DNA from: a virus
Strand: one strand, 5' to 3'
DNA length: 64,000 nt
Virus record (IMG/VR): IMGVR_UViG_3300042886_000261
Span: 32,001 to 96,000 of that record
Shown here: piece by piece, positions 1 through 64,000 of the stretch
Layout: the number at the start of each line of letters is the position of its first letter
Position numbering within the stretch: the first letter of the stretch is position 1
Made by a program: the position numbers and the translations under genes
The notes under the pieces: generated by a model
Database searches by the model: none
What the model was told of the DNA's origin: nothing
The model's input: the letters and a program-made list of their open reading frames with translations, nothing else

Positions 1-86
1 ATGGTGAAGGTTTAACATTTAATATTTCATATATTGAAATGCTAATTAGCAAAAGAATAAAAGAATTAAAAACTAAATCAGAGTAA
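1..86 (+). CDS. 3' end of a gene truncated by the window edge
   Basis: Open frame 3 (GEGLTFNISYIEMLISKRIKELKTKSE*) ends at TAA 84-86, 1 nt before the next ORF. Confidence 0.6.
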   Translation, partial: GEGLTFNISYIEMLISKRIKELKTKSE

Positions 87-111
87 AATGAAACCTTTAA
101 AAATAAAAAAA

Positions 112-360
112 ATGAAAAAGATAATAATACTGATAACAATAGTAACAGCAGGCTTCACTTATAGTTGTAAGAAAAATAATCCTACACCTAATAAGCCCTG
201 TAATTGTGGTATAATACAGTCAGATAATGTATCCAACTACTCAGTAGATATAAAGAATGACTGTTCAGGTAATGTAAAGACATGGACCTTATCACAGTCT
301 GATTGGATGACAGCCTATGTAGGCACCCACTATTGTATTACTAATACCACAAGCTGGTAA
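112..360 (+). CDS. Small lipoprotein, Bacteroidota-type
   Basis: MKKIIILITIVTAGFTYS-C-KK signal peptide II/lipobox. Start is probably ATG 112 rather than 88. Four further Cys. Confidence 0.7.
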   Translation: MKKIIILITIVTAGFTYSCKKNNPTPNKPCNCGIIQSDNVSNYSVDIKNDCSGNVKTWTLSQSDWMTAYVGTHYCITNTTSW

Positions 361-752
361 TGGAAAAGAAAAAGAAATACTGTTCAGGTTGTGAATCTGA
401 GCAATATATCTGGAAAGCACATGAAGGAAATAAGTATTGTAAAAATTGCTGGGGTAAGATCCAGTCTAAAGATCCTGATCATAAGGTGATACCACAAGTT
501 TCTGCAAAAAGAAAGAAACTTGATGTTGAGTATCTTAAATTAAGGGCAAAACATATGGAAAAGTTTCCGTTATGCCAAATTAAAGTTGCTGGCTGTACTA
601 ATATGGGTACAGATATACATCATACATATGCAGGCTCTAATAGAGATGCATTTTACTTGATTCAGTCAACTTGGGCTGTAACATGTAGAAATTGTCATAA
701 TTATGTGCATGAAAATCCAGCAAAAGCAAGAACAATGGGTTGGTTAAAATAA
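360..752 (+). CDS. Zn-finger plus HNH-type endonuclease
   Basis: CxxC..CxxC N-terminus, then CQ..C..DIHH...CRNCHNYVH HNH signature. Confidence 0.7.
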   Translation: MEKKKKYCSGCESEQYIWKAHEGNKYCKNCWGKIQSKDPDHKVIPQVSAKRKKLDVEYLKLRAKHMEKFPLCQIKVAGCTNMGTDIHHTYAGSNRDAFYLIQSTWAVTCRNCHNYVHENPAKARTMGWLK

Positions 753-765
753 AATACAATTAATT

Positions 766-1017
766 ATGAATACAAATAATATAACTAAAAGACCATGTGT
801 ACTTGTAGCACATGCTCATTTTTGTGATAGTCCTCATTATTATATTACTGATAAAAAAACTAAAAAAGTAAAGTATTTTACTGATGAAAAAGCTGAACAT
901 TATATAGATAAACACAGTGAAAAAGGGTATGATGAAACTTTAGTAAAAAATTATACCTTTAATCCAGATTTTCCTGAGTATCAAATAAATGGTAAAGGGC
1001 CTGAAGTATACGGTTAA
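766..1017 (+). CDS. Hypothetical protein
   Basis: ORF packed in the operon. Confidence 0.55.
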   Translation: MNTNNITKRPCVLVAHAHFCDSPHYYITDKKTKKVKYFTDEKAEHYIDKHSEKGYDETLVKNYTFNPDFPEYQINGKGPEVYG

Positions 1018-1028
1018 AATAAATTGAT

Positions 1029-1391
1029 ATGAAAACATTAAGACATGCTAAAGGTATTGAATGCAATCATCCACATGTCATTGAGGTTATTTTAAGTAAA
1101 TTTGTTACTTGTCCTCATTGTAAGATATTGCTAAGAGATCCTGATATTAAAACTAAATTTGAACAGCAAAGAATATCTGAAATTGAAAATGAAAAGTCTA
1201 AATTAGAAGACTTGGATAAAAAATTAATTGAAGAAAAACAAGTTATTTTTTCAGGTAATACTTTTAAATGCCCAAAATGTAATTCATTTATGGTACAAAG
1301 AATAAATAGTAAAACCAGTGAAATATTTTTTGGGTGTAAAGCATATCCAATATGTAAAGCAACTAAAAACGTAAAAATTATAAAAAGATGA
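1029..1391 (+). CDS. Protein with topoisomerase-type C4 zinc ribbon
   Basis: CPKCNSFMVQR...FFGCKAYPICKAT matches the topoisomerase I/III zinc-ribbon pattern. Confidence 0.7.
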   Translation: MKTLRHAKGIECNHPHVIEVILSKFVTCPHCKILLRDPDIKTKFEQQRISEIENEKSKLEDLDKKLIEEKQVIFSGNTFKCPKCNSFMVQRINSKTSEIFFGCKAYPICKATKNVKIIKR

Positions 1392-2488
1392 AAAGAGAAG
1401 AGATACAACAGTTAGCACTTGATGCTACTGATAAGAAAAAAAGATCTGGATTATCATTAGCAACAGGAATTGGCAAGACTTTAGTAGCCCTATTACACAT
1501 GGAGAAAAACATAACTCCATTGATGAATGTATTAGTGGTAGCACCTAAGTTAAGTATCTTTACATCTTGGAGAGCTGAAGCAATAAAGTTTAAAAAGTCA
1601 CATCTTATGGATAATGTAAAGTTCACAACTTATTTAAGTTTGAATAAACTTGATCCTAGAGAGTATGATATGATATACTTTGATGAGGCTCACTCATTAT
1701 TACCTACACATAAAACATTTTTGGATGAGTATACCGGTAAAATCTTAGGATTAACCGGTACTCCTCCTAAAAATACACATAGTGAGAAAGGTGAGATGAT
1801 GCAAGAGTTCTATCCTATATGTTATGAATATCTTACTGATGATGCTGTTAATGATAATATCTTAAATGATTATAAAATCATTGTACATGAGATTAAACTA
1901 GACAACATCAACAAAAATGTAAAAGCAGGTAGTAAGTATAAACAATTCTTTACTACTGAAGTAGCTAATTATCAGTACTGGTGTAATAGAATAGATATGT
2001 CTAGACCAGGTAAAGAACAACAGATAGCTAGAATCATGAGGATGAAAGCTATGATGGAGTATCCAAGTAAAGAAAAGTATACTAAACTATTGAGTAATTC
2101 AATTAGTTCTAAGTGTATAATATTTGCTAATACTCAAGAACAGGCTGATGTGTTATGCACAAATAGCTATCATAGTACTAATCCTGAGTCTAATGAGAAT
2201 CTTAATATGTTTAAGTCAGGTGATATTACCAGACTATCATGTGTATTGCAGTTAAGTGAGGGTATTAATATTCCTGAGTTAAAGCAATGCATTATTCTAC
2301 ATGCATATGGTAATGAGCGTAAGGCCTCACAACGTATTGGGAGATGTTTACGTCTTGCAGTTGATGAGACAGCTACTATTCATATACTATGTTATGTAGA
2401 TACTATTGATAAGAGTTGGGTTACTGAAGCATTATCAGGATTTGATCAGGATAAAATAGAGTGGAAAAATTTTAATATTAAATTATGA
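1388..2488 (+). CDS. Superfamily 2 (DEAH) helicase
   Basis: ATGIGKT, DEAH, GLTGTP, EGINIP, QRIGR motifs. Confidence 0.9.
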   Translation: MKREEIQQLALDATDKKKRSGLSLATGIGKTLVALLHMEKNITPLMNVLVVAPKLSIFTSWRAEAIKFKKSHLMDNVKFTTYLSLNKLDPREYDMIYFDEAHSLLPTHKTFLDEYTGKILGLTGTPPKNTHSEKGEMMQEFYPICYEYLTDDAVNDNILNDYKIIVHEIKLDNINKNVKAGSKYKQFFTTEVANYQYWCNRIDMSRPGKEQQIARIMRMKAMMEYPSKEKYTKLLSNSISSKCIIFANTQEQADVLCTNSYHSTNPESNENLNMFKSGDITRLSCVLQLSEGINIPELKQCIILHAYGNERKASQRIGRCLRLAVDETATIHILCYVDTIDKSWVTEALSGFDQDKIEWKNFNIKL

Positions 2489-2703
2489 AACCAAAAGAAA
2501 AAGCAGAAGAGTTAGTTGAAAAGTTCTATTCAAGAGCCACATCCTATTCTTTAGATAGAAAAAATCAGAATGAAAATGCTAAACAATGTGCATTAATTGC
2601 AGTTGATGAGATAATGAAACAATGCTATGATTATAGAGATATTGATTTACAAGCATCTTATGATTATTGGGAAGAAGTTAAATCTGAAATAGAAAAATTA
2701 TGA
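2485..2703 (+). CDS. Hypothetical phage protein
   Basis: PKEKAEELV...AKQCALIAVDEI pattern recalled from Flavobacteriia phages. ATGA overlap. Confidence 0.65.
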   Translation: MKPKEKAEELVEKFYSRATSYSLDRKNQNENAKQCALIAVDEIMKQCYDYRDIDLQASYDYWEEVKSEIEKL

Positions 2704-3074
2704 CAGCAAAATTAGTTAAAGATAGTAATGGTTATTGGTTAGATTCTAATGATGAAGTTATTAAAGATTTTTTACAAGAAGGTAAATTATCTAAAGAGAA
2801 CTGTGATGAGATATTTGGAGTAGTTGATGTTGATAAGTTGGCAGAAGAAGAAACAAGAAAATATTTACCAGGTTGTCCTGAAAATATAATGAATTTCATA
2901 GCACATAAAAGATTCTTTAAAATAGCTTTTGAACAAGCAATGGAGTTGTATCAACCAAAAGTAATTAATGTTGATGTAAAAATGAAAATTGTAAAAGAAG
3001 AGTCTACAAAAAATTCACCAGCTAAAACATTTAAATTAGATGAAAATGATTGTTTAATACTTAAAAAAATATAA
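2700..3074 (+). CDS. Hypothetical protein
   Basis: ATGA-coupled ORF. Confidence 0.6.
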   Translation: MTAKLVKDSNGYWLDSNDEVIKDFLQEGKLSKENCDEIFGVVDVDKLAEEETRKYLPGCPENIMNFIAHKRFFKIAFEQAMELYQPKVINVDVKMKIVKEESTKNSPAKTFKLDENDCLILKKI

Positions 3075-3075
3075 G

Positions 3076-3282
3076 ATGTATAAAATAACAAGAACAGTGA
3101 TAGATTTATCTTCTATCCCAGTAGAATTAAGATGTCATCCTTTAATACCTACAATTAAGCATTCATATGCTGAGTTTCACTATAGTAAAGAAGGAGATGA
3201 TGATTCTTTAACAACTTATTTAATTGAGACATATCCTAGTCTTAGACGTAAAATATCATTTTTAATTTATATAGATATATGA
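3076..3282 (+). CDS. Hypothetical protein
   Basis: ORF packed in the operon. Confidence 0.55.
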   Translation: MYKITRTVIDLSSIPVELRCHPLIPTIKHSYAEFHYSKEGDDDSLTTYLIETYPSLRRKISFLIYIDI

Positions 3283-3374
3283 AAAAAAGAATTGTAGAAA
3301 TAATTATATTTTTAATTGGATTTATAGGTGGAAGTGCAATTTTACATTATATATTAAATTATGGCAGAATATGA
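3279..3374 (+). CDS. 31-aa membrane peptide (not in ORF track)
   Basis: MKKRIVEIIIFLIGFIGGSAILHYILNYGRI*, ATGA-coupled, fills a gap. Confidence 0.5.
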   Translation: MKKRIVEIIIFLIGFIGGSAILHYILNYGRI

Positions 3375-3873
3375 TCAAGACAATGTCAAATTCATAAGAG
3401 CACTGGTAAAAATATCTAGTGCTCTTTATGATATTGATGAAATGAAAAAGAATAAGAAGTTTAAGTATGCATTAAAGAAAGATGTATCTGAATGGCATGA
3501 ATGGTCTGAAGAGTATATTAAAGAACCAATGAGTGTATTTGGTGATACTGATGCTAATGCTTTAATGACGCTGATACAGATTTTTGATGATTATAGTCAT
3601 AAAATTCACATAAAAGATGAATTTAATACTAGATTAAACTTATTTTTGGCTAAAATTGCATCAGCAAGATGGGATTTAATCCAGCTTGAAGTTGATAATA
3701 AATCAAGAATGAGCTTATTGATTAAGAATATAGAAATATTAACTAGTAAAGGTTACTTTAAGTCTTATACAGACTATATAGATCCTTATGGTAAAGGTTT
3801 TACTGATATTGTTGATTCTATGAATAAAGTAGGAAACACAATAATAGTAGGAACTGAAGAAAATAATTTGTAA
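3361..3873 (+). CDS. Hypothetical protein
   Basis: 170-aa ORF, predicted helical. Confidence 0.65.
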   Translation: MAEYDQDNVKFIRALVKISSALYDIDEMKKNKKFKYALKKDVSEWHEWSEEYIKEPMSVFGDTDANALMTLIQIFDDYSHKIHIKDEFNTRLNLFLAKIASARWDLIQLEVDNKSRMSLLIKNIEILTSKGYFKSYTDYIDPYGKGFTDIVDSMNKVGNTIIVGTEENNL

Positions 3874-3889
3874 ATTAATATATAAAAAC

Positions 3890-4138
3890 ATGGTTTTGGA
3901 AAAGACACATAAAATAACATTGTATAATGATGACAACCATGATTTTTTATATATCATAGCTTGTCTCATTAAAATATGTAAGCACTCACCTGATCAAGCT
4001 GAGCAGTGTGCTATAATAGTAGATAATAAAGGTTCATATGATATTATGTCTGGTGCATTTAATGATATCTTTGATATATATAACCAATTATCTGATCTAG
4101 AATTAAATGTAGAGATAGGTGAAAGTCAAGTTCATTAA
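3890..4138 (+). CDS. clpS: ATP-dependent Clp protease adaptor ClpS-like protein
   Basis: LYNDDNHDF..I..LIKIC.HS..QAEQCAIIV..KG matches the Bacteroidota ClpS pattern. Confidence 0.8.
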   Translation: MVLEKTHKITLYNDDNHDFLYIIACLIKICKHSPDQAEQCAIIVDNKGSYDIMSGAFNDIFDIYNQLSDLELNVEIGESQVH

Positions 4139-4140
4139 GT

Positions 4141-4407
4141 ATGATCAAGGTTATTTGCATTAACTCAAAAAATAAACCCAATAAGATTCCTTTAAGTCAA
4201 TGGCCAGTAGAAAATCAATTCTACACAGTGGTGAAAGTAATGAATATGGGTATTCAAGCTAACACATATGGATATGAGTTAGAAGAAATAAATCTTGATG
4301 GATGTTTTCCTTATGAATATTATAATGCTAATAGATTTGCTGTAGTAAGTACAAGCAAGACTAAGAAAGCAGAAGAAATTCTTGAAGAAGATTTTGCATT
4401 AGTTTAA
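4141..4407 (+). CDS. Hypothetical protein
   Basis: ORF packed in the operon (KVICIN...Y.A.RF). Confidence 0.65.
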   Translation: MIKVICINSKNKPNKIPLSQWPVENQFYTVVKVMNMGIQANTYGYELEEINLDGCFPYEYYNANRFAVVSTSKTKKAEEILEEDFALV

Positions 4408-4417
4408 CTTAAATAAA

Positions 4418-4780
4418 ATGAATAAAACAGAATTAGAAGAAGCTGCTGAAAGATATTACATAAACTGTATCCCATCAGATAGACATTCATTTATTAATGG
4501 TGCTTTATGGCAAGCTAAAAGAATGTATAGTGAGGCAGGATTTATTACTAACAATTTAATTATAAACACTATGGAAACAATTGACATAAAAGAACTATTA
4601 AAGTATTTAGTTCTAAACACTAACCAAAGCAGTCCTTTTCTCTCCCCTGAAATAACACATACCCTCGATCTTTATCCTTTATTAAATAAGATTGCAGAAC
4701 TAAGAGGTATGACTCCAGAAGAAAATGGAGAACAATACAACGCAATAGGTGATGAATTATTTCCACCTAAAATAATTTAA
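4418..4780 (+). CDS. Hypothetical protein, possibly a chimeric fusion
   Basis: LEEAAE...GALWQAKRMYSE N-terminal half joined to a second unit starting METIDIK. Confidence 0.55.
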   Translation: MNKTELEEAAERYYINCIPSDRHSFINGALWQAKRMYSEAGFITNNLIINTMETIDIKELLKYLVLNTNQSSPFLSPEITHTLDLYPLLNKIAELRGMTPEENGEQYNAIGDELFPPKII

Positions 4781-4792
4781 AAAGAAATAATT

Positions 4793-4885
4793 ATGACTAC
4801 ACTAACATTATTAATAATTCATATAGGTTTTGTCTTATGGTTTTATGTAGGATATAGATTTGGTAAACAATTTAAAAAAAAATAG
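4793..4885 (+). CDS. 30-aa membrane peptide (not in ORF track)
   Basis: MTTLTLLIIHIGFVLWFYVGYRFGKQFKKK*. Confidence 0.5.
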   Translation: MTTLTLLIIHIGFVLWFYVGYRFGKQFKKK

Positions 4886-4886
4886 T

Positions 4887-5060
4887 ATGAAAAAAGAAAA
4901 TGTATTTGCTACAAGCTTATTTATATACATAGCATGTACTCAGTTATTTAGCATGCATTTTTGGTATTTATGGGCTCAACATCATGGGTTCTTAAGTACT
5001 GTATTTGTAGGTCCTATAGTAGCTGAGATTAAAGGATTCCTGTTTCCATTTTTTATTTAA
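4887..5060 (+). CDS. Small membrane protein
   Basis: Two hydrophobic segments. ATG 4887 is more likely than TTG 4860. Confidence 0.55.
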   Translation: MKKENVFATSLFIYIACTQLFSMHFWYLWAQHHGFLSTVFVGPIVAEIKGFLFPFFI

Positions 5061-5063
5061 ACT

Positions 5064-5516
5064 ATGGAGTACACTAAAGATGATGTTATACAAGAGTTAA
5101 GAGATTTTTGTAATACACATAAAACCAAAGAAAGACATGTAACTGATAGGAGAAACTATTTAATTGCTATACTTTATTATGAATTTGCAATGGCAGAAAC
5201 AGAAATTGTTTCACACACAAATTTAACTAGTAGAAGTACAATTAATCATGCAAAAAGATCTGGGTATGAGTTATATATGACAAAAGATAAAGGTTATCTT
5301 GAAAACATTAAAGATTTAGTTATTAAGTATCCGTGTAAATTTAAAGATCTTAATGTAAAAACAAGAACATGTTTACCGTCAACAACAATGTCTGTATCAT
5401 TATCACATCCTAATATTATAATACTTAATAATTATATGAAAGCAAAAAATATTGACAATGTTGATGATGCAGTTAAAAAATTAATCATATCAGTCTTAAA
5501 GTTATGGGAAGAATAA
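5064..5516 (+). CDS. HTH DNA-binding protein (DnaA C-terminal-like)
   Basis: RHVTDRRNYLIAIL...EIV...RSTINHA resembles the DnaA domain IV helix-turn-helix. Confidence 0.5.
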   Translation: MEYTKDDVIQELRDFCNTHKTKERHVTDRRNYLIAILYYEFAMAETEIVSHTNLTSRSTINHAKRSGYELYMTKDKGYLENIKDLVIKYPCKFKDLNVKTRTCLPSTTMSVSLSHPNIIILNNYMKAKNIDNVDDAVKKLIISVLKLWEE

Positions 5517-5647
5517 AAGAAATATATATTGATTTAATTAATCAGTACGGACATGTGGATGATATTCCACTAGATGTTGAAATTGGAGATTATATAGCTA
5601 AAAAAAGAGAAAATGAAGAAGAAAGAGAAGAAAAGAGAGATCAGTGA
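5504..5647 (+). CDS. 47-aa hypothetical (not in ORF track)
   Basis: MGRIKEIYIDLINQYG... fills a gap, overlaps neighbours. Confidence 0.5.
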   Translation: MGRIKEIYIDLINQYGHVDDIPLDVEIGDYIAKKRENEEEREEKRDQ

Positions 5648-5783
5648 TATAAAAACTGCATGTTGTAATGCAGATTGGTATATAAGATCAAGAGGTAATT
5701 ACAGATGTGAAAAATGTGATGGTGACATTGCATTACAAATCCTATATTATGGTATGCTAATTAATGACTCTAAAAAAAAATGA
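5613..5783 (+). CDS. 56-aa zinc-ribbon protein (not in ORF track)
   Basis: TACCNA...YRCEKC; ATGA overlap with the next gene. Confidence 0.55.
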   Translation: MKKKEKKREISDIKTACCNADWYIRSRGNYRCEKCDGDIALQILYYGMLINDSKKK

Positions 5784-5974
5784 AGCATTTTCTAAAATAT
5801 CTTACAGTATGGATTAGTCAAAACTTGGCTATTCCATTCTGGACAATTGGACATTTACATCTTATGGTAAATGTTTATGAAGATATTATAGAAGTTATTG
5901 CATCATGTGGCATGAATTTAATAGTTGCCATAGGATTTATTATTGATTATATAGATCAGAGAAAAAACCGTTAA
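5780..5974 (+). CDS. Small membrane protein
   Basis: Hydrophobic 64-aa ORF. Confidence 0.6.
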   Translation: MKHFLKYLTVWISQNLAIPFWTIGHLHLMVNVYEDIIEVIASCGMNLIVAIGFIIDYIDQRKNR

Positions 5975-5984
5975 CTTAAATAAT

Positions 5985-6212
5985 ATGGGTTTACAGGAAG
6001 AATGGAATGAAAGAAGAAATACTGTAAAGATGCATAATCAAGTGGTTAAAAAGAATATTGTAAAAAAAAATATTATTATTAATCAGACTGATTTAGATAA
6101 ATGTTTTATACATTTAGGCTGGAAAAACACAACTGATGCTTTTTATAATCTTGATTACACACCTTTTATGGGAGTTCTTAATGATTATATGGCAAAGTTG
6201 ATTAAAAAATAA
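5985..6212 (+). CDS. Hypothetical protein
   Basis: ORF packed in the operon. Confidence 0.5.
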   Translation: MGLQEEWNERRNTVKMHNQVVKKNIVKKNIIINQTDLDKCFIHLGWKNTTDAFYNLDYTPFMGVLNDYMAKLIKK

Positions 6213-6290
6213 ATATTATGAAAACATCATTAGTTATCACATGTATAGTAATTTGTATTATTTATTATCAAATTAGAAACAGTGATTGAT

Positions 6291-6503
6291 ATGGAAGATT
6301 TATATGGAATTGAGTTAATGTTAAAATGGATTAAGTATAAAGTGACAAATAAAACAAGTATGCTAAGAAAAAGAAAAATAATAAAAAAGTCACCTATAAA
6401 TAATTCTATGATAATTAAAAAGCATAATCATAGAAAATTATATAGAGAATACATAGAAAAGAAAGCAAGCACAGGATTTTACACACAAACAATTAATTAT
6501 TAA
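6291..6503 (+). CDS. Hypothetical basic protein
   Basis: ATG 6291 is the likely start. Confidence 0.45.
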   Translation: MEDLYGIELMLKWIKYKVTNKTSMLRKRKIIKKSPINNSMIIKKHNHRKLYREYIEKKASTGFYTQTINY

Positions 6504-6519
6504 CTTGGTCAGTAGTAAT

Positions 6520-6726
6520 ATGAAGACAAAATATAAAATATTAAAATCACAGTACTCATATGGTGGGTATTTTGTACAAACTAAAGAAGGCTTTTTTGGC
6601 TTTTGGAGATATAGTAAAGATCCACAAGGATTTATTATATTATTCTCAACAGCAATGGAGGCTGAAGACTATATTGATAACATAATAGAAGAAAAATTAA
6701 AAAATGAAGCAGCAAGAACTAACTGA
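6520..6726 (+). CDS. Hypothetical protein
   Basis: KYKI...YFVQTK..FFGFW...F.T..EA..YI, a common small phage pattern. Confidence 0.55.
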   Translation: MKTKYKILKSQYSYGGYFVQTKEGFFGFWRYSKDPQGFIILFSTAMEAEDYIDNIIEEKLKNEAARTN

Positions 6727-6961
6727 AGCAGGATTTGATAAAGTAATTGTTACTAAGGAAGAATCTGGTGATAAAAATGATTATTACTATTACTCATATG
6801 AAATAAACTCTGATGTAATACTGATATCAAATGAAAGTGATGAGATAAATAATAATCAGTGGAAAGTATATGAGCACTCTTGGGGTGTTGCTATGACAGA
6901 TATTGAAGATGTAGTATTACTTATTGACTTATTTAAAAAGTGGAGTAAAATACCATTATAA
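6704..6961 (+). CDS. Hypothetical protein
   Basis: ORF packed in the operon. Confidence 0.6.
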   Translation: MKQQELTEAGFDKVIVTKEESGDKNDYYYYSYEINSDVILISNESDEINNNQWKVYEHSWGVAMTDIEDVVLLIDLFKKWSKIPL

Positions 6962-6980
6962 CCTTTAAAACAAAACCAAT

Positions 6981-7367
6981 ATGTTTAGCGCAAAATTTAT
7001 TAAGAAAAATGGAAAACTCACCTACAAAACTGAAAAGGAAAGTTTAGCTTATGCTGAATTTGTAAAATTAGTAGAAGAAGATGAGGAATTAGAAATGTTT
7101 ATTAGCATTCAAGGTAAATCTGGATCTTATGCACAAATCTCAAAAATACATGTATGTATTAGAGAAATGGCAAAAGAATCAGGATATACATTTGATGAAA
7201 TGAAAAAACTTGTCAAAACACAAGCAGGATTATGCTTTGATGTAAATGATGAAGGTAGAAAGCTTGAGATGTGCAAATCATTTGCTGAGTGTTCAAGTGA
7301 TGAGCTATCCCAAGCTGTTCAAGCATGTATAGAAATAGGAGCAGAGTACAATATTAATCTAGCGTAG
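6981..7367 (+). CDS. NinB/Orf-like recombination accessory protein
   Basis: S.AQ..KIH..IREMAKESG....MK...KSFAE.S..ELS..V...IEIGAE resembles the NinB fold pattern. Confidence 0.5.
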   Translation: MFSAKFIKKNGKLTYKTEKESLAYAEFVKLVEEDEELEMFISIQGKSGSYAQISKIHVCIREMAKESGYTFDEMKKLVKTQAGLCFDVNDEGRKLEMCKSFAECSSDELSQAVQACIEIGAEYNINLA

Positions 7368-7674
7368 GTTCTACATAACCTTCATCTCCTGGTTCAAGAA
7401 CTTCTTTCTCATCAAAAAGATTTTGCTCTACAGAAAGTCTTTCAATTTCAGCTATCATTAAAGTAACAGTGTAAAAAGATTGCTCAACTTGAGACATCTT
7501 TGAGTAATCTGCAGCTTTAATAGTTTCAAATGACTTTTCAGAAGCTTCTGGACCAGCCAATTGAATTTGATTGTATAAGTAAAACAAGTTATTCTTTAAC
7601 ATAAAGTAATATGCTTTGTTTACTGGGACACTGATTTGAGCATCATCTTTTAATTCTTTTACTTTTATAGCCAT
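7354..7674 (-). CDS. Hypothetical protein; lone reverse-strand gene
   Basis: 106-aa ORF exactly fills the gap between two + genes, with protein-like composition. Confidence 0.75.
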   Translation of the reverse strand: MAIKVKELKDDAQISVPVNKAYYFMLKNNLFYLYNQIQLAGPEASEKSFETIKAADYSKMSQVEQSFYTVTLMIAEIERLSVEQNLFDEKEVLEPGDEGYVEPTLD

Positions 7675-7694
7675 GGCTTAAAATTTTAATTAGT

Positions 7695-8408
7695 ATGACA
7701 ACAAATATAAACATAAATGAAATAAAAGAAAAATTAAACGCAAAATTAATTGAATCAGGATGGGCAAGAGTTCTCAGAGGGTTTATATTTAGTAGTGAGT
7801 TTGATACTATTTTATTGACATTGATAAAAGATTCACAGGAAGATAGACGGTTTACTCCATTTATGAAGTATGTGTTTAGAGCATTTGAAGAATGTCCATA
7901 TGATGAACTCAAGGTAGTGATAATTGGACAAGATCCATATTCTGGAATTGAACAAGCTGATGGACTTGCTTTCTCATGTGCTTTTGAAAAGAAACCATTA
8001 CCAGCATTGGAATATTTATTACAAGCTGTTAATGATACTGTATATGAGTCTGAGAGCATTTCTAATGACAAAGACTTAAAGAGATGGAGTAACCAAGGTA
8101 TTCTAATGCTAAATAGTGCCCTTACTACAACAATAGGCAAACCAAATTCACATATAGAATTATGGAGACCAATGATGGCATATGTATTAGATTACCTTAA
8201 AATCTACAATCCTGGATTATGTTATATTTTGATGGGAAGAACTTCAGAACAGTTAATTGATTACTTATCTGAAAAAGATCCTTTATTTATTTTAACACAT
8301 CCTATGAATGCTATATCTTTAGGTAAAAAGAAATGGCCATGTGATGATGTATTTAGAAAAGTATCTGAGATTACAAAAAAGAATTATAATTTTGATATAA
8401 AGTGGTAA
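7695..8408 (+). CDS. ung: Uracil-DNA glycosylase (family 1)
   Basis: VVIIGQDPY, ADGLAFS, W..QGILMLNSALT, HP motifs. Confidence 0.9.
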   Translation: MTTNININEIKEKLNAKLIESGWARVLRGFIFSSEFDTILLTLIKDSQEDRRFTPFMKYVFRAFEECPYDELKVVIIGQDPYSGIEQADGLAFSCAFEKKPLPALEYLLQAVNDTVYESESISNDKDLKRWSNQGILMLNSALTTTIGKPNSHIELWRPMMAYVLDYLKIYNPGLCYILMGRTSEQLIDYLSEKDPLFILTHPMNAISLGKKKWPCDDVFRKVSEITKKNYNFDIKW

Positions 8409-8409
8409 T

Positions 8410-9000
8410 ATGGATGAAATTTTTAATTTATTAATAAAGAAACAGTTGAGTCCAAATCAATTGTATATACTCTATTGTATTAAGCATAAAATTAAAACTA
8501 ATGATTTTATTAATGATGCATTAGAGGTAAAACGCTTACAGTCAACAGACTGGTTAGAAGCTGATATGAAACTAGCAGGTAAGGCAATAATTCTTTTACA
8601 AGAACTAGAATCTTATTTTAAGAATAGTAAGAAAAAAACAAGTACAACATTGATGGGTGATAATTTTATGGAAAATATTGATGTTTATTTAGATATTTTT
8701 CCTAAATTTAAGCTACCAAGTGGTAAATATGCAAGGTCAGATAAAAAGAATCTAGAGAATAACTTCAGATGGTTTTTTGAATCACATACTTATACATGGG
8801 AAACAGTAATTAATGCTACAAAGACATATGTTGATGAGTATGAAGCAACAGGATATAAGTATATGAGAACATCTCAATACTTTATTAGAAAACAAGGCTC
8901 AGATAAAACTTATGATTCTGAATTAGCAAATTATTGTGATATGTTATTAAATGGGTCAGATGATCCGTCACAAACACATTTTAAAGAAAAAGTAGTATAA
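8410..9000 (+). CDS. Putative replication initiator/helicase-loader-like protein
   Basis: Sits upstream of DnaB, with a wHTH-like N-terminus and FP..LPSG C-terminal domain. Function inferred from context. Confidence 0.45.
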   Translation: MDEIFNLLIKKQLSPNQLYILYCIKHKIKTNDFINDALEVKRLQSTDWLEADMKLAGKAIILLQELESYFKNSKKKTSTTLMGDNFMENIDVYLDIFPKFKLPSGKYARSDKKNLENNFRWFFESHTYTWETVINATKTYVDEYEATGYKYMRTSQYFIRKQGSDKTYDSELANYCDMLLNGSDDPSQTHFKEKVV

Positions 9001-9176
9001 TGTATAAATTACCCAAATTAATACTAGGGTGTTGTGCCATAGTAGGAATTCTATTAGGTTATTTAGTAATTAATACATTTGTTATTTCTATTACTGCAAT
9101 TCAGTTTATTGTAGTTGAAGTAGTGATTAGTGTATTACATGCTACATATAATAGAGTAAAAGTAAAAATTATTTAA
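9000..9176 (+). CDS. 58-aa two-TM membrane protein (not in ORF track)
   Basis: MYKLPKLILGCCAIVGILLGYLVINTFVISITAIQFIVVEVVISVLHATYNRVKVKII*, TAATG-coupled. Confidence 0.6.
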   Translation: MYKLPKLILGCCAIVGILLGYLVINTFVISITAIQFIVVEVVISVLHATYNRVKVKII

Positions 9177-9185
9177 TTATTGTAT

Positions 9186-10190
9186 ATGGCACTTAAGCAA
9201 ACAGTTAATTCTAAGTGGGTTAGCCAAAAAGAAGGTTTTCAGGAATCATTACATTATTTAAAAGGCAGAATGGTAGGTGAGATTAAAAGTCTTAGAACAC
9301 CGTGGCCTAAGTTTAATGATGCAATGACTGATGGTATTGAATGGAATACTATGACTGTAATTGGAGGAAGACCTGCAAGTGGTAAAACTTTAATTGTTGA
9401 GCAGATAGTAAGGGAATCTTTTATTCTTAATCCCGCAGAAGATTTTAGAGTTTTACAGTTTCAATTTGAAATGTTAGCTAGGTCATCTGCAATTAGAGAG
9501 TATTCAAGTATTATTGGTAAGTCATATAAGTATTTATGTAGTGCAGATGGTCAATTATCAACTGAAGATCTACAAAAATGCTATGATTATGCAAAGCAAA
9601 AGATTAAGTATCCCATTGATATAGTAGAAAAACCATGTACAGTAGATGAATTTATCAGAACTATACATGAGTATATGTCACATCATTCTGAAGTAGATGA
9701 AGAAGGTAAAAGGAAATATAAAAAGACTTTAATTTCCCTAGATCACTCCCTACTTGTAAAAAAAGCACAAACTGAAAGAGATAAAAATGAAACTTTAAAT
9801 AACCTTGGTGAAGCATTAACAAATCTTAAAAGAGTTTACCCGATAGCATTCATTATATTAAGTCAATTAAACAGAAATATAGATAATCCTGAGAGATCAG
9901 AAGATGGAAAGTATGGTAATTATGTATTAGAATCAGATATATTTGGTGCTGATGCTTTACTACAACATGCAGATACTGTAATTGGTATCAATAGACCTGC
10001 TAAACAAAAAATCAGATTCTATGGTCCTGATAGATATATAATAGAAAATGATAGGGTAATGGTATTACACTTTCTTAAATGTAGAAATGGTGATACTAGA
10101 TTAAGTTTCTTTAAAGCTGAGTTTGAAAGAATGAGTATAGCAGAAATGAATACTCCAGCACAACAAGAAAAAAGAATTGGAACCAAATAA
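9186..10190 (+). CDS. dnaB: Replicative DNA helicase, DnaB family
   Basis: GGRPASGKT Walker A, FQFEM, LDH, LSQLNR, SDIFGADALLQHAD, KCRNG. Confidence 0.92.
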   Translation: MALKQTVNSKWVSQKEGFQESLHYLKGRMVGEIKSLRTPWPKFNDAMTDGIEWNTMTVIGGRPASGKTLIVEQIVRESFILNPAEDFRVLQFQFEMLARSSAIREYSSIIGKSYKYLCSADGQLSTEDLQKCYDYAKQKIKYPIDIVEKPCTVDEFIRTIHEYMSHHSEVDEEGKRKYKKTLISLDHSLLVKKAQTERDKNETLNNLGEALTNLKRVYPIAFIILSQLNRNIDNPERSEDGKYGNYVLESDIFGADALLQHADTVIGINRPAKQKIRFYGPDRYIIENDRVMVLHFLKCRNGDTRLSFFKAEFERMSIAEMNTPAQQEKRIGTK

Positions 10191-10197
10191 TTAATAT

Positions 10198-10749
10198 ATG
10201 GCATTAACAACAAAAGATAGCAGCAGTGCTAGTTTTAACAGAAAAGAAAAAACTGAAGAGATGGTGAAGTACCATCAAAAAGTATTTGACGCATTAGGTG
10301 TAAGTAGTCCACTATATATTCCTAAATGTGCTTATAGACCATATGGTAAAGATGATTTATATATGGGATTCTTTAAGAGTGAATTATCAAGAGGAGAAGA
10401 CATCTATACTGAATACGTAAGTATTACACTAGAGTCTGAAGACCCAACAAGAACACTGTATAAATGGAGTTATAATTCATTTTATGATGAGGAGTATGAA
10501 ACTACAGATCCTAATGCAAATGGGCATGTAAGATATCTGATTCCTGTATCTGAACTGACAGCAATTAAAACTGAAACTAAAACTGAAACTAAGAATACTG
10601 AAACGCAAGGGTTATTTCCTGATTTTGATGATTTAATGGATTCAGATTTAGATGCTCCTTTAAGCAGTTTAACTGTAAGGGATCTAGCTGCCATTCTATT
10701 ACAGAAGCCAGTAAGTAATAAAAAATGGTTAAATGATTTAATAAAATGA
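10198..10749 (+). CDS. Hypothetical replication-module protein
   Basis: 183 aa with an acidic linker and a short C-terminal domain. Confidence 0.7.
   Translation: MALTTKDSSSASFNRKEKTEEMVKYHQKVFDALGVSSPLYIPKCAYRPYGKDDLYMGFFKSELSRGEDIYTEYVSITLESEDPTRTLYKWSYNSFYDEEYETTDPNANGHVRYLIPVSELTAIKTETKTETKNTETQGLFPDFDDLMDSDLDAPLSSLTVRDLAAILLQKPVSNKKWLNDLIK
10566..10604 (+). repeat. 12-bp tandem repeat (TAAAACTGAAAC x2 plus a degenerate copy), encoding KTETKTETKNTET
   Basis: Visible directly in the sequence. Confidence 0.8.
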
Positions 10750-10753
10750 AAGT

Positions 10754-11482
10754 ATGAGTGAAGGATTAGTATTGCCCACTAAGAAAGTGAGTGCAACAAG
10801 AGTCAATCCAAAAAGATTAATTATTTATTCTAAGCCAAAGACAGGTAAAACTACTGCATTTGCTGGTCTAGAAGATAATTTAATTATTGATTTGGAGAAT
10901 GGGACTGATTATGTAGATGCATTAAAGGTTAAAGCAAGTAATCTTAAAGAGTTGCTAGCAATTGGTAAACAAGTAGTTGAAGCTGGTAAACCTTATAAGT
11001 TTATTACTATTGATACTGTAACTGCATTAGAAGAAATGGTAATGCCATTAGCTGTCAAAAAGTATAAAGCCACTAGTATGGGTAAAAACTTTGATGGAGA
11101 TAATGTAATTACTTTACCAAATGGAGCTGGTTATTTATATGTAAGAGAAGCATTCTTTGATGTTTTAAACTATGTAGACACATTAGCTGACCATATTATT
11201 CTATCTGGGCATATCAAAGATAAGCAAGTAGATGATAAAGGTGAAATGGTTATGTCTGCTAATATAGATTTAACTGGTAAGATCAAGTCTTTAATCTGTG
11301 CTAATGCTGATGCAATTGGTTATATGTTTAGAAAAGGTAATCAAGTATTCTTATCATTTAAAACTAATGAAGAGACAACTTGTGGTGCAAGACCTGAGCA
11401 TTTAAGAAATGCAGAAATAGTTATTAGTGAAGCTAATGACAAAGGAGAAATAGTTACTCACTGGGATGAGATATATAAATAA
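10754..11482 (+). CDS. Sak4-like/AAA_24 ATPase (recombinase/annealing protein)
   Basis: YSKPKTGKTT, IIDLENG, ITIDTVT, ADAIGY; lies next to SSB. Confidence 0.8.
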   Translation: MSEGLVLPTKKVSATRVNPKRLIIYSKPKTGKTTAFAGLEDNLIIDLENGTDYVDALKVKASNLKELLAIGKQVVEAGKPYKFITIDTVTALEEMVMPLAVKKYKATSMGKNFDGDNVITLPNGAGYLYVREAFFDVLNYVDTLADHIILSGHIKDKQVDDKGEMVMSANIDLTGKIKSLICANADAIGYMFRKGNQVFLSFKTNEETTCGARPEHLRNAEIVISEANDKGEIVTHWDEIYK

Positions 11483-11501
11483 TAAATAAAAAATAAGAAA
11501 A

Positions 11502-12182
11502 ATGGCAATTGGAACAAAAGATGTAGGAACAGGTGGAAGTGGAATACCAAAAACAATTACTCCAGGTAATCACAAATTAAAACTTAATAGTTTAGTAGGT
11601 GAAGATTTTAAATTTATCCCAGGTGGTATAAGTTTAATACTTAATGTTGAGACTGAGCCTCTTGAAGGATTTGAAGGATTCATGTTAGATAAAGAAAATC
11701 CAGATGCTGGTCATTATAAAGGTCAAATTGGTAGAGTAAAATCTGGTCAATATGCATTTGCAGATGGAGTAACTAAATCAGGTGTACAAATCTCTAGAGA
11801 TAATAGTATATTAGTATTTATTAAATCATTATGTACTACATTAGACATAGTAGATTGGTTTGATGCTCAAGATAATAAGCACAATACAATTGAAGAGTTT
11901 ATCACTGCATTTGATAAAACAGCACCTTATCAAGATAAGTATTTAGATTTCTGTATTGCAGGAAAAGAATATGAAGGTAAAACAGGTTATACAAATTATG
12001 ACTTATATTTGCCAAAATCTTCTAGAGATGGTTTTGCATATGCTAAACTTGGATCTGGTAAACAGTTACTATATTCTGAAGCTCTACATCTTAAAAAATT
12101 AGAAGCTAAGAAAGTAGAAGCATTTGGTGAAGATGATTTTGAGGTATCAACTAAGGTTGGCTCAGACTTTGATTTAGACTAA
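11502..12182 (+). CDS. Putative single-stranded DNA-binding protein
   Basis: Follows the Sak4-like gene, ITPGNH beta-rich start, acidic tail ...GSDFDLD. Confidence 0.6.
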   Translation: MAIGTKDVGTGGSGIPKTITPGNHKLKLNSLVGEDFKFIPGGISLILNVETEPLEGFEGFMLDKENPDAGHYKGQIGRVKSGQYAFADGVTKSGVQISRDNSILVFIKSLCTTLDIVDWFDAQDNKHNTIEEFITAFDKTAPYQDKYLDFCIAGKEYEGKTGYTNYDLYLPKSSRDGFAYAKLGSGKQLLYSEALHLKKLEAKKVEAFGEDDFEVSTKVGSDFDLD

Positions 12183-12191
12183 CAATAGTTT

Positions 12192-12222
12192 AAAGGGGAG
12201 TCAGGAAATGGGCTCCCTTTTT
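12192..12222 (+). terminator. Intrinsic terminator
   Basis: AAAGGGGAGTC-loop-GGCTCCCTTTTT hairpin plus U tract. Confidence 0.85.
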
Positions 12223-12239
12223 AATTAAAGTTAAAAGAT

Positions 12240-13226
12240 ATGATTTCAACTAAAAATGTGATTAGATTCCAGGATGTACCAACAATCTGGATTTTTGAGA
12301 ATTACTTAAATCTTACTGAAAAATTAGACGGACAGCAGATAAAAATTAAATCTGTATTTAAAACTGAAAAGACTCCATCAATGATTATTTATATGGATGC
12401 TGCAACAATGACATATAAGTTTAAAGATTTTTCATCAGGTTATGGAGGAGACTCTATAGCATTAGTACAATATATATTTGGTATTAAAGATAGAGGAGTG
12501 GTTTCTTATAAGATAGTTAATGACTATGTTAAATACTTAGATGATCATAAATCTTACAAAGCTCCTGAAATTAAAACTTATGAGAACTATAAAGTAACTG
12601 ATTATACTATTAGGCATTGGTCTAACTTTGATCAGAAATACTGGGGACAATATCATATTGGTTCTAAGATGCTAGAAATATATAATGTATCTGCATTAGA
12701 GTATTATAAGATGACCAGACTTGAACTTAATGGTACTACATCTGAAATTATTATTACAGGTTTAAATCTGTATGGTTATTTCAAAAAAGATGGCACATTG
12801 TATAAGATTTATCAGCCTAAGAATATGAATAAGAAATTCTTAAAGTTAGGTAATCATATACAAGGGTCACAACAACTATCACTTACAGTAGATTATTTAG
12901 TTATTACTTCTTCATTAAAAGATATAATGGCTTTTAATAAGCTTGGCTTTAAAGATATAGAGTGTATTGCTCCGGATAGTGAAAATACTATGATTAAAGA
13001 GCAAAACATAAATAAACTTAAAGAGAAATATAAAAAGATATGTGTACTATTTGATAATGATGAAGCAGGTATTAATTCTATGAAGAAATATAAAGAAAGA
13101 TATAATCTTGATTTTATTATTCTTGATATGGAGAAAGATGTATCAGATTCTATTAAAGTGCACGGTATTGAAAAAGTAAAAGAAGAAGTATTAAAATTAC
13201 TTAATGAAACATTATATGAAAGGTAA
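12240..13226 (+). CDS. DNA primase (Toprim)
   Basis: FKDFSSG.GGD, VITSSLKD, LFDND.AG, KD.SD. Confidence 0.85.
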   Translation: MISTKNVIRFQDVPTIWIFENYLNLTEKLDGQQIKIKSVFKTEKTPSMIIYMDAATMTYKFKDFSSGYGGDSIALVQYIFGIKDRGVVSYKIVNDYVKYLDDHKSYKAPEIKTYENYKVTDYTIRHWSNFDQKYWGQYHIGSKMLEIYNVSALEYYKMTRLELNGTTSEIIITGLNLYGYFKKDGTLYKIYQPKNMNKKFLKLGNHIQGSQQLSLTVDYLVITSSLKDIMAFNKLGFKDIECIAPDSENTMIKEQNINKLKEKYKKICVLFDNDEAGINSMKKYKERYNLDFIILDMEKDVSDSIKVHGIEKVKEEVLKLLNETLYER

Positions 13227-13449
13227 GATTAAAATAAATTATGAGTTTGATGAAAAGTCACCAGAAAAATTTACTACAAGTTTAAAGATACATGGAGTTA
13301 CTCCTGCACATCTTATACATGCAGTAGTATTATTAATAGAGACTATTGAGAAAGAAGGTGGTATCAATGTAAAAGAAACATTAACTGAGGTATTCTCAGG
13401 TAAATTTATACAAGAACGTAACAGTATTATACCACAGGGTGATGCTTAA
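13216..13449 (+). CDS. Hypothetical protein
   Basis: ORF packed in the operon. Confidence 0.55.
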   Translation: MKGKIKINYEFDEKSPEKFTTSLKIHGVTPAHLIHAVVLLIETIEKEGGINVKETLTEVFSGKFIQERNSIIPQGDA

Positions 13450-13460
13450 ATTTTAAAATT

Positions 13461-13880
13461 ATGAGTTGGATATACAAGGGTAAAATTTTTACTGAAGATA
13501 TGATTCCTGAAAATGCAATAGGTTTTATTTATAATATGACTGCAATAATAGACGGAAAATCAATTAGTTATATTGGTAAAAAGAATTTTTATGCAGATAT
13601 TAAAACAAAACTGAGTAAGAAGGCTATGCCAACTGATAAGAGATTAAAGACATATAAAAGAGTAAAGAAAGCTACTTATCAAAATTATTACAGTAGCAAT
13701 GAAGTACTGAAAAAAGCACACAAAGACAATATAAAAATTAAAAGAGATATACTAATGATATGTACTACTAAATTAGAATTGTCATACCAAGAAACTAAAC
13801 ATCAATTTGTATTAGGAGTACTTGAGTCTGATAAATATTTAAACGGTAATATACTGGGACGTTTCTATAAATTTAAATAA
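13461..13880 (+). CDS. GIY-YIG family endonuclease
   Basis: GFIY...YIGKK...Y.SS...E...YLN. Confidence 0.75.
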   Translation: MSWIYKGKIFTEDMIPENAIGFIYNMTAIIDGKSISYIGKKNFYADIKTKLSKKAMPTDKRLKTYKRVKKATYQNYYSSNEVLKKAHKDNIKIKRDILMICTTKLELSYQETKHQFVLGVLESDKYLNGNILGRFYKFK

Positions 13881-13904
13881 TATAAGTTTAAATAATAAAA
13901 AGTT

Positions 13905-14297
13905 ATGGATAAAAATAGTTTAGAAAAAATAATGTTTGGCTTAGTCAGTCATGGTATTAAAAAAGTTGTAGTACATTATGAAGGTGGTGGAGATAGTGGA
14001 GCAATTGAATATGTTAATGCTACTCAAGATCCATATATAGATTATGATGAATTAGAAAATTGGGATCAAGAATACTTATTAAATGATATTGATAGTGGAT
14101 TAAGTACTTTAATTGAAGATTACTGTCAAGAGATGTTATTAAATGATATAGAAGACTGGTGGAATAATGAAGGTGGCCGTGGTTATGTTCATATTGATGT
14201 AGAACTTGGTACATATACAATTAATAATAGTATCAGAATTGCTGATTGGGAAGAATATACTCATGAAGGTAGTTTAAAAGATAAAAATAAAAAATAA
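13905..14297 (+). CDS. DUF6878-like protein, copy 1
   Basis: GI..VVVHYEGGGDSGAIE...IED...DWWNNEGGRG. Confidence 0.7.
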   Translation: MDKNSLEKIMFGLVSHGIKKVVVHYEGGGDSGAIEYVNATQDPYIDYDELENWDQEYLLNDIDSGLSTLIEDYCQEMLLNDIEDWWNNEGGRGYVHIDVELGTYTINNSIRIADWEEYTHEGSLKDKNKK

Positions 14298-14302
14298 TAA
14301 CT

Positions 14303-14704
14303 ATGGAAGAATTAAAAATGACAAGCCTCTTACTTAAATTGGCTGACCGTGGTATTACAGGTATTAAAGTACAATATAATGGTGAAGGAGACTCAGGTGC
14401 TATAGACTGGATTGGTTATACAAATGAGCCTTGTGCAAGTACAGCAGATGTATTTAATAATATTGATGCTTGGGACAATAATAATAATGCTTTAGAAGAT
14501 AAAGAATTATATGACTCAATTGAAGATTTTGCACAATCTAAAATTCTTGATGATATAGAAGATTGGAGAACTGATGAAGGTGGTTTTGGTAACTTATGTA
14601 TACTTGTTCCTTCAGGAAATTATAGTATAAACAATTATATAAGAATCATTGAACTTGTAGCTTATCATCATGAAGGTAATTTAATTGATAAAAGTTTAGA
14701 ATAA
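14303..14704 (+). CDS. DUF6878-like protein, copy 2
   Basis: GI..IKVQYNGEGDSGAID...IEDF...DW..DEGGFG; clear paralog of the preceding ORF. Confidence 0.7.
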   Translation: MEELKMTSLLLKLADRGITGIKVQYNGEGDSGAIDWIGYTNEPCASTADVFNNIDAWDNNNNALEDKELYDSIEDFAQSKILDDIEDWRTDEGGFGNLCILVPSGNYSINNYIRIIELVAYHHEGNLIDKSLE

Positions 14705-15108
14705 TGAATAAAAAACAAGAAATAGAAAAAATGGAAATTGATACTGGATATCTTAATTATGAGTTTTCAAAAAAATTAAAAGATTTAGGCTATGACGGAA
14801 TGAGCCTTATGTTGTATATTAAAGATGCTCATGTTGGCTGGTATTCAAAATACATAACAAATGAAATTATTGACAAGTTAGAAAACACAACTGAAGAATC
14901 TTGTGTTGCGGCACTTAGACCTTTTGTATTTAATTGGTTTGATGAAAAAACAGATTGGTTAATTTCAATACAACAAGTTGGAAAAACAGAATTTGGATTT
15001 ACTATTTCTTTTGATAAAGAAAATGTAATAAAAAGTTTTTCCTATTCTAATAGAAAAATAGCTGAAGAAACTTGTTTAAAAGAACTTATTAAAAAATACA
15101 TTAAATAA
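14704..15108 (+). CDS. Hypothetical phage protein
   Basis: YE.SKKLK.LG...VF.WF...AEE.CLK.LI. Confidence 0.6.
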   Translation: MNKKQEIEKMEIDTGYLNYEFSKKLKDLGYDGMSLMLYIKDAHVGWYSKYITNEIIDKLENTTEESCVAALRPFVFNWFDEKTDWLISIQQVGKTEFGFTISFDKENVIKSFSYSNRKIAEETCLKELIKKYIK

Positions 15109-15109
15109 A

Positions 15110-15451
15110 ATGAGTCATCCTTTAGAGCATTGTAAGTCCTCAGTAAGAAAATGGGGTGGAGAATGGAGTGATTACATTGCAATTCATAATTGGTTTGATG
15201 AAACTAAAAAATGGATTGGGCATAGTAAACACAGAATGTTTAGACATCATAGTGAAGGTATATTTGAATGTGAAAAGATATTTGGAATGTCTTTTGTCAA
15301 CTCAGATGGTAAAACTGTATATACAAGATATGTTGGAGAACAACATGTAAAAGAGGATTGTAATAATTATATCCCAAGTGCTAAAGAATGGGTTCAGAAT
15401 TTAGATAAACCCACAGAATGGATGATTAAAACACTTAAAATAGAAGACTAA
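15110..15451 (+). CDS. DUF6915-like His-rich protein
   Basis: HPLEH..SS..KWGG...DY..IH.WFD..K...HR..RHH.EGIF..E..FG...EQHV.ED. Confidence 0.75.
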   Translation: MSHPLEHCKSSVRKWGGEWSDYIAIHNWFDETKKWIGHSKHRMFRHHSEGIFECEKIFGMSFVNSDGKTVYTRYVGEQHVKEDCNNYIPSAKEWVQNLDKPTEWMIKTLKIED

Positions 15452-15738
15452 TGGAAAAAATAACACATGAAACTTTACTAGAACATGATTGGAAATGTAC
15501 TGATATAGGAAATCAAAGGTATGAACATACTTTTTATCCAAATTTAACATTGTTTTTAAGCAAAGATTATGGTATTGATAATAACTATATGATACAAATA
15601 TTGGCAATAAGTTCTGATTTTGATACATTAAAACTTAATATAAATTGCATTACAATTAATGATTTAAGAGGACTTGAAGCTTTACTTCAAAAAGCAAGTG
15701 CTGTAGGTTTAATTAAAAGACTATTGATTAATTATTAA
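15451..15738 (+). CDS. Hypothetical protein
   Basis: Starts in repeat copy 1. Confidence 0.6.
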   Translation: MEKITHETLLEHDWKCTDIGNQRYEHTFYPNLTLFLSKDYGIDNNYMIQILAISSDFDTLKLNINCITINDLRGLEALLQKASAVGLIKRLLINY

Positions 15739-15749
15739 ATATAAGACTA

Positions 15750-16088
15750 ATGGAAGAAGTAGAAAAAACAATTAAAATAGAAAATGAGAAAATCAAAGTG
15801 GTTTTTACAAATGAGGTAAATTCTGATGAGCCAAGTTTAGAAGTAGAATTTATTTTTACAAGAAACAGTGAAGGTGAAAAAATAACTGAAGTGTCAATTG
15901 ATAAATCTATTTTTACTAGAGAGCAATCATTTATGAGTGAATTGTATATGAATACAGTTAATTCTTTATTAATGGTAAAAGAAATATTTGATAAAGGTGA
16001 AGTGTATGAAGGTGTACATACAATAACTAGAGAACAATACAAGCAGTATTTAATAAAAGTAAGAGGTGTTGATCCAACTAAATTATAA
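15750..16088 (+). CDS. Hypothetical protein
   Basis: Starts in repeat copy 2. Confidence 0.6.
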   Translation: MEEVEKTIKIENEKIKVVFTNEVNSDEPSLEVEFIFTRNSEGEKITEVSIDKSIFTREQSFMSELYMNTVNSLLMVKEIFDKGEVYEGVHTITREQYKQYLIKVRGVDPTKL

Positions 16089-16094
16089 AGACTA

Positions 16095-16268
16095 ATGGAA
16101 AAGATGAATAAAGAAGCAGAAACACAAGTAGTAAACTTGTTAAATCAATTAGAAGTACTAATTTCTAATAATATGGAATATGATGATGAAAACCCAGAAA
16201 CATGTCAAAAAACTGAAGTTTTAGGGTTATTAGGTTATATATCTGATGAACTTTTAGAAATAAACTAG
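16095..16268 (+). CDS. 57-aa hypothetical (not in ORF track)
   Basis: Starts in repeat copy 3: MEKMNKEAETQVVNLLNQLEV... Confidence 0.55.
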   Translation: MEKMNKEAETQVVNLLNQLEVLISNNMEYDDENPETCQKTEVLGLLGYISDELLEIN

Positions 16269-16272
16269 AATT

Positions 16273-16368
16273 ATGGAAATGCAATTATTTATAATAGATG
16301 GCTATAAAATCTGGGCATTTACATATGAAGATGCATATGCAAATTACTTAGTGATATCAAAATTATAA
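16273..16368 (+). CDS. 31-aa hypothetical (not in ORF track)
   Basis: MEMQLFIIDGYKIWAFTYEDAYANYLVISKL*, fills a gap. Confidence 0.5.
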   Translation: MEMQLFIIDGYKIWAFTYEDAYANYLVISKL

Positions 16369-16370
16369 AA

Positions 16371-16778
16371 ATGGAAAAAGTAGTACTGAATAGAGAAAGT
16401 GTTGAAAGTATATATGAAATGTATAATTCTCCTGATAAAGAGAATCATGTTGTTGCAAATGAAATACTAAATAATTGTGATATTGATGCATCTGAAGGAT
16501 GGTTAATTATATTTTATGGTATGAGTTTAAAAAGTGATGATTATTGGTTAGAAAATATGCCTAATGTTTTTGTTAGAGTCCGTGAATTAGGTATTCAAAG
16601 TGATCATAAGTTAAGTGCAGCACAACTTGTTAATGCTTTAATTGTTGCAAAAGTAGAACCTGGGATTATGGATTACTATTTAGAAATTCATGTTGAAGAT
16701 TTAAAAAGAGCAATGTCAAACTGGGGTTATCCAGTTAATAAATTAAATTACTCAATAACATTAAAAAATGAAGAGTAG
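16371..16778 (+). CDS. Hypothetical protein, paralogous to the C-terminal half of 19244..20497
   Basis: SIYEMYNSPDKENHVVANEILNN vs SLCEMFNSSDTDNHTMAMEIMAN. Confidence 0.7.
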   Translation: MEKVVLNRESVESIYEMYNSPDKENHVVANEILNNCDIDASEGWLIIFYGMSLKSDDYWLENMPNVFVRVRELGIQSDHKLSAAQLVNALIVAKVEPGIMDYYLEIHVEDLKRAMSNWGYPVNKLNYSITLKNEE

Positions 16779-17958
16779 AGAAGATAGTTTAGCAAAAACC
16801 AGTAAAGACTTGATGTTAAAAGAGCCCTATTATGGGTTCTTTTTAATCATGTTAAATAAAGTATGGAATAATAAAATAGTTCCTACTGCTGGTGTAAGTA
16901 AAAATAATATTAATTATCAACTTACAATTAATGAAGATTTCTGGACAAGTTTATCTGAGGATCATAGATTAGGTTTACTTAAGCATGAGTTACTTCATAT
17001 AGCTTTTGGTCATCTTACTATGTATTTTAAGTTTAGTGATAAAAAACTGGCTAATATAGCTATGGATATGGAGATTAATCAGTATATTTCAGATGAATTA
17101 CTACCAGAAGGTGGTATTAATATTGATGATTATCCTGATTTAAATCTTGATAGAAAAGCAGGTTGTAGATATTATTATGATAAACTACAACAGGCTAAAG
17201 AAGATAAAGACAAAAATGGCACAAGTGGTGATGATAATTTTGATAAGTTAGCTGATCAAATGGATGCTGGAGATGAAATGGCCAGTGATCATCCTACTTG
17301 GGCTGATTTTGAAGATATGACTGAAGCTGAGCAAAAGCTAATTGAGAAACAATTAAATAAAATTCTTAATGATGCTAAGGAGATGACTGAAAAGAAAAGA
17401 GGTAATATCCCTGGAGAAATTGAGGGTTTACTTGAAATGGAAGAAATTAAGCCTGCTAAATTTGATTGGAGAGGATATATCAGAAGATTTACTGGTGTAT
17501 CATCTAAAGTGTATACTAAAAAGATAAGGAGAAAAGAGAATAAAAGATATTCTGAGAATCCTGGTCTTAAGATTAAAATGAAACAACACATGTTGTTGGC
17601 TATTGATACTTCAGGATCAGTATGTGATCAAGAGTTACATGAATTTATGAATGAAATATTACACATCTATAAACAAGGTGTTGATATTACCATAGTACAA
17701 TGTGATACTGCTATCAAAAGCATAGAACCTTATAAAGGTAAAAATGAAATTGAGATATATGGAAGAGGTGGGACAGAATTTGATCCCGTCCTTGAATATT
17801 ATAATGAGAATATAAGAAAATATACTAGCTTAGTGTATTTTACTGACGGTGAGTGTTATACTAATGTAAAGCCAAAAGCTCCTATATTGTGGGTGCTGTC
17901 TGAGCAATCTTATATGAACACGGAACTTCCCGGAAAAGTTATTAAGTTAGAAATTTAA
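16768..17958 (+). CDS. DUF2201-type metallopeptidase plus VWA domain protein
   Basis: HELLH (HExxH) and N.A.D.EIN; MIDAS elements IDTSGS, GGT.F and FTDG. Confidence 0.88.
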   Translation: MKSREDSLAKTSKDLMLKEPYYGFFLIMLNKVWNNKIVPTAGVSKNNINYQLTINEDFWTSLSEDHRLGLLKHELLHIAFGHLTMYFKFSDKKLANIAMDMEINQYISDELLPEGGINIDDYPDLNLDRKAGCRYYYDKLQQAKEDKDKNGTSGDDNFDKLADQMDAGDEMASDHPTWADFEDMTEAEQKLIEKQLNKILNDAKEMTEKKRGNIPGEIEGLLEMEEIKPAKFDWRGYIRRFTGVSSKVYTKKIRRKENKRYSENPGLKIKMKQHMLLAIDTSGSVCDQELHEFMNEILHIYKQGVDITIVQCDTAIKSIEPYKGKNEIEIYGRGGTEFDPVLEYYNENIRKYTSLVYFTDGECYTNVKPKAPILWVLSEQSYMNTELPGKVIKLEI

Positions 17959-17971
17959 AAAATTAAAAAAG

Positions 17972-19147
17972 ATGAGTCAAGTTCAATTAAATGTAGAAGA
18001 ATTAAAAGGGTTTTTAAAACACATAGTTGGTAATAATCAATACATCCAAGCTGAAGGTAAAGTACCTGTTGCAATAAATGTAGAAGGTGATGCAGGTCTT
18101 GGAAAGACTTCAGCTGTTAAGCAATTAGCAATTGAAATGGGTATGAATATTATTAAATTAAATCTTTCACAGATTGAAGAGTTAGGTGATTTAATTGGTT
18201 TTCCATTTAAAGAATTTGAGATGGTTAGAGAAGATGGTGCTACTAAATGGGTTCAAGAATCTTTAATGGAAACTTATATTAAGAATAGATATAAACCTAC
18301 TAATAGTAGTAGAATGTCACATGCTGCTCCAGAATGGATACAAGGGCAAGGTGAAGGTGGTTTCTTGATTTTAGATGATTATACTAGAGCTGATCATAGA
18401 TTTATGCAAGCAACTATGGAGCTTATTGATCAGCAAGAATATATTTCTTGGAAATTGCCAAAGAACTGGCACATAATATTAACTTCAAATCCAGACAATG
18501 GAGATTATAATGTAACTGCATTAGATGTAGCTCAAAAGACTAGATTTATCTCAGTTGAAATTAAATTTGATATTAATGTATGGGCTAAGTGGGCTGAGCA
18601 AGTAGGAATTGATGGTAGATGTATCAATTTTATGTTGATGAATCCAGAAGTAGTAACTCAAAAAGTTAATCCAAGAGCTATTACTACTTTCTTTAATGCT
18701 ATTAGTTCTATTGAGAAGTTTGAAGAACAGTTACCGTTAATTCAAATGATTGGAGAAGGTTCAGTAGGACCTGAATTCTCTAGTATGTTCACTATGTTTA
18801 TTAATAACAAGATGGATAAAATTATATCTCCAGCTGATATTATGACTAATGTAAATGAAGCATATGTAGTTGGAGCATTAAATGGAGCAATAGGTACTGG
18901 AGATGAATTTAGAGCTGATATCAGTAGTATTATTACTACAAGACTTATAAATTATTCATTGACACATGCAGCTAATCATTCTATAAGTGATGCTATGATA
19001 AACAGATTAGTAAAACTTACTACAGACTGTGACGCATTCACTAATGATCTTAAATACTATTTAGTGAAAGAGTTACTAGCAGGCAATAAACCAAAATTTT
19101 CCAAGCTCATGATGAATCCACAAGTAGTGAAGATGGCTGTCAAATAG
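17972..19147 (+). CDS. MoxR-like AAA+ ATPase
   Basis: GDAGLGKT, ILDDYTRA, TSNP, RF, NPR; adjacent to the VWA gene. Confidence 0.85.
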   Translation: MSQVQLNVEELKGFLKHIVGNNQYIQAEGKVPVAINVEGDAGLGKTSAVKQLAIEMGMNIIKLNLSQIEELGDLIGFPFKEFEMVREDGATKWVQESLMETYIKNRYKPTNSSRMSHAAPEWIQGQGEGGFLILDDYTRADHRFMQATMELIDQQEYISWKLPKNWHIILTSNPDNGDYNVTALDVAQKTRFISVEIKFDINVWAKWAEQVGIDGRCINFMLMNPEVVTQKVNPRAITTFFNAISSIEKFEEQLPLIQMIGEGSVGPEFSSMFTMFINNKMDKIISPADIMTNVNEAYVVGALNGAIGTGDEFRADISSIITTRLINYSLTHAANHSISDAMINRLVKLTTDCDAFTNDLKYYLVKELLAGNKPKFSKLMMNPQVVKMAVK

Positions 19148-19204
19148 TAAAAGCATAAAACTGTTTCCCATAAAAAGGAGCATAAACACAATTAAAACAA
19201 ATAT

Positions 19205-19230
19205 AAAGCGGTGTAAAAGCCGCTTTTTTT
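19205..19230 (+). terminator. Intrinsic terminator
   Basis: AAAGCGGT-GTAAAA-GCCGCTTTTTTT. Confidence 0.8.
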
Positions 19231-19243
19231 AAAATTAAATTAT

Positions 19244-20497
19244 ATGAAAGAGACATTATTTATAGAGATGGAGATTGCAAATGGTGATTGGTATGATAAT
19301 CATGATATAAACTCTTTATCTTTTAGGTTTGATATAGATACTAAAATATGTGATTTTGATAATGTGAATGATAATAAAATATTTAACACAGTATCAACAG
19401 GTTATATACCTACATTAAATGATAAATTATATTTTGCAAAAGGAGTTAATATTCCAAGAGTAAAACTTAAAAATCTTGCAAAAGATTACAAAATTAAATC
19501 TACTACTAATTTAACAGATGCATCAGCAATTTTTGTTTCAGAAAATAGTAATTCAAAATACACAACTTGTCAATGGACATATACTGTTGATACTGTTGAG
19601 TTTAAACAATATTTTGAAAATTATTTAGCTTTAAACTTAGGTGATGATTATTATAATCAAAAAGTAATAGATGCATTAGAATTTTATACTGAAGAATCAA
19701 TTGGAGTTTCATATAATACAAGAGGTTTTCTTGAAAGTTCACATATTCCATTTAGATTAACATCTGGTACTAGTTATTCTTCTAAAAGATATAATAAAAT
19801 ACAAGATGAATATCTTAGTGCTTATAATGAAATAAATAATTCAACTCTACCAGTATATGATGAATCAGAATTACTAAAACACCTTAATGGAAATGAGGCA
19901 TTAGGTATTGATTCTGATATGTATGATAGCTTGTGTGAAATGTTTAATAGTTCTGATACTGATAATCACACAATGGCTATGGAAATCATGGCTAATTCAA
20001 ATTTTGAAGACAGTGTGTTATATCTTAGTTTACTATTTTATTCATACTCTGGTCAAATGCAGCAATGTAGAAGTAAAGGACATGTAAATTTTAAATCATT
20101 ATTATCTCTAATGACATTACCAAGTTCATATTTTAGAATGAATATTGATGATGTTATGGATAAACTGAAAAAGCATAAACAATTAACTAAAGAAAATGTT
20201 GACATAGTGCTAAAGCTCCACGGGGATGATATAACTGATGGAGGTAATTCTTTATATTTTAGAGTAAAAACTATTACTTTATGTACTGAATATCTTGAAG
20301 TTATGGATTTTAATTATACTTTTGTAGTGCAAGAAGATTTTGTTGCATCATCCCCAGAAATTGAATTACCTGATTTAGAAGAAGAAGCAGTTGTTGCATC
20401 TATTGCAACAGAACCTGAAAAGATAGATAAAGTCTTAATTGACTTTGATAATGTGAATCTAGAATTAAAAACAAACACTGATGGCTATTTCTTATAA
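19244..20497 (+). CDS. Hypothetical protein with possible BRCT-like N-terminal domain
   Basis: KLYF.KG..IPR.KLK.L.....K.T..L..A..IFV resembles a BRCT pattern. C-terminal half is shared with 16371..16778. Confidence 0.55.
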   Translation: MKETLFIEMEIANGDWYDNHDINSLSFRFDIDTKICDFDNVNDNKIFNTVSTGYIPTLNDKLYFAKGVNIPRVKLKNLAKDYKIKSTTNLTDASAIFVSENSNSKYTTCQWTYTVDTVEFKQYFENYLALNLGDDYYNQKVIDALEFYTEESIGVSYNTRGFLESSHIPFRLTSGTSYSSKRYNKIQDEYLSAYNEINNSTLPVYDESELLKHLNGNEALGIDSDMYDSLCEMFNSSDTDNHTMAMEIMANSNFEDSVLYLSLLFYSYSGQMQQCRSKGHVNFKSLLSLMTLPSSYFRMNIDDVMDKLKKHKQLTKENVDIVLKLHGDDITDGGNSLYFRVKTITLCTEYLEVMDFNYTFVVQEDFVASSPEIELPDLEEEAVVASIATEPEKIDKVLIDFDNVNLELKTNTDGYFL

Positions 20498-21488
20498 TGA
20501 AGAATTAAATCAATTTTATAATAGTGACTTTTATTTTAGTTACTCAAGTATTAATAAGCTGCTGTATTCACCGGCAGCTTTTTATAGACACTATATCTTA
20601 AATCAAAGAGAAGATATGGTTGATGCTCATTTAGTAGCAGGGAAAGTAGTACATTGTTTACTACTTGAACCAAAGAATTTTGATAAAGAATTCATAGTAA
20701 TACCTGGTAATCTTCCAAAAGATAACAACAGGTTATTAGTAGATGAAGTCTTTAAGGTTTATCAATCACAACCTGATACTGATTTAACATTAACTGATTT
20801 CTCTGATTCAATAATTGATGTACTTGCAGGTATTAACTTGTATCAGTCATTAAAAAATGATGAAGGTAGAATTGCAAAAATGACAACTGAACAGAATATG
20901 CAGTACTTTGAATTTTTAAAAGTAAAGCAAGGTAAAACTATTGTGGATCAAACCACACTAGACACAGCAAAAGAATCTGTAGAGTTATTAAGAAAGCATC
21001 CAATTGTGAGTGAGTTGATGCAACTTAATGGTGATATAGATGAGAATGTTAAGATCTTTAATGAAGAAGGTGTACAGATAAAATCAAGTAAGTATAAATT
21101 TGGTTTTAAAGGTATCTTAGATAATGTAGTCATGGACTATAATACTAAGACTTTATTTATTAATGACTTAAAAACAACTGGTAAACCTATTCAGGATTTT
21201 CCAGACTCAGTGCAATATTATAAATATTGGATACAGGCCGTCATGTATAAACAGTTGAGTTTGGGTAAATATCTTAAAGGTTTACCTGATATGGCTGAAT
21301 GGAAAATTGTTATTACTTTTATTGTGATTGATAAAGCTAATTTAATTTATCCTTTTCAAGTATCAACAGAAACATTAAAGGTGTGGGAAGAAAATTTTAA
21401 AGAGATATTGACAGTTGTAGACTATCATTATACTAATAAGGATTTTACTCTTCCATATCAATTAGCAACCGGTAATGTAAAACTATAA
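20481..21488 (+). CDS. PD-(D/E)XK exonuclease (RecE/ExoVIII, DUF3799-like)
   Basis: SYSSINKL, G..VH..LLEP, KGILD, DLKTT, Y.IQ...Y. Confidence 0.85.
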   Translation: MAISYNEELNQFYNSDFYFSYSSINKLLYSPAAFYRHYILNQREDMVDAHLVAGKVVHCLLLEPKNFDKEFIVIPGNLPKDNNRLLVDEVFKVYQSQPDTDLTLTDFSDSIIDVLAGINLYQSLKNDEGRIAKMTTEQNMQYFEFLKVKQGKTIVDQTTLDTAKESVELLRKHPIVSELMQLNGDIDENVKIFNEEGVQIKSSKYKFGFKGILDNVVMDYNTKTLFINDLKTTGKPIQDFPDSVQYYKYWIQAVMYKQLSLGKYLKGLPDMAEWKIVITFIVIDKANLIYPFQVSTETLKVWEENFKEILTVVDYHYTNKDFTLPYQLATGNVKL

Positions 21489-21493
21489 CAATT

Positions 21494-22063
21494 ATGAGTA
21501 TTAGTGCGCTTTATAAAAATTACTTTCAAAAATCCAAGATATTTGTATATCCACTCTTGGGCATTAAAAAAGGTTCAAGTGTTACTCCAGTTCAAACATA
21601 TTTTGGCTGGAATGATTATGTAAAACCTGAGGATATGAAATTAGTAGCAATTTTTCATGAAAGAAAAGATCAAGATTATCTGAATTTTGAGAAAAATGTA
21701 CTATTAAAACACAATAGACTAAGTGATTATATTAAACTGAATGATACTGAGGTATTATATACATTTGATTTTTCTGACATGAAAGATGATTGGATGCATT
21801 TAATCAATGGTAAATACAGTAAGATGAATCCTACAGTTAAGCGCAAAATAAGAGACCATTTTGATAAGAATGGCAGCAATTTCATGTATATGGATAGTTT
21901 TTTATTTCCTGAAAAGTATTTTAATATTTATTCTGAGTTACTTGGTATATCAGAAGAGACATTAAGAGATGTAGGAGAATTATGTACTATACCAGACATG
22001 GAAAAAGAAATATTAATAGTAAATGTAGAAGAATTACAAAAGTTAAATAAAGATTTAAAATAA
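21494..22063 (+). CDS. Hypothetical phage protein
   Basis: 189-aa ORF (F.YPLLG...GKYSK). Confidence 0.7.
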   Translation: MSISALYKNYFQKSKIFVYPLLGIKKGSSVTPVQTYFGWNDYVKPEDMKLVAIFHERKDQDYLNFEKNVLLKHNRLSDYIKLNDTEVLYTFDFSDMKDDWMHLINGKYSKMNPTVKRKIRDHFDKNGSNFMYMDSFLFPEKYFNIYSELLGISEETLRDVGELCTIPDMEKEILIVNVEELQKLNKDLK

Positions 22064-22068
22064 AAATT

Positions 22069-22455
22069 ATGACAGGAGAAAACACAATGACATTAATTAG
22101 TTCAGAATGGAATGGTCACAGTACATTTAGAATGATACCAGTATCTAATGATTCACCTTATGTAGAATGTATTTATGATTTGACATCAGGGTTATTTGTT
22201 ATTATAGGTAAAGTAACTAAAACTACATTACACATGTTACCAAAACTAGATGAAAATGGAGACCCTACTGCTACTAAAGCATTGAGACCTAATGGTAGAA
22301 ATGTAAAAGAAGAAAGAGTGTCAAGTGAAACATTTCAAGAGTACTACTTAGATAACAAGTTAGATATTAAAAATCTTATTAACTTTATAGGTATTAATTC
22401 TAAAGAGTTTGACTTTCAGACTACACTTGATAAAGCAGTACAACCTGCAAAATAA
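22069..22455 (+). CDS. Hypothetical phage protein
   Basis: 128-aa ORF upstream of the polymerase. Confidence 0.7.
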   Translation: MTGENTMTLISSEWNGHSTFRMIPVSNDSPYVECIYDLTSGLFVIIGKVTKTTLHMLPKLDENGDPTATKALRPNGRNVKEERVSSETFQEYYLDNKLDIKNLINFIGINSKEFDFQTTLDKAVQPAK

Positions 22456-22465
22456 TTAAATAATT

Positions 22466-22498
22466 CACAGAGTGTCATTACTGATGCTCTGTGTTTTT
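22466..22498 (+). terminator. Intrinsic terminator/hairpin
   Basis: CACAGAGTGTCA-TTAC-TGATGCTCTGTG-TTTTT. Confidence 0.8.
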
Positions 22499-22535
22499 AA
22501 CTAAATAGGGGAAACAGCTTAACTGAATAATAAAT

Positions 22536-24536
22536 ATGGGAGAGATTACAAAAACACATTGGGTCATGGACCTAGAAACTCTTAGCAATTGCTTTATAGC
22601 TTGTTTTGAAAGTGTTAAATCAGATGAAAGATATGTATTTGTAATGCATGATTTACAGAATGACTGGGATGAGTTTATTGCATTTTTAGAAAGAAATATA
22701 TTATATGATGAATGGCATGTATCTTATAATGGATTAGGATTTGATGGTCAGATAACTGAATATATAATTCAGAATGCTGAAAGTTTATCTTATATGTCAG
22801 GTAGTGAGATTGCAGAATGGGTTTACAGTAAAGCACAACATGTAATCAATAAGCAAAGTAATGGAGAATTTCTAGATTTTTATGAAAAGACTATGAGTGT
22901 TAAGCAAGTAGATGTCTTTAAGTTAAATCATTGGGATAATCCTGCTAAAAGAAGCTCACTAAAGTGGATTCAGTATAGTATGGATTGGGAAAGCATACAG
23001 GATATGCCTATACACCATACTACCAAAGTGACCACATTTGATCAGATTGATGAGATAATTGGTTATTGTTGGAATGATGTAAAGTCAACTAAGCGTATAA
23101 TGATGCTTAGTAAAAGTCAAATTGCTTTAAGGAAAACATTAACTGAGGAGTATAATATTCCTTTATTCAGTGCATCTGAGCCAAGAATTAGTAAAGAGTT
23201 ATTTTTACATTTCTTGAGTGAGAGTACTGGTATTAAAAAGTATGACTTAAGACAATTAAGAACTAAAAGAGAAAGTATTACAGTAAAAGATATAATACTT
23301 GATTATACTGAATTTAAAACTGCAACATTTCAAAAACTATTAACAAGATTTAATGAAATAATTGTATATCCAGAAAACACAAAAGGAGGATTTAAATATA
23401 GTCTGAACTATAAAGGTGTTAAAACTGATTTTGGTTTAGGTGGTATTCATGGTGCAAGGAAGAGTGGTATATATGAGTCTAGTAAGGATGTTATTATTAT
23501 GTCAAGTGATGTAGTATCATATTATCCCAACTTAGCAATCAGAAATGGTTGGTCTCCAGCACATTTACCAAAAGCAGAATTTTGTGAGTTATATGAATGG
23601 TTCTTTAATGAAAGAAAAAAGATAAGTAAAAAAGATGTAAGGAATTATGTATATAAGATTATTCTTAATTCAACTTATGGATTAAGTAATGATGCTAATA
23701 GTTTTCTGTATGACCCAGAGTTTACTATGCAAATTACAATTAATGGCCAGTTAAGTTTATGCATGCTATATGAGATGATATGTGAGGAGATTCCTGATGC
23801 ATATCCTTTGATGCAAAATACTGATGGTCTAGAAACTATTATACCTAGAGAATATCAAGATAAGTATCTAGAGATTTGCAATAGATGGGAAAAGATAACT
23901 AATCTTCAATTAGAACATGATACTTATAGTAAAATGATTCTTGGAGATGTAAATAACTACATAGCAATACATGATTATAAACTTGTTGATAAAGATAGAT
24001 ATAATGAAATGAAGCAAGAGAATCCGCATTATCTTTTTAAAGAAGGAAATGGTACGTTCTATTATGCTGCAACTAAGTGTAAAGGTAGATTTGAGTTTAA
24101 TAATCTGGCCTTACATAAGAATAAAAGTTTTTTAATTATACCAAGAGCAATATATTATCATTTTGTACACGGTATTAAACCTGAAGCTTTTCTACTTACT
24201 CAGACTAATGTGTATGATTATTGTGGAGGAGTTAAGATAAAAGGTGACTGGGAATTTATTGAAGAAAAAATAGAAATGTCTGAATATTCAGCTACAAAAC
24301 TACAGCAGACTATTAGATATTATATATCTGAGAAAGGGTCTAAAATTATTAAGACAAATAAAACTGATGGTAGAAAGATACAAGTTGAAAGTGGTAAGTG
24401 GATGCAAACTGTATTCATTAACTATGTAGAGAAACCTTTTGATGAATATTTAATTAATAAGCAATTCTATTTACAGAAAATCAATAAAGAAATTAACCAG
24501 TTAGCACCAAATAGTAATCAATTAAAATTATTTTAA
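22536..24536 (+). CDS. Family B DNA polymerase with 3'-5' exonuclease
   Basis: ExoI DLE, ExoII YN..FD, ExoIII YC.ND; motif A DVVSYYP, motif B KIILNSTYG, motif C NTDG. Confidence 0.92.
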   Translation: MGEITKTHWVMDLETLSNCFIACFESVKSDERYVFVMHDLQNDWDEFIAFLERNILYDEWHVSYNGLGFDGQITEYIIQNAESLSYMSGSEIAEWVYSKAQHVINKQSNGEFLDFYEKTMSVKQVDVFKLNHWDNPAKRSSLKWIQYSMDWESIQDMPIHHTTKVTTFDQIDEIIGYCWNDVKSTKRIMMLSKSQIALRKTLTEEYNIPLFSASEPRISKELFLHFLSESTGIKKYDLRQLRTKRESITVKDIILDYTEFKTATFQKLLTRFNEIIVYPENTKGGFKYSLNYKGVKTDFGLGGIHGARKSGIYESSKDVIIMSSDVVSYYPNLAIRNGWSPAHLPKAEFCELYEWFFNERKKISKKDVRNYVYKIILNSTYGLSNDANSFLYDPEFTMQITINGQLSLCMLYEMICEEIPDAYPLMQNTDGLETIIPREYQDKYLEICNRWEKITNLQLEHDTYSKMILGDVNNYIAIHDYKLVDKDRYNEMKQENPHYLFKEGNGTFYYAATKCKGRFEFNNLALHKNKSFLIIPRAIYYHFVHGIKPEAFLLTQTNVYDYCGGVKIKGDWEFIEEKIEMSEYSATKLQQTIRYYISEKGSKIIKTNKTDGRKIQVESGKWMQTVFINYVEKPFDEYLINKQFYLQKINKEINQLAPNSNQLKLF

Positions 24537-24537
24537 A

Positions 24538-25728
24538 ATGGCAATAAGAACTAAAGACTGCACAAAAGAATATTTAACTAGTGTAGCATTACCAAATCAT
24601 GCAGAGTCATATACTGTTATCTCACATGAATTTATTATTAATCATACCATGGAGCAATTAACTCTCCATGGTTTTACTGTAGAGAAAGAGACATACAGAT
24701 CTAATTCTGATGGCTCTATTGCTCAAGGCATATATTATATTAACTATGATAAAGATCCTGAGATAGGATTAATGTTTGCATGGTCTAATAGTTATAATAA
24801 ACTAATGAGATTTAAGTGTGCAATGGGAGGTTATGTATTTATATGTATGAATGGTATAGTATCCGGAGATATGGGTTCATATGGAAGAAAACATCTTGGA
24901 ACTGCAGACACTGAAACTGTCAAAGCAATCATTGAGCAAATTAGTAATGCAGATATATACTTTGACAGAATTGTAGCTGATAAAGATACAATGAAGAAAA
25001 TTACTATTACTGAAAGAAAACAAGCTGAATTATTGGGTATATTATACGCAGAGTATGAACTTCTTACTAATGAGCAGATAAGTATTGTAAAACAACAAAT
25101 GGATAAACCAAGTTATGACTACAACTGTGAGATAAATTCATTGTGGGCATTCTATAATCATGTTACTTATGCATTGAAAAAATCACATCCTAGAGACTGG
25201 ATGGATGACCAGAGAAAATTTCACTGGTTTGTTGCATTTGAATTTGATTTAGCTAACTTTATTGAAGGTGCTGAATTAGTTCCTGTAGATCAATTAGAGT
25301 TAAACTATGGGCAACCTGAGAATCAGTTAAATATTCTTACTGAAATAGAAAAAGCTGAAGAAGAAGCTGAGTTATTACAAGTTGTTGAAGAAAGAGAAAA
25401 AGCTGAAAGAGATGTTGTATGGTATGAGGATCCAGCAGGTAATACTTTTGAAGCACCTATAGTAGAAACTCAAGTAGAAAGACTATCTTTAGATGATATT
25501 ATTATCAGGATACCAAATGCTGAGAAAAAAGCACTTGAAGCAACACTTGAAGTAGAAGAGGTTAAACCTGCTGAAGCTAAAGAACTTATACAGTTACAAG
25601 AAAAGTTAGATAAAAGAGAAATTGAAGTTATAGCAAAAAATATATTAGATGATGATGATTTTAATTTTGATCTTGATTTTGATGATGCTAATAAAGATGA
25701 CACATTAGGAGGAGAATTCTTCTTATAA
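24538..25728 (+). CDS. DUF932/DUF945-like protein with long acidic tail
   Basis: Y..ISH...NSY.K...F....G.YVF.C.NG...KH.G...SLW.FYN..T. Confidence 0.7.
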   Translation: MAIRTKDCTKEYLTSVALPNHAESYTVISHEFIINHTMEQLTLHGFTVEKETYRSNSDGSIAQGIYYINYDKDPEIGLMFAWSNSYNKLMRFKCAMGGYVFICMNGIVSGDMGSYGRKHLGTADTETVKAIIEQISNADIYFDRIVADKDTMKKITITERKQAELLGILYAEYELLTNEQISIVKQQMDKPSYDYNCEINSLWAFYNHVTYALKKSHPRDWMDDQRKFHWFVAFEFDLANFIEGAELVPVDQLELNYGQPENQLNILTEIEKAEEEAELLQVVEEREKAERDVVWYEDPAGNTFEAPIVETQVERLSLDDIIIRIPNAEKKALEATLEVEEVKPAEAKELIQLQEKLDKREIEVIAKNILDDDDFNFDLDFDDANKDDTLGGEFFL

Positions 25729-25772
25729 AGACACTTGCTCCAAGGGAGTATAGTTAAACAAATATATCAATT

Positions 25773-25800
25773 AAGGGATGCAGAAATGTGTCCCTTTTTT
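25773..25800 (+). terminator. Terminator of the + strand block
   Basis: AAGGGATGC-AGAAAT-GTGTCCCTTTTTT. Confidence 0.8.
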
Positions 25801-25837
25801 AAACTTGATATATTTAAATTAAAAAGATTTAAACTTA

Positions 25838-25872
25838 TAGGAGAGGGCCACAACGGCTCTCTCCTTTTTTTT
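25838..25872. terminator. Second terminator at the convergence point
   Basis: AGGAGAGGGCC-ACAAC-GGCTCTCTCCT-TTTTTTT. Confidence 0.8.
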
Positions 25873-25873
25873 C

Positions 25874-26008
25874 CTACTTGCCTTGACCTCTATATCCTTT
25901 TTTATAGAGCTTTGATTTCTTAAGCTTAGATGTACCATTCTTAGAGTGTACACCTGGTCTTGATACTTTTGCTGAAGTACCTGCACTTCCTGTTGCTTTA
26001 TTAGCCAT
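25874..26008 (-). CDS. 44-aa basic protein ending YRGQGK (not in ORF track)
   Basis: MANKATGSAGTSAKVSRPGVHSKNGTSKLKKSKLYKKGYRGQGK*; starts 7 nt after the preceding gene. Confidence 0.75.
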   Translation of the reverse strand: MANKATGSAGTSAKVSRPGVHSKNGTSKLKKSKLYKKGYRGQGK

Positions 26009-26015
26009 TGTTAAT

Positions 26016-29000
26016 TTATTTTAATAGTGTAGATTTGAATGATTTAACTGCTGCTTCTGGAGTAAAGTTATATCCAGAGAAACCCATTAGTTTAAGAAAG
26101 TATGCCCAAGATTTATTATCACCTTTATTCCATACACCTTCTTTTCTTTGATAATTTAATTTTTCAGGATCCCATGTTAGGAAAAATTGACTAACAAATT
26201 TTGTCATTCTTTCTACTGTACTAACCATAGCTGATGGAGATTTAACAGTACGGTAAGCATCTTGAGGAGATATATATGCTGCAGTCTCAGATTGCATTCT
26301 AGATAATTCATATAGCATAAAGTTATATGCATATCCTTTTTTCTCATCATCATCATCACCAAATGCATGCATTAATAACATTATAAAAGCAGTTGTTCCA
26401 AATATGATTACTGTTTCAGCCATTACTCTTTTAATTTGTGCTTTTTCAAAAGGAGTATATGTTGACCAGTTCTGCATCATGTTAAGTTTCATTTTAGATA
26501 AATCTTTTAACATTGTATTATAAAAAGTCATATAGTAACCTTCAGTTACAGCACCAAGTTCTTGATCTGCTTTAAGTCTTCCCCATCTTCTTTTATAACC
26601 AGGTAAAAGATGTTTTCTATACATGATAGCTAATCTACCTACTGAATATCTTTGTGCTGTACCTTTATCAAATTCATTATAAACCCCGTGTAATTTTTTA
26701 CTTATTGCATGTATTCTATCTTGTAAATCAAGTTTCTTTTTATTAGTAAAATCTGTATTTTTTTCAATTTCTTCAAGACCATATTTAGTATATGCTTCTA
26801 AAAGAGAAATTGTTTCTCCAGTATTAGTATCAGTAACTTTAGTTGCTTCCATTAATGCAAACATTGCAGATACTTGTATCTCATGCTCACCAAAATGCTG
26901 ATTAAAGAATAGTGTATCAGTTCTCATTAACTTAGCAAATACACTACCTGAAACATTTTTACCATACTGATCCTTATAGTTACCTTGTAATGCATCATAA
27001 TGATTTACAAGATTACCTACTAGTGATTCAGCTGTTGGTTTACCAAAATCAGAAAGAAATGAGGTTAAGTTTTTTGCATAATACAATTTACCTTTTCTTA
27101 AATCTTTTTTGCTAAAAAATTCAGATGAGTTAGCTTCAATAATTAATTGGATATTACCTTGTAAATTATTTGCCATACCTTTAAGTAAATCTGCAGCAAT
27201 ACTTGTTATAGCAGAATAACCTAATGCAAGATTTGTTAATTTACCCATAGAGTAATTCCCAAGTATCTCAGCATTTTGCATTTCATTATATAATTGCATA
27301 TTTATAAATGCATCAACATGTCTTTTAGAATTTGCTTCACCTTGTTTTTTAATATTAGATTTAATTCCAAGTTTATTTGCAAGAGAATCTAATACAGCAA
27401 CACCTTTAGAATTAGTTTCAGCAACTTCTCTATCTCCTATTATAGCTTTAAACATTGATGTTTCTGCTGAGATATTATTTACTGCTTCATATTTATTTGC
27501 CATTTGAGAGTAAAGTTCTACAGATCTTATTAAATCTAAACTTACTTCATCAGCATCCATATCTTGAGTGTAGTATACAGGTATAAACTTTGCACCTTCA
27601 TCAGCTAAATTTGAAAGATTAAAATCAGTTTCATCACCTCTTATAGATGTCACATCTTTAATTTTATCTTTTATAACACTTTTAATACTACTTCTTTCTA
27701 TACTACGTTTATGTATTGATGGTAATATATAACCTCTTTTTTGAGCATCAGGTACCTTTTCTTGAGCATCAAGATATAGATTTAATAAAAATGAATGATA
27801 TTCCCCTTTAGCATTTTTAGGTTTATCATTTTTATCATATAGTGCTTCCCATTTTTTATTAAGATACATATCAGCTGGCTCACTAAATTCTTTCATATAA
27901 ATCTTAGTACCATCTTTTTTAATCTGTAAAACAGATTTATGCCATTTATCATAATCCTCTTGATTCCAAATACCATTATTTACTAATTTATTTTTTTCAA
28001 GCAGAATCTTATCAATTTCCTCATCACTTTTCTTTTGTGCATTTTTAGCATACCAGTCTCTTAATATAGTAGATTTATTTGCTTCAAAATTAGAGTTTGC
28101 TATTATTTCTGCATCAGTTGGATTAGGTCCTAATTTAGTAGCACTATATAATTTATTTTGTGCTTCATTATATTTATTAATATCATATTTTTGTACAAAA
28201 GCCATTCTTTTAGTAATTGTTGGCTCACCATTATTATTTTTACCATGAGATATTAATTCTTCATATAATCCTTCATTAAATTTAGCTGGAGTATCTCTAC
28301 TTTCTGATTGACTATCTTTATATTTTGTAAATTGCTTACCTGCAAGTTTTGCTATATCTATATCTAATTGTCTTGCTCCTTCAAATTCTGTTTTAATAGC
28401 TTTTGCAAATAACCCTAGTGAAGCATCTTCATTAGATATTAATGGGCCAAACCAAAATTCTAAAGCACCTTCATCTCTAGATGCAAATTTTAACAATTCT
28501 TCCATTGACTCTTGAGTCTGTGTAAAAGATTGAAATTTAGCAATTCTTTCTGTTATAGCCTTAATTTTTTTATCATTAGGTTTTGCAGATGTTTTTTCAG
28601 CTTCTAATTTTTTTACTAATTCAACTAATTCTTTATTGATTGCATCATCTATACTTAGTGATTTATAATTAAGTAAAAATGAGGCCATTAAAGGTATACC
28701 TTGTTTTATATATTGTTCTTTAACTGCTTTTCTTATTGAAATTGCATCTGTCAACATTTCTCTTATAGTCTTACCTGTTTTTTCAGAGACTTCTTCTTCT
28801 CCTTCTTTTGCAGTAAAGAAACTATATATGTCAGCTTTAGAGATTTCATCAAGAATATTATAACTATTAGCAAAAGTATTTAAATTAGTAAGTTCAACAA
28901 TTCTATCTTTTTTAAACTTATCTGTACCATCATCTTTTTTATTAATGATAGCTTTCATTAATTTTTCAATTTCTAAAGCTTTATCATAGCTGTCTTTAAC

Positions 29001-29333
29001 AAACATGTTAATAGAATTAATACCTTCTAGATGTCTAAATTCATCAGTTAATTTTTTTTGTCTTTCTTCTTTTGCTGTTTGATTAATTAATTTTTGACCT
29101 TGAAGTATTTTTAATTGTTTTTCTAAATGCACCCAAATTTTATCTACCATAGTAGATATATCATCTTTTTTTACTTCAGAAGTATCAGCTAATTCAACAT
29201 CAGGTATATAATTTAAATCTTTATTTAAATCAAAACCCTGTCTAATCCACTCTTCTTCAGCTCTAGTATCATTACCATTTGCTTCATTAAGTATTTTTAT
29301 ATACTCCTTACTGGTTTTAATTGGGCAATACAT
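26016..29333 (-). CDS. Large virion/ejected protein (last of the RNAP-associated block), with C-terminal TM helix
   Basis: 1105 aa; hydrophobic VIIFGTTAFIMLLMHAF followed by DDDDE; position typical of crAss-like large cargo genes. Confidence 0.7.
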   Translation of the reverse strand: MYCPIKTSKEYIKILNEANGNDTRAEEEWIRQGFDLNKDLNYIPDVELADTSEVKKDDISTMVDKIWVHLEKQLKILQGQKLINQTAKEERQKKLTDEFRHLEGINSINMFVKDSYDKALEIEKLMKAIINKKDDGTDKFKKDRIVELTNLNTFANSYNILDEISKADIYSFFTAKEGEEEVSEKTGKTIREMLTDAISIRKAVKEQYIKQGIPLMASFLLNYKSLSIDDAINKELVELVKKLEAEKTSAKPNDKKIKAITERIAKFQSFTQTQESMEELLKFASRDEGALEFWFGPLISNEDASLGLFAKAIKTEFEGARQLDIDIAKLAGKQFTKYKDSQSESRDTPAKFNEGLYEELISHGKNNNGEPTITKRMAFVQKYDINKYNEAQNKLYSATKLGPNPTDAEIIANSNFEANKSTILRDWYAKNAQKKSDEEIDKILLEKNKLVNNGIWNQEDYDKWHKSVLQIKKDGTKIYMKEFSEPADMYLNKKWEALYDKNDKPKNAKGEYHSFLLNLYLDAQEKVPDAQKRGYILPSIHKRSIERSSIKSVIKDKIKDVTSIRGDETDFNLSNLADEGAKFIPVYYTQDMDADEVSLDLIRSVELYSQMANKYEAVNNISAETSMFKAIIGDREVAETNSKGVAVLDSLANKLGIKSNIKKQGEANSKRHVDAFINMQLYNEMQNAEILGNYSMGKLTNLALGYSAITSIAADLLKGMANNLQGNIQLIIEANSSEFFSKKDLRKGKLYYAKNLTSFLSDFGKPTAESLVGNLVNHYDALQGNYKDQYGKNVSGSVFAKLMRTDTLFFNQHFGEHEIQVSAMFALMEATKVTDTNTGETISLLEAYTKYGLEEIEKNTDFTNKKKLDLQDRIHAISKKLHGVYNEFDKGTAQRYSVGRLAIMYRKHLLPGYKRRWGRLKADQELGAVTEGYYMTFYNTMLKDLSKMKLNMMQNWSTYTPFEKAQIKRVMAETVIIFGTTAFIMLLMHAFGDDDDEKKGYAYNFMLYELSRMQSETAAYISPQDAYRTVKSPSAMVSTVERMTKFVSQFFLTWDPEKLNYQRKEGVWNKGDNKSWAYFLKLMGFSGYNFTPEAAVKSFKSTLLK

Positions 29334-29351
29334 ATTGTTTAGAATTTTTAA

Positions 29352-30137
29352 TTAACACAAATTTTTAAGTACTTTAACCATTATTTTGACTAACTGAGAT
29401 TCAGTAGTAATTACTTCTAATTCATCAAATATATCATTAATGTCAATACCTTTATAAGCAAGTTGTTCTTCTGTAAATAGATTTAACATAGTATCATTTA
29501 CAAAAGAATTATATGCTTTTTGATCATATGGCTTTAAAGATACTGGTTCTTTTACTAATTCCATGGTATCCAGATTAATATTTTTTAATAATATTATTTT
29601 ACCTGATAGATCTGTTATATCATATGTACCAGTAATATTATTTAAAATAGCTTTTGAGCCACCAATTATAACTGATCTTGGTTTTTTACCAGTTTTTTCA
29701 AGTTCTTTTTTATACTCAGTTTGAATTGGATATTCTTCCTCAACCTCTACAATATCTTCTACTTCTGGTATAAAGATATCTTCCTTGTTTTCTTGATCAA
29801 ATAAAGCTTCATCATCATTATAAAAACTAGTATCTTTTTCATCAAAATCTTTTTCATCAAAATCTCTTTCACCAGACATTATTGCTAGTTCTTCTTCTAT
29901 ATCTAATTGAGCATCATATTTCTCATCAACAACACTATCAAGAACTTTTTCAGAGATATTTATTATAACTCTATCTTTATCAATAGTACTTTTACTAGCT
30001 AAATTAGAATACTTATCATTAATATCTTTTATGATTCTTTTAGCATTAAAATCACTATGGGTAGTATTTCTATACCCACCTAATTTGTCATCAATTTCCT
30101 TATTTAAATCTTCTTTAATTTGTATTTTACAAGCCAT
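29352..30137 (-). CDS. Acidic 261-aa protein with Cys at both termini (putative linker cargo)
   Basis: MAC... ...KNLC*. Confidence 0.7.
   Translation of the reverse strand: MACKIQIKEDLNKEIDDKLGGYRNTTHSDFNAKRIIKDINDKYSNLASKSTIDKDRVIINISEKVLDSVVDEKYDAQLDIEEELAIMSGERDFDEKDFDEKDTSFYNDDEALFDQENKEDIFIPEVEDIVEVEEEYPIQTEYKKELEKTGKKPRSVIIGGSKAILNNITGTYDITDLSGKIILLKNINLDTMELVKEPVSLKPYDQKAYNSFVNDTMLNLFTEEQLAYKGIDINDIFDELEVITTESQLVKIMVKVLKNLC
29832..29865. repeat. 15-bp tandem repeat (DFDEK x2)
   Basis: ATCTTTTTCATCAAA x2. Confidence 0.8.
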
Positions 30138-30147
30138 GATATTATTA

Positions 30148-33100
30148 TTAACAAGATTTTTTATAAAGTGAAGCTGCTTCTAATATTCTTTTTTTAGTTA
30201 AAGGATCAGATACTGTTTCTTTAGCTAAGTTAGTTGTTCCTGAACCTAATATAGTATTATCTGAAAGTACATAGTAATTAAATTTAGTAGCTGGATCAGT
30301 AGACACTCTTAATGTACCATCTTGTAATTCTTTTCTAATATACACTTTATTTTTAATAGTTTGCTCAGTTAATTCTTTACCATTACCAAAATATATTTTA
30401 CCATCTGGTTTAATTGTAAAAGTATATTGATCTACTTTTATATTTCTTTCTTCTGGTTCAGATTTTTTAACTATAACTTCTCCAGTTTGTCCATCAGGAA
30501 CTTCTTCTTGTAGTTGTTTTACTATTGGTGCAACATTAGAAACATCAGATGCTTTATTAGTATAAACATAATCCATTTTAGATGTTCTACTTAAACCAAC
30601 ATATCTTAACATATTTCTTTCATTACCGTATGGTTTACCATTATAACTAATAATTTTATTATTAGCTGGGTTATCCATATTTTCATAATCTACAAATACA
30701 TTATCATATGTAGAACCTTGAGCTTTATGTGCTGTTACAGCATAACCATAATCAATATTTTTACTAAAAAATGCTTTAATATTTAATTTTTCATATTGTG
30801 ATGTACCATCTGCTTCTATTTTAAATAACTCAGGTCTTTCTTTTTTAAGAATTGACATTGTAGTAGGCTCATTTTCAAATAATAGTACATCATCTGGGAA
30901 TTGATATTTACTAAATAATGCATCTAATTCTGAACTAGCTTTAGCTCTAAATTTCCAAGCAATAGTATTATTATTAATAGCTTTTTTTACATCTAAAAAT
31001 TGCATTAATATATTTAAATTATTAGAATCACGTGGATTTATAATAAAAACTTTTTGAGGTTTTAATAATTGAGGACTGTGTGTTTTTATTAACTCAGTAT
31101 CACTTTCATTAAAAACTCTTTTAACTTCTATATTCCATCCAGAAAGTTTTCCTTTAATAATATGTGTTGTATTTAAAATACGCTCATTATATAATGAAAC
31201 TTCTTTTGATTCTTGATACTCATTACTTATTACAGTATAATCTTGTCCATTATTAATTATACTATCAGCACTTGATTGCTCATATCCCATAAGAGTTGAT
31301 CCTACACCATATGATTCATCAATATTCATACTTGAAAAAATTTGTTGATTATAAAGAGCAACAGATATATTTGAGTATGTAATTATTTTAGCATATGCTG
31401 GATCTTTTTTATACTCTTCTGAAGTAAAAGCATCAAACATTTTATTTTTAAATTCAGTTTTATCTTTTATAAAGTTAACACCTTCACCTTCACTATTTAT
31501 TTCTGTATCAAAATTAAAATTTTCATTTATGTCTAACATATTATTTCTAACACCAGTAATAATTTTTAAAACAGGGTTATCTTCTTTTTGTCTCATGATT
31601 TCTGTTAACTCATATCCTTCATTATCTTTAGTGTATGTTAATGCTGGACTTAATGAACTATTTCCTACAGGAGGTAACTGAGCAGGATCACCCATGAATA
31701 TTACTGTAGTGTTTTCATCTTGTGCTAAATCATAAATATCTTTATAATCAGAATTATCAATCATAGATGACTCATCTATTATTAAAATTCCATTACTTGG
31801 TACTGCATGATTAGGGCCTGGTTGAAAAACACCATTAATTTTACGTTTATTTAAAAGTTTAGCAGTTGTTATAGGTTTTTTAGTAACACCTCCTCTAATT
31901 AATTGTACTAATAAATTTATAGATGCTTTATGTGTAGGAGCTGCATATACTATTTCTTTCATACCTCTATGTTTAGTATTTACATAAAGTTGAATAAATT
32001 TAGCTATTGTACTTTTACCAGTACCCGCATAACCTTTTAAAACAAATTTTGTATTTTTATTATTAATGGCATCAATTGCTAATTGTAAAGCTGTTTTTTG
32101 TTGATCATTTAATCTTATAATTCCTGTTTTAATTTCAACACCATCACTGAATGTAAAAGTATTATTAAATGATACTGGTTCTCTTTTTTTAATTACAGTT
32201 TCTATTTTAACTACTGGAGCTTCACTTACTGTAACATTTTGTTGTTGAGTAGTAGCTTTAAATGTATTAGTATATACATCTCTAATAGCTTGTTTTGCAG
32301 CAGCTTCTACTTCAGGTCCTTTATACTGAGCTCTAGGTACCCATTTACCATCTTTTTGTACATTGTAATTTTCTATATCTCTAGAACCTACACCAGCAAA
32401 GTTTTTAGTAAGTGCTGGTGTGCTTATTTCTTTCCAACCATTATAATCCCACTCTTGTTTAGTTTTATCATAACCTTTATCAAGGTATTCTTTATCTTGA
32501 GTGTACCATTTTTGGGTATCTAAATCAAATACATATACTGGTTTACCCATTTTTATACCTAACTGGACAGCAGTATTTGTTCCACCCATAACTTCAGGTT
32601 TTGTAGTAGGTTTTATTTCAGCAACAGCAAATACAGCATCTGCATTAGCTACTTGATAATAATTTCTTACTTGTAAATTTCCTTGTAAAGTATCTGGGTA
32701 GCTTTCTCCAAGTAATCTCTCTACTTCAGTACGGGCTTTATCCATTTGTTCTTTAGTAAGAACTGTAGCTTTAACACCTGCATTTCTAAGTTTTTGAGAT
32801 AAATTTGGATTACCTGCATCTTTATAATGTCTTTGATCAGTAACACCAAACTCTCTACCTATTGTATCCCAGTATGTATCTCCACCATATGCTCCACCAG
32901 AATGATTAGTGTATTCTGATGCAGCAACACTAGTAGATGGTTGAGTAGTAGGTATATTATATTCATTAATGTCAGCATACCATTTACCAACTTTATAGTT
33001 TGCATAATTTACAGTATCAAATTGTTCATATAGTTTAATACCATCTCTGTTGTACTCATTGTACTGCTTTCTTTTTTTAACAAAGTTGCCTTTATTTGTA

Positions 33101-36100
33101 GGCTCCGAAAACTCAATATAAATACCATGATTACCAACCATTAATCTACTTATTGTAGGTTCAAGTTGTTTAAGCACATCTTTATTTTCTACAGTTAATG
33201 TTGAATTATCTGAACCTAATGTTATTTTTCCTAGTTGTGGGTAATCAGTGTTTAATTTTTGAATATAAACATTTCTAATTTGTTTATTAATTTCTTCTAT
33301 TTCAGAAACACTTTTTGTTTTTTCAAGATCTCTTATAAATTGTTGATAATAACCCGTTTCTACATATTTCCTAAATTTATTATACCATTCTGTATCAACA
33401 CTAGTAGATGGTTGATCAGTAGCTTTAAATATAATTGAATCATCAATGTAATTATTTACATTAGGGTCATTAGCAATCATCATAGCTGCAATTTTATCAA
33501 AAGTAGATGTATTCATCTTATTAGAAATAAATTCTCTAGATGCTGGTTCTACTATTTCAAAATATGTAGTATCAGGAAGAACATAACTAAGACCATATTT
33601 AGTATTACCTACTCCATTCTGTAAAATAGATATAAGTGGTAATATTTTAAACATGTCTGATATTTTTTTATTCTTAACTGGATCTTTTACTTTAATAACA
33701 TTTTCATCAGCAAGATCAATTAAGTTTTGATGATAACTATCAGCTAGTGCTCCTTTTACTACAGGTTTATTATTTAATGTTAATACAGATATCTGACCTT
33801 TAATTGTAAGTTTTTTAGTTTTAGCATCAAATACCTGATCTTTAATTGAGAAATTTTTAGAATTATATATATTTACCGGTACATCAGTAATTTGTTCTAG
33901 TACTGAATACAATTCTTTTAAGTGACTGTTTTCACTTATCATACTCATGAACCTAGTTACATATGCTTGGTGATTTAAAGTACTAAATAATTCTGGTACA
34001 CCTGGGAATGGTTCTTTAGTAGTTATTATCTCATTTAATCTGTTTTGATAAATATAATTTACCATTGCTTGTTTAAATGATGTGATAAAATTAGTTATAC
34101 CATCTGCTCCTTCACCAAATTTAAGTGGAATATTATTATTTTTAATATAATTAAGTAAATAAGTAGATACTCTTTTATCATCTGTTAAAGGAAATATAGG
34201 TTCTACTAAATCTTGAGTAATAACATTATCAAAGAAAGATCCTAATATAGACTCTTTTCTTAATTTTCTTACTAGGTCTTGATCTATTTTAGATGACTCA
34301 GATAAAATATCTAAACCAATTTTTCTTTGCATGATCTCCTGTATGGTTTTAGAAGTAGCTGTATCAGGATTTGACTGTCTTTTAAGATCAGCCATATCTT
34401 TTATTTGTTTTTCATACTCTAAATAATGTAAAAATATTGCAATAGCTTTTGGACTTGTAGTATCATTAGTAGTCATTGTACCTTTTAAATCCGCTGTTGT
34501 AAATTTATCCATACCTTCAGTTGCTGCAAGTACAACATCTTTATAATTTGGAGTAGACATTGGGTGATAATATTCATTAGTAGGATCAGCAATTATACTT
34601 TTAAATAATGGGCCAGTTTCAGAACTGTTAATTAATTCAATATCATTTATATTAACTTTATCAGCTTTTACATCTGCAATTAAGCTTTTTAATGTTGTAT
34701 CATATGATTTATCAATACCAGATAGTTTTACTGATACCTTAGCTTCTTTATTATAACCTTTTATTGCATTATTTAATCTTGTTCTATTTGCTTTATAAAT
34801 ACTTTCTGAGATATTAGTTTGTTTTAATACATTTAGAAGTGCATTATATTTTTTATTTTCATCAGATAATGTTTCTTTACCAGTAAGATTTGCATATGTA
34901 CTAGCATATAGTCTTTGTTGATTTGCATATTCTCTTACTAGTGGTTGAGATATAAAATAAACGGCATCTCTTTTTGGTACACCAGCTTTAAGTAAATTCA
35001 ATAACATTGGTATAAGTTCTTTATTAGCTTGAATAAAGAAGATCCATGCATCTTTCTCAACATCTACAGAACCATTCATTAAGTGTGAAAATAAATCTGC
35101 TATTTTATCTTGGCCATCTGCACTATTAATACCTGATAAAGAAATTCTTCCATCTTCAGTTTTATTATGATCAAGTAATAATCTCATTTCATAGATTATA
35201 CTTTTATCATCTTCATATTTTTTAGTCTTTGGATTTTTAACTGAGCCATAATATGTTTTTGGTAGAGCAGCACCTAATGCTGTATACAATGGATGTAATG
35301 CATTTTCAAGAGCAATAATACCTAATACATCTTTCCCTGTCATATTAGCTTCATGCTTATGTAAGTTATAACCTACTTCAAATACATTTGTTGGACTAAT
35401 AGTTTTATATCTTCCATATTCAGGTGAAGACTTTACTAAGTCATCTGCAATATCTTTCATTAAGTAAGTTTCATTTGGTCTTACTAATGTAGCATAATTA
35501 TCAGGTAGTTGTAATATACCTCTGATAGAATCAATTAATCTATTTTCAATTGCTTTTTTCTGTAATGCAATTAATTTAACTACTTGAGCTTTATCACCTT
35601 TAGATTCTGCATTTGCAATTAATTTTTTTAATGTTTCCTCAGATATATTAGATGTTACATAATTACCATTTTCATCTATATTAGGCATGAATGTAGTAAG
35701 CTTATCAACATCATAATCTGCTCCTGATTTAGCAACAATTTCTGATGGAGGAATAATAATAGAACCTGCAGCAGGATTTAAAAATTCATATACTTCCATA
35801 AATTCCATAGAGTTCATTCCTTGTACAGGGATCCTTACAGCTGATAAAGTAACAGATTTACGGTTATTATCTTTATTTAACCACTCATCATCTTTAATTA
35901 ATTCATTTAATCTTTTTCTTGTACCTATTTCTATACCATCAAGATCTTTAAGTTTTAAAAGATTTTTAAAATCTCCTTGTAATGCAATAGCAACTTTCAT
36001 TGCAGATGTATTACCATTCTCACCTGGATTATAGAAAGGTAAGTTATTAGTACCTAAGTATTTTTCTATTTCTGCAACTTGAGCTTTCTCAAATTTAAAA

Positions 36101-39100
36101 CCTGAATCCCATAATCCATTAGTCATTGAACTAGCAACTTGTACTAATGCTTCACCTTTTACTTTTTGTTTTACTATTCTTTTCTCAACAAGTGATGTTA
36201 TCATTTTTTCAATATCTCCTGAGAGCATGTGTAATGATAAATCTTTTGTTAAAACATTATTAGAACCAACTTGAATATAGTCAATTAAATGTTCTGGTAA
36301 ATCCTTTCTAGTAAGTTCTCTTTGAACTACATCCATGAATTTAGTTAAATCACCACTAACATATTTACCATCTTTATATTCATAACCAATTTCATTTAAT
36401 AATTCAATTTTTAATATTTCAGTATTAGCATTTACAGCATCTTCATAAGCTTTAATAAATGGTGCATTGTCATCATTTACAATTTTACCATTTTTATATA
36501 AACCTTCAAGAATAAGTTTTCTTAACTGAGTAGCAAATATTGTTTTACCTTTTAATTTAATTGGAACAGCTGTAACATTTTTAAGATATGCTAAGTATAT
36601 TGTATTTGGGGTAAACTTAATATCTGACTTTAATGTTTTTTGAGCACCGTTATCATCATATATTTGATCTGCTACTGCTTTACCATCTTTATCTAATTGA
36701 GATGTTATACTACCTACTTTAGAACCAGTTTGGAATGTAGCATACTGTATATTACTTTTCATCATTTGATGATGTAATGACTCTAAATCAGAACCAACAA
36801 TAAGTGATGGAATTAATGGCATTAATGCAAATTTATGCATTGCATTAACTGGTAATGGTGTATTAGCTAAATGACCAAAATGTTGTAATTTATATACAGG
36901 AAAAATTTGTGTTATATCTTCAGTATTAACTTCTTTACCACTAATTACTTTTTGGAATAAATCTTCTTGTTCAGATGACCAGTTCTTTTCAGCAAGTCTT
37001 AATAGACGGTATGCATCAATAGTTATATAACCTTGACCATCACCTTCTTCCATTTCTTTATATGGTTTTAATTCTTTCTTTAATCTATAATCAATTTCTG
37101 ATTGAGATAATCCTCTGTTTTTATAATCTTCCCTTAAACCTTTTTCAATATTTTTAATATATACTGAACTTCTTTTAACTTCCTGCATGATAGCAGTGTT
37201 ATAAGTTTTACTGTAATTAAATGGAGCATACTCACTACCAAATTCATCCATAGTTGCTAGCTTAGCACCATATGATGTATTTTTAATTGTGTAACTATTT
37301 AAAAAGTCTTGAGTATAAATATCATCCATGAATCCTCTACCACCTGAAGTAGAACCTGGATTTCTTTTATGTAACTCTTGTTTAGCATGATTATACTGTA
37401 CAATATCACCATATATTAAACTAGCAGTCTCAAAATTATGAATCCATGCATTCATTGTATGTGCTTTAATAAGCATTGTTTCTTCAGCATCAGTTGATAA
37501 TTCAAACTTTTTTAAACTATTTGTTAATGCTGGGTCAATCCATTTAGATTTCTGAAAATCTTTCTTGTTATCAGCAGACTGTCTTTCAAAATATGCACTT
37601 ACTTGCTCAGTTATATCTTTTTTTAATTTAGGATCTGATTCTAAATAATCAAGTAATTTACCATTTTTTACTTTCTCAATTATTTCTTCTTTAGTATCTT
37701 TAGTTAATATATTATCAAATGCAGTAAAGAATTCACCAGCTATTCCAATAACAGTTTCACCATCAGCAGATTTAATTTCTCTATTATAACCTACATATTT
37801 TTTATACTCTTCTTTATTAGTTCTTATTTTTTGTATTCTAATTAACTCAGCTTGAATATAACCTAAGAATATATTATCAACAGCATATTGATCAGCATCT
37901 CCTCCTGGTTTAAATTTATCTATATCAACATATAAATTTTTTAAATTAGTAGACTTCATACCAAATGATGATGATTTAGAAGCATGTCTCATAAATTCTT
38001 GAAAACCTGATTTTAACATCATGTTTAATTCTTGAATATATTTACTATGAACATCAAGAGATGTAGTATTAGCACCATCAACATTAACTATTTGAGTACC
38101 AGATACCATTACAAGATCTAACTTAGCATCTCCTTTTCTTGCCCATGTATTTTCTTCAACTTTAAATATAGTTTTAAGTAATTGTGATTGCTCAGTAAAA
38201 CCGTTTATCAATGGATTAAGATAACTCATATAGCTATATGTTGGATCCATCCATAAATCTCTACCATTTTTAACATTATTAATGGCATCAACTTGCATAG
38301 TAACAGTACTATCTTCTGTAAATTCATTTACAAGTTTTTTCTCTGCATTTAGTACACTAAAACTTGCATAATTATTACCAAATTTACTTTGTAATCTTGC
38401 TAAATTTTGTATTACAGATTTTTCACTTGTGGTTTTTTTATATATACCTGCAGGCATTTTACCATATAATGCATCAATAGGATTATCTATGAATTTTTTA
38501 ATAAATGCTTTTTGCTCATCATTAGTAAGTTTTGGATCTTTATTTAATGTATGAACTGATTTTGCAATTTCATATAAATAAAAAACACCATAATCTTTAG
38601 CACCTAATTCATCCTTAATACTCTTTAAATCTTGTAAACCAACACCTAATGCATTAACAAATTCAATTTGTTGTGCAGGTAAATCAACAGATGCAGCAGT
38701 AGGAAAAGCTTTAATTAATTCATCAAGTTTTAATGTTGACTTATTATTTTCAGCTTTACTAATATATTTAGTTTCTGCAGATGAATTAAAAGCACTTTTA
38801 AAACTATTTATAACATTTTTAAATTCAATTGAAGCATCAGTTACTTCAGATTTATAATCACCTGTTTCTTCATCTTTATCAACTGTTAATTGAACATATC
38901 TTATTAAAGGTTTTTTAAAATCTTGCCAAAATGCTGCTTTGATATTAAATTCTTGTAATGTTTTAATATTTGTAGGATCTGGAAATTTTTTATTTACTAA
39001 TTGTCCTAATTCTGGATAGAAAGGTACAGCAGCTTGAAGCTTAAGATACATTTCAACTGGATTCTTTTCACCTCCAATTACTTTAGTAACTGTATTCCAT

Positions 39101-42100
39101 ATTTTACTAAAGTCAACTAATTCTGGAAAACCTAATGGTCCTTCTACTTCTTTACCATCAACTATTTTAAATAGACTTTTTAAAATATAAAGAGTCTCTT
39201 TTTCAGCTAATTGCATTAATGATTTTTTACCTACTTCTTTATTTGAAAATATTTCTGTTTCTTGAGCTTCTTCAGAAGCAGTTGTATCTCCTTCTATTTC
39301 AGTTTCTTCTTCATCTATTTCAATATACTTTTGCTTAATTAAATCAAATGTACTATGTTCTTTATGAAACTCTAATATATTATCCCAATTAGCAATTGCT
39401 GTTTCTAGTATTCTTATTTTATTATTTAATAAACTTCTTTTATTAAAATCTTCTTGAGCAGTAGCTTCTAGTTCTGTTTTAAATTTAACAAGTTTTTCAT
39501 TAAATCTTCTTTTAGTTCTAGCATAAGCTTCTATTTTATTTTTTTCAATTGTTAATATTTGAATAGTTCCAGTTTTATTTACTGTTACTAGATTTCCTGC
39601 TGAATCTTTAACATTATTAATGCTTTGAGCAAGTCTACCATCATATGTTTCATCAATAATTTTTGATAATACAGAATCAATTTGATTAGATACTTTAAGA
39701 CTATCTTGATAATTTAAAACAAGTTCTTTTGTTTCAGTATTAAATACACCTCTTGCTCTATTAAGCTTGTTAAACATATGGTTATCAACAAGTGGAGTAT
39801 ACTTGTTTAAAAGCTTAGGGTTTTTACTTGCAAAAAATAATTTTTCAAATAAATTTTCTTGAATAGATCTTTTACCAAATAATGCTTTAATAAAATTCCA
39901 TATTCTTCTGAATATAGTATTTCTTATAGGAGCATCACCTACAGCTTTAGGATCTTTAGCATACTCTCTAAAATCTTCAGCAATAATTTCTTCTACTTCT
40001 TCTGGAGAAAGTTCATAATTATTTAATCTTTTTCTAGTTTCAGCATATAACTTAGTCTTTTGTTTTTTAGTTAAGTATAATTGAGAAAATGCATGCCAAG
40101 CTTCATGGTATAAATCTACAGCAGAACTACCAGTAGCTGTATCTAATTGTATTGAAACATCTGATAATCTTTTACCTGCTATAATAAATCTTGCATAAAC
40201 ATCAGAGTTAACAATGTTAGCCATGTGTTCAAGCTTAATAAGTTTAGATAAAGGAGAATTATCCCACCACTCTTTAGCAGCAGTAATTTCTTCTTGAGTA
40301 ACATTATTAGGTAACTTAGAAGATCTATCTAATTCAAATGGTATATCACTTTCTTCATCAGGTTGATCAACTTTATCTGGATTAATAATTACTTCATCTT
40401 TTTTAGCTGCTTCTTGTTGTGGAGTACCAGGTGCTTTAGTAACTTTTGGTTTTAAAGTAAAATCCTTTTCACTTACTTGACCTATTTTTTTATCTCCTTT
40501 GTATATTGAAACTACATTATTTTTTGGCTCACCTTTGTTTGTAATTATATCATTAACTATAAAAGTTACAGGATCATTTGAATTTATGTCATTTGATGAT
40601 ATACCTGGTTCATATCTACCTTCCACTGTTACACCATCTACTTTCATTAAAAATGTAGCATTTGTTTTAGACATACCACTTAATATAGTACCAGATAAAT
40701 CTTTATTAACTTTTAATTTAAGAACAAGATCATCTTTAGCTGCTTTAATTTTATCTACAGTAGAAGATTTTACTTCTTCTTTAACTTTTTCTGTTTCAGC
40801 AATAAAATCTTTATCTATTCTAAATTGAAAGTATGGATTATTTACTGCATCACCTTTGTTAGTTTTTTTATCAGCAGGATTTAAAATTTTTAAGTCTAAT
40901 GATAAAAGAAAGTCCTTATAATCTACAGCATTAAATTTACCAGTATTACGGTTATAATTATAAAATGTTTTACTACCAGCAAGTATTTCTTTATTATAAC
41001 CCATAGTAGTTGCATATGTCAAAGTTTTTGCATTAATCCCTTGATTTTCATATGTAACTGTGCTTTCATTTAATAAATTATCAATTATAATTTGTTCAAC
41101 TTTTGGATCTGTAAAATCTTTTATTGGTATTAATAATTGTTTATTTTTTATTGGATCTGGTCTATATCCTCCAGTAAGTGTACCAGTAACATCATTATAA
41201 TTTACAAATAGTTTTCTTGTTGATTGAGCATTAATAGTATTATGAGTAAATTGTAAATAAAAATCATTTTTCTGTTTATTATTTAATTTAGGATTTACTA
41301 ATACAGCAGCAATTTGATTTATATATTCTTCAGGTAAATTAGTTCTATCAATTGTATAATTAACATCATTTATAAGTATTTCAGCAGTAAATGTTCTTGG
41401 ATTAATTTTAATATTTAATTTATTTTCTGGTGTTTTAGTTGCAGTAAGTAATTTTTTTAAAGTTGGATTTTCTTTATTAAAGAAAATATCAACAATACCA
41501 GCACTTATATCTGTTATATTTAATAACTTAGGTTCACCACCACGTACTTCATCTCTTAAGTCTTGTAATTCTTTAAAACTACTTTGTTGTTTATTATCAA
41601 CTAACTCAAGAAAGTCTTCATATGTTGTACCCTGATCAATTAACCATTTCTTATATGACTCCATACTCATTTCTTTTTTATGAGCATCTTTTTCAATTAA
41701 TTCTGCAGGTGAAATAATTCTATCTTCTAGACCATATATATCTGTAACTCTTAATTTATCAGAATTTTTTTCAGATCTTACATCTCTTAAAAATTGATAT
41801 ACAGGTTTACCACCATCTTCTTTAGATACTATAGAACCTTCTTCATCAAAATGTAATGTATTTCCATCCACATCTGATAAAACTAATACAACAATATCTT
41901 TAGCTTGAGTAACATTTGGATCTTCTATTTTATCTTTTACCATACTATTACTTCTAATAATATGTGCAACAGTAGTTGCATCTAATGTCTCTTCACCATT
42001 AAGACTTAATAACATTTTAGGTCTAAGTTTAATAACTTTACCTTGATAAATTAATTCAGGTCCACCTTCTTTTCTTACACCTTTTTCTTTAATGGTTCTT

Positions 42101-42664
42101 ATTGTTCTGTATATTCTTTCTTTATTAGGATCTTTTTTTTCTTTAGCTCCAGTATCTTTTTCATTAGGTGTTCTAGGAGAAAATTCTTGCATTGTAGAAG
42201 TTAAAGCATCATCTGCTTGCCATCTAAATGGATCATTAAGCATATTAAGAAAGTCATTACCTTGATCTGATAAAGGAGTATTTAATATACCTTTTTCTAT
42301 CTCCATTCTAAATTCTAAATCTTCTAGAGTAGCTTCAGGTCTAAAATGTTTTAATGTCTCAAGTAAACCATTTTCTGTATTTCTGAATTTAGTAATTAAT
42401 TCTTTATTAGCATTTAAATCAAAATCAAAATCACTTGTATCTATTTCATCTTGCTCAACTGCATTCTTCATTAAAGTAGGTACAATTTGTAAAAAAGTAG
42501 ATGCAGTATTAACATCTGTTTTTTTTTTGTATTTCTTCAAATAGATCAGTCATAAATTCTTCTGGAGCAAAAGCTTCATTAGACTCTAAAGAATTAAGCA
42601 TTTGTTTATATATTAACTTATATAAATTTTCAACTTGTGTTTGTGATAATGAACAGTTTACCAT
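30148..42664 (-). CDS. Giant virion RNA polymerase polyprotein (~4,170 aa): zincin metallopeptidase, crAss-type double-psi-barrel RNAP, unknown domain, SLOG domain and SF1 RecD/Dda-like helicase. Contains a +1 frameshift at the A10 run 42519-42528
   Basis: HEAWH (40093-40107); RIP.QG and GADYDVDK (35701-35724); SGGA.G.D, RN..., GGT, AGVGSR; GYAGTGKS, APTHKA, DESSM, GDPAQLPPV, HKAQGST. Leader MVNCSL... starts 4 nt after the upstream stop. Confidence 0.88.
32244..33430. repeat. Direct-repeat linkers bounding domain cassettes in the RNAP gene
   Basis: CAACACTAGTAGATGGTTGA at 32925-32944 and 33396-33415; GTTGAGTAGTAG at 32244 and 32940; AGTAGCTTTAAAT at 32251 and 33418. Confidence 0.85.
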
Positions 42665-42668
42665 AATA

Positions 42669-45600
42669 TTAACAATCTAAATCATTTAATAATTCTTTAT
42701 AAATTTCTGCTAATGTTTTATCATTAACATTTGCTTTTGCTTTATCTATATTTTTAGTATTAGAAGTAAAATCTTTTAATACTTTTAATGACTCAGCAAT
42801 TAAGTCTTTATCTTGTGTATCTAAACCTTTATTAGCTTTTTGAGCTTCTTTGGCTTTTTCAATTGCTAGTGTTGAAATGTGTTTATCTAACTCAAACAAA
42901 GATAATGTTTTTTCTTTATTATTATATGTAAATTCTACACCATTTTTATCAGATTTTACAACAGTAATTTCAGCACCTGTATCAGCAAAAACATCATCTT
43001 TAGTTTTACCAGGTACAGTATCAATAACAACTACTACATCACCTTCATTAAGTAATGTTTTAGATATAACAGTATTTGCTTGTTTAAATTCTTCTTTTTT
43101 AGCTTTTACTAATTCACCAATTATTTTACTATCTTCTAGAGTTATCTGTTTAGTAACTTTAACTGCATTTCTTAAATCAACAAGATAGTTTTCAAGTACA
43201 TTTGCTTCTTTAATAGAATTAAGTTTATCTGTTACTTCAGCAATTGTAATTCTTGGTTTTACAGTATCAGCTGTTTCAGCAAGTGTTTCTGAAGCAGTTA
43301 GTTTTGCAAAAATACTAGATACACCATTAAATGTTTTTTCAATTTCTGATTTAAGTGTTGGGTTAGTTTTTATTAATGATGAACTGGCTCCATCAAGATA
43401 ATCTTGATAACCTGATACATCAATATTACCTAATTTACTTTGCCAATCTGTTAGTATTACTGCAATTGCAGCATAATTCATAAAATCATAGATACCACTA
43501 TTTTCTTCATAAGAAACATCTAGATTTAAGCCACCAAGAGGAAGTAATGATAATAATTGTTGATTATTACCTTCTACTTTTGCAATTGGTTTATCATATT
43601 TATAATTTTTATTTAAACTATCAAGTATTTGTTTAATAATAGGATTATTATAACCATCTTTATAAGTATCAGCTCCAGCTTTTACAAGCCAGTCTCCACC
43701 ATTAAAAAAGAATGGATACCACTCACCTTTTGTTTTACTACTAGTTCCTTTTGAACTTCTATATATAGGTACTATTGCACCATCAATATTAAATACTATT
43801 GCATCTCTACCAGCAGACTGTTTAAAAAATGCACTGTTATTAATTTTTTCTACATGACCTTGTTCAGCAAGTGTTTCTAAAATTTTTGGTAACTCTACTC
43901 CTAATTCAAGTTGTGATGTTATTATATCAGCTACTCTTGCTCTTTTTTCTTTATCTGTAGTATCTATATCAACTTTAGTATCTGTAGTACTAACTTTTTT
44001 ATCAACAACAGGAGTTGTTTCTTTTTCAGTAACTCCTTTTCTTAAAGCTGCATACTCATCAGCAAATGCAAGTGCATTTAATGAAGCTCCTAGTTCATCT
44101 TGGTATTCTGTATAGTTAAGATTTTCATCAACTATTTTAGCTAAGTCTTCTTTACTTAATATTTTAATTATATCTTCAGGATATTCTAGTTCTACTAATT
44201 TTTCAACTAATTTAGGATTCATTGCTGTAGCAACTTTTATACCTGGTGCTTTTGTTTCAATTTTAATTTTAGCATCTATCTTAGATTTAGCTTTAGCAAA
44301 ACTAGGATTATTGATATCAAGTGGGAAGTACCAATTATCAAGACCTAATAATTCTGAATTAGTAGGTTCTTTTACAGATATTATCTGATATTTTTGTTCA
44401 TTAATAACTGTTTCAAGAGGCATGATGTTTATTTCAGCATCAAGTCCTGTCATCTTTTTTAATAATCTAGCATATATATATTGTTGTAAAGTATAATCTT
44501 CAGTTTTATTTAAACCTGATTTTGTTTTATCAACAAAGCCATTCCATTTTGTTTGTTTACCTGTTTTAAAATCTATTATATGTAATTTACCAGTTTGATC
44601 AATAAGTAGTAAATCCATTTCACCAGCAACATCACCTTGTTCATCAAATACTACAAGACCTTTTGCTAATGTATATAATTCACCTGAATCTATTTTTTGT
44701 TTAATAGGTTTTAAGAAACCAGTAGGTCCAAACATACTATCATATGCCTCTCTAGTAATTTCTGATTCTTTAAATTCTGTTTTTTCCTTAGAGAAAAAAT
44801 TTCTTAATTGCTCATCTATATAATCACCAGCTTTTCTTGTATACTCATATGCATTTTCAGATATATGATTTTGTATAGCTTCTAATAAATCTTTTTTAGT
44901 TTTAATATTACTAGTTTCTGGATTAGCAAGTATTTCATTTAAATAGTTTCTTAAATTATCTGAACTAGATGCAACACCATCAAGAGTATCTTTTGTATAT
45001 CCTGAATTTTCTAATGCTAATAATTTTTTATCAATATTAGTCATGAAAGCATCAATGCTCTCTTTAGTTAACTTAGTTGCACCAATAGTATCATTGAATA
45101 CTTCACCTATAGTGCTTTTGCCATTATATATATAGGCTTCAGATTTTAATTCTTGTATATAATTAGTTACTCTTTTTAATAAATCACCTTTTTTATCTTT
45201 TAGTAAATAACCACTTTGACCTATTTTTCTTATATTTTTTTGTTGAGCAGATAATTTTTCTTCTATAATTCTTATTGTCTCTTGAATACCTGGCTTAAAA
45301 CTTTTTATTAAACGTGTAGCTATTAATTTTTCAAAATCATTAATTACTTTTGAATAATAAGCTTTTTTAACAGGGTCCTCTTCATTATCTCTAAAGTTCT
45401 TAAACTGAGTACTTAAAGTTTTTATTTGCTCATTATCAAATTTAGAAGTGTTATTTGTTTTGTTATTATACTCAAAATCAAATTCTTCTATTTTACCAGA
45501 TTTTTGTTTTTCTACTTCTGCTACATTTTTATCATTATACTTATCTATAATGGTTTTAGCTTTAGGATCTTTTTCAATAAATGCTTTAAACATATCTGAT

Positions 45601-48600
45601 ATCTCTTCATCAGATACTTCATCTTCAACTGCAGATGCTAGTGCTTCAGATTTATTAAATTCATTCTGTAATTGACTATATAAGTCTTTAGGGAAATCTT
45701 TTAACTCAGTGTATATTGAGTATTGTTTTAATTCATTTTTATCTTTTTCAGCATCAAAAGTATCTATTGCTTCTTTCTTAAGTGCAGTATATTTTTTATT
45801 AAGTTCTTGAACATCTTCTTTACTTGGTTTAAGTTCAATTTTATATACTGTATATTCAGAAAATGTATTTTTAGTATCTTCAACTTTTATTATATTACCG
45901 TCTTTATTATTATTTCTTAAACCTTCAGGAGAACTATATAATGTTACAACTTTATCTGTTTTTGAAACTGTTACTTCTACATAGTCACCAACAGTTAATG
46001 CATCAATAATTTCTTTAATTTTTATATTATCTTTTTTAACTGTTTCACCTTTAGTTTTTACTTCAGTTTTTGGTAATAAATTAAATTCTTTATCATATGC
46101 AATTTTTAACTCATCAAGTTTTACTTGTAATTTTTCATCAAAATTTTCTTTTGAGGGAGCATTATTTTTTAATTCTTTATTTTGCTGTAACCTATCAAAT
46201 ATTATAGCATATTCAGCACTACCTGGTTTTATTACTTGCTTAGTAGTCTCATTAAGAAATTCTTTAGGTGGAATATTATTTTCCATATAATCTTGGAATG
46301 CATCAAGATCCATGAATATGTTTTTATCAGCTAATGCATTTAAAAATGCATTATTTTCTAATCCATTAATTTGCTTATTAACCATATCTACAAAATAGTC
46401 TTTTCTATTATTGTACATATTGCTCATCCAAATTTGAGATTTTTTAAGTTGATCCATAAAAGATTGTGGATCATGTAATAAATTAATTTGATTTACAAGT
46501 ATTTTTTGCTCATCACTTAACGTGTAATGATCTTTAAGCATACTAAAAGTTTTATCAATATCAGTATCAAATATATAAGTTGAATCAATACCATTTGTAT
46601 TTTTTAAATAATTTTTATATGCTATTTCTAATTCATTATTTATTGCATTTTTTTGAATCTCAAGTATTTGTTCTTTATCTTCATCTGTTAATTCATCAAC
46701 ACCTTGTTGTTGTTTTACTGCTTCAAATAATTCATTAGAAACTTTAGCTTTTCCTTCTGCATTATTATATAAAGCATGCATACTATAAGCAGATGAAAAA
46801 TCTTCTAATGCTTTTACTCTATTTTGTTTTTTTAATATTTCTGTTTTAGCTTTAGGATCAGTTGACTGACTAAATGCTTCTATTTCTGATTTAACTAATT
46901 GTATTTCATCATTTATTCTTGAAGGTTCAAGTACCATAAGCATGTCTGCTTGAGACATTTTTTTCATAGATGGGTTATTCAGAATCTTACCAGAAATGCT
47001 TGTCATTCTTTTAGCATTATCCATAAAACTATGATTTGCAAAAACATAATTTTTTATCCCCATCTGCCAAGCTTCACTTAGTATTGCAGCATCTTTATAT
47101 TCAGGTAAATCTTTATCATATTTACTTAAATCAATTGGATTAGGAAACCTATCATTTGCATAGTTATATGACTTTTTTACTTCATCTATGTTAGATAAAA
47201 TATTATCAATCTTATCTTGTTGCTTAGTTCCTGTACCTTTTTCAAATCCAAATGCTTCCTCAAATTCATCTACTGATAAATCTTTCATAGATCCAATATG
47301 ATCTTTAAAATATTCAATTGTATTAGTATCTAAAGCAGTATATATTTGAGTAACAAATGCATTACTTAATTCATCTTTTGCATCTTTAGTATCTGCTTCA
47401 TCTACATTAGATACTGTATTATTTTGAACACCATAGTTAAATAATCTAGAATTAAAAAATTCTTTAGGATCATTGTATAAATCATTTAGTCTTTTTGATA
47501 CAGTCTCACCATGTGTTTTTCTTAATTTTTTATATTCAGTAAATTTTTCTTTATTAAATATATGATTATAACCTGCATCTAAACCTCCTTTAGCTAAGTT
47601 TAACCCACCAGAAAATACACCCATTAATGCACCTGATGCAAATGTTTCAAATCCTTGTGATGAAAATTGATCTTTTAATCCATCAAACATTAATGAACTT
47701 TGTGCTTTATTATATAAGTGAGCTCCTAATTCTTTATTTTTATATGTAGTTTCATAATACTTTTCATTAGCTACTGTAATAACATCTTGTAAATTTTCTT
47801 GAACACCTTCCATTAAGTTGGCTTTTGTATATTTACCAAGTGTTTTAATAGTAGTTTTTACTGGAGCAGCTTTAAAACCTTTAAGTGAATTTTTAAATGA
47901 ATCAGCAACAAATGTAAATTCACCTTTAACTAATTTTTTACCAGTTACAGCAGTTTTTTCTAAAACAATTTTACCACCTTTCATGGATAATACATCATCT
48001 ATTTTAGAATTAATTACTCTTTTACCAATGCCTGATTTCATAAAATTAGGAAGGACAACTTTATTTGTTCCCAATATTAATGCAGTATTCCACATTAATG
48101 TATTCATTCCAGATTCTTTTGCTTTTTTAGTTAATATATATTGTTCATCATCATTTGGTGCTCTACCATTTTTTTCATAAAATGCATTATAAAGATCATC
48201 ATATACTTTATTATCATTCATACCACCTTCTAGACGGGCTTCTGATAATGACATATTAATATTCCTCATGTCTCTAAATAAACCACCAGCTGTTCTACTT
48301 GTACTTTGTGACAATCTTGCAAAACCTGTTAAGTTATCTGCATTTTTACCAATGCCTGCAAATGCATCAAATGTATTTTCAATTGGATTTAAAAATTTAC
48401 CTAATTTACTTGCATTAATATTTTCTGCTGCTTTCCACATATTTCTAGCACCAGTAATAGTATTTGCTTCATTAATTGTTTTATTTATAGCATTATAACC
48501 TTTTGCAGCCATTTCAGTTACATCACCAATTTTACCAATTTTTCTAGCATTATTAGCAGTAGCAGCAAAGAAAGAACCTCCTCCTGTAAGAGGAGCAAGT

Positions 48601-49328
48601 AAAGCACCAGCAGCTTCTTCAAGAATTGCTGAACCAAGGATACCTGCTGTATAACCAAAACTCATTGCAGTATTATTAAAGAATGCACCCATACCTTTTG
48701 ATGAATCATATCCTATAGCTGATGCTTGTTCATACATTCTTGCATCTTCAGTATCAGCACTAAAGTCACCTTGCATCATTTTAAGAAAACTTTTTGAATT
48801 AGATACAAATCCTCTTCCTGCTAATGGTAATAAACCATATGTTACACTTCTAACAAATTTATCTCCCCAAGTTGTATTAGCATTATATATTGCATCATTA
48901 TCTCTCATAGGAGAGAATCCAATTTCATCAAATTTTGCTTGACCAAAACCAACTGCATATCTTTTGTAAAAAGAGTTACCAGATGGACCAGCATTATATG
49001 CATATACTTTTGCATATTCATTTTTATCTTGATTTAATGCAACCTTCATTTTAAATCTTTCACCAATTGCTTTTGCCATTTCTTCTGGTGATACATTTTT
49101 ATTTGGATTTTTATGACTTGGTAAATTTGGGCTACGGCCAGTTATTGCATCTTGTATTGGATAACGTGGATTTGTACTAACTAAAGGTGGAGTAACAGGA
49201 AAATAATCTCTTATTTCTCTTGATTTTTCTCCTTCAAATGGAGATAAACTTCTTGAACTAATTCCAGGTGCTTGAATTTTACCAAATTCTGGTCCAAGTG
49301 GATCTAAAGGAGCAGTACTATTTTCCAT
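42669..49328 (-). CDS. Giant virion/ejected protein with hydrophobic N-terminal segments and an internal PD-(D/E)XK nuclease domain
   Basis: 2219 aa; GA-rich hydrophobic stretches; AGEMDLLLID...IIDFKTG...Y.LQ..IY. Confidence 0.78.
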   Translation of the reverse strand: MENSTAPLDPLGPEFGKIQAPGISSRSLSPFEGEKSREIRDYFPVTPPLVSTNPRYPIQDAITGRSPNLPSHKNPNKNVSPEEMAKAIGERFKMKVALNQDKNEYAKVYAYNAGPSGNSFYKRYAVGFGQAKFDEIGFSPMRDNDAIYNANTTWGDKFVRSVTYGLLPLAGRGFVSNSKSFLKMMQGDFSADTEDARMYEQASAIGYDSSKGMGAFFNNTAMSFGYTAGILGSAILEEAAGALLAPLTGGGSFFAATANNARKIGKIGDVTEMAAKGYNAINKTINEANTITGARNMWKAAENINASKLGKFLNPIENTFDAFAGIGKNADNLTGFARLSQSTSRTAGGLFRDMRNINMSLSEARLEGGMNDNKVYDDLYNAFYEKNGRAPNDDEQYILTKKAKESGMNTLMWNTALILGTNKVVLPNFMKSGIGKRVINSKIDDVLSMKGGKIVLEKTAVTGKKLVKGEFTFVADSFKNSLKGFKAAPVKTTIKTLGKYTKANLMEGVQENLQDVITVANEKYYETTYKNKELGAHLYNKAQSSLMFDGLKDQFSSQGFETFASGALMGVFSGGLNLAKGGLDAGYNHIFNKEKFTEYKKLRKTHGETVSKRLNDLYNDPKEFFNSRLFNYGVQNNTVSNVDEADTKDAKDELSNAFVTQIYTALDTNTIEYFKDHIGSMKDLSVDEFEEAFGFEKGTGTKQQDKIDNILSNIDEVKKSYNYANDRFPNPIDLSKYDKDLPEYKDAAILSEAWQMGIKNYVFANHSFMDNAKRMTSISGKILNNPSMKKMSQADMLMVLEPSRINDEIQLVKSEIEAFSQSTDPKAKTEILKKQNRVKALEDFSSAYSMHALYNNAEGKAKVSNELFEAVKQQQGVDELTDEDKEQILEIQKNAINNELEIAYKNYLKNTNGIDSTYIFDTDIDKTFSMLKDHYTLSDEQKILVNQINLLHDPQSFMDQLKKSQIWMSNMYNNRKDYFVDMVNKQINGLENNAFLNALADKNIFMDLDAFQDYMENNIPPKEFLNETTKQVIKPGSAEYAIIFDRLQQNKELKNNAPSKENFDEKLQVKLDELKIAYDKEFNLLPKTEVKTKGETVKKDNIKIKEIIDALTVGDYVEVTVSKTDKVVTLYSSPEGLRNNNKDGNIIKVEDTKNTFSEYTVYKIELKPSKEDVQELNKKYTALKKEAIDTFDAEKDKNELKQYSIYTELKDFPKDLYSQLQNEFNKSEALASAVEDEVSDEEISDMFKAFIEKDPKAKTIIDKYNDKNVAEVEKQKSGKIEEFDFEYNNKTNNTSKFDNEQIKTLSTQFKNFRDNEEDPVKKAYYSKVINDFEKLIATRLIKSFKPGIQETIRIIEEKLSAQQKNIRKIGQSGYLLKDKKGDLLKRVTNYIQELKSEAYIYNGKSTIGEVFNDTIGATKLTKESIDAFMTNIDKKLLALENSGYTKDTLDGVASSSDNLRNYLNEILANPETSNIKTKKDLLEAIQNHISENAYEYTRKAGDYIDEQLRNFFSKEKTEFKESEITREAYDSMFGPTGFLKPIKQKIDSGELYTLAKGLVVFDEQGDVAGEMDLLLIDQTGKLHIIDFKTGKQTKWNGFVDKTKSGLNKTEDYTLQQYIYARLLKKMTGLDAEINIMPLETVINEQKYQIISVKEPTNSELLGLDNWYFPLDINNPSFAKAKSKIDAKIKIETKAPGIKVATAMNPKLVEKLVELEYPEDIIKILSKEDLAKIVDENLNYTEYQDELGASLNALAFADEYAALRKGVTEKETTPVVDKKVSTTDTKVDIDTTDKEKRARVADIITSQLELGVELPKILETLAEQGHVEKINNSAFFKQSAGRDAIVFNIDGAIVPIYRSSKGTSSKTKGEWYPFFFNGGDWLVKAGADTYKDGYNNPIIKQILDSLNKNYKYDKPIAKVEGNNQQLLSLLPLGGLNLDVSYEENSGIYDFMNYAAIAVILTDWQSKLGNIDVSGYQDYLDGASSSLIKTNPTLKSEIEKTFNGVSSIFAKLTASETLAETADTVKPRITIAEVTDKLNSIKEANVLENYLVDLRNAVKVTKQITLEDSKIIGELVKAKKEEFKQANTVISKTLLNEGDVVVVIDTVPGKTKDDVFADTGAEITVVKSDKNGVEFTYNNKEKTLSLFELDKHISTLAIEKAKEAQKANKGLDTQDKDLIAESLKVLKDFTSNTKNIDKAKANVNDKTLAEIYKELLNDLDC

Positions 49329-52300
49329 TATCTATTAGCATTATTAAATATTTGATTACTTAAATCTCTTGCTTCTTCCCAAGCTCCAAATGCATCCATT
49401 GATGCTTTTTCTAATTGCTGACCACTTGTGATTCCATGATCTGATACTGTAAGTACTTCATAATCTTTTATTTTTGGATTATAATATTTATAATCATATT
49501 TATATGTATAACCACCAAGTATTTTATCTTTTTCAACAGTAAATTTATTTCCATTACTATCATCATTTGGATCATCAATAACATAAGGTTGATTATAAGA
49601 TGAATTAAATTCTACATTAGCTTCAATAGGTGTAACTTTTGTTTGTTGATACATATGATTACTCCAGTTTTTTTCATCTGATATAAATGATATACCATTT
49701 TGTAAAGCATTATTAGCCATGTCTTGACTTATAATACCTGGACCTTTTTTACCTTCAGCTGTTTCTGTATATGTATGTTTTTTTAACCATTCAGCATCAG
49801 GATAAAAAATCATTGCACCTTTACCAACTGTATTTAAAGCTAATGGTTGAGCAGCTAATCTAAATCCTTTAAGTGTTCCACCTCTCATTGATGTTTCATG
49901 AAATGCTTCTTCTATTAAAGCTTTTCCTTCTTTAACATTATTTGCACCAGTTTTAACAGGTCCATTAAATCTTACTTGAATATCTTTATCAAAATTAAGT
50001 CTATTAAGATCTTTTTGAAATCCTCTCCAACTAAATGCTCCAACTGTATTAGGGGCATCAGCATATACATTTACACCATGTTCACCAATTGTTGTTAATC
50101 CAGGAGTTCCAAATCTACCAAGTGCAGGTATTCCAGGAGGTGGTATTCTTATTTTATCAGAACTATAACCTTTCATAACAAGTGCATGAAGTTTATCATA
50201 ATCATATAGTTTTAATACTCTTGCTGTTCCTGGATTTATTTTAGGATCATATATGCTATATCTACCTTCTTGAGGCATTACGCTATTTAATGCTCCTGCA
50301 ACTTTTGCTACATTACCAAGAATACCAAAACCAAAACTACCAAAACCTGGTGCATTTGATACTACATCAGTCATTGTATTACTTATATCCTCACCTCTTT
50401 TTCTTGCAGCTTCAACTTTTTTCCAATTTTCATAATTTGCAAGATCTTCTTTATTTACTTTTTTATTAGCAAGTACTGTACTTTCAAATACTGCTTTAGA
50501 TACAGGATTACCTTGTTTATCAAACAGGTAATCAACAACATCAACAGAACTTGGATCTGCATTAAGTACATAATTTCTAACATCTTGATTTACACTTGTT
50601 TTCCATTTTTGTAAATTTTGATCTTGAGTATAATAGTTATTTAAATTGATATTATAATTTAACATATTTTTACCAACAATATCAAATGCACTATTACCTT
50701 TATTATAATTAGATTTTACAAGTTGTTGAAAACTATCTGTGATTTTTTTTAATTTATTAGCACCAAGTGTTTTTCTTACAAAATCTTGTGGAGCTGCTTG
50801 TAATTGTTCATTAAATTTATCAATTGTCATACCTTTACCAAGTACATTTTCTATATCTTGAGTTGATAATTGACCTTTTAAATCTCTCATTGATGATAAC
50901 ATTTGTTTTAAATATGGTGTAACATTCTCATCAATACTGTTTAATTTGTTTTGACCAAGTTGTTCCATTACATTTATTTCATCTGAACTTGCACCTCTAT
51001 CTTTTTGTCTTGTGGTGATTGCATCTGCATCTGGATTTAATATAGGTCTCATGTAATTTGGATTAGCATATGTTTTACCATCTGGTCCTACAACAGTTTG
51101 TTGTAAATCAGGAGTATATGCTTTACTATCATACATTTCTTTATATGCTGCTGCATCTAAAGTACTTTGTTTTATCATTTGAGCAGATCTTTCTCTACTT
51201 GCATTAGCAGAAGCAACTTCTTGCATTCTATAACCATGCTCTTGTTCTTTAACTGCATATATGTTTGCTTCATAGTCAACTTCTCTATGTGTTCTTGCAT
51301 ATAAGTCTGCAGCTTCACCTAAATCTTTTTGCATTAATTTAGATGCCATAGCATTATCAATATTATATCTTAAAGATTCAACATCCCCATAAGGATTTTC
51401 AAATCCAGTTGATGTTGTAGCTGTACTTGATTTAGTTGATAATGCAGATACAGTAGTATTATTATTTGTTTCTAATGTAGTAGTTATATTTTTTGCTTCT
51501 TGTAATCTTTCTAAATATGAAGCTGTATTTGGTGTTGCATTACCAGTTGATACAGCTTTTTTTACTGCATCAATTTTTGTATCAGTAACATTATTTTGTT
51601 TTTCTAATTCAACTTTTCTTGCATCAGCCTCAGTCTTAAGTACTTTATAACTTTCAGTAAGATAACTCATTTCAGCAGCATTTTTATCTCCATTAAATCT
51701 AGCTGCATTAGAATATGCATAATCTTTTCTATTTATATATGCTTGAGTTTTATAAACATCAATGACTGCTGGATCAGATCCAAGTTGTGCTTCAAGTAAT
51801 CTATTTAATGGTTCAAGTATATTTTCACCATTAGTAGTTTTTACCATCCATTTACCATCAGCTGTTGGTCTAATAGTTTCAACTTTATAACCTTGATCTT
51901 TAGCAATTTTTTGAGCTTTTTCAATTACATTTACATATGGAGTATAAGATACATTACCCATATTCATTGTTTCTTCAAGACTAGCTTCTTTAAATTCTTC
52001 AGTTTTATATTGTAAAAATTTTAAACCATCATCCCAATATTGTGATCTTTGTTTTTCATCTCTACTATTTTTTAAACCAGCACCATAAGCTTTTTCACTA
52101 TTAATATTTTTAGTCCAAGCCATATCTTTCATAAGATGTTTATCTTGATAGAAAGGTTTAAATACCTGAGTAGCCTGATCAACATTTTGGTCTAATGATA
52201 AATCTAAACCAGAGACACGTTTTAAATTAAAATCAATTGCTTTAATTAACTCATCTTTCTTTTTAAGATTATCTCCATGAGTTAAATCTGCATAGAAATA

Positions 52301-52447
52301 TTGACCATAAACATTATTTAATGCTTTATAGTTTGTATCATACTGATTTTGCTTTGTCTGCAATGCTGTTGCATAAAAGTTTAAATCAGGTTGAAAGGGT
52401 TGAAATTGAGGAATAAAATCAGTGACACCTTGTAAATATGTTGACAT
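49328..52447 (-). CDS. Virion cargo/ejection protein
   Basis: 1039 aa; N-terminal QPFQPDLNFY..AL..KQ.QYD helical pattern; coupled to the next gene. Confidence 0.65.
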   Translation of the reverse strand: MSTYLQGVTDFIPQFQPFQPDLNFYATALQTKQNQYDTNYKALNNVYGQYFYADLTHGDNLKKKDELIKAIDFNLKRVSGLDLSLDQNVDQATQVFKPFYQDKHLMKDMAWTKNINSEKAYGAGLKNSRDEKQRSQYWDDGLKFLQYKTEEFKEASLEETMNMGNVSYTPYVNVIEKAQKIAKDQGYKVETIRPTADGKWMVKTTNGENILEPLNRLLEAQLGSDPAVIDVYKTQAYINRKDYAYSNAARFNGDKNAAEMSYLTESYKVLKTEADARKVELEKQNNVTDTKIDAVKKAVSTGNATPNTASYLERLQEAKNITTTLETNNNTTVSALSTKSSTATTSTGFENPYGDVESLRYNIDNAMASKLMQKDLGEAADLYARTHREVDYEANIYAVKEQEHGYRMQEVASANASRERSAQMIKQSTLDAAAYKEMYDSKAYTPDLQQTVVGPDGKTYANPNYMRPILNPDADAITTRQKDRGASSDEINVMEQLGQNKLNSIDENVTPYLKQMLSSMRDLKGQLSTQDIENVLGKGMTIDKFNEQLQAAPQDFVRKTLGANKLKKITDSFQQLVKSNYNKGNSAFDIVGKNMLNYNINLNNYYTQDQNLQKWKTSVNQDVRNYVLNADPSSVDVVDYLFDKQGNPVSKAVFESTVLANKKVNKEDLANYENWKKVEAARKRGEDISNTMTDVVSNAPGFGSFGFGILGNVAKVAGALNSVMPQEGRYSIYDPKINPGTARVLKLYDYDKLHALVMKGYSSDKIRIPPPGIPALGRFGTPGLTTIGEHGVNVYADAPNTVGAFSWRGFQKDLNRLNFDKDIQVRFNGPVKTGANNVKEGKALIEEAFHETSMRGGTLKGFRLAAQPLALNTVGKGAMIFYPDAEWLKKHTYTETAEGKKGPGIISQDMANNALQNGISFISDEKNWSNHMYQQTKVTPIEANVEFNSSYNQPYVIDDPNDDSNGNKFTVEKDKILGGYTYKYDYKYYNPKIKDYEVLTVSDHGITSGQQLEKASMDAFGAWEEARDLSNQIFNNANR

Positions 52448-52464
52448 AATATTAGTATTAATCT

Positions 52465-52512
52465 ATATTGTAAATATATTAAAATTTTATAAGTTTACTA
52501 AACCTATAAAGT
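52465..52512 (-). promoter_or_regulatory. Candidate late promoter, motif copy 1
   Basis: Minus strand ACTTT..GTTTAGTAAACT..AAAATT..TATATTTA, shared with the 57830-57876 intergenic region. Confidence 0.5.
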
Positions 52513-55479
52513 TTAAGTAAACATAAAAGGAAAAACATTAGATCCCATTACATATCCCATTTTAGTAGCACCACCTTTTTTCTGGTATTGTCCTTTTTGT
52601 AAATTATAATTTGCAAGTATAGCTTCTAAGTTTGATTCATCAGCTACTGGTCCTTTTAAACGGTTTCTTAATAATATTTCACCATATGCAGGATCTATAT
52701 GAGAATTTTGTAATCCTTCTGCATATGCAAGATAGTCTTCATATGTAGTAGGTTTTGCTCTCTTACCATTTCTAAAATACATTTTACCACCTACACTAGG
52801 ATCAATTGCATATTGTGGAGTCATTTGATTCATTGCATCAGTTTGATACATATTAGTAAGTAATGTATTTTCTGCTTCACCTAAATTATGTCTTAAAGCA
52901 CGTTTAGTATTATCCCTTTGTTGATTACCAATTACATTTTGATCATATAATTGTTTAGCTAATCCTTGATTATATCTTTGTGCTTCATTTCTTATTTGTG
53001 TATTATTACCTTCAAATTGATTAGCAATACCAACATTTTGATTATTAAATTGTGCAAGTGTATCAGCTGCATTTTTAGCAAACTGTCCACTAACAGATGA
53101 TGCTCTACTTGAATAATCTTGAGCACCCATAAATTGTCCTAATCCTTGATTAGTAATACTTGCTAATTCTGCATTTGCTGCTAAATTTCTAGTTGGATCT
53201 ACAAAATGAGGAGTCATTGCTTCAGGATGATAATAAGGTGCCCAAGGCTTATAATTTTTAGTACTAAAGTAATCTAATCCAGCATTAAGTCTATTTAATC
53301 TATCTTGTGCCCATGGTTCAAGTGGAGGCATAGGAGGATATTGTTCTTGTGCATCATCTAAATTATCAACATTTTCAGCAGCATCATCAGTTTTTGCAAC
53401 AGCATCATCTTGTTCATATTGAAAATCAGGTTTAAATCCAAGAGCATCAAAATGTTCAATCCCACCTAATATATCATCACCTATTGCTGGTCTATATTCA
53501 TTTTTACCTACTAAACCTTCAATACCTTTTGTAACTTCAGAATAATTTTTTTTATAAAAATCTTCTGATAATAAATCTTTATCATCTTTTGGTATATCTT
53601 TAATACCAAGAGTAGTTGCAAATTGTCTTCTTACTAATGCTTTTGCTTTTGGATCTTTTTGTATACGGTCAACTTCAGCAAATGCATCATCATCTGACAT
53701 ACCTAAACCTTTAGCTTGTTCAAATACAAATCTTTGTTCATATAAATCAGGAGTAAATCCTGCTACAAATGAACCTGAACCTTTTATTTTACCATTAACT
53801 GTTTTAGAATATGGACCTGTTGAACCTTGACTAACAATTTTATATTTATCAGTTCCAAATACTCCTGCAGCATTAGTTACATTTACTACTCTAGATAATA
53901 ATACTCTATCTTTAAAATCACCTTTCCAGTTACCAGTAATTTTTATTTTACCACTCTTTTTTGGTTCTTCAATAATAGTTCCAGCATCAATACCTTTTTT
54001 TATAATGGCATTTGCATCTTCCATCAATTTAGCATTTTCAGGAGATTCATTTTTAAATGCATCAGCAGTTATACCTAAAGATTTTGTATCAGCTGTTACT
54101 TTACCAAGTGTATATGCAGTTACTTTTTTGTAAGAACCATCTTCTTGTTTAACATAATCTCCAACTTGTGTATCAGTAGTAATTCTATCTCTTACTACTG
54201 CTCCTGTAGGTAAATTATCTTTATTATATATTTTATTTTTAACTTCACCTTTAGTTTGATATCTAGTAAGTGCTCCACCTTCTCTATATTGTGTATCATG
54301 GAACGGCATACCATATCCACCCATAGTCATTCCATACTGAGCCATAGGAGCTTCCATCATTTCCTCTTGTGGATTCTGTCCTTGAGGACCTTCAGCCATC
54401 TCTTCTTGAGGATTTTGTTGTCCTTGTTGCATTACTTCTTGAATAGCAGCTTGTGCTTCTTCTTGAGGCATACCAATTTCTACAAGTATTTGCATTATTG
54501 CTTGAGGCGGAACTTGTTTTTGTAGTAATTGCATTATTACATCTTCAGGTTGTGCACCTTGTTGTAACATTTGTTGAACTTGTTGAACCATTTGTGCAAG
54601 AGGATTACCTTCACCTTGTTGTTGTGGTGCTCCTTGTTGTTGCTGTTGTTGCATCATTGCCATTTCTTCAGGAGAAGGTTGACCTTGTTCCATTCCTTCT
54701 TGAGCTACTCTTAATCTTCTACCCATTTGAAAGCCATATCTTCCCATTGGAGCTTCCATAGATTCTTCTTCAGGAGCTTGTTCACCCATACCTTGATTCT
54801 CATATGGGTTATTCATTGCTTGATTATTAACCTGTGCTTCTGGTTGAGCTTTTTGTGGTACTAAGTCTTCTTCTTTGATACCCATTGCTTCCATATATGG
54901 TCTAGCTACTTCAGGTACACCTTGTGGGAATCCTTTTTTAGCTTCTTGTGCAAGAGCTAATGCACCAAGTTTCATATTAATATTTTTAATCATTAACTCA
55001 GCAGACTTTTTATCTACTTTATCTGAGTTAGGATCTTCTAGTATTTTTCTGTATTTATTTAAATCATATGGTTTAGCTAATTCAGCAGGAGTATATCCTT
55101 TTTTACCACATGCTTTTCCAAACATCTTTAAAATTTTACAATCAGTAATCTTCATAGATGCAGTATCACTGAATATAAATGTACCATCAGGCAAATTTAA
55201 AGGAGTTCCTCCTGAATGATGTCTTTTTCCACCAATAAGCATATGTTCAGGAAACCCATCTCCATTGATATCACCAAATGCAGACTCACCTTTTTCAGCT
55301 TCTAAATTAGCTTCATCTCTTGGTACCTGTTTTAGATATCTAGTATTCTCAAGATGTTTTGATGAAGCATTCATATCAGCACCACCAAAACTAATTACTT
55401 GCTTATTTAAATTGTTACCTGTAAAACCTCCTGATTTTGCTTGTGGTAATCCCTTAGTTATTTTTACTTTGAAGTACAT
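52513..55479 (-). CDS. Virion cargo protein with Q/M-rich disordered region
   Basis: 988 aa; NLEAEKGE...G.RH..GG..FIFSD domain recalled from crAss-like cargo proteins; xxxGG motifs. Confidence 0.7.
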   Translation of the reverse strand: MYFKVKITKGLPQAKSGGFTGNNLNKQVISFGGADMNASSKHLENTRYLKQVPRDEANLEAEKGESAFGDINGDGFPEHMLIGGKRHHSGGTPLNLPDGTFIFSDTASMKITDCKILKMFGKACGKKGYTPAELAKPYDLNKYRKILEDPNSDKVDKKSAELMIKNINMKLGALALAQEAKKGFPQGVPEVARPYMEAMGIKEEDLVPQKAQPEAQVNNQAMNNPYENQGMGEQAPEEESMEAPMGRYGFQMGRRLRVAQEGMEQGQPSPEEMAMMQQQQQQGAPQQQGEGNPLAQMVQQVQQMLQQGAQPEDVIMQLLQKQVPPQAIMQILVEIGMPQEEAQAAIQEVMQQGQQNPQEEMAEGPQGQNPQEEMMEAPMAQYGMTMGGYGMPFHDTQYREGGALTRYQTKGEVKNKIYNKDNLPTGAVVRDRITTDTQVGDYVKQEDGSYKKVTAYTLGKVTADTKSLGITADAFKNESPENAKLMEDANAIIKKGIDAGTIIEEPKKSGKIKITGNWKGDFKDRVLLSRVVNVTNAAGVFGTDKYKIVSQGSTGPYSKTVNGKIKGSGSFVAGFTPDLYEQRFVFEQAKGLGMSDDDAFAEVDRIQKDPKAKALVRRQFATTLGIKDIPKDDKDLLSEDFYKKNYSEVTKGIEGLVGKNEYRPAIGDDILGGIEHFDALGFKPDFQYEQDDAVAKTDDAAENVDNLDDAQEQYPPMPPLEPWAQDRLNRLNAGLDYFSTKNYKPWAPYYHPEAMTPHFVDPTRNLAANAELASITNQGLGQFMGAQDYSSRASSVSGQFAKNAADTLAQFNNQNVGIANQFEGNNTQIRNEAQRYNQGLAKQLYDQNVIGNQQRDNTKRALRHNLGEAENTLLTNMYQTDAMNQMTPQYAIDPSVGGKMYFRNGKRAKPTTYEDYLAYAEGLQNSHIDPAYGEILLRNRLKGPVADESNLEAILANYNLQKGQYQKKGGATKMGYVMGSNVFPFMFT

Positions 55480-55488
55480 AATATAATA

Positions 55489-57816
55489 TTAATAAAATTC
55501 TAATTCACCTCCATTAGCACGGAACTCATCTATTTCTTTTTGTGTCATCCATTGAGCATCTTCATCATCATCATCTGCAAAATTTCCACCCATAGCATAA
55601 ACACCTCCACCATATTTTGAAACAACACCTTCAAATCCCATTTGATTAGGTTTATATAAACCAGTTTGATCATGACCTCCTTGATTATATGCACTACTTA
55701 TAGGTTGTTGTCCAAAATTTTCATACATTTGATTTTGCTGTTTATTAGCATTTATGTTTTCAAGTCCTTGTGCTAATGCATTTGCTCCTATTAAAGTATC
55801 ATCTGCTATTGCTTTACCATCAATATCCCAAGCTTGTTTATTTTTAAATTTTTGAGAAACATTTGCTGGAGTATCAGTTACTGGTGCTCTATTAGGTTGA
55901 TTAGGATCAATAGTATAATTATCAGGTTGCATACTTTCAGGTACTGTTGGTTGAATCATATTACCAGTTGCATCTTTAGTTGGTGCTTTATCAAAAAATC
56001 CTTGAAGATTACTAAGATTCATATTATTATCATTAGGATTAAATCCTACTTGACCATCAATTTGATATTTATGTAATTCTGGTATAGATACATCTCCTCC
56101 ATAAGCATATTGAGTATAATCTATTGGGCCACCATATGCTTTTGTTGGAGGTTCAGGTAATAAAGGTTTATAACTTGAATCACGTTTTTTCATTCTTGCT
56201 TCTTCTTCTGGATCATTAGGTACATTTGTATTCCATTTACCTTCTCCTGGAGAAGGAGTATAACGTGATGTTATTTTAGCTCCAAGTTGTTTTATACCTG
56301 GTATTCTTGTATTCATCATTCCTTCACCTACTCTTTCACCAAAAGTGTTACCTCTATATGGTGCATCTTCTGACTTTCCATTTTCTGGCATTTTAATTAA
56401 TGGAGGAACGGTAGAAGATGAGTTTCCATTACCACCATAATTTATTGTAAGTTCTTTTGGTTTACCAAATATTCTAAATTTATCTACATGTACACTTGAT
56501 GGTGCTCTATTTGCAAGATCAGGTCCTATATATTTTTCACCAGATTCAGTATAATATGGAGAACCAACTGCTTTATTATATTGCATGCCTCTCCTAATAG
56601 GAGATCTGAATTTACCAATACCACCCTGATTACTCATTTGTTGCATTATTTGTTGCTGCATCATTTGTTGCAATAACATCTGTTGTTGTTTTTGAGCAGC
56701 AGTACTATTTTGAGAAGTTAATGTTTCATATTTTTTCTTCCAGTCTTCAGTACTTGCAGTATTTGCAGTTTTATCTGCTAGTTCTTTATCTGCTAATACT
56801 TTGTTAGCAGCAAGTTCTTCAGGTGTATATAAAACTCCTGTAGCAGGATTATAAAGATTAGGTTTAACTTCTCCTTCATCTACATATTTATGTAAAGCTC
56901 CACCATGTTTAGCATATCTTTGATAATCTAAATCAGAATCTTGATACTGTTCATCCATTAATTCATTATCACCTCCTCCTATAAATTTATATAAACCAGA
57001 CTCAGGATCTGTAAAACCACCATATTGTCCAAATTGTTGTTTTGGAGTATCATTTTGAATATTCTGATTATTTTGAAAAATATCACCTAAACCAGCTGCA
57101 TAAGCACCAATATGATGCATTGGATTTTCTATATCTATTTGTTCTTGCTGTATCCCACCATCTTCAAATGCACCAACTTGTGGATTACCATATATAGCAT
57201 TATATTGAGCTTCAGCTGCTTGTTTTTGTTGTGCTAAATTAACTGATTCACCTATACCTTTAAAGAAATCCAGCACCTGTCTTCCTCTTCCTTCTTTACC
57301 TTGTATATCATCTGAACCAACAGAAGGTGTATTACCTCCTTCAGCTTTTTTAGCAAGTTTAGTATATTGATTAATAAAACTTCTTTTACTTGGTTTAGCT
57401 CCACCTAATTTTGCATACATTGCTTCTTCATCTTCTGGAGTATCTTCAGTAGTTGACATGTCAATATTAGTATCATACATGGCATTTAATCTATCTTGTT
57501 TTGCTTGTTCTTCAGCTGCATTTTGTTCATCAAGTAATGCTTGTTCTTCTTCAGCTTGTGCTTGTTGTTCTGGAGTAAGTTCACCATTATCTGTTTCATC
57601 AGAACTATTTTGTTCAAGATAATCACTAACTTCAGTAATATATTCATCAGCAGTTTCAGAATCTATACCAACTTGTGCTAATTCTTCTGAGATTGCATCA
57701 GTATCACCATCATAATCATCTGCAGATAATCTATCAGCAATATGTTTATATATTTGTTCTTGAGTAGGTGCATTTGACTGACCTCCTGCTTTATATATTC
57801 TTACTCTCCTTTTCAT
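55489..57816 (-). CDS. Low-complexity virion cargo protein
   Basis: 775 aa, acidic and Q-rich, with more than 10 xxxGG motifs. Confidence 0.7.
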   Translation of the reverse strand: MKRRVRIYKAGGQSNAPTQEQIYKHIADRLSADDYDGDTDAISEELAQVGIDSETADEYITEVSDYLEQNSSDETDNGELTPEQQAQAEEEQALLDEQNAAEEQAKQDRLNAMYDTNIDMSTTEDTPEDEEAMYAKLGGAKPSKRSFINQYTKLAKKAEGGNTPSVGSDDIQGKEGRGRQVLDFFKGIGESVNLAQQKQAAEAQYNAIYGNPQVGAFEDGGIQQEQIDIENPMHHIGAYAAGLGDIFQNNQNIQNDTPKQQFGQYGGFTDPESGLYKFIGGGDNELMDEQYQDSDLDYQRYAKHGGALHKYVDEGEVKPNLYNPATGVLYTPEELAANKVLADKELADKTANTASTEDWKKKYETLTSQNSTAAQKQQQMLLQQMMQQQIMQQMSNQGGIGKFRSPIRRGMQYNKAVGSPYYTESGEKYIGPDLANRAPSSVHVDKFRIFGKPKELTINYGGNGNSSSTVPPLIKMPENGKSEDAPYRGNTFGERVGEGMMNTRIPGIKQLGAKITSRYTPSPGEGKWNTNVPNDPEEEARMKKRDSSYKPLLPEPPTKAYGGPIDYTQYAYGGDVSIPELHKYQIDGQVGFNPNDNNMNLSNLQGFFDKAPTKDATGNMIQPTVPESMQPDNYTIDPNQPNRAPVTDTPANVSQKFKNKQAWDIDGKAIADDTLIGANALAQGLENINANKQQNQMYENFGQQPISSAYNQGGHDQTGLYKPNQMGFEGVVSKYGGGVYAMGGNFADDDDEDAQWMTQKEIDEFRANGGELEFY

Positions 57817-57829
57817 ATAACATGTAATA

Positions 57830-57876
57830 TATATTAAATATAATAATTTTTAGTTTACTAGATAAACATTAAAAGT
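57830..57876 (-). promoter_or_regulatory. Candidate late promoter, motif copy 2
   Basis: Minus strand ACTTT..GTTTATCTAGTAAACT.AAAATT..TATATTTA. Confidence 0.5.
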
Positions 57877-60800
57877 TTATTTAAGTTCTTCTACTATAAA
57901 TCCTGCTTCTTTTAATAGTCTTATTTCTTCATCATCAAGGTCATCTTCCCATGATTCAATTGAACCTCCATTTTTTTCTTCAGGGGTTGAATTTAAACCT
58001 TGATATATATCATTAACAAAAAATGGATTTTTAGCATATTCAAGTGGACTTTCATATGCTTCTTTTGCACCTCTTTTAAACATTTCTGCTCTTGATGGTT
58101 TTTCAGATTCTGGCAATATATAATTCTTATCATCAAGAATTTTTATTTCACTTGGTTTTAAATATGTATTTCTATCATTCTTATCATAATTATATGCATC
58201 ATAAGCACCATATCCTAAACCTCCAAGAACTACATCTTTACCATATTTTTCTGCTAAATTTTGTAAACCTGCACCAGTTGTAGACCATTGAAATTTACCA
58301 TTCATTAATTTTTGTTTATTAATTTTAGCATATTTATTCATAAAAGGGTATTTTCTAAATAGTTCTACTCCTGGATCTGATATTGGTACGTCATATCTAT
58401 TAACACCAGCTTTAGTTTCTATTGGAAATGTTGCATTTGATTTTCTACTAAATCTACCTTGTGGATTTGCTTTACCTAATCTTATATTTGAACCTTCAAC
58501 TGTATCATCAAATCTTGCTGCATAAATTTTACTTGCATCTGTTTTACCTACTTGAGTTGATAATGGTTTAGCTTTACCAAATAATGATTTTCCTCCAGTT
58601 AATTTATTATTTTTAATAGATTTACCAAGTACATTACCTAATGGTCTAACTGCTCCTTCTAATTTTTCACCTACTGGTAATAAATTTAATGGATTATATT
58701 TATTAAATGCTTTAGAAAGGAATGGAGAAATATATCCTTTATCAATTATATTACCTAATACTTTATTTTTAGGTCCAATAAAATTTTGAATAAGTTGTGG
58801 AGATATACCAGCATTTAAATTTGAACCTGCATTTTCAAAAATGTTAACTTTTGGTTTTATATTACTATATTTATTACTATATCCTATTTCTGGAAAATAT
58901 TTTCTTGGTATACCCATAATTTTTGGGTATTGTGCATTTACTAAATCAGCAACATGTTGGCCTGTTGTTCCCATTCCAACATTTGAACGAGGGTCAGTTA
59001 TACCAAATGATTGAGGAATATATTCAGATGGATTTACATCAAATCTTATTGTTTTAGCTCTATTTCTTAACTCTTGAGGTAAATTTAATTCACCTTTTTG
59101 AAAATCACTTGAAGCTGTTACAGATTGACTTTTACCAGACATACCTTTAGCTGATTCACTCATTGAGTTTTCTAAATTAGCTATTTCTCTTTCTGAAAGT
59201 CTTAAATGATTTACATTACCAGGCCCAGGTCTATTAGTTGGATAAAAACCAATTGTTGATTCATAAGATGTATCACCTTTTGGTTTATATGAATACCAAC
59301 TTCCTGTTAAAGCTTGTTGTTCTTCTGTTAAATCTCTTCCAGCTTTTTCTAATCCATAAGGAATATTATCTGGATCCCATCTAGTTACTGGTTCATAAGT
59401 TGGAAGTTTTAATCTTTTGGCTTCTTTTGATGCATATGCTAAATCTTTTCCATAATTTACTGCAGTTTTAGTTCCTTTACCTAAATACTTGGCACCTTGA
59501 TTTACATCTTGTGCAAGTGATTTTATACCAGGTTTTAAGGCATCTACACCTAAACCTAATAAAGATTTACCTGCCATCATTTCACCAACACCAGTAAGTA
59601 AAAAAGGATTTAATCCAGCAGCATCACCAGGTGATACATTACCCATTAACTGACCAGATCCAAAAGTTGGTTGTTTTCTTCTACTATTTTTTAATTTATT
59701 TGCTACAGCAGCTCCAATAGCATCTAATCCAGAAAAAGTTTCTAAAGCTCCGGTACCACTATTATGTATTTCATTCCATTCTTTATTTGTTAAACCAGGA
59801 GTTTTATAATTAAATACATCTTTATCTGCATTACCAAATAATGCTGGTACACCTGTAGATTTAATTAAAAAGTTACCTAATTCTTGTGCACCTGCACCAC
59901 TTCTTGCCCATAGGGAAGGTTGTAGATTTTGTCCATAGTCTGAATATGATGCTATTTCTCTTTCTTTATTACTTAAATGGTCTACCCATTCTCTATGTTT
60001 ATTAGGATCATATCCTTTTTGTTTACCAAGACTTTCAGTTATATAATTATTTCTAAGAATCTCATAATCATTTTTAATTTCTTCTTCTCTATCTTCTGGT
60101 AAAGTATCTGGGTTTATACCTAAAGCATGAGCAAATTTTTTATTTACTCTTTTTTTATACTTGTCATGTTGTTGACCAAGATATTGATCATATGGATGAG
60201 TTTTATCAAACTCCATTTTATACTTTAACCAATCTGGAATATTTTCAGGTCTTACTATTACTTCTGGTAAGTACGTATAGTTAGATACTTTACCTTCTGC
60301 ATTAGGTGCATTACGTTTAGCAGCATCTTGAAGATAATGATCATACTCATAATCATAATTACTTTCATCAAACTCTTCACCTGTTTGTGCTTTATGAAGT
60401 GCTCCACCTTGTCTAAAATTTTCAGTAAGACCTGCTGGTTTTAACCGTGAATTAATTTTAGCTTTTTCTTGTTCTTGATATTTAAGATTTTTTTGTTGGG
60501 AAGCATCACTATCTCTTTTTCTTCTGGCTGCCTCTCTTTGTTCTTGAGTATATCCTTCAGGTAAATTTAAATTTTCATCACCAGCTAATGTACCAAATCT
60601 TGGACCTGAATAACGTACAGGTTTTACATATGGTGCTGCAGGTATTATTTCATATTCAGGTCTAATAGATTGTTGATATGGTATAGGTTTAAGAGGAGTA
60701 ACTTCCTCAATAAGTGGTTGATATATATTATGTATTACTGATTTTTTAAATATAGGATAAGCCATATCTCCAAAACTAGTATTTGGTACATTTTCATAGC

Positions 60801-62061
60801 CTACTGACTTAATACCTTTTATTGTTAATTCATTTATAAAAGGGTCTTTAGAGTATTTTTTTGCAGCATCATAATAAATTTTTTCTCTTTTTTTTAATTC
60901 AGCTTGATATGGTTTTGTTAATTCATTATAGTACTTTTCTCTTTCTTGATTAGTGTGATTTGCTTTATACAGATAAGCATCCCATATAGGATCTGTTTCC
61001 TGTCTCATTTTATGATATAAATCAGTATATGGTTTTCCTTTACTTTTTAAATAGTTACCTACATTATACGCAGCTATAATATCTTTTTCAGCTGCAAAAG
61101 CTTTATCATATGCAGTTTTATCAGTATGAATTACTGTTTTACCTGTTTGTGCTTTAACTAGTTCATGTTGTACAAAACCTCCTTGTTTTTTAATAGGATT
61201 ATTGTTTAAAGTATTTCCAGGTTCAGCTTCATCAAAATACCATTTTAAATCCTCATCAGACATATTACTTCTATTTACATGTGAAGTATTAAAATTCCAT
61301 GACCCATCTTGCTTTTGTACCCATTCTCCTCCTGGGTTTTCTGTATTACTATATAAACTTCCATGTGATACTGATCCATCAGCCCAGTTTGTATGATCAC
61401 TAAAAGTAGGATGATTAGGAAGTTTATATTGATCAGTTGCATGTCCTTTACCATGTGAAAATGCTTCAAAGCCCATTGGGTCTTCTGCAGTAAATCTTCT
61501 TAAATCATAATCAGGAGACCATGGATCACCTACAGGAATTGCTTCTGGTTCTACTTTATTTCTTGGACCTGCATTATTTTGTGGACCACCTACTTGTGCT
61601 TCAGGTAATTCTTCTACTACATAACCTCCATCTCTATATGCTTGTATTTCTTCATCAGTAAGATCACGGTCTTCATAATCAGCTTCTCCACCATTTTCTT
61701 CAGTAGGTAGATTAAAACCATAATTTAATTCATAGTGACTTAATGGATTAGGATTAAGATTAATAGTACCAAGTTTAGAACCACCTTTTTTAGCCATAGG
61801 TGTTTCATCTACATAAGATGCATTAGGAAAATTATAATCTTGATTAGGTTGCATCATTGATCCTTGTCCTACATTAGGTTGTGCCCATACAGGATAAGGT
61901 ACACCTTGCATAGTAATATCATTACCTGGGATTCTAGTTTTTTGACCTGGGTATTTCCACTGACCTGCTGGATCAGTTATTATATCTTTTGGTTTACCTG
62001 GTGCTTTTGCTTTACCTAATTCTGATACAGCTTTAGATAATACTTTTTTATTGAATCCCAT
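57877..62061 (-). CDS. Mosaic virion cargo protein
   Basis: 1394 aa of modules separated by KAQxG/xxxGG motifs; N-terminal GQW.YPG..T.IP...ITM.GV domain. Confidence 0.7.
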   Translation of the reverse strand: MGFNKKVLSKAVSELGKAKAPGKPKDIITDPAGQWKYPGQKTRIPGNDITMQGVPYPVWAQPNVGQGSMMQPNQDYNFPNASYVDETPMAKKGGSKLGTINLNPNPLSHYELNYGFNLPTEENGGEADYEDRDLTDEEIQAYRDGGYVVEELPEAQVGGPQNNAGPRNKVEPEAIPVGDPWSPDYDLRRFTAEDPMGFEAFSHGKGHATDQYKLPNHPTFSDHTNWADGSVSHGSLYSNTENPGGEWVQKQDGSWNFNTSHVNRSNMSDEDLKWYFDEAEPGNTLNNNPIKKQGGFVQHELVKAQTGKTVIHTDKTAYDKAFAAEKDIIAAYNVGNYLKSKGKPYTDLYHKMRQETDPIWDAYLYKANHTNQEREKYYNELTKPYQAELKKREKIYYDAAKKYSKDPFINELTIKGIKSVGYENVPNTSFGDMAYPIFKKSVIHNIYQPLIEEVTPLKPIPYQQSIRPEYEIIPAAPYVKPVRYSGPRFGTLAGDENLNLPEGYTQEQREAARRKRDSDASQQKNLKYQEQEKAKINSRLKPAGLTENFRQGGALHKAQTGEEFDESNYDYEYDHYLQDAAKRNAPNAEGKVSNYTYLPEVIVRPENIPDWLKYKMEFDKTHPYDQYLGQQHDKYKKRVNKKFAHALGINPDTLPEDREEEIKNDYEILRNNYITESLGKQKGYDPNKHREWVDHLSNKEREIASYSDYGQNLQPSLWARSGAGAQELGNFLIKSTGVPALFGNADKDVFNYKTPGLTNKEWNEIHNSGTGALETFSGLDAIGAAVANKLKNSRRKQPTFGSGQLMGNVSPGDAAGLNPFLLTGVGEMMAGKSLLGLGVDALKPGIKSLAQDVNQGAKYLGKGTKTAVNYGKDLAYASKEAKRLKLPTYEPVTRWDPDNIPYGLEKAGRDLTEEQQALTGSWYSYKPKGDTSYESTIGFYPTNRPGPGNVNHLRLSEREIANLENSMSESAKGMSGKSQSVTASSDFQKGELNLPQELRNRAKTIRFDVNPSEYIPQSFGITDPRSNVGMGTTGQHVADLVNAQYPKIMGIPRKYFPEIGYSNKYSNIKPKVNIFENAGSNLNAGISPQLIQNFIGPKNKVLGNIIDKGYISPFLSKAFNKYNPLNLLPVGEKLEGAVRPLGNVLGKSIKNNKLTGGKSLFGKAKPLSTQVGKTDASKIYAARFDDTVEGSNIRLGKANPQGRFSRKSNATFPIETKAGVNRYDVPISDPGVELFRKYPFMNKYAKINKQKLMNGKFQWSTTGAGLQNLAEKYGKDVVLGGLGYGAYDAYNYDKNDRNTYLKPSEIKILDDKNYILPESEKPSRAEMFKRGAKEAYESPLEYAKNPFFVNDIYQGLNSTPEEKNGGSIESWEDDLDDEEIRLLKEAGFIVEELK

Positions 62062-64000
62062 TATCTTTGTGATATTTGATTTTTACTATTGCTTAATTTA
62101 ATAATCATATTAACATCCTGTGAATCAGTTCTGCTCAAATATAAGAAATTTAAATAATTCCTGAATTTTTTTCTTTGCAGTTCTGTTTTATTATAATTTA
62201 AATTTGTTGGAGTTAATGTTTTTATATATCCATTAGATTGTGTTACCCATATTGATTCTTGATCATAACTTCCTGCTAATACTGTAGTACCTGGAACTAA
62301 TGGTCCTGTTGGAGGATAATTAGATCCAATTGGGAACTCACCTCTATTTCTTGTTATATCCCAGAATTGATTAAATCTATATTTATTTTCTTCTTTAGAG
62401 AATATTATATCTATAGATGTAGGATTAATAATTGGATATGTGTTAGCTAGAGTAATATTATTTTTAGGAAAGATATTAAGATTTAAGTATCCTGATACTT
62501 GTTCTGAATTAAATATTACTGCTTTATCAAAATTATAATCCAATACATGGAATTGATCTACACAGTTATTAGAATGATTTTTATAGCATTCAAGTATATA
62601 CTCTATAGATTTTAAAGTGGTAACTGTTTGTCCCGTAATAAGTGGTACTTCAACTTCAAATGGATGTTGGACTCCATAGAATTTACAGTAACTATTACAT
62701 ACTGCATTATGTTTCCATACCTTACCTGCTTTAGTTGTCATAAAGTATTGTCTTGCAGGCAATACAAAGTCTGGATGCCAGTCATGGAAAGATATCCAAA
62801 ACTCATTTTTAGGGTCAAAACTTGTAGTCCATGAAGCATCATCAAATATAAGTGGATTGCCTAATTCTAATCTTGATCTACCATCTACTAAGAAATAATC
62901 TCCATAAGAAAAATAAGTTACTCTACCTGCATATTCAGCTTTTAGTTTATAATCTTTTTTACAAAAATATACAATACCATTATAATTATCATATACTGCT
63001 TGAGTACCAATACCTGCTACAGGATTATCTGTATGTGGATAATCTGGAAAATCTTCAGTAAGTTTATATGGTAAGAATAAACTAAACCACCATTTCATTC
63101 CTGCTTGAGATACTTCTTTTAAACCTTGAGAAAATGAAAACACTCTTCCTTGATTTTGAGATATGTAATACATTCCTGCTGGAGTTGCAATAACACCAAA
63201 TTTATTTTGAGAAGATCCATACTCATATTCTACATCAGATATAGTAACATTCTGAGGAGGATTAGCAAATAAACCACCATCACCTATAGTAAGTTTAGTA
63301 CCTAATTCAGTTGTAAGAGTATCTACACCTTGATACATTAATGGACTAGCATTATAGAATGTAATAAACATACCAGTCTTAGCATAAGGTTTTATACTAG
63401 TAATTCTATTTTTAAAATCTTTATAGTTATTTACTAGATATACAAACCAAGAATCTTTTGCAGATCCATTTTGTTGTGGTAGTGAGTATATTACTCTATC
63501 AGGATAATAAGTATAACATAACTGAGATACATTAGGATTATAATATCTTGATTGAAGATTACCTTGTGAAAAATATTGTGTAAATATTTTAGATACACTT
63601 AATGAATAGTCATATGCATAATAGTTACCTAGTGTTATTGTATCAGGGTTTAAATTAAACATTGCTGGCAAATTAGTATATGTATTAGTATCATAATTTT
63701 TTTGCCAAGTCTCTAAACCTGGTTGTCTAAAATCTACTATTACATCTGACTCAACAAAGAAATCTCTTACTGAAGAATTTGCTAAATAAAAATATGAATC
63801 TTTAGCTCCTAATACTCCAGGATATGTATCTGGATTAGGTGGGTCATTTTCTGGTATATCAGTTGAATAATCATATTTACGTGAATTATTTACATAGTAA
63901 TCTAAATTATAAAAATCAGTTGGTAATGGTCCTGATCCTGGAGTTGGATTTAAAAAGTCAGCAGGAGTTAAATGACTCATATCATATTGTTCACTATTCA
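62061..64000 (-). CDS. Tail stabilisation/muzzle protein (P22 gp10-like, beta-rich); 5' end lies outside the window
   Basis: YGS.....V..TP.G.YY...G..F.F..GL..., SWT.SF......W.SFHDW.P. The frame stays open to position 64000. Confidence 0.7.
   Translation of the reverse strand, partial: NSEQYDMSHLTPADFLNPTPGSGPLPTDFYNLDYYVNNSRKYDYSTDIPENDPPNPDTYPGVLGAKDSYFYLANSSVRDFFVESDVIVDFRQPGLETWQKNYDTNTYTNLPAMFNLNPDTITLGNYYAYDYSLSVSKIFTQYFSQGNLQSRYYNPNVSQLCYTYYPDRVIYSLPQQNGSAKDSWFVYLVNNYKDFKNRITSIKPYAKTGMFITFYNASPLMYQGVDTLTTELGTKLTIGDGGLFANPPQNVTISDVEYEYGSSQNKFGVIATPAGMYYISQNQGRVFSFSQGLKEVSQAGMKWWFSLFLPYKLTEDFPDYPHTDNPVAGIGTQAVYDNYNGIVYFCKKDYKLKAEYAGRVTYFSYGDYFLVDGRSRLELGNPLIFDDASWTTSFDPKNEFWISFHDWHPDFVLPARQYFMTTKAGKVWKHNAVCNSYCKFYGVQHPFEVEVPLITGQTVTTLKSIEYILECYKNHSNNCVDQFHVLDYNFDKAVIFNSEQVSGYLNLNIFPKNNITLANTYPIINPTSIDIIFSKEENKYRFNQFWDITRNRGEFPIGSNYPPTGPLVPGTTVLAGSYDQESIWVTQSNGYIKTLTPTNLNYNKTELQRKKFRNYLNFLYLSRTDSQDVNMIIKLSNSKNQISQR

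Follow-up and report, generated by a model that had tools for sequence, protein, structure and literature searches.

Why should four consecutive giant proteins of a phage be devoid of cysteine except at the ends that face one another along the gene order? The question is raised by a block of minus-strand genes in a 64,000-nucleotide stretch of viral DNA (positions 32,001 to 96,000 of the IMG/VR record IMGVR_UViG_3300042886_000261; hereafter the window). Judged by its sequence, the block belongs to a crAss-like phage and encodes its virion RNA-polymerase cargo module, comprising a g067-like protein, the RNA polymerase (RNAP), a small adapter with two domains and a g065-like protein. No phages are more abundant in the human gut than Crassvirales. 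Their cargo of about 5 MDa includes the RNAP with which infection begins, and how this cargo is loaded in fixed amounts and pushed along the tail has yet to be explained (PMC10172136).

The cargo gene block and its cysteines

The four genes all lie on the minus strand and are described here in the order of transcription. The first link, a protein of 2219 aa (42669..49328), is a homologue of phi14:2 g067 (blastp E=1e-10); its only cysteine, encoded by TGT at 42672..42674, is the last residue (...NDLDC), with none near the N-terminus or in the interior. The giant virion RNAP gene (30148..42664) has Cys codons at residue 4 (MVNC, 42653..42655) and at the last residue (...KKSC; TGT, 30151..30153). 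It is followed by the gene for a 261-aa two-domain adapter, p261 (29352..30137), which starts with MAC (codon of residue 3, 30129..30131) and ends with KNLC (TGT, 29355..29357), both C3 and C261 being invariant. The last link, the 1105-aa protein p1105 (26016..29333), is a homologue of phi14:2 g065 (blastp E=7e-40) and contains cysteine only at residue 3 (MYC; TGC, 29325..29327), where C3-P4 is invariant; its C-terminus has none.

A computational recount placed the six Cys codons where the initial annotation had listed them and found no further cysteine in the four products (~7,750 residues), as had been claimed from reading the translations. Each of the six sits at one of the three internal junctions, as the last residue of the upstream protein or residue 3-4 of the downstream one, and both outer ends of the chain are free of cysteine. 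The pattern first noticed, with a C-terminal Cys only in the first protein, an N-terminal one only in the last and both in the two middle ones, is thus correct. The chance of six uniformly placed cysteines all falling in 5-residue terminal windows is ~2e-14. Cysteine content is 1.36% in the plus-strand genes of the window and 0.10% in the minus-strand block, and three further giants upstream (1039, 775 and 1394 aa) contain 0 Cys.

The RNAP identity and the affiliation with crAss-like phages, both proposed earlier, were confirmed, beside the g067 and g065 matches, by a six-homologue RNAP profile that matches 6VR4_A (PDB 6VR4, E=9.4e-24) and by tblastn matches to 32 Crassvirales records. The sequence GADYDVDK (35701..35724, minus strand; residues 2273-2280) contains DxDxD, the motif by which two-barrel RNAPs bind metal; the consensus in relatives is GADFDVDK. 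The two-barrel gp66 type was the only RNAP match, and no match to an N4-type polymerase was obtained. The gene was listed as an ORF at 30148-42540 under table 11, and the MVNC start at 42664 lies in another frame, which is broken 47 codons past the start at a run of ten A (42519..42528, minus strand) containing one base more than in the in-frame homologues L015, L032 and L017. An intact MVNC... protein of 3305 aa, beginning MVNCSLSP, is found in the homologue L004/L015. The extra base reflects a sequencing error in the homopolymer or else genuine slippage; with the run read through, the product has ~4170 aa. The earlier description of the RNAP as a single MVNC...KKSC product therefore stands for both terminal cysteines, which are in place, but not for the frame, which the extra A interrupts.

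Megablast of the block against GenBank phages gave no match, and PHROGs and Pfam searches with the 2219-, 261-, 1105- and 1039-aa proteins gave only a weak sub-threshold PD-(D/E)XK match. In p261, a disordered acidic linker separates two domains (1-88 and 135-261), and the terminal Cys is carried by a C-terminal helix in an AlphaFold model (pLDDT 71.5) that has no significant Foldseek match in the PDB. Proteins with 45% identity to p261 exist.

The block is homologous to the cargo modules of two cultured crassviruses, g067-g066-g065 of phi14:2 (g066 is gp66, PDB 6VR4) and gp47/gp50/gp49 of PhiCrAss001. Proteins of these modules have been found in virions by mass spectrometry (record notes for phi14:2; PMC10172136 for PhiCrAss001), and from this homology we infer that those of the window, which comes from an uncultured phage, are likewise packaged and delivered into the host. 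The window differs in having four links rather than three, with the 261-aa adapter as the additional one. Its RNAP, whose motif is DYDVD, has about twice the length of that in the known module and carries DprA-like and Dda-like helicase domains.

Paired terminal cysteines in related loci

Two surveys, of 78 and 64 distinct related loci, were carried out together with an inspection of cultured crassviruses. In the first (RNAP identity 29-84%), both facing cysteines were present in 131 adjacent large ORF pairs and neither in 70; the 3 discordant pairs are all threshold or start-call artefacts (Fisher p=3e-51 for co-occurrence, with relatives counted as independent though they are related). In the second, which covered 64 gut-type loci, 54 of the 55 adjacent giant pairs had both. 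The predicted co-occurrence of a C-terminal and an N-terminal Cys at adjacent junctions was thus found in both surveys. Proteins of at least 1000 aa in the first survey contain 281 cysteines in 542,822 residues, 255 of them terminal and 26 internal. Terminal cysteines are also retained in lineages with up to 21 internal ones. The upstream Cys is located 0-9 residues from the C-terminus and the downstream one at residue 3-7.

Complete chains (n=41) consist mostly of three proteins (34 chains), with four proteins in 3 and two in 4. An apparent Cys at an outer end was seen in three of these chains (L040, L073 and L083) and is provisionally put down to contig-start or chaining breaks: in L040 the RNAP match begins 567 bases into the locus, and L083 has a 396-aa piece followed directly by an MAC... 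protein.

The cultured phages show the same pattern as the window. In phi14:2, cysteine occurs only at the last residue of g067, only at positions 3 and 2179 of the 2180-residue g066 RNAP, and only at position 3 of g065. The RNAP of locus L133, taken as PhiCrAss001, has Cys 5 and Cys 2404 of 2412 residues plus one internal, its 1349-aa protein has Cys5 only, and its opposite-strand giant ends with ...RCNS. DAC15, cr118_1 and cr108_1 behave in the same way. A literature search found no paper describing this rule in Crassvirales; it is mentioned neither in the PhiCrAss001 atlas (PMC10172136) nor in the phi14:2 RNAP preprint, where cysteine does not figure.

The cysteines might be a by-product of chance, of base composition or of a nucleotide signal for translational coupling at the junctions (TGT TAA ... 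ATG NNN TGY). All three C-terminal cysteines of the window do read TGT TAA, and stop and start codons overlap in many relatives. However, TGY occurs in frame only 5 times in the seven minus-strand giant genes, against ~226 expected from base composition and 98 and 674 occurrences in the other two frames. The rule also holds at RNAP identities down to ~24%, with variable spacing, the intergenic distance ranging between -10 and +31 nt. Moreover, the pair persists where the first gene is on the opposite strand and not adjacent: the g067-like gene is often so placed in the second survey, and its C-terminal Cys is kept in 49 of 51 loci, in most of them as the lone cysteine. Such genes contradict a nucleotide or coupling signal, and the probability of a by-product of any of these kinds is negligible.

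Splits, fusions and introns

Rearranged modules provide natural experiments. In L072 the g067-like protein is split internally, and a new Cys pair is present at that split. Conversely, no pair is found at the joint of the g067+RNAP fusions (L055, L152, L173, cr118_1 and cr108_1) or of the RNAP+g065 fusion L172, as had been predicted for fused genes; these joints are too diverged for direct BLAST alignment and were assessed by full-length comparisons. On the RNAP-core tree, no fewer than 3 changes are required to account for the fusions. Two-protein chains, in which a g067+RNAP fusion is followed by the g065-like protein, keep exactly one pair, at the remaining junction. The C-domain of p261 invariably ends with Cys before an M..CP.. 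protein, both as a free protein and as part of an RNAP fusion. Two ORF breaks lacking cysteines were tested, and both are group I introns (L012, 80 bits; L161, 47 bits). At the level of sequence, these comparisons establish the rule, its conservation and its tracking of splits, fusions and introns. In these giant genes it can serve annotators as a marker that tells real protein ends from breaks due to introns or frameshifts, and as a conserved wiring diagram, readable from sequence, of which protein end meets which.

These rearrangements also bear on where the cysteines might bond. Each could pair with the same terminus of another copy, forming a homodimer, or with a structural virion protein that anchors the cargo ends. 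Each virion holds several copies of the cargo, and structural disulfides are numerous in that of PhiCrAss001, in the tail and portal vertex (PMC10172136). Neither arrangement explains why Cys is missing from the N-terminus of the first protein and the C-terminus of the last (the three apparent exceptions aside), nor why the two cysteines of a pair are gained together at the L072 split and lost together at fusions, and we regard both as quite unlikely. It is still harder to believe that the RNAP closes on itself through its N- and C-terminal cysteines while the first protein bonds to the last. Three-protein systems do have an even number of cysteines, with one at each end of the RNAP, but every fusion or split would require re-pairing, two-protein chains retain precisely the pair of the remaining junction, and a linear chain is the simpler account of the four-protein chains and of the L072 split.

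Two other candidates were rejected. A Zn(Cys)4 knot does not agree with a Cys number of 2 x (n-1), which goes down to 2. Intein-type ligation or trans-splicing does not agree with a Cys at residue 3-7 after Met and a C-terminal Cys that is last or followed by up to 9 residues, and no intein families were found in the Pfam or PHROG scans.

A candidate disulfide linkage of cargo proteins

Taken together, our analysis suggests that consecutive cargo proteins are probably joined head to tail by inter-chain disulfides. The terminal Cys pairs would form such bonds at each true protein break, turning separately translated proteins into one head-to-tail chain of ~0.88 MDa, a pseudo-polyprotein. The extreme terminal position of the cysteines would keep the joint thin, and the absence of internal ones would prevent branched or looped cross-links. 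More speculatively, the link may keep the proteins at 1:1 stoichiometry during co-packaging and let the partly unfolded cargo traverse the tail in order, and it may be reduced in the host cytoplasm.

Co-folding of terminal regions, with cognate and control pairs compared, lent weak support to one junction. Residues 1-320 of p1105 with residues 130-261 of p261 scored 0.54 (best control 0.00), the runs agreeing in at least 67% of contacts with a partner pLDDT of at least 79. Among 80 solved complexes 58 attained the co-fold mark, as did 2 of 110 mismatched pairs; of these, just 7 solved complexes, but both mismatches, had scores of 0.60 or less. The result weakly favours contact of the p261 C-domain with the p1105 N-terminus, which is a further point against closure of the RNAP on itself.

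Previously, a disulfide between gp27 Cys1715 and gp26 Cys5 was seen by cryo-EM in the cyanopodophage A4 (Anabaena phage A-4L; PNAS 2025, PMC12002296), where a C-terminal helix is inserted into the partner and the bond is treated as a local stabiliser and not generalised. The initial annotation knew of no description of such a linkage; none was found for Crassvirales in our search either, but the A4 bond qualifies that statement. In KF356198, gp27 has a lone Cys1715 of 1717 residues and gp26 a lone Cys5, with no other Cys in either. As in the window, consecutive genes encode large internal (pre-ejectosome or ejection) proteins, a lone near-C-terminal Cys being followed by a lone Cys at residue 3-7, and the C-terminal helix carrying the Cys recalls that of p261. 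A4, a member of Saffermanviridae, differs in lacking an RNAP and in having a single link in place of a chain of two to three. The precedent is an analogy, because gp26 and gp27 share no similarity with the window proteins in pairwise BLASTP (best E=0.064 and 0.99).

Alternatively, the terminal cysteines could connect the two ends by jointly binding a metal ion or by some other contact that is not a disulfide, for example a two-coordinate Cu(I)-type bridge or a thiol needed at a non-covalent terminal interface. The pairing logic would be identical. The reducing conditions of the cytoplasm, where assembly takes place, and the anoxic gut tell against a disulfide, and such a contact would be workable in both. 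Thioredoxin and glutaredoxin families were not found in the phage genome, nor was an Erv1/ALR-type oxidase, although the Erv search is uninformative because its controls also gave nothing. In the PhiCrAss001 atlas the cargo is not resolved and no cargo disulfide is reported (PMC10172136). On the other hand, each terminus offers one Cys and no other conserved ligand: Cys is the sole invariant terminal residue and only 4 of 266 flanking contexts contain a His, so this is not a multi-ligand metal site. Three or four ligands are normally required at Zn and Fe sites. With the identical signature forming a disulfide in the one solved analogue, a metal or other non-disulfide contact appears unlikely.

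If disulfides do join the proteins, the RNAP module might be delivered as one redox-cleavable thread, its proteins being stitched in gene order, passing through the tail in succession and becoming free and active once the bonds are reduced in the host cytoplasm. We put this forward tentatively; it would explain the free splitting and fusing of these genes in evolution. The A4 bond staples a folded interface and says nothing about a threading role. Real bonds would offer podophage-like viruses a general route to a polyprotein without a peptide bond, a linkage seen once so far, in A4, and the rule is amenable to direct test on phages already in culture.

The N4-type virion RNAP is one polypeptide of the T7-like single-subunit class. 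N4-like phages (Schitoviridae; N4 gp50, DEV gp71-gp73) have Cys-free ejection proteins, for which an earlier suggestion linking cysteine suppression to passage through the periplasm has been repeated (PMC11445570). They share with the crAss-like modules giant packaged and ejected proteins, an RNAP included, and near-total suppression of internal cysteine. In contrast to the N4 virion RNAP, which lacks terminal cysteines, the window combines this depletion with cysteines strictly kept at the protein breaks.

Four cargo genes and their cysteines

Between positions 26016 and 49328, the minus strand of the window carries four consecutive genes coding for a 2219-aa protein, a giant protein, and proteins of 261 and 1105 aa (the IMG/VR virus record containing the window has 106,750 bp and a G+C content of 26-32%). 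Apart from a weak sub-threshold match in the 2219-aa protein (see below), Pfam and PHROGs searches with the four products recognized just two domains, one DprA-like and the other a Dda/RecD-like helicase, both in the last quarter of the giant protein. The giant protein matched 32 Crassvirales records by tblastn with ~24% identity, and its alignment with five homologues revealed an invariant G-x-D-x-D-x-D-K motif (GADYDVDK in the window). The profile of this alignment matched one PDB chain, 6VR4_A (E=9.4e-24), which is the virion RNA polymerase (RNAP) gp66 of the crAss-like phage phi14:2. The 2219-aa and 1105-aa proteins are similar to phi14:2 g067 (E=1e-10) and g065 (E=7e-40), respectively. 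Thus, as judged from these matches, the four-gene block is the crass RNAP cargo module, whose proteins have been detected by mass spectrometry in virions of phi14:2 and PhiCrAss001 (PhiCrAss001: PMC10172136).

All four gene products were translated and every Cys residue was listed. The 2219-aa protein and the giant open reading frame each contain a single Cys, which is the final residue, the 261-aa protein has two (residue 3 and the final residue), and the 1105-aa protein has one at residue 3. The sixth Cys is part of the sequence MVNC in a short frame, which starts at 42664, four bases past the stop of the 2219-aa gene, and enters an A10 tract (42519-42528, minus strand; codons 45-48 of the RNAP gene), beyond which the giant open reading frame resumes in the +1 frame. 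This run is one base longer than in the in-frame homologues, so a +1 shift is needed to read the RNAP gene. The site is one base shorter in three homologues, and the homologue from the related loci L004/L015 begins with MVNCSLSP in an unbroken frame, indicating that the giant protein starts with MVNC. The extra A could stem from a homopolymer error or from genuine slippage. The initial annotation had placed the Cys codons at 42672-42674, 42653-42655, 30151-30153, 30129-30131, 29355-29357 and 29325-29327, and the translations confirmed all of these positions.

The Cys content is 1.36% in the plus-strand genes of the window versus 0.10% in the minus-strand block. Seven minus-strand giant genes contain five in-frame TGY codons compared to 98 and 674 in the other two frames and ~226 expected from base composition. 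Assuming uniform placement, the probability of finding all six Cys within five-residue terminal windows is ~2e-14. Upstream of the four genes (49328-62061), three more giant minus-strand proteins (1039, 775 and 1394 aa) are Cys-free, and a 988-aa protein has two Cys at positions 114 and 124; these upstream giants are outside the Cys chain. A Cys-free protein of ~1000 aa starting with MATY or MSTY is found directly upstream of the chain in most environmental loci, and the 1039-aa protein of the window starts with MSTYLQG.

Cysteine pairs at protein junctions of related phages

For the first survey, 80 loci were collected using the RNAP profile and 78 distinct loci (29-84% identity) were retained. 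Junctions between adjacent large open reading frames were scored for Cys located within eight residues of each end. The initial annotation had anticipated that C-terminal and N-terminal Cys would co-occur across gene junctions, and this was borne out, with both Cys present at 131 junctions, neither at 70, and a discordant pattern at three, explained in one case by a Cys at position -10 and in the other two by mistaken first-ATG calls. In a second survey, which covered 64 distinct loci of the gut type, both Cys were present in 54 of 55 adjacent giant pairs. The proteins of at least 1000 aa from the first survey contain 281 Cys in 542,822 residues, 255 of them terminal. The N-terminal Cys occupies residues 3-7, and 0-9 residues lie beyond the C-terminal Cys. 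In 41 complete chains, the two outer ends (N-terminus of the first protein and C-terminus of the last) are Cys-free with three apparent exceptions (L040, L073 and L083), which appear to lie at contig-start or chaining breaks. The terminal Cys are also retained in lineages with up to 21 internal Cys. In L017 (21910-21916) and several other loci, the gene coordinates show a 7-nt overlap between the upstream stop and the M..CP.. start, placing the two Cys codons within about a dozen bases of one another.

The cultured phages obey the same rule. In phi14:2, g067 ends with TIC, g066 starts with MAC and ends with QECK, and g065 begins with MSC, with zero further Cys in 5,398 residues. In L133, a locus taken as PhiCrAss001, the 2412-aa RNAP has Cys at residues 5 and 2404 and a third, internal Cys, the sole Cys of a 1349-aa protein is Cys5, and the giant protein on the opposite strand ends with RCNS. 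The Cys patterns of DAC15, cr118_1 and cr108_1 likewise follow the rule.

The g067-like gene of genomes resembling DAC15 and crAss001 is non-adjacent and on the opposite strand, and its product is still Cys-terminated in 49 of 51 loci, mostly with this Cys as the only one. This removes an explanation of the pairs at the nucleotide level or through coupling of neighbouring genes. It had also been predicted that the pair would vanish where genes are fused, and it is absent from the joints between the g067-like protein and RNAP in L055, L152, L173, cr118_1 and cr108_1 and between RNAP and the g065-like protein in L172. The L152 fusion has one Cys in 4,461 residues, the final one, and the fusions require at least three changes on a FastTree phylogeny of 148 RNAP cores. 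Conversely, the g067-like protein of L072 is in two pieces, with a new Cys pair at the new break. Some RNAP frames have Cys-less breaks with gaps of 215-1322 nt, and both of those tested contain group I introns (RF00028), in cr108_1 (L012, 15763-16081; 80 bits) and in the gut contig L161 (14942-15176; 47 bits, slightly below the gathering score). Thus, based on these two cases, the pair marks only true protein ends. Comparable gaps are present in five more loci (L107, L155, L164, L168 and L171).

Proposed pairwise linkage of the cargo proteins

A chain of n proteins always has 2 x (n-1) terminal Cys, with a minimum of two. In the sequences flanking the termini, Cys alone is invariant, and His occurs in four of 266 contexts. 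Together, these features fit pairwise side-chain bonds across each junction. They speak against a metal site with several ligands, against cyclisation and against anchoring to other parts. Pairwise bonds might allow the cargo proteins to be co-packaged 1:1 and to pass in order as a thin thread, with release possibly occurring by reduction. Virion assembly takes place in the reducing cytoplasm, and no thiol oxidase or thioredoxin-type gene was found in the phage genome, although the Erv-type oxidase search was negative for the controls as well.

The 261-aa protein is an addition to the three-protein module of phi14:2. In the AlphaFold2 prediction, it has two domains (residues 1-88 and 135-261) connected by a disordered acidic linker, and both termini are helices bearing the two Cys. 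A fold search of the PDB with this model gave nothing significant. The MAC start, the terminal Cys and the lack of internal Cys are retained in all close and 45%-identity relatives. Depending on the locus, its C-domain is either standalone or forms the C-terminus of RNAP, and both forms have Cys at their end and precede an M..CP.. protein. When residues 1-320 of the 1105-aa protein were co-folded with the 261-aa protein (residues 130-261), the score was 0.54 (best control 0.00), within a range (≤0.60) holding only seven of 80 solved complexes plus both mismatched pairs that reached the mark. This mark was reached by 58 of the 80 solved complexes and two of 110 mismatched pairs. The runs agreed in at least 67% of contacts, with partner pLDDT values of at least 79, and the model weakly supports pairing of the 1105-aa N-terminus with the 261-aa C-domain. 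Two clusters of 261-aa proteins (P0004 and P0006) bear the JGI name muramoyltetrapeptide carboxypeptidase LdcA, for which no supporting Pfam or PHROG match was found.

A terminal disulfide between ejected proteins has been observed in the cyanopodophage A4 (Anabaena phage A-4L), where cryo-EM at 3.4-3.6 Å revealed the C-terminal helix of the pre-ejectosome protein gp27 inserted into gp26 and fixed by a Cys1715-Cys5 disulfide (PMC12002296). In the A-4L genome, Cys1715 is the sole Cys of gp27 (1717 aa), and Cys5 that of the next product, gp26 (1114 aa). These proteins share the terminal-Cys signature of the window proteins. Pairwise BLASTP detected no sequence similarity between the two sets. 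The ejected proteins of N4-like phages are known to be depleted of Cys (PMC11445570) and resemble the window cargo in this respect. The PhiCrAss001 virion has structural disulfides in the tail and portal vertex, and its cargo is unresolved in the structure; no cargo disulfide is mentioned in this atlas (PMC10172136), nor was any mention of cysteine found in the phi14:2 RNAP preprint. A literature search found no other paper linking Crassvirales cargo to terminal cysteines or disulfides. The initial annotation knew of no description of such a linkage; nothing on it was found for Crassvirales cargo, but the single A4 disulfide (PMC12002296) is a precedent, and the only one. To the related loci, the window adds a chain of four links, one of which is a small, two-headed adapter protein.

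Additional domains of the cargo proteins

The DprA-like domain and the Dda/RecD-like SF1 helicase (30538-32925; RNAP residues 3206-4001) are inserted ahead of the RNAP C-terminus, and the L004/L015 homologue (3305 aa) is ~830 residues shorter. The helicase part is shared with L055 at 64% identity, though the RNAP core of L055 is only ~24% identical. An invariant HEAWH sequence (HExxH, zincin-type) is located in the N-terminal third of RNAP (40093-40107; residues 812-816). Since the zincin-like domain of phi14:2 reportedly belongs to gp65, this domain seems to have been relocated within the block. The 2219-aa protein has a sub-threshold match to PD-(D/E)XK nucleases (44448-44891, residues 1480-1627; 20.6 versus the Pfam cut-off of 22 bits), in a region conserved in the split homologue of L072 (1245-aa piece). 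L023 encodes a 6381-aa protein (7509-25079) with Cys only at residue 5 and the final residue, which contains a second, diverged RNAP core, seen as an additional match of its residues 5262-5898 to residues 1827-2543 of the window RNAP.

Follow-up and report, generated by a model that had tools for sequence, protein, structure and literature searches.

Giant multidomain proteins that are delivered together with the DNA are known from phages and conjugative elements as polyvalent proteins (Iyer, Burroughs, Anand, de Souza, Aravind 2017; PMC5512222). The protein described here resembles them in its its virion RNA polymerase (RNAP) core, its accessory repertoire (cpYpsA/SLOG domains, helicases, NAD/ADP-ribose- and nucleic acid-modifying enzymes) and its highly variable architectures. 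A single open reading frame (ORF) combines the polyvalent type of domain mix: an RNAP core, a domain that we call M1, a SLOG/DprA-like domain and a Dda-like helicase, to which relatives add NADAR, 2OG-Fe(II), cpYpsA and DUF7831 domains. The earlier study describes architectures, but the word "linker" is absent from it; recombinational variability is mentioned in passing, for one kinase system, and a joint fixed in nucleotide sequence and frame at the breakpoints, as found here, is not in it (PMC5512222).

The polymerase itself also has described counterparts. In some crAss-like phages, the polymerase is fused to its neighbors in a polyprotein that has a zincin domain (bioRxiv 10.1101/2020.03.07.982082). 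One such polymerase of known structure is gp66 of Cellulophaga phage phi14:2 (PDB 6VR4), which matches our core (6vr4_A, E 2.6e-21; query 380-736, chain 930-1256), where a candidate DxDxD-type metal-binding motif is found (ADYDVD, within ADYDVDK in the translation). However, gp66 has 2194 residues in 6VR4, whereas the protein described here has 4130, with a swappable cassette array after the core.

Several other systems exchange, or are proposed to exchange, functional segments at short conserved sequences. In CdiA-CT/Rhs proteins, a VENN-type pre-toxin motif borders the variable C-terminal domain, chimeras fused at this motif are functional, and replacement of the domain is attributed to homologous recombination on the conserved side (PMC7662968). 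The likeness lies in the short conserved motif at the border of a variable domain. However, each protein there has a single variable tip, accompanied by an immunity gene and downstream orphan modules, and the homology extends upstream of the motif, whereas here a joint precedes every variable cassette, up to seven cassettes occupy one ORF with the joint on both sides, the homology spans only ~21–26 nt, and there are no immunity genes or orphans. For the T-even tail-fiber adhesins, Tetart and colleagues reportedly described, in 1998, recombination between conserved motifs, and Susskind and Botstein are said to have introduced the "linker" idea in 1978, within the modular theory of phage evolution. 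These resemble the present case in that short conserved sequences are proposed to serve as miniature sites of recombination, through which functional segments are swapped. On the other hand, in the T-even motifs (His boxes and glycine-rich motifs) it is the protein sequence that is conserved, within one homologous gene family, whereas here silent positions are more conserved than replacement positions, and unrelated folds are linked.

Integrons carry whole-gene cassettes with structured attC sites (attC/attI) and use the tyrosine recombinase IntI. As in integrons, arrays of independent cassettes with a recurring site vary in content between close relatives, but each cassette here is a protein domain within a single reading frame, the site does not fold significantly, and none of the records searched encodes a tyrosine recombinase. 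Unlike the shufflon and invertase systems, which use a serine recombinase (PF00239, absent from the genome of our phage), the joints described here are never inverted.

A giant polymerase with a tail of domains

The window, by which we mean the whole 64,000-nucleotide stretch of DNA analyzed, is part of a 106.7-kb virus record. Its source is a freshwater crAss-type phage, which carries a giant virion RNA polymerase with a tail of add-on domains. This 4130-aa protein is encoded on the minus strand (30148..42540; ORF call and translation), next to large virion-type genes, and comprises, in order, an N-terminal region, a HEAWH (HExxH) region, the crAss-type virion RNAP core, the cassette array and a C-terminal tail. 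The HEAWH motif can be seen to sit in a region conserved among relatives; the HExxH region had zero profile matches in Pfam and NCBIfam. The core also matches phi14:2 gene g066 by tblastn (E 1e-20), as well as the RNAP genes of crAss-like phages. Its homology to the virion-packaged gp66 suggests that the 4130-aa protein is packaged in the virion and injected. No close relative was found in the GenBank phage collection, where only the helicase part and distant crAss-like RNAPs matched.

All parts of the array lie on the minus strand. The RNAP core is closed by joint 1 (33394..33417; GAT CAA CCA TCT ACT AGT GTT GAC, DQPSTSVD), which has two mismatches to the 23-nt consensus. It is followed by cassette M1 (32947..33393), a 149-aa domain of unknown function that reaches from joint to joint, and by joint 2 (32923..32946; ACT CAA CCA TCT ACT AGT GTT GCT, TQPSTSVA), with one mismatch. 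Cassette 2 (32254..32922) is a SLOG/DprA-like nucleotide-binding domain (phrog_768, E 3e-13; also a weak cpYpsA match) and ends at a decayed joint 3 (32221..32253; ACT ACT CAA CAA CAA AAT GTT ACA GTA AGT GAA, TTQQQNVTVSE). The remainder (30151..32220) is a Dda/RecD-like SF1B helicase cassette, recognized in profile searches (AAA_30, E 2.4e-25, and also UvrD_C_2; phrog_325, Dda-like, E 6e-71), plus a conserved C-terminal tail of ~130 aa (30151-30540). The tail is common to loci L041, L047, L048 and L065-L067, all of which lack the helicase.

A sequence-only reading of the window had reported a perfect 20-bp direct repeat around a domain of ~150 aa. The repeat is real: the window has just two copies of CAACACTAGTAGATGGTTGA, located at 32925-32944 and 33396-33415, both on the minus (coding) strand and in one frame of the 4130-aa ORF, enclosing the 149 aa of M1. 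Dinucleotide shuffling (100 shuffles) produced no match, even at 3 mismatches, and the whole virus record has no further copies within 3 mismatches of the 23-mer. The same reading had proposed that a third linker closes the SLOG domain. The enclosed domain is SLOG-like, as the phrog_768 match confirms, but the ~12–15 nt that the third site has in common with the other two copies are insufficient by themselves to make it a joint. Comparison with relatives supplies what is needed: the site is a decayed joint, because in locus L006 the homologous SLOG domain ends in an intact, canonical joint, because the homology between the window and its near-identical relative L064 resumes exactly at this site, and because 32244, inside the site, is where a contig from a related strain (run X6) stops.

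What do the cassettes contain? M1 is predicted to be exactly one folded domain, from joint to joint, since AlphaFold2 models it as a single compact domain (pLDDT 94.8, pTM 0.86). It had zero matches in Pfam or PHROG, and fold searches with Foldseek and VIA-align gave none that was convincing (best E 0.43; best Z 4.6, for ~75 residues of Yippee/cereblon-type beta domains), a result that is not evidence for a new fold. Among 1.8 billion representatives, 47 homologues of M1 were found, some at many positions in giant proteins and some as solo proteins of ~160 aa; those in other giant proteins have borders without a TQPSTSV-type peptide. In locus L082, an M1 homologue lies between the same joints in a different context. 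Similarly, the homologue of cassette 2 in L006 (36% aa identity) has joints on both sides. Across phages, the cassettes include NADAR, AlkB-like 2OG-Fe(II) oxygenase, SLOG/cpYpsA, DUF7831 and Dda helicase domains and many unknowns, with several lacking any match in Pfam or NCBIfam. The cassettes may have counter-defense roles.

Conservation of the joint as DNA

The joint is an in-frame sequence of 21–26 nt, (CT)ACTCAACCATCTACTAGTGTT(GAA), in which CT usually precedes the core and GAA usually follows it, and encodes TQPSTSV(E). Our dataset, drawn from assembled contigs only, comprises 115 copies (90 non-redundant) from 64 phage loci. Each of the 115 is part of a long ORF (median length within the locus, 2159 aa); frame and direct orientation are the same throughout, no copy is inverted, and no promoterless orphan copies were seen. 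The copies have 73 different contexts on their upstream side and 58 on their downstream side. IMG/VR supplied 15 contigs with the exact 20/23-mer, and metagenomes another 24; in every case it is in frame, within a giant ORF and between unrelated flanks. The C7>T variant was present in 23 further contigs. No other junction k-mer was found in these giant ORFs. A scan of genome contigs (~600 Gb) with the 18-nt core returned two MAG contigs (L062 and L063), about the number expected by chance; in one of them the site falls within a small ORF of membrane-like type, and in the other within an unrelated ORF of 842 aa. A presence of the joint in cellular genomes is therefore unsupported. A full-text literature search for QPSTSV returned unrelated papers only, and no published description of the joint was found.

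The joint is fixed to a degree that the peptide would not require. TQPSTSV is encoded by the same 21 nt in 38 of 39 peptides, where codon usage predicts 0.005, and a codon-degenerate scan found 15 genuine sites, 14 of them identical in nucleotide sequence. Changes at codon positions 1, 2 and 3 number 86, 25 and 7, respectively, making the third position the least variable. Only 7 changes are synonymous, against 62 nonsynonymous (7/69, compared to ~25% expected under random mutation), and the common variants are nonsynonymous: P>S, in the whole L064 array, and E>K/N/V/T/A. Between homologous modules with 30–60% aa (51–68% nt) identity, the joints mostly differ at 0–3 of 23 nt, although some decayed ones differ at up to 7 of 23. 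Conservation of the joint thus acts at the DNA level, beyond the peptide alone. The earlier observation that identity between the linkers reaches synonymous positions not only holds in the window but extends across joint copies in other phages, and the synonymous-site comparison then proposed shows a linker fixed as DNA, not merely as peptide.

Different arrays in close relatives

A fixed domain order in relatives would have spoken against cassette exchange, but no such order is found. The window and L064 are 94–97% identical in nucleotide sequence up to joint 1 and 93–97% identical from joint 3 on, while between these joints the window has two cassettes and L064 has seven, unrelated ones. Loci L065 and L067 (82–84% aa identity) have one other module and lack the helicase, and L066 and L007 have yet other cassette sets. 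Altogether, there are 92 pairs of sites in which just one of the two flanks is shared and no pair with both in common, and the breaks in similarity abut the joint. The variable order, the DNA-level linker and the position of the breaks all support the original proposal of joint-bounded cassette exchange. The proteins that carry the joints are themselves diverse, with cores that are 21–63% identical.

Within the joint, positions 22–23 travel with the downstream cassette. The C/T variant at position 7, by contrast, is uncoupled from both flanks; its concordance with the upstream flank, 7 nt away, is 0.41, against a background of 0.52 (n=17). All seven joints of L064 have the same C7>T variant, but the idea of "dialects", arrays uniform for C or T at this position, essentially applies to L064 only, since other arrays are mixed.

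The arrangement in the window is reproduced without a single difference by a Logan contig from run X2 that spans 29300-33592. The related strain of run X6 has contig ends at 32244, 32932 and 33415/33424; the SLOG stretch in this run (very low contig depth, short-sided "joints" at 32947, no bridging contig) is unusable as evidence of absence or deletion.

How might cassettes be exchanged?

The data show that the joint is conserved as DNA, that its frame does not change, that similarity breaks at it, and that near-identical relatives carry different arrays. In our judgment, the joint is probably an in-frame recombination adaptor for cassette exchange, most likely driven by homology. It would mark the borders of autonomous domain cassettes on the giant virion RNA polymerases found across a broad aquatic group of crAss-type phages. 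Because sequence and frame are the same in every copy, recombination between any two copies would yield an intact fusion protein, and unrelated domains could be inserted, removed or swapped. Exchange and gain of cassettes would take place between co-infecting phages, and deletion and expansion within or between sister genomes.

The sequence-only reading had named a Sak4-like/ExoVIII pair of the phage as possible catalysts. Both genes are present on the plus strand of the window, one for a Sak4-like single-strand annealing protein (10754..11482; phrog_124, E 6.9e-31), the candidate catalyst, and one for an exonuclease VIII-like exonuclease (20481..21488; phrog_412, E 7.5e-25), its candidate partner. 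Enzymes of this kind may well catalyze the exchange, through short-homology annealing; a homology-dependent mode appears the most likely one. A match to phrog_124 was found in all five other joint-bearing phage records, but this profile is nonspecific, matching 13 of 14 cellular control genomes as well as cellular RecA-like proteins. Repeated exchange or conversion, rather than selection on the peptide, would then keep the joints identical. Some points sit uneasily with so simple a scheme. A length of 21–26 nt is short for efficient annealase-driven recombination, given the minimal homologies of lambda Red and RecA. A crossover-anywhere model does not predict that position 7 is uncoupled from a flank 7 nt away. 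Finally, if identity is maintained because it will allow exchanges later on, this calls for selection of second order or for conversion at high frequency.

Could the peptide be what matters, with DNA identity as a by-product? TQPSTSVE might be a cleavage site for a putative HExxH metallopeptidase in the protein itself or for a head protease, or a flexible Ser/Thr/Pro linker: it is polar, it lies exactly at domain borders, and the same protein has a HEAWH motif. Moreover, autoproteolytic domain release has been proposed for polyvalent proteins (PMC5512222), and polyprotein cleavage for crAss-type phages (bioRxiv 10.1101/2020.03.07.982082). However, silent sites are the most constant, the common variants alter the peptide, and M1 homologues elsewhere sit in giant proteins without such a border peptide; therefore, the peptide alone cannot explain the pattern, and we consider this explanation unlikely, although a role as flexible linker or as cut site for the HExxH domain may coexist with the role of the DNA. 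Similarly improbable is a dedicated site-specific recombinase or nuclease that acts on the joint, in an integron-like or homing-like but intragenic system. Such an enzyme would suit the fixed core of ~21 nt, the direct orientation, the bracketing of cassettes in the manner of att sites and the uncoupling of position 7 from both flanks, and the window does encode a 396-aa HNH endonuclease. However, a search for tyrosine recombinases (PF00589), in which the positive controls matched, found none in the window genome (90% complete) or in five other joint-bearing records; serine recombinases (PF00239) are likewise absent from the window genome, and no gene that specifically co-occurs with the joint was shown. 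The site contains only a 5-bp dyad, and the 26-nt joint folds no better than its shuffles (-1.7 and -2.1 kcal/mol; z -0.85 and -1.0), by which a hairpin or attC-like structure is rejected. Nor is the SpeI-type palindrome ACTAGT supported as a nuclease site, with 15 occurrences in the window against 21 expected and no avoidance elsewhere in the genome.

The remaining alternatives dispense with a function for the joint. If cassettes had spread recently together with their borders, by illegitimate recombination and selection for in-frame products, the joints would be passive hitch-hikers. Some cassettes are indeed nearly identical between contigs, and the movement of positions 22–23 with the downstream cassette is what hitch-hiking would give. 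We nevertheless doubt this explanation, since cassettes of one family at 30–40% aa identity still have joints that are mostly 0–4 of 23 nt apart, the carrier cores have diverged as far as noted above, and the same joint borders at least 58–73 unrelated contexts. Less probable still is that the mosaic junctions are chimeric assemblies, formed at a short repeat that co-occurring phages share, even though the data are all assembled contigs. The repeat, at no more than 26 nt, is shorter than the reads, and assemblers usually use large k values that exceed this length. Six pairs of loci with the same arrangement were assembled independently from different samples (L007/L042, L008/L009, L012/L055, L049/L052, L041/L047 and L005/L058), the X2 contig covers the array of the window without a difference, and a single variant marks every joint of L064.

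What a standard joint might offer

If the joint is an in-frame recombination adaptor, it provides a concrete mechanism by which phages could reshuffle a toolkit that is probably injected ahead of the genome. The unit of exchange would be the single protein domain, with the reading frame unbroken, which would account for the architectural diversity of the polyvalent proteins and would bring new life to the "linker" idea of modular phage evolution, which would gain a clear example at the molecular level. A more ambitious version, which we find plausible but hold only tentatively, is that the joint serves specifically as a "standard adaptor" at the level of DNA, its sequence kept constant so that cassettes from a pan-phage pool can be plugged in frame into virion-delivered proteins. 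The process would resemble integrons or exon shuffling, but inside a viral gene, and this joint would be one of several independent "standards", each belonging to a phage group.

There are also practical uses. Because the stretch between two joints is a self-contained module, the joint is a cheap tag with which candidate counter-defense domains can be picked out of metagenomes, and many of the joint-bounded modules are of unknown fold. For modular phage cargo engineered in laboratory strains, the joint suggests a natural design rule.

A repeated joint in a giant phage protein

The 20-mer CAACACTAGTAGATGGTTGA occurs twice in the window, at 32925–32944 and 33396–33415. At up to three mismatches there is no further copy in the window or in the whole virus record (106,750 bp, 90% complete), and none of 100 shuffles contained a match. 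Both copies lie on the coding strand and read GAT/ACT CAA CCA TCT ACT AGT GTT GA/GC, or (D/T)QPSTSV(D/A), in one frame with 149 residues between them, which confirms the perfect 20-bp repeat on either side of a domain of ~150 aa described in the sequence-only reading. The same reading placed a third linker at the end of the SLOG domain. Taken alone, this linker (TTQQQNVTVSE, 32221–32253) is weak, but comparison with related phage contigs shows it to be a decayed joint, since the homology of contig L064 with the window restarts exactly there (L064 reads ...VTTKSVIE), in contig L006 the homologous SLOG domain ends in ...AIRDVYANTFK and is followed by an intact joint, and a contig from the lake-water run X6 ends within it, at 32244.

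The joints belong to a single ORF of 4130 aa (30148–42540, minus strand), the center of which resembles gp66, the virion RNA polymerase of Cellulophaga phage phi14:2 (6VR4; E 2.6e-21), and has matches among crAss-like phage RNAP genes as well. In the translation, a HEAWH motif lies upstream of this core and ADYDVDK inside it. After the core come joint 1, the cassette M1 (149 aa, 32947–33393, minus strand), joint 2, a SLOG/DprA-like domain (phrog_768, E 3e-13), the degenerate joint, a Dda/RecD-type SF1B helicase (AAA_30, E 2.4e-25; phrog_325, E 6e-71) and a tail of ~130 aa. The product belongs to the polyvalent proteins described by Iyer et al. 2017 (PMC5512222) and is built on a crAss-type virion RNAP; conserved linkers are not described in that paper, and a literature search for the joint peptide found no relevant paper. 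From homology and domain content we infer virion packaging, injection and counter-defense roles.

Modeled alone, the whole of M1, end to end, folds into a single compact domain (pLDDT 94.8, pTM 0.86), so the borders of the domain coincide with the joints; the confident model matched no solved fold. The M1 family has 47 homologues, some of them stand-alone proteins of ~160 aa and others found at many different places within proteins as long as 5885 aa, and its invariant residues include Y122, Q124, V128, Y130, A131, Y133 and Y139. The C-terminal tail (30151–30540, minus strand; aa ~4003–4130) is kept at 45–70% aa in relatives regardless of cassette content, even in those that lack the helicase (L041, L047, L048 and L065–L067). 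A family search with the tail gave no match; it may serve as a signal for packaging, anchoring or ejection that must remain C-terminal.

Conservation of the joint as DNA

How far does the joint extend beyond this phage? The exact 20-mer was found in 15 IMG/VR contigs, the 23-mer ACTCAACCATCTACTAGTGTTGA in 24 additional metagenome contigs (freshwater lakes, sediments, Tara), and a one-letter variant with T at position 7 in 23 additional viral contigs. The reading frame is identical in every case, within a very long ORF, and the flanks are unrelated from contig to contig. Pooled, there are 115 copies (≤4 mismatches) in 64 loci. The 90 non-redundant ones have 73 different contexts upstream and 58 downstream, around a conserved block of ~26 nt (CT ACT CAA CCA TCT ACT AGT GTT GAA); no other k-mer in these ORFs behaves in this way. 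Most carrier ORFs are homologous to the window core, at only 21–63% aa identity. (In a Bacilli MAG contig, L062, 382–399, the 18-nt core is read in frame as …YE QPSTSVE VSKKSKK… close to the C-terminal end of a membrane-like ORF of 158 aa; this is probably a coincidence, since the number of such matches is within chance expectation.) All comparisons rest on metagenome assemblies, and some of the sites were ascertained through exact nucleotide matches, for which a degenerate scan, extra sites within loci and relatives ascertained through the core correct.

The degenerate scan, with third codon positions free (ACNCAACCNTCNACNWSNGTNGA), gave 34 matches. Fifteen are in giant ORFs of low-GC phages, 14 of these with the identical 23 nt; the remaining 19 are chance matches in short ORFs on contigs of higher GC (0.34–0.59). 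When the collected ORFs were searched at the peptide level, blind to nucleotides, 38 of 39 TQPSTSV sites had the same 21 nt, an outcome with a probability of 0.005 given the codon usage of these ORFs, and the consensus codon was used at 417 of 429 consensus residues. Differences between copies fall on codon positions 1, 2 and 3 as 86:25:7, and of the 69 changes that fall in full codons only 7 are synonymous, where random mutation would be expected to give ~25%; the usual variants are replacements (P>S, E>K/N). As a control, homologous cassettes at 30–60% aa identity share the codon at only 63–76% of identical residues; their joints mostly differ at 0–3 of 23 nt, with up to 7 in some decayed joints. 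The claimed identity at synonymous positions is thus borne out, and the check for conservation at the protein level only came out in favor of the DNA. A role of the peptide as cleavage site or flexible linker may coexist with this, and published work has suggested that such proteins are processed by proteolysis, but such a role cannot explain the codon pattern, which is the opposite of the outcome of peptide selection.

Probable exchange of cassettes at the joint

In 92 pairs of non-redundant sites, one flank is common (≥60% over 60 nt, often 90–100%) and the other is at background (<45%); no pair of non-redundant sites shares both flanks. In alignments, identity is lost directly at the border of the 23-mer, beyond which there is only noise. 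Identical cassette families recur behind different neighbors: GFQGY..., PT(I/V)D(L/T)SREW..., REYTPENIT..., SNDIYSQLENK..., EGV(Q/E)ELF(D/E)S..., the DUF7831 modules and the SLOG module. Locus L082 holds an M1 homologue between two joints, preceded by a different module and followed by a cpYpsA-type module.

Close relatives were fetched with the end of the core as query and are hence not ascertained through the joint. L064 is 94–97% identical to the window in nucleotides up to joint 1 (33394–33417) and 93–97% from joint 3 on, with seven cassettes versus two in the window and unrelated intervening sequence; the seven are an unknown of 136 aa, a 2OG-Fe(II) oxygenase, an A1S_2505-type cassette of 147 aa, NADAR and three unknowns. 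L065 and L067 (82–84% aa) lack the helicase and carry, after the core, a decayed joint, a single module of 115 aa and the tail, and L066 (67% aa) has a joint and a SNDIYSQ module, then 2OG-Fe(II), cpYpsA and NADAR. A domain order fixed among relatives, which would have spoken against exchange, was therefore not found. All seven L064 joints carry C>T at position 7, suggesting homogenization inside the array. The 147-aa REYTPENIT cassette of L064 (7564–8004, plus strand), also present in L038 and L053, resembles the N-terminal domain of NCBIfam NF049995, "A1S_2505 family phage non-structural protein" (E 6e-27). In L049, L052 and L057 there is a second array site, with joint-flanked cassettes (NADAR and unknowns) between the N-terminal region and the HExxH region (L049 aa 278–657, L057 aa 563–743); it corresponds to window residues ~601–695, where the window has no joint.

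Joints might simply hitch-hike with their neighbors, but this conflicts with how deeply cassettes and cores have diverged. Assembly chimeras are at odds with the data too: identical arrangements were recovered in assemblies of separate samples, and L064 has its private variant. The window's stretch is present in lake-water metagenomes; in run X2 (possibly the source sample) a Logan contig spans 29300–33592 with zero differences, and therefore the window arrangement is real. Run X6 holds a strain ~95% identical, in which one contig ends at 32244, another, of 2421 nt, matches only 32932–33415 (M1 joint to joint), its other 1928 nt lying outside the match, and the next starts at 33424. The pattern is as from an assembly graph branching at the joints, but coming from contigs, not reads, it is only a hint.

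Mechanism and known systems

The linkers had been proposed as short recombination sites for in-frame domain swaps, perhaps served by the phage's Sak4-like/ExoVIII pair. The window encodes a Sak4-like annealase (10754–11482, E 6.9e-31), an ExoVIII-like exonuclease (20481–21488, E 7.5e-25) and, among replication and recombination genes, an HNH endonuclease of 396 aa (16768–17958, plus strand; phrog_1314, E 1.5e-64). A Sak4-like match is also present in each of five other joint-bearing phage records, although the family is not specific. Searches of the window's genome turned up neither a tyrosine nor a serine recombinase, and those of the five other phages no tyrosine recombinase. The joint does not fold significantly, and ACTAGT, its palindrome, is not avoided elsewhere. 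Positions 22–23 go along with the cassette downstream, which leaves positions 1–21 as the shared core. Position 7 shows no linkage to either flank, a pattern more in line with conversion than with simple crossover. Given the annealase and exonuclease genes, the lack of recombinases and of a fold, and the position linkage, exchange would probably be homology-dependent, at a short identical adaptor.

The integron comes closest in layout, but its defining integrase and structured site are absent here. Among the nearest functional analogues are CdiA, with toxin-tip swapping at the VENN motif, and the T-even adhesins, which recombine at conserved motifs.

The window as a whole (1–64000) is extremely depleted in CpG, with 109 CG seen versus 1319 expected (O/E 0.08). 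TCGA occurs once (position 4665) versus 167 expected, ACGT 24 times versus 167, GCGC three times and CGCG not at all, which suggests avoidance of CpG-directed restriction/modification or a strong mutational bias.
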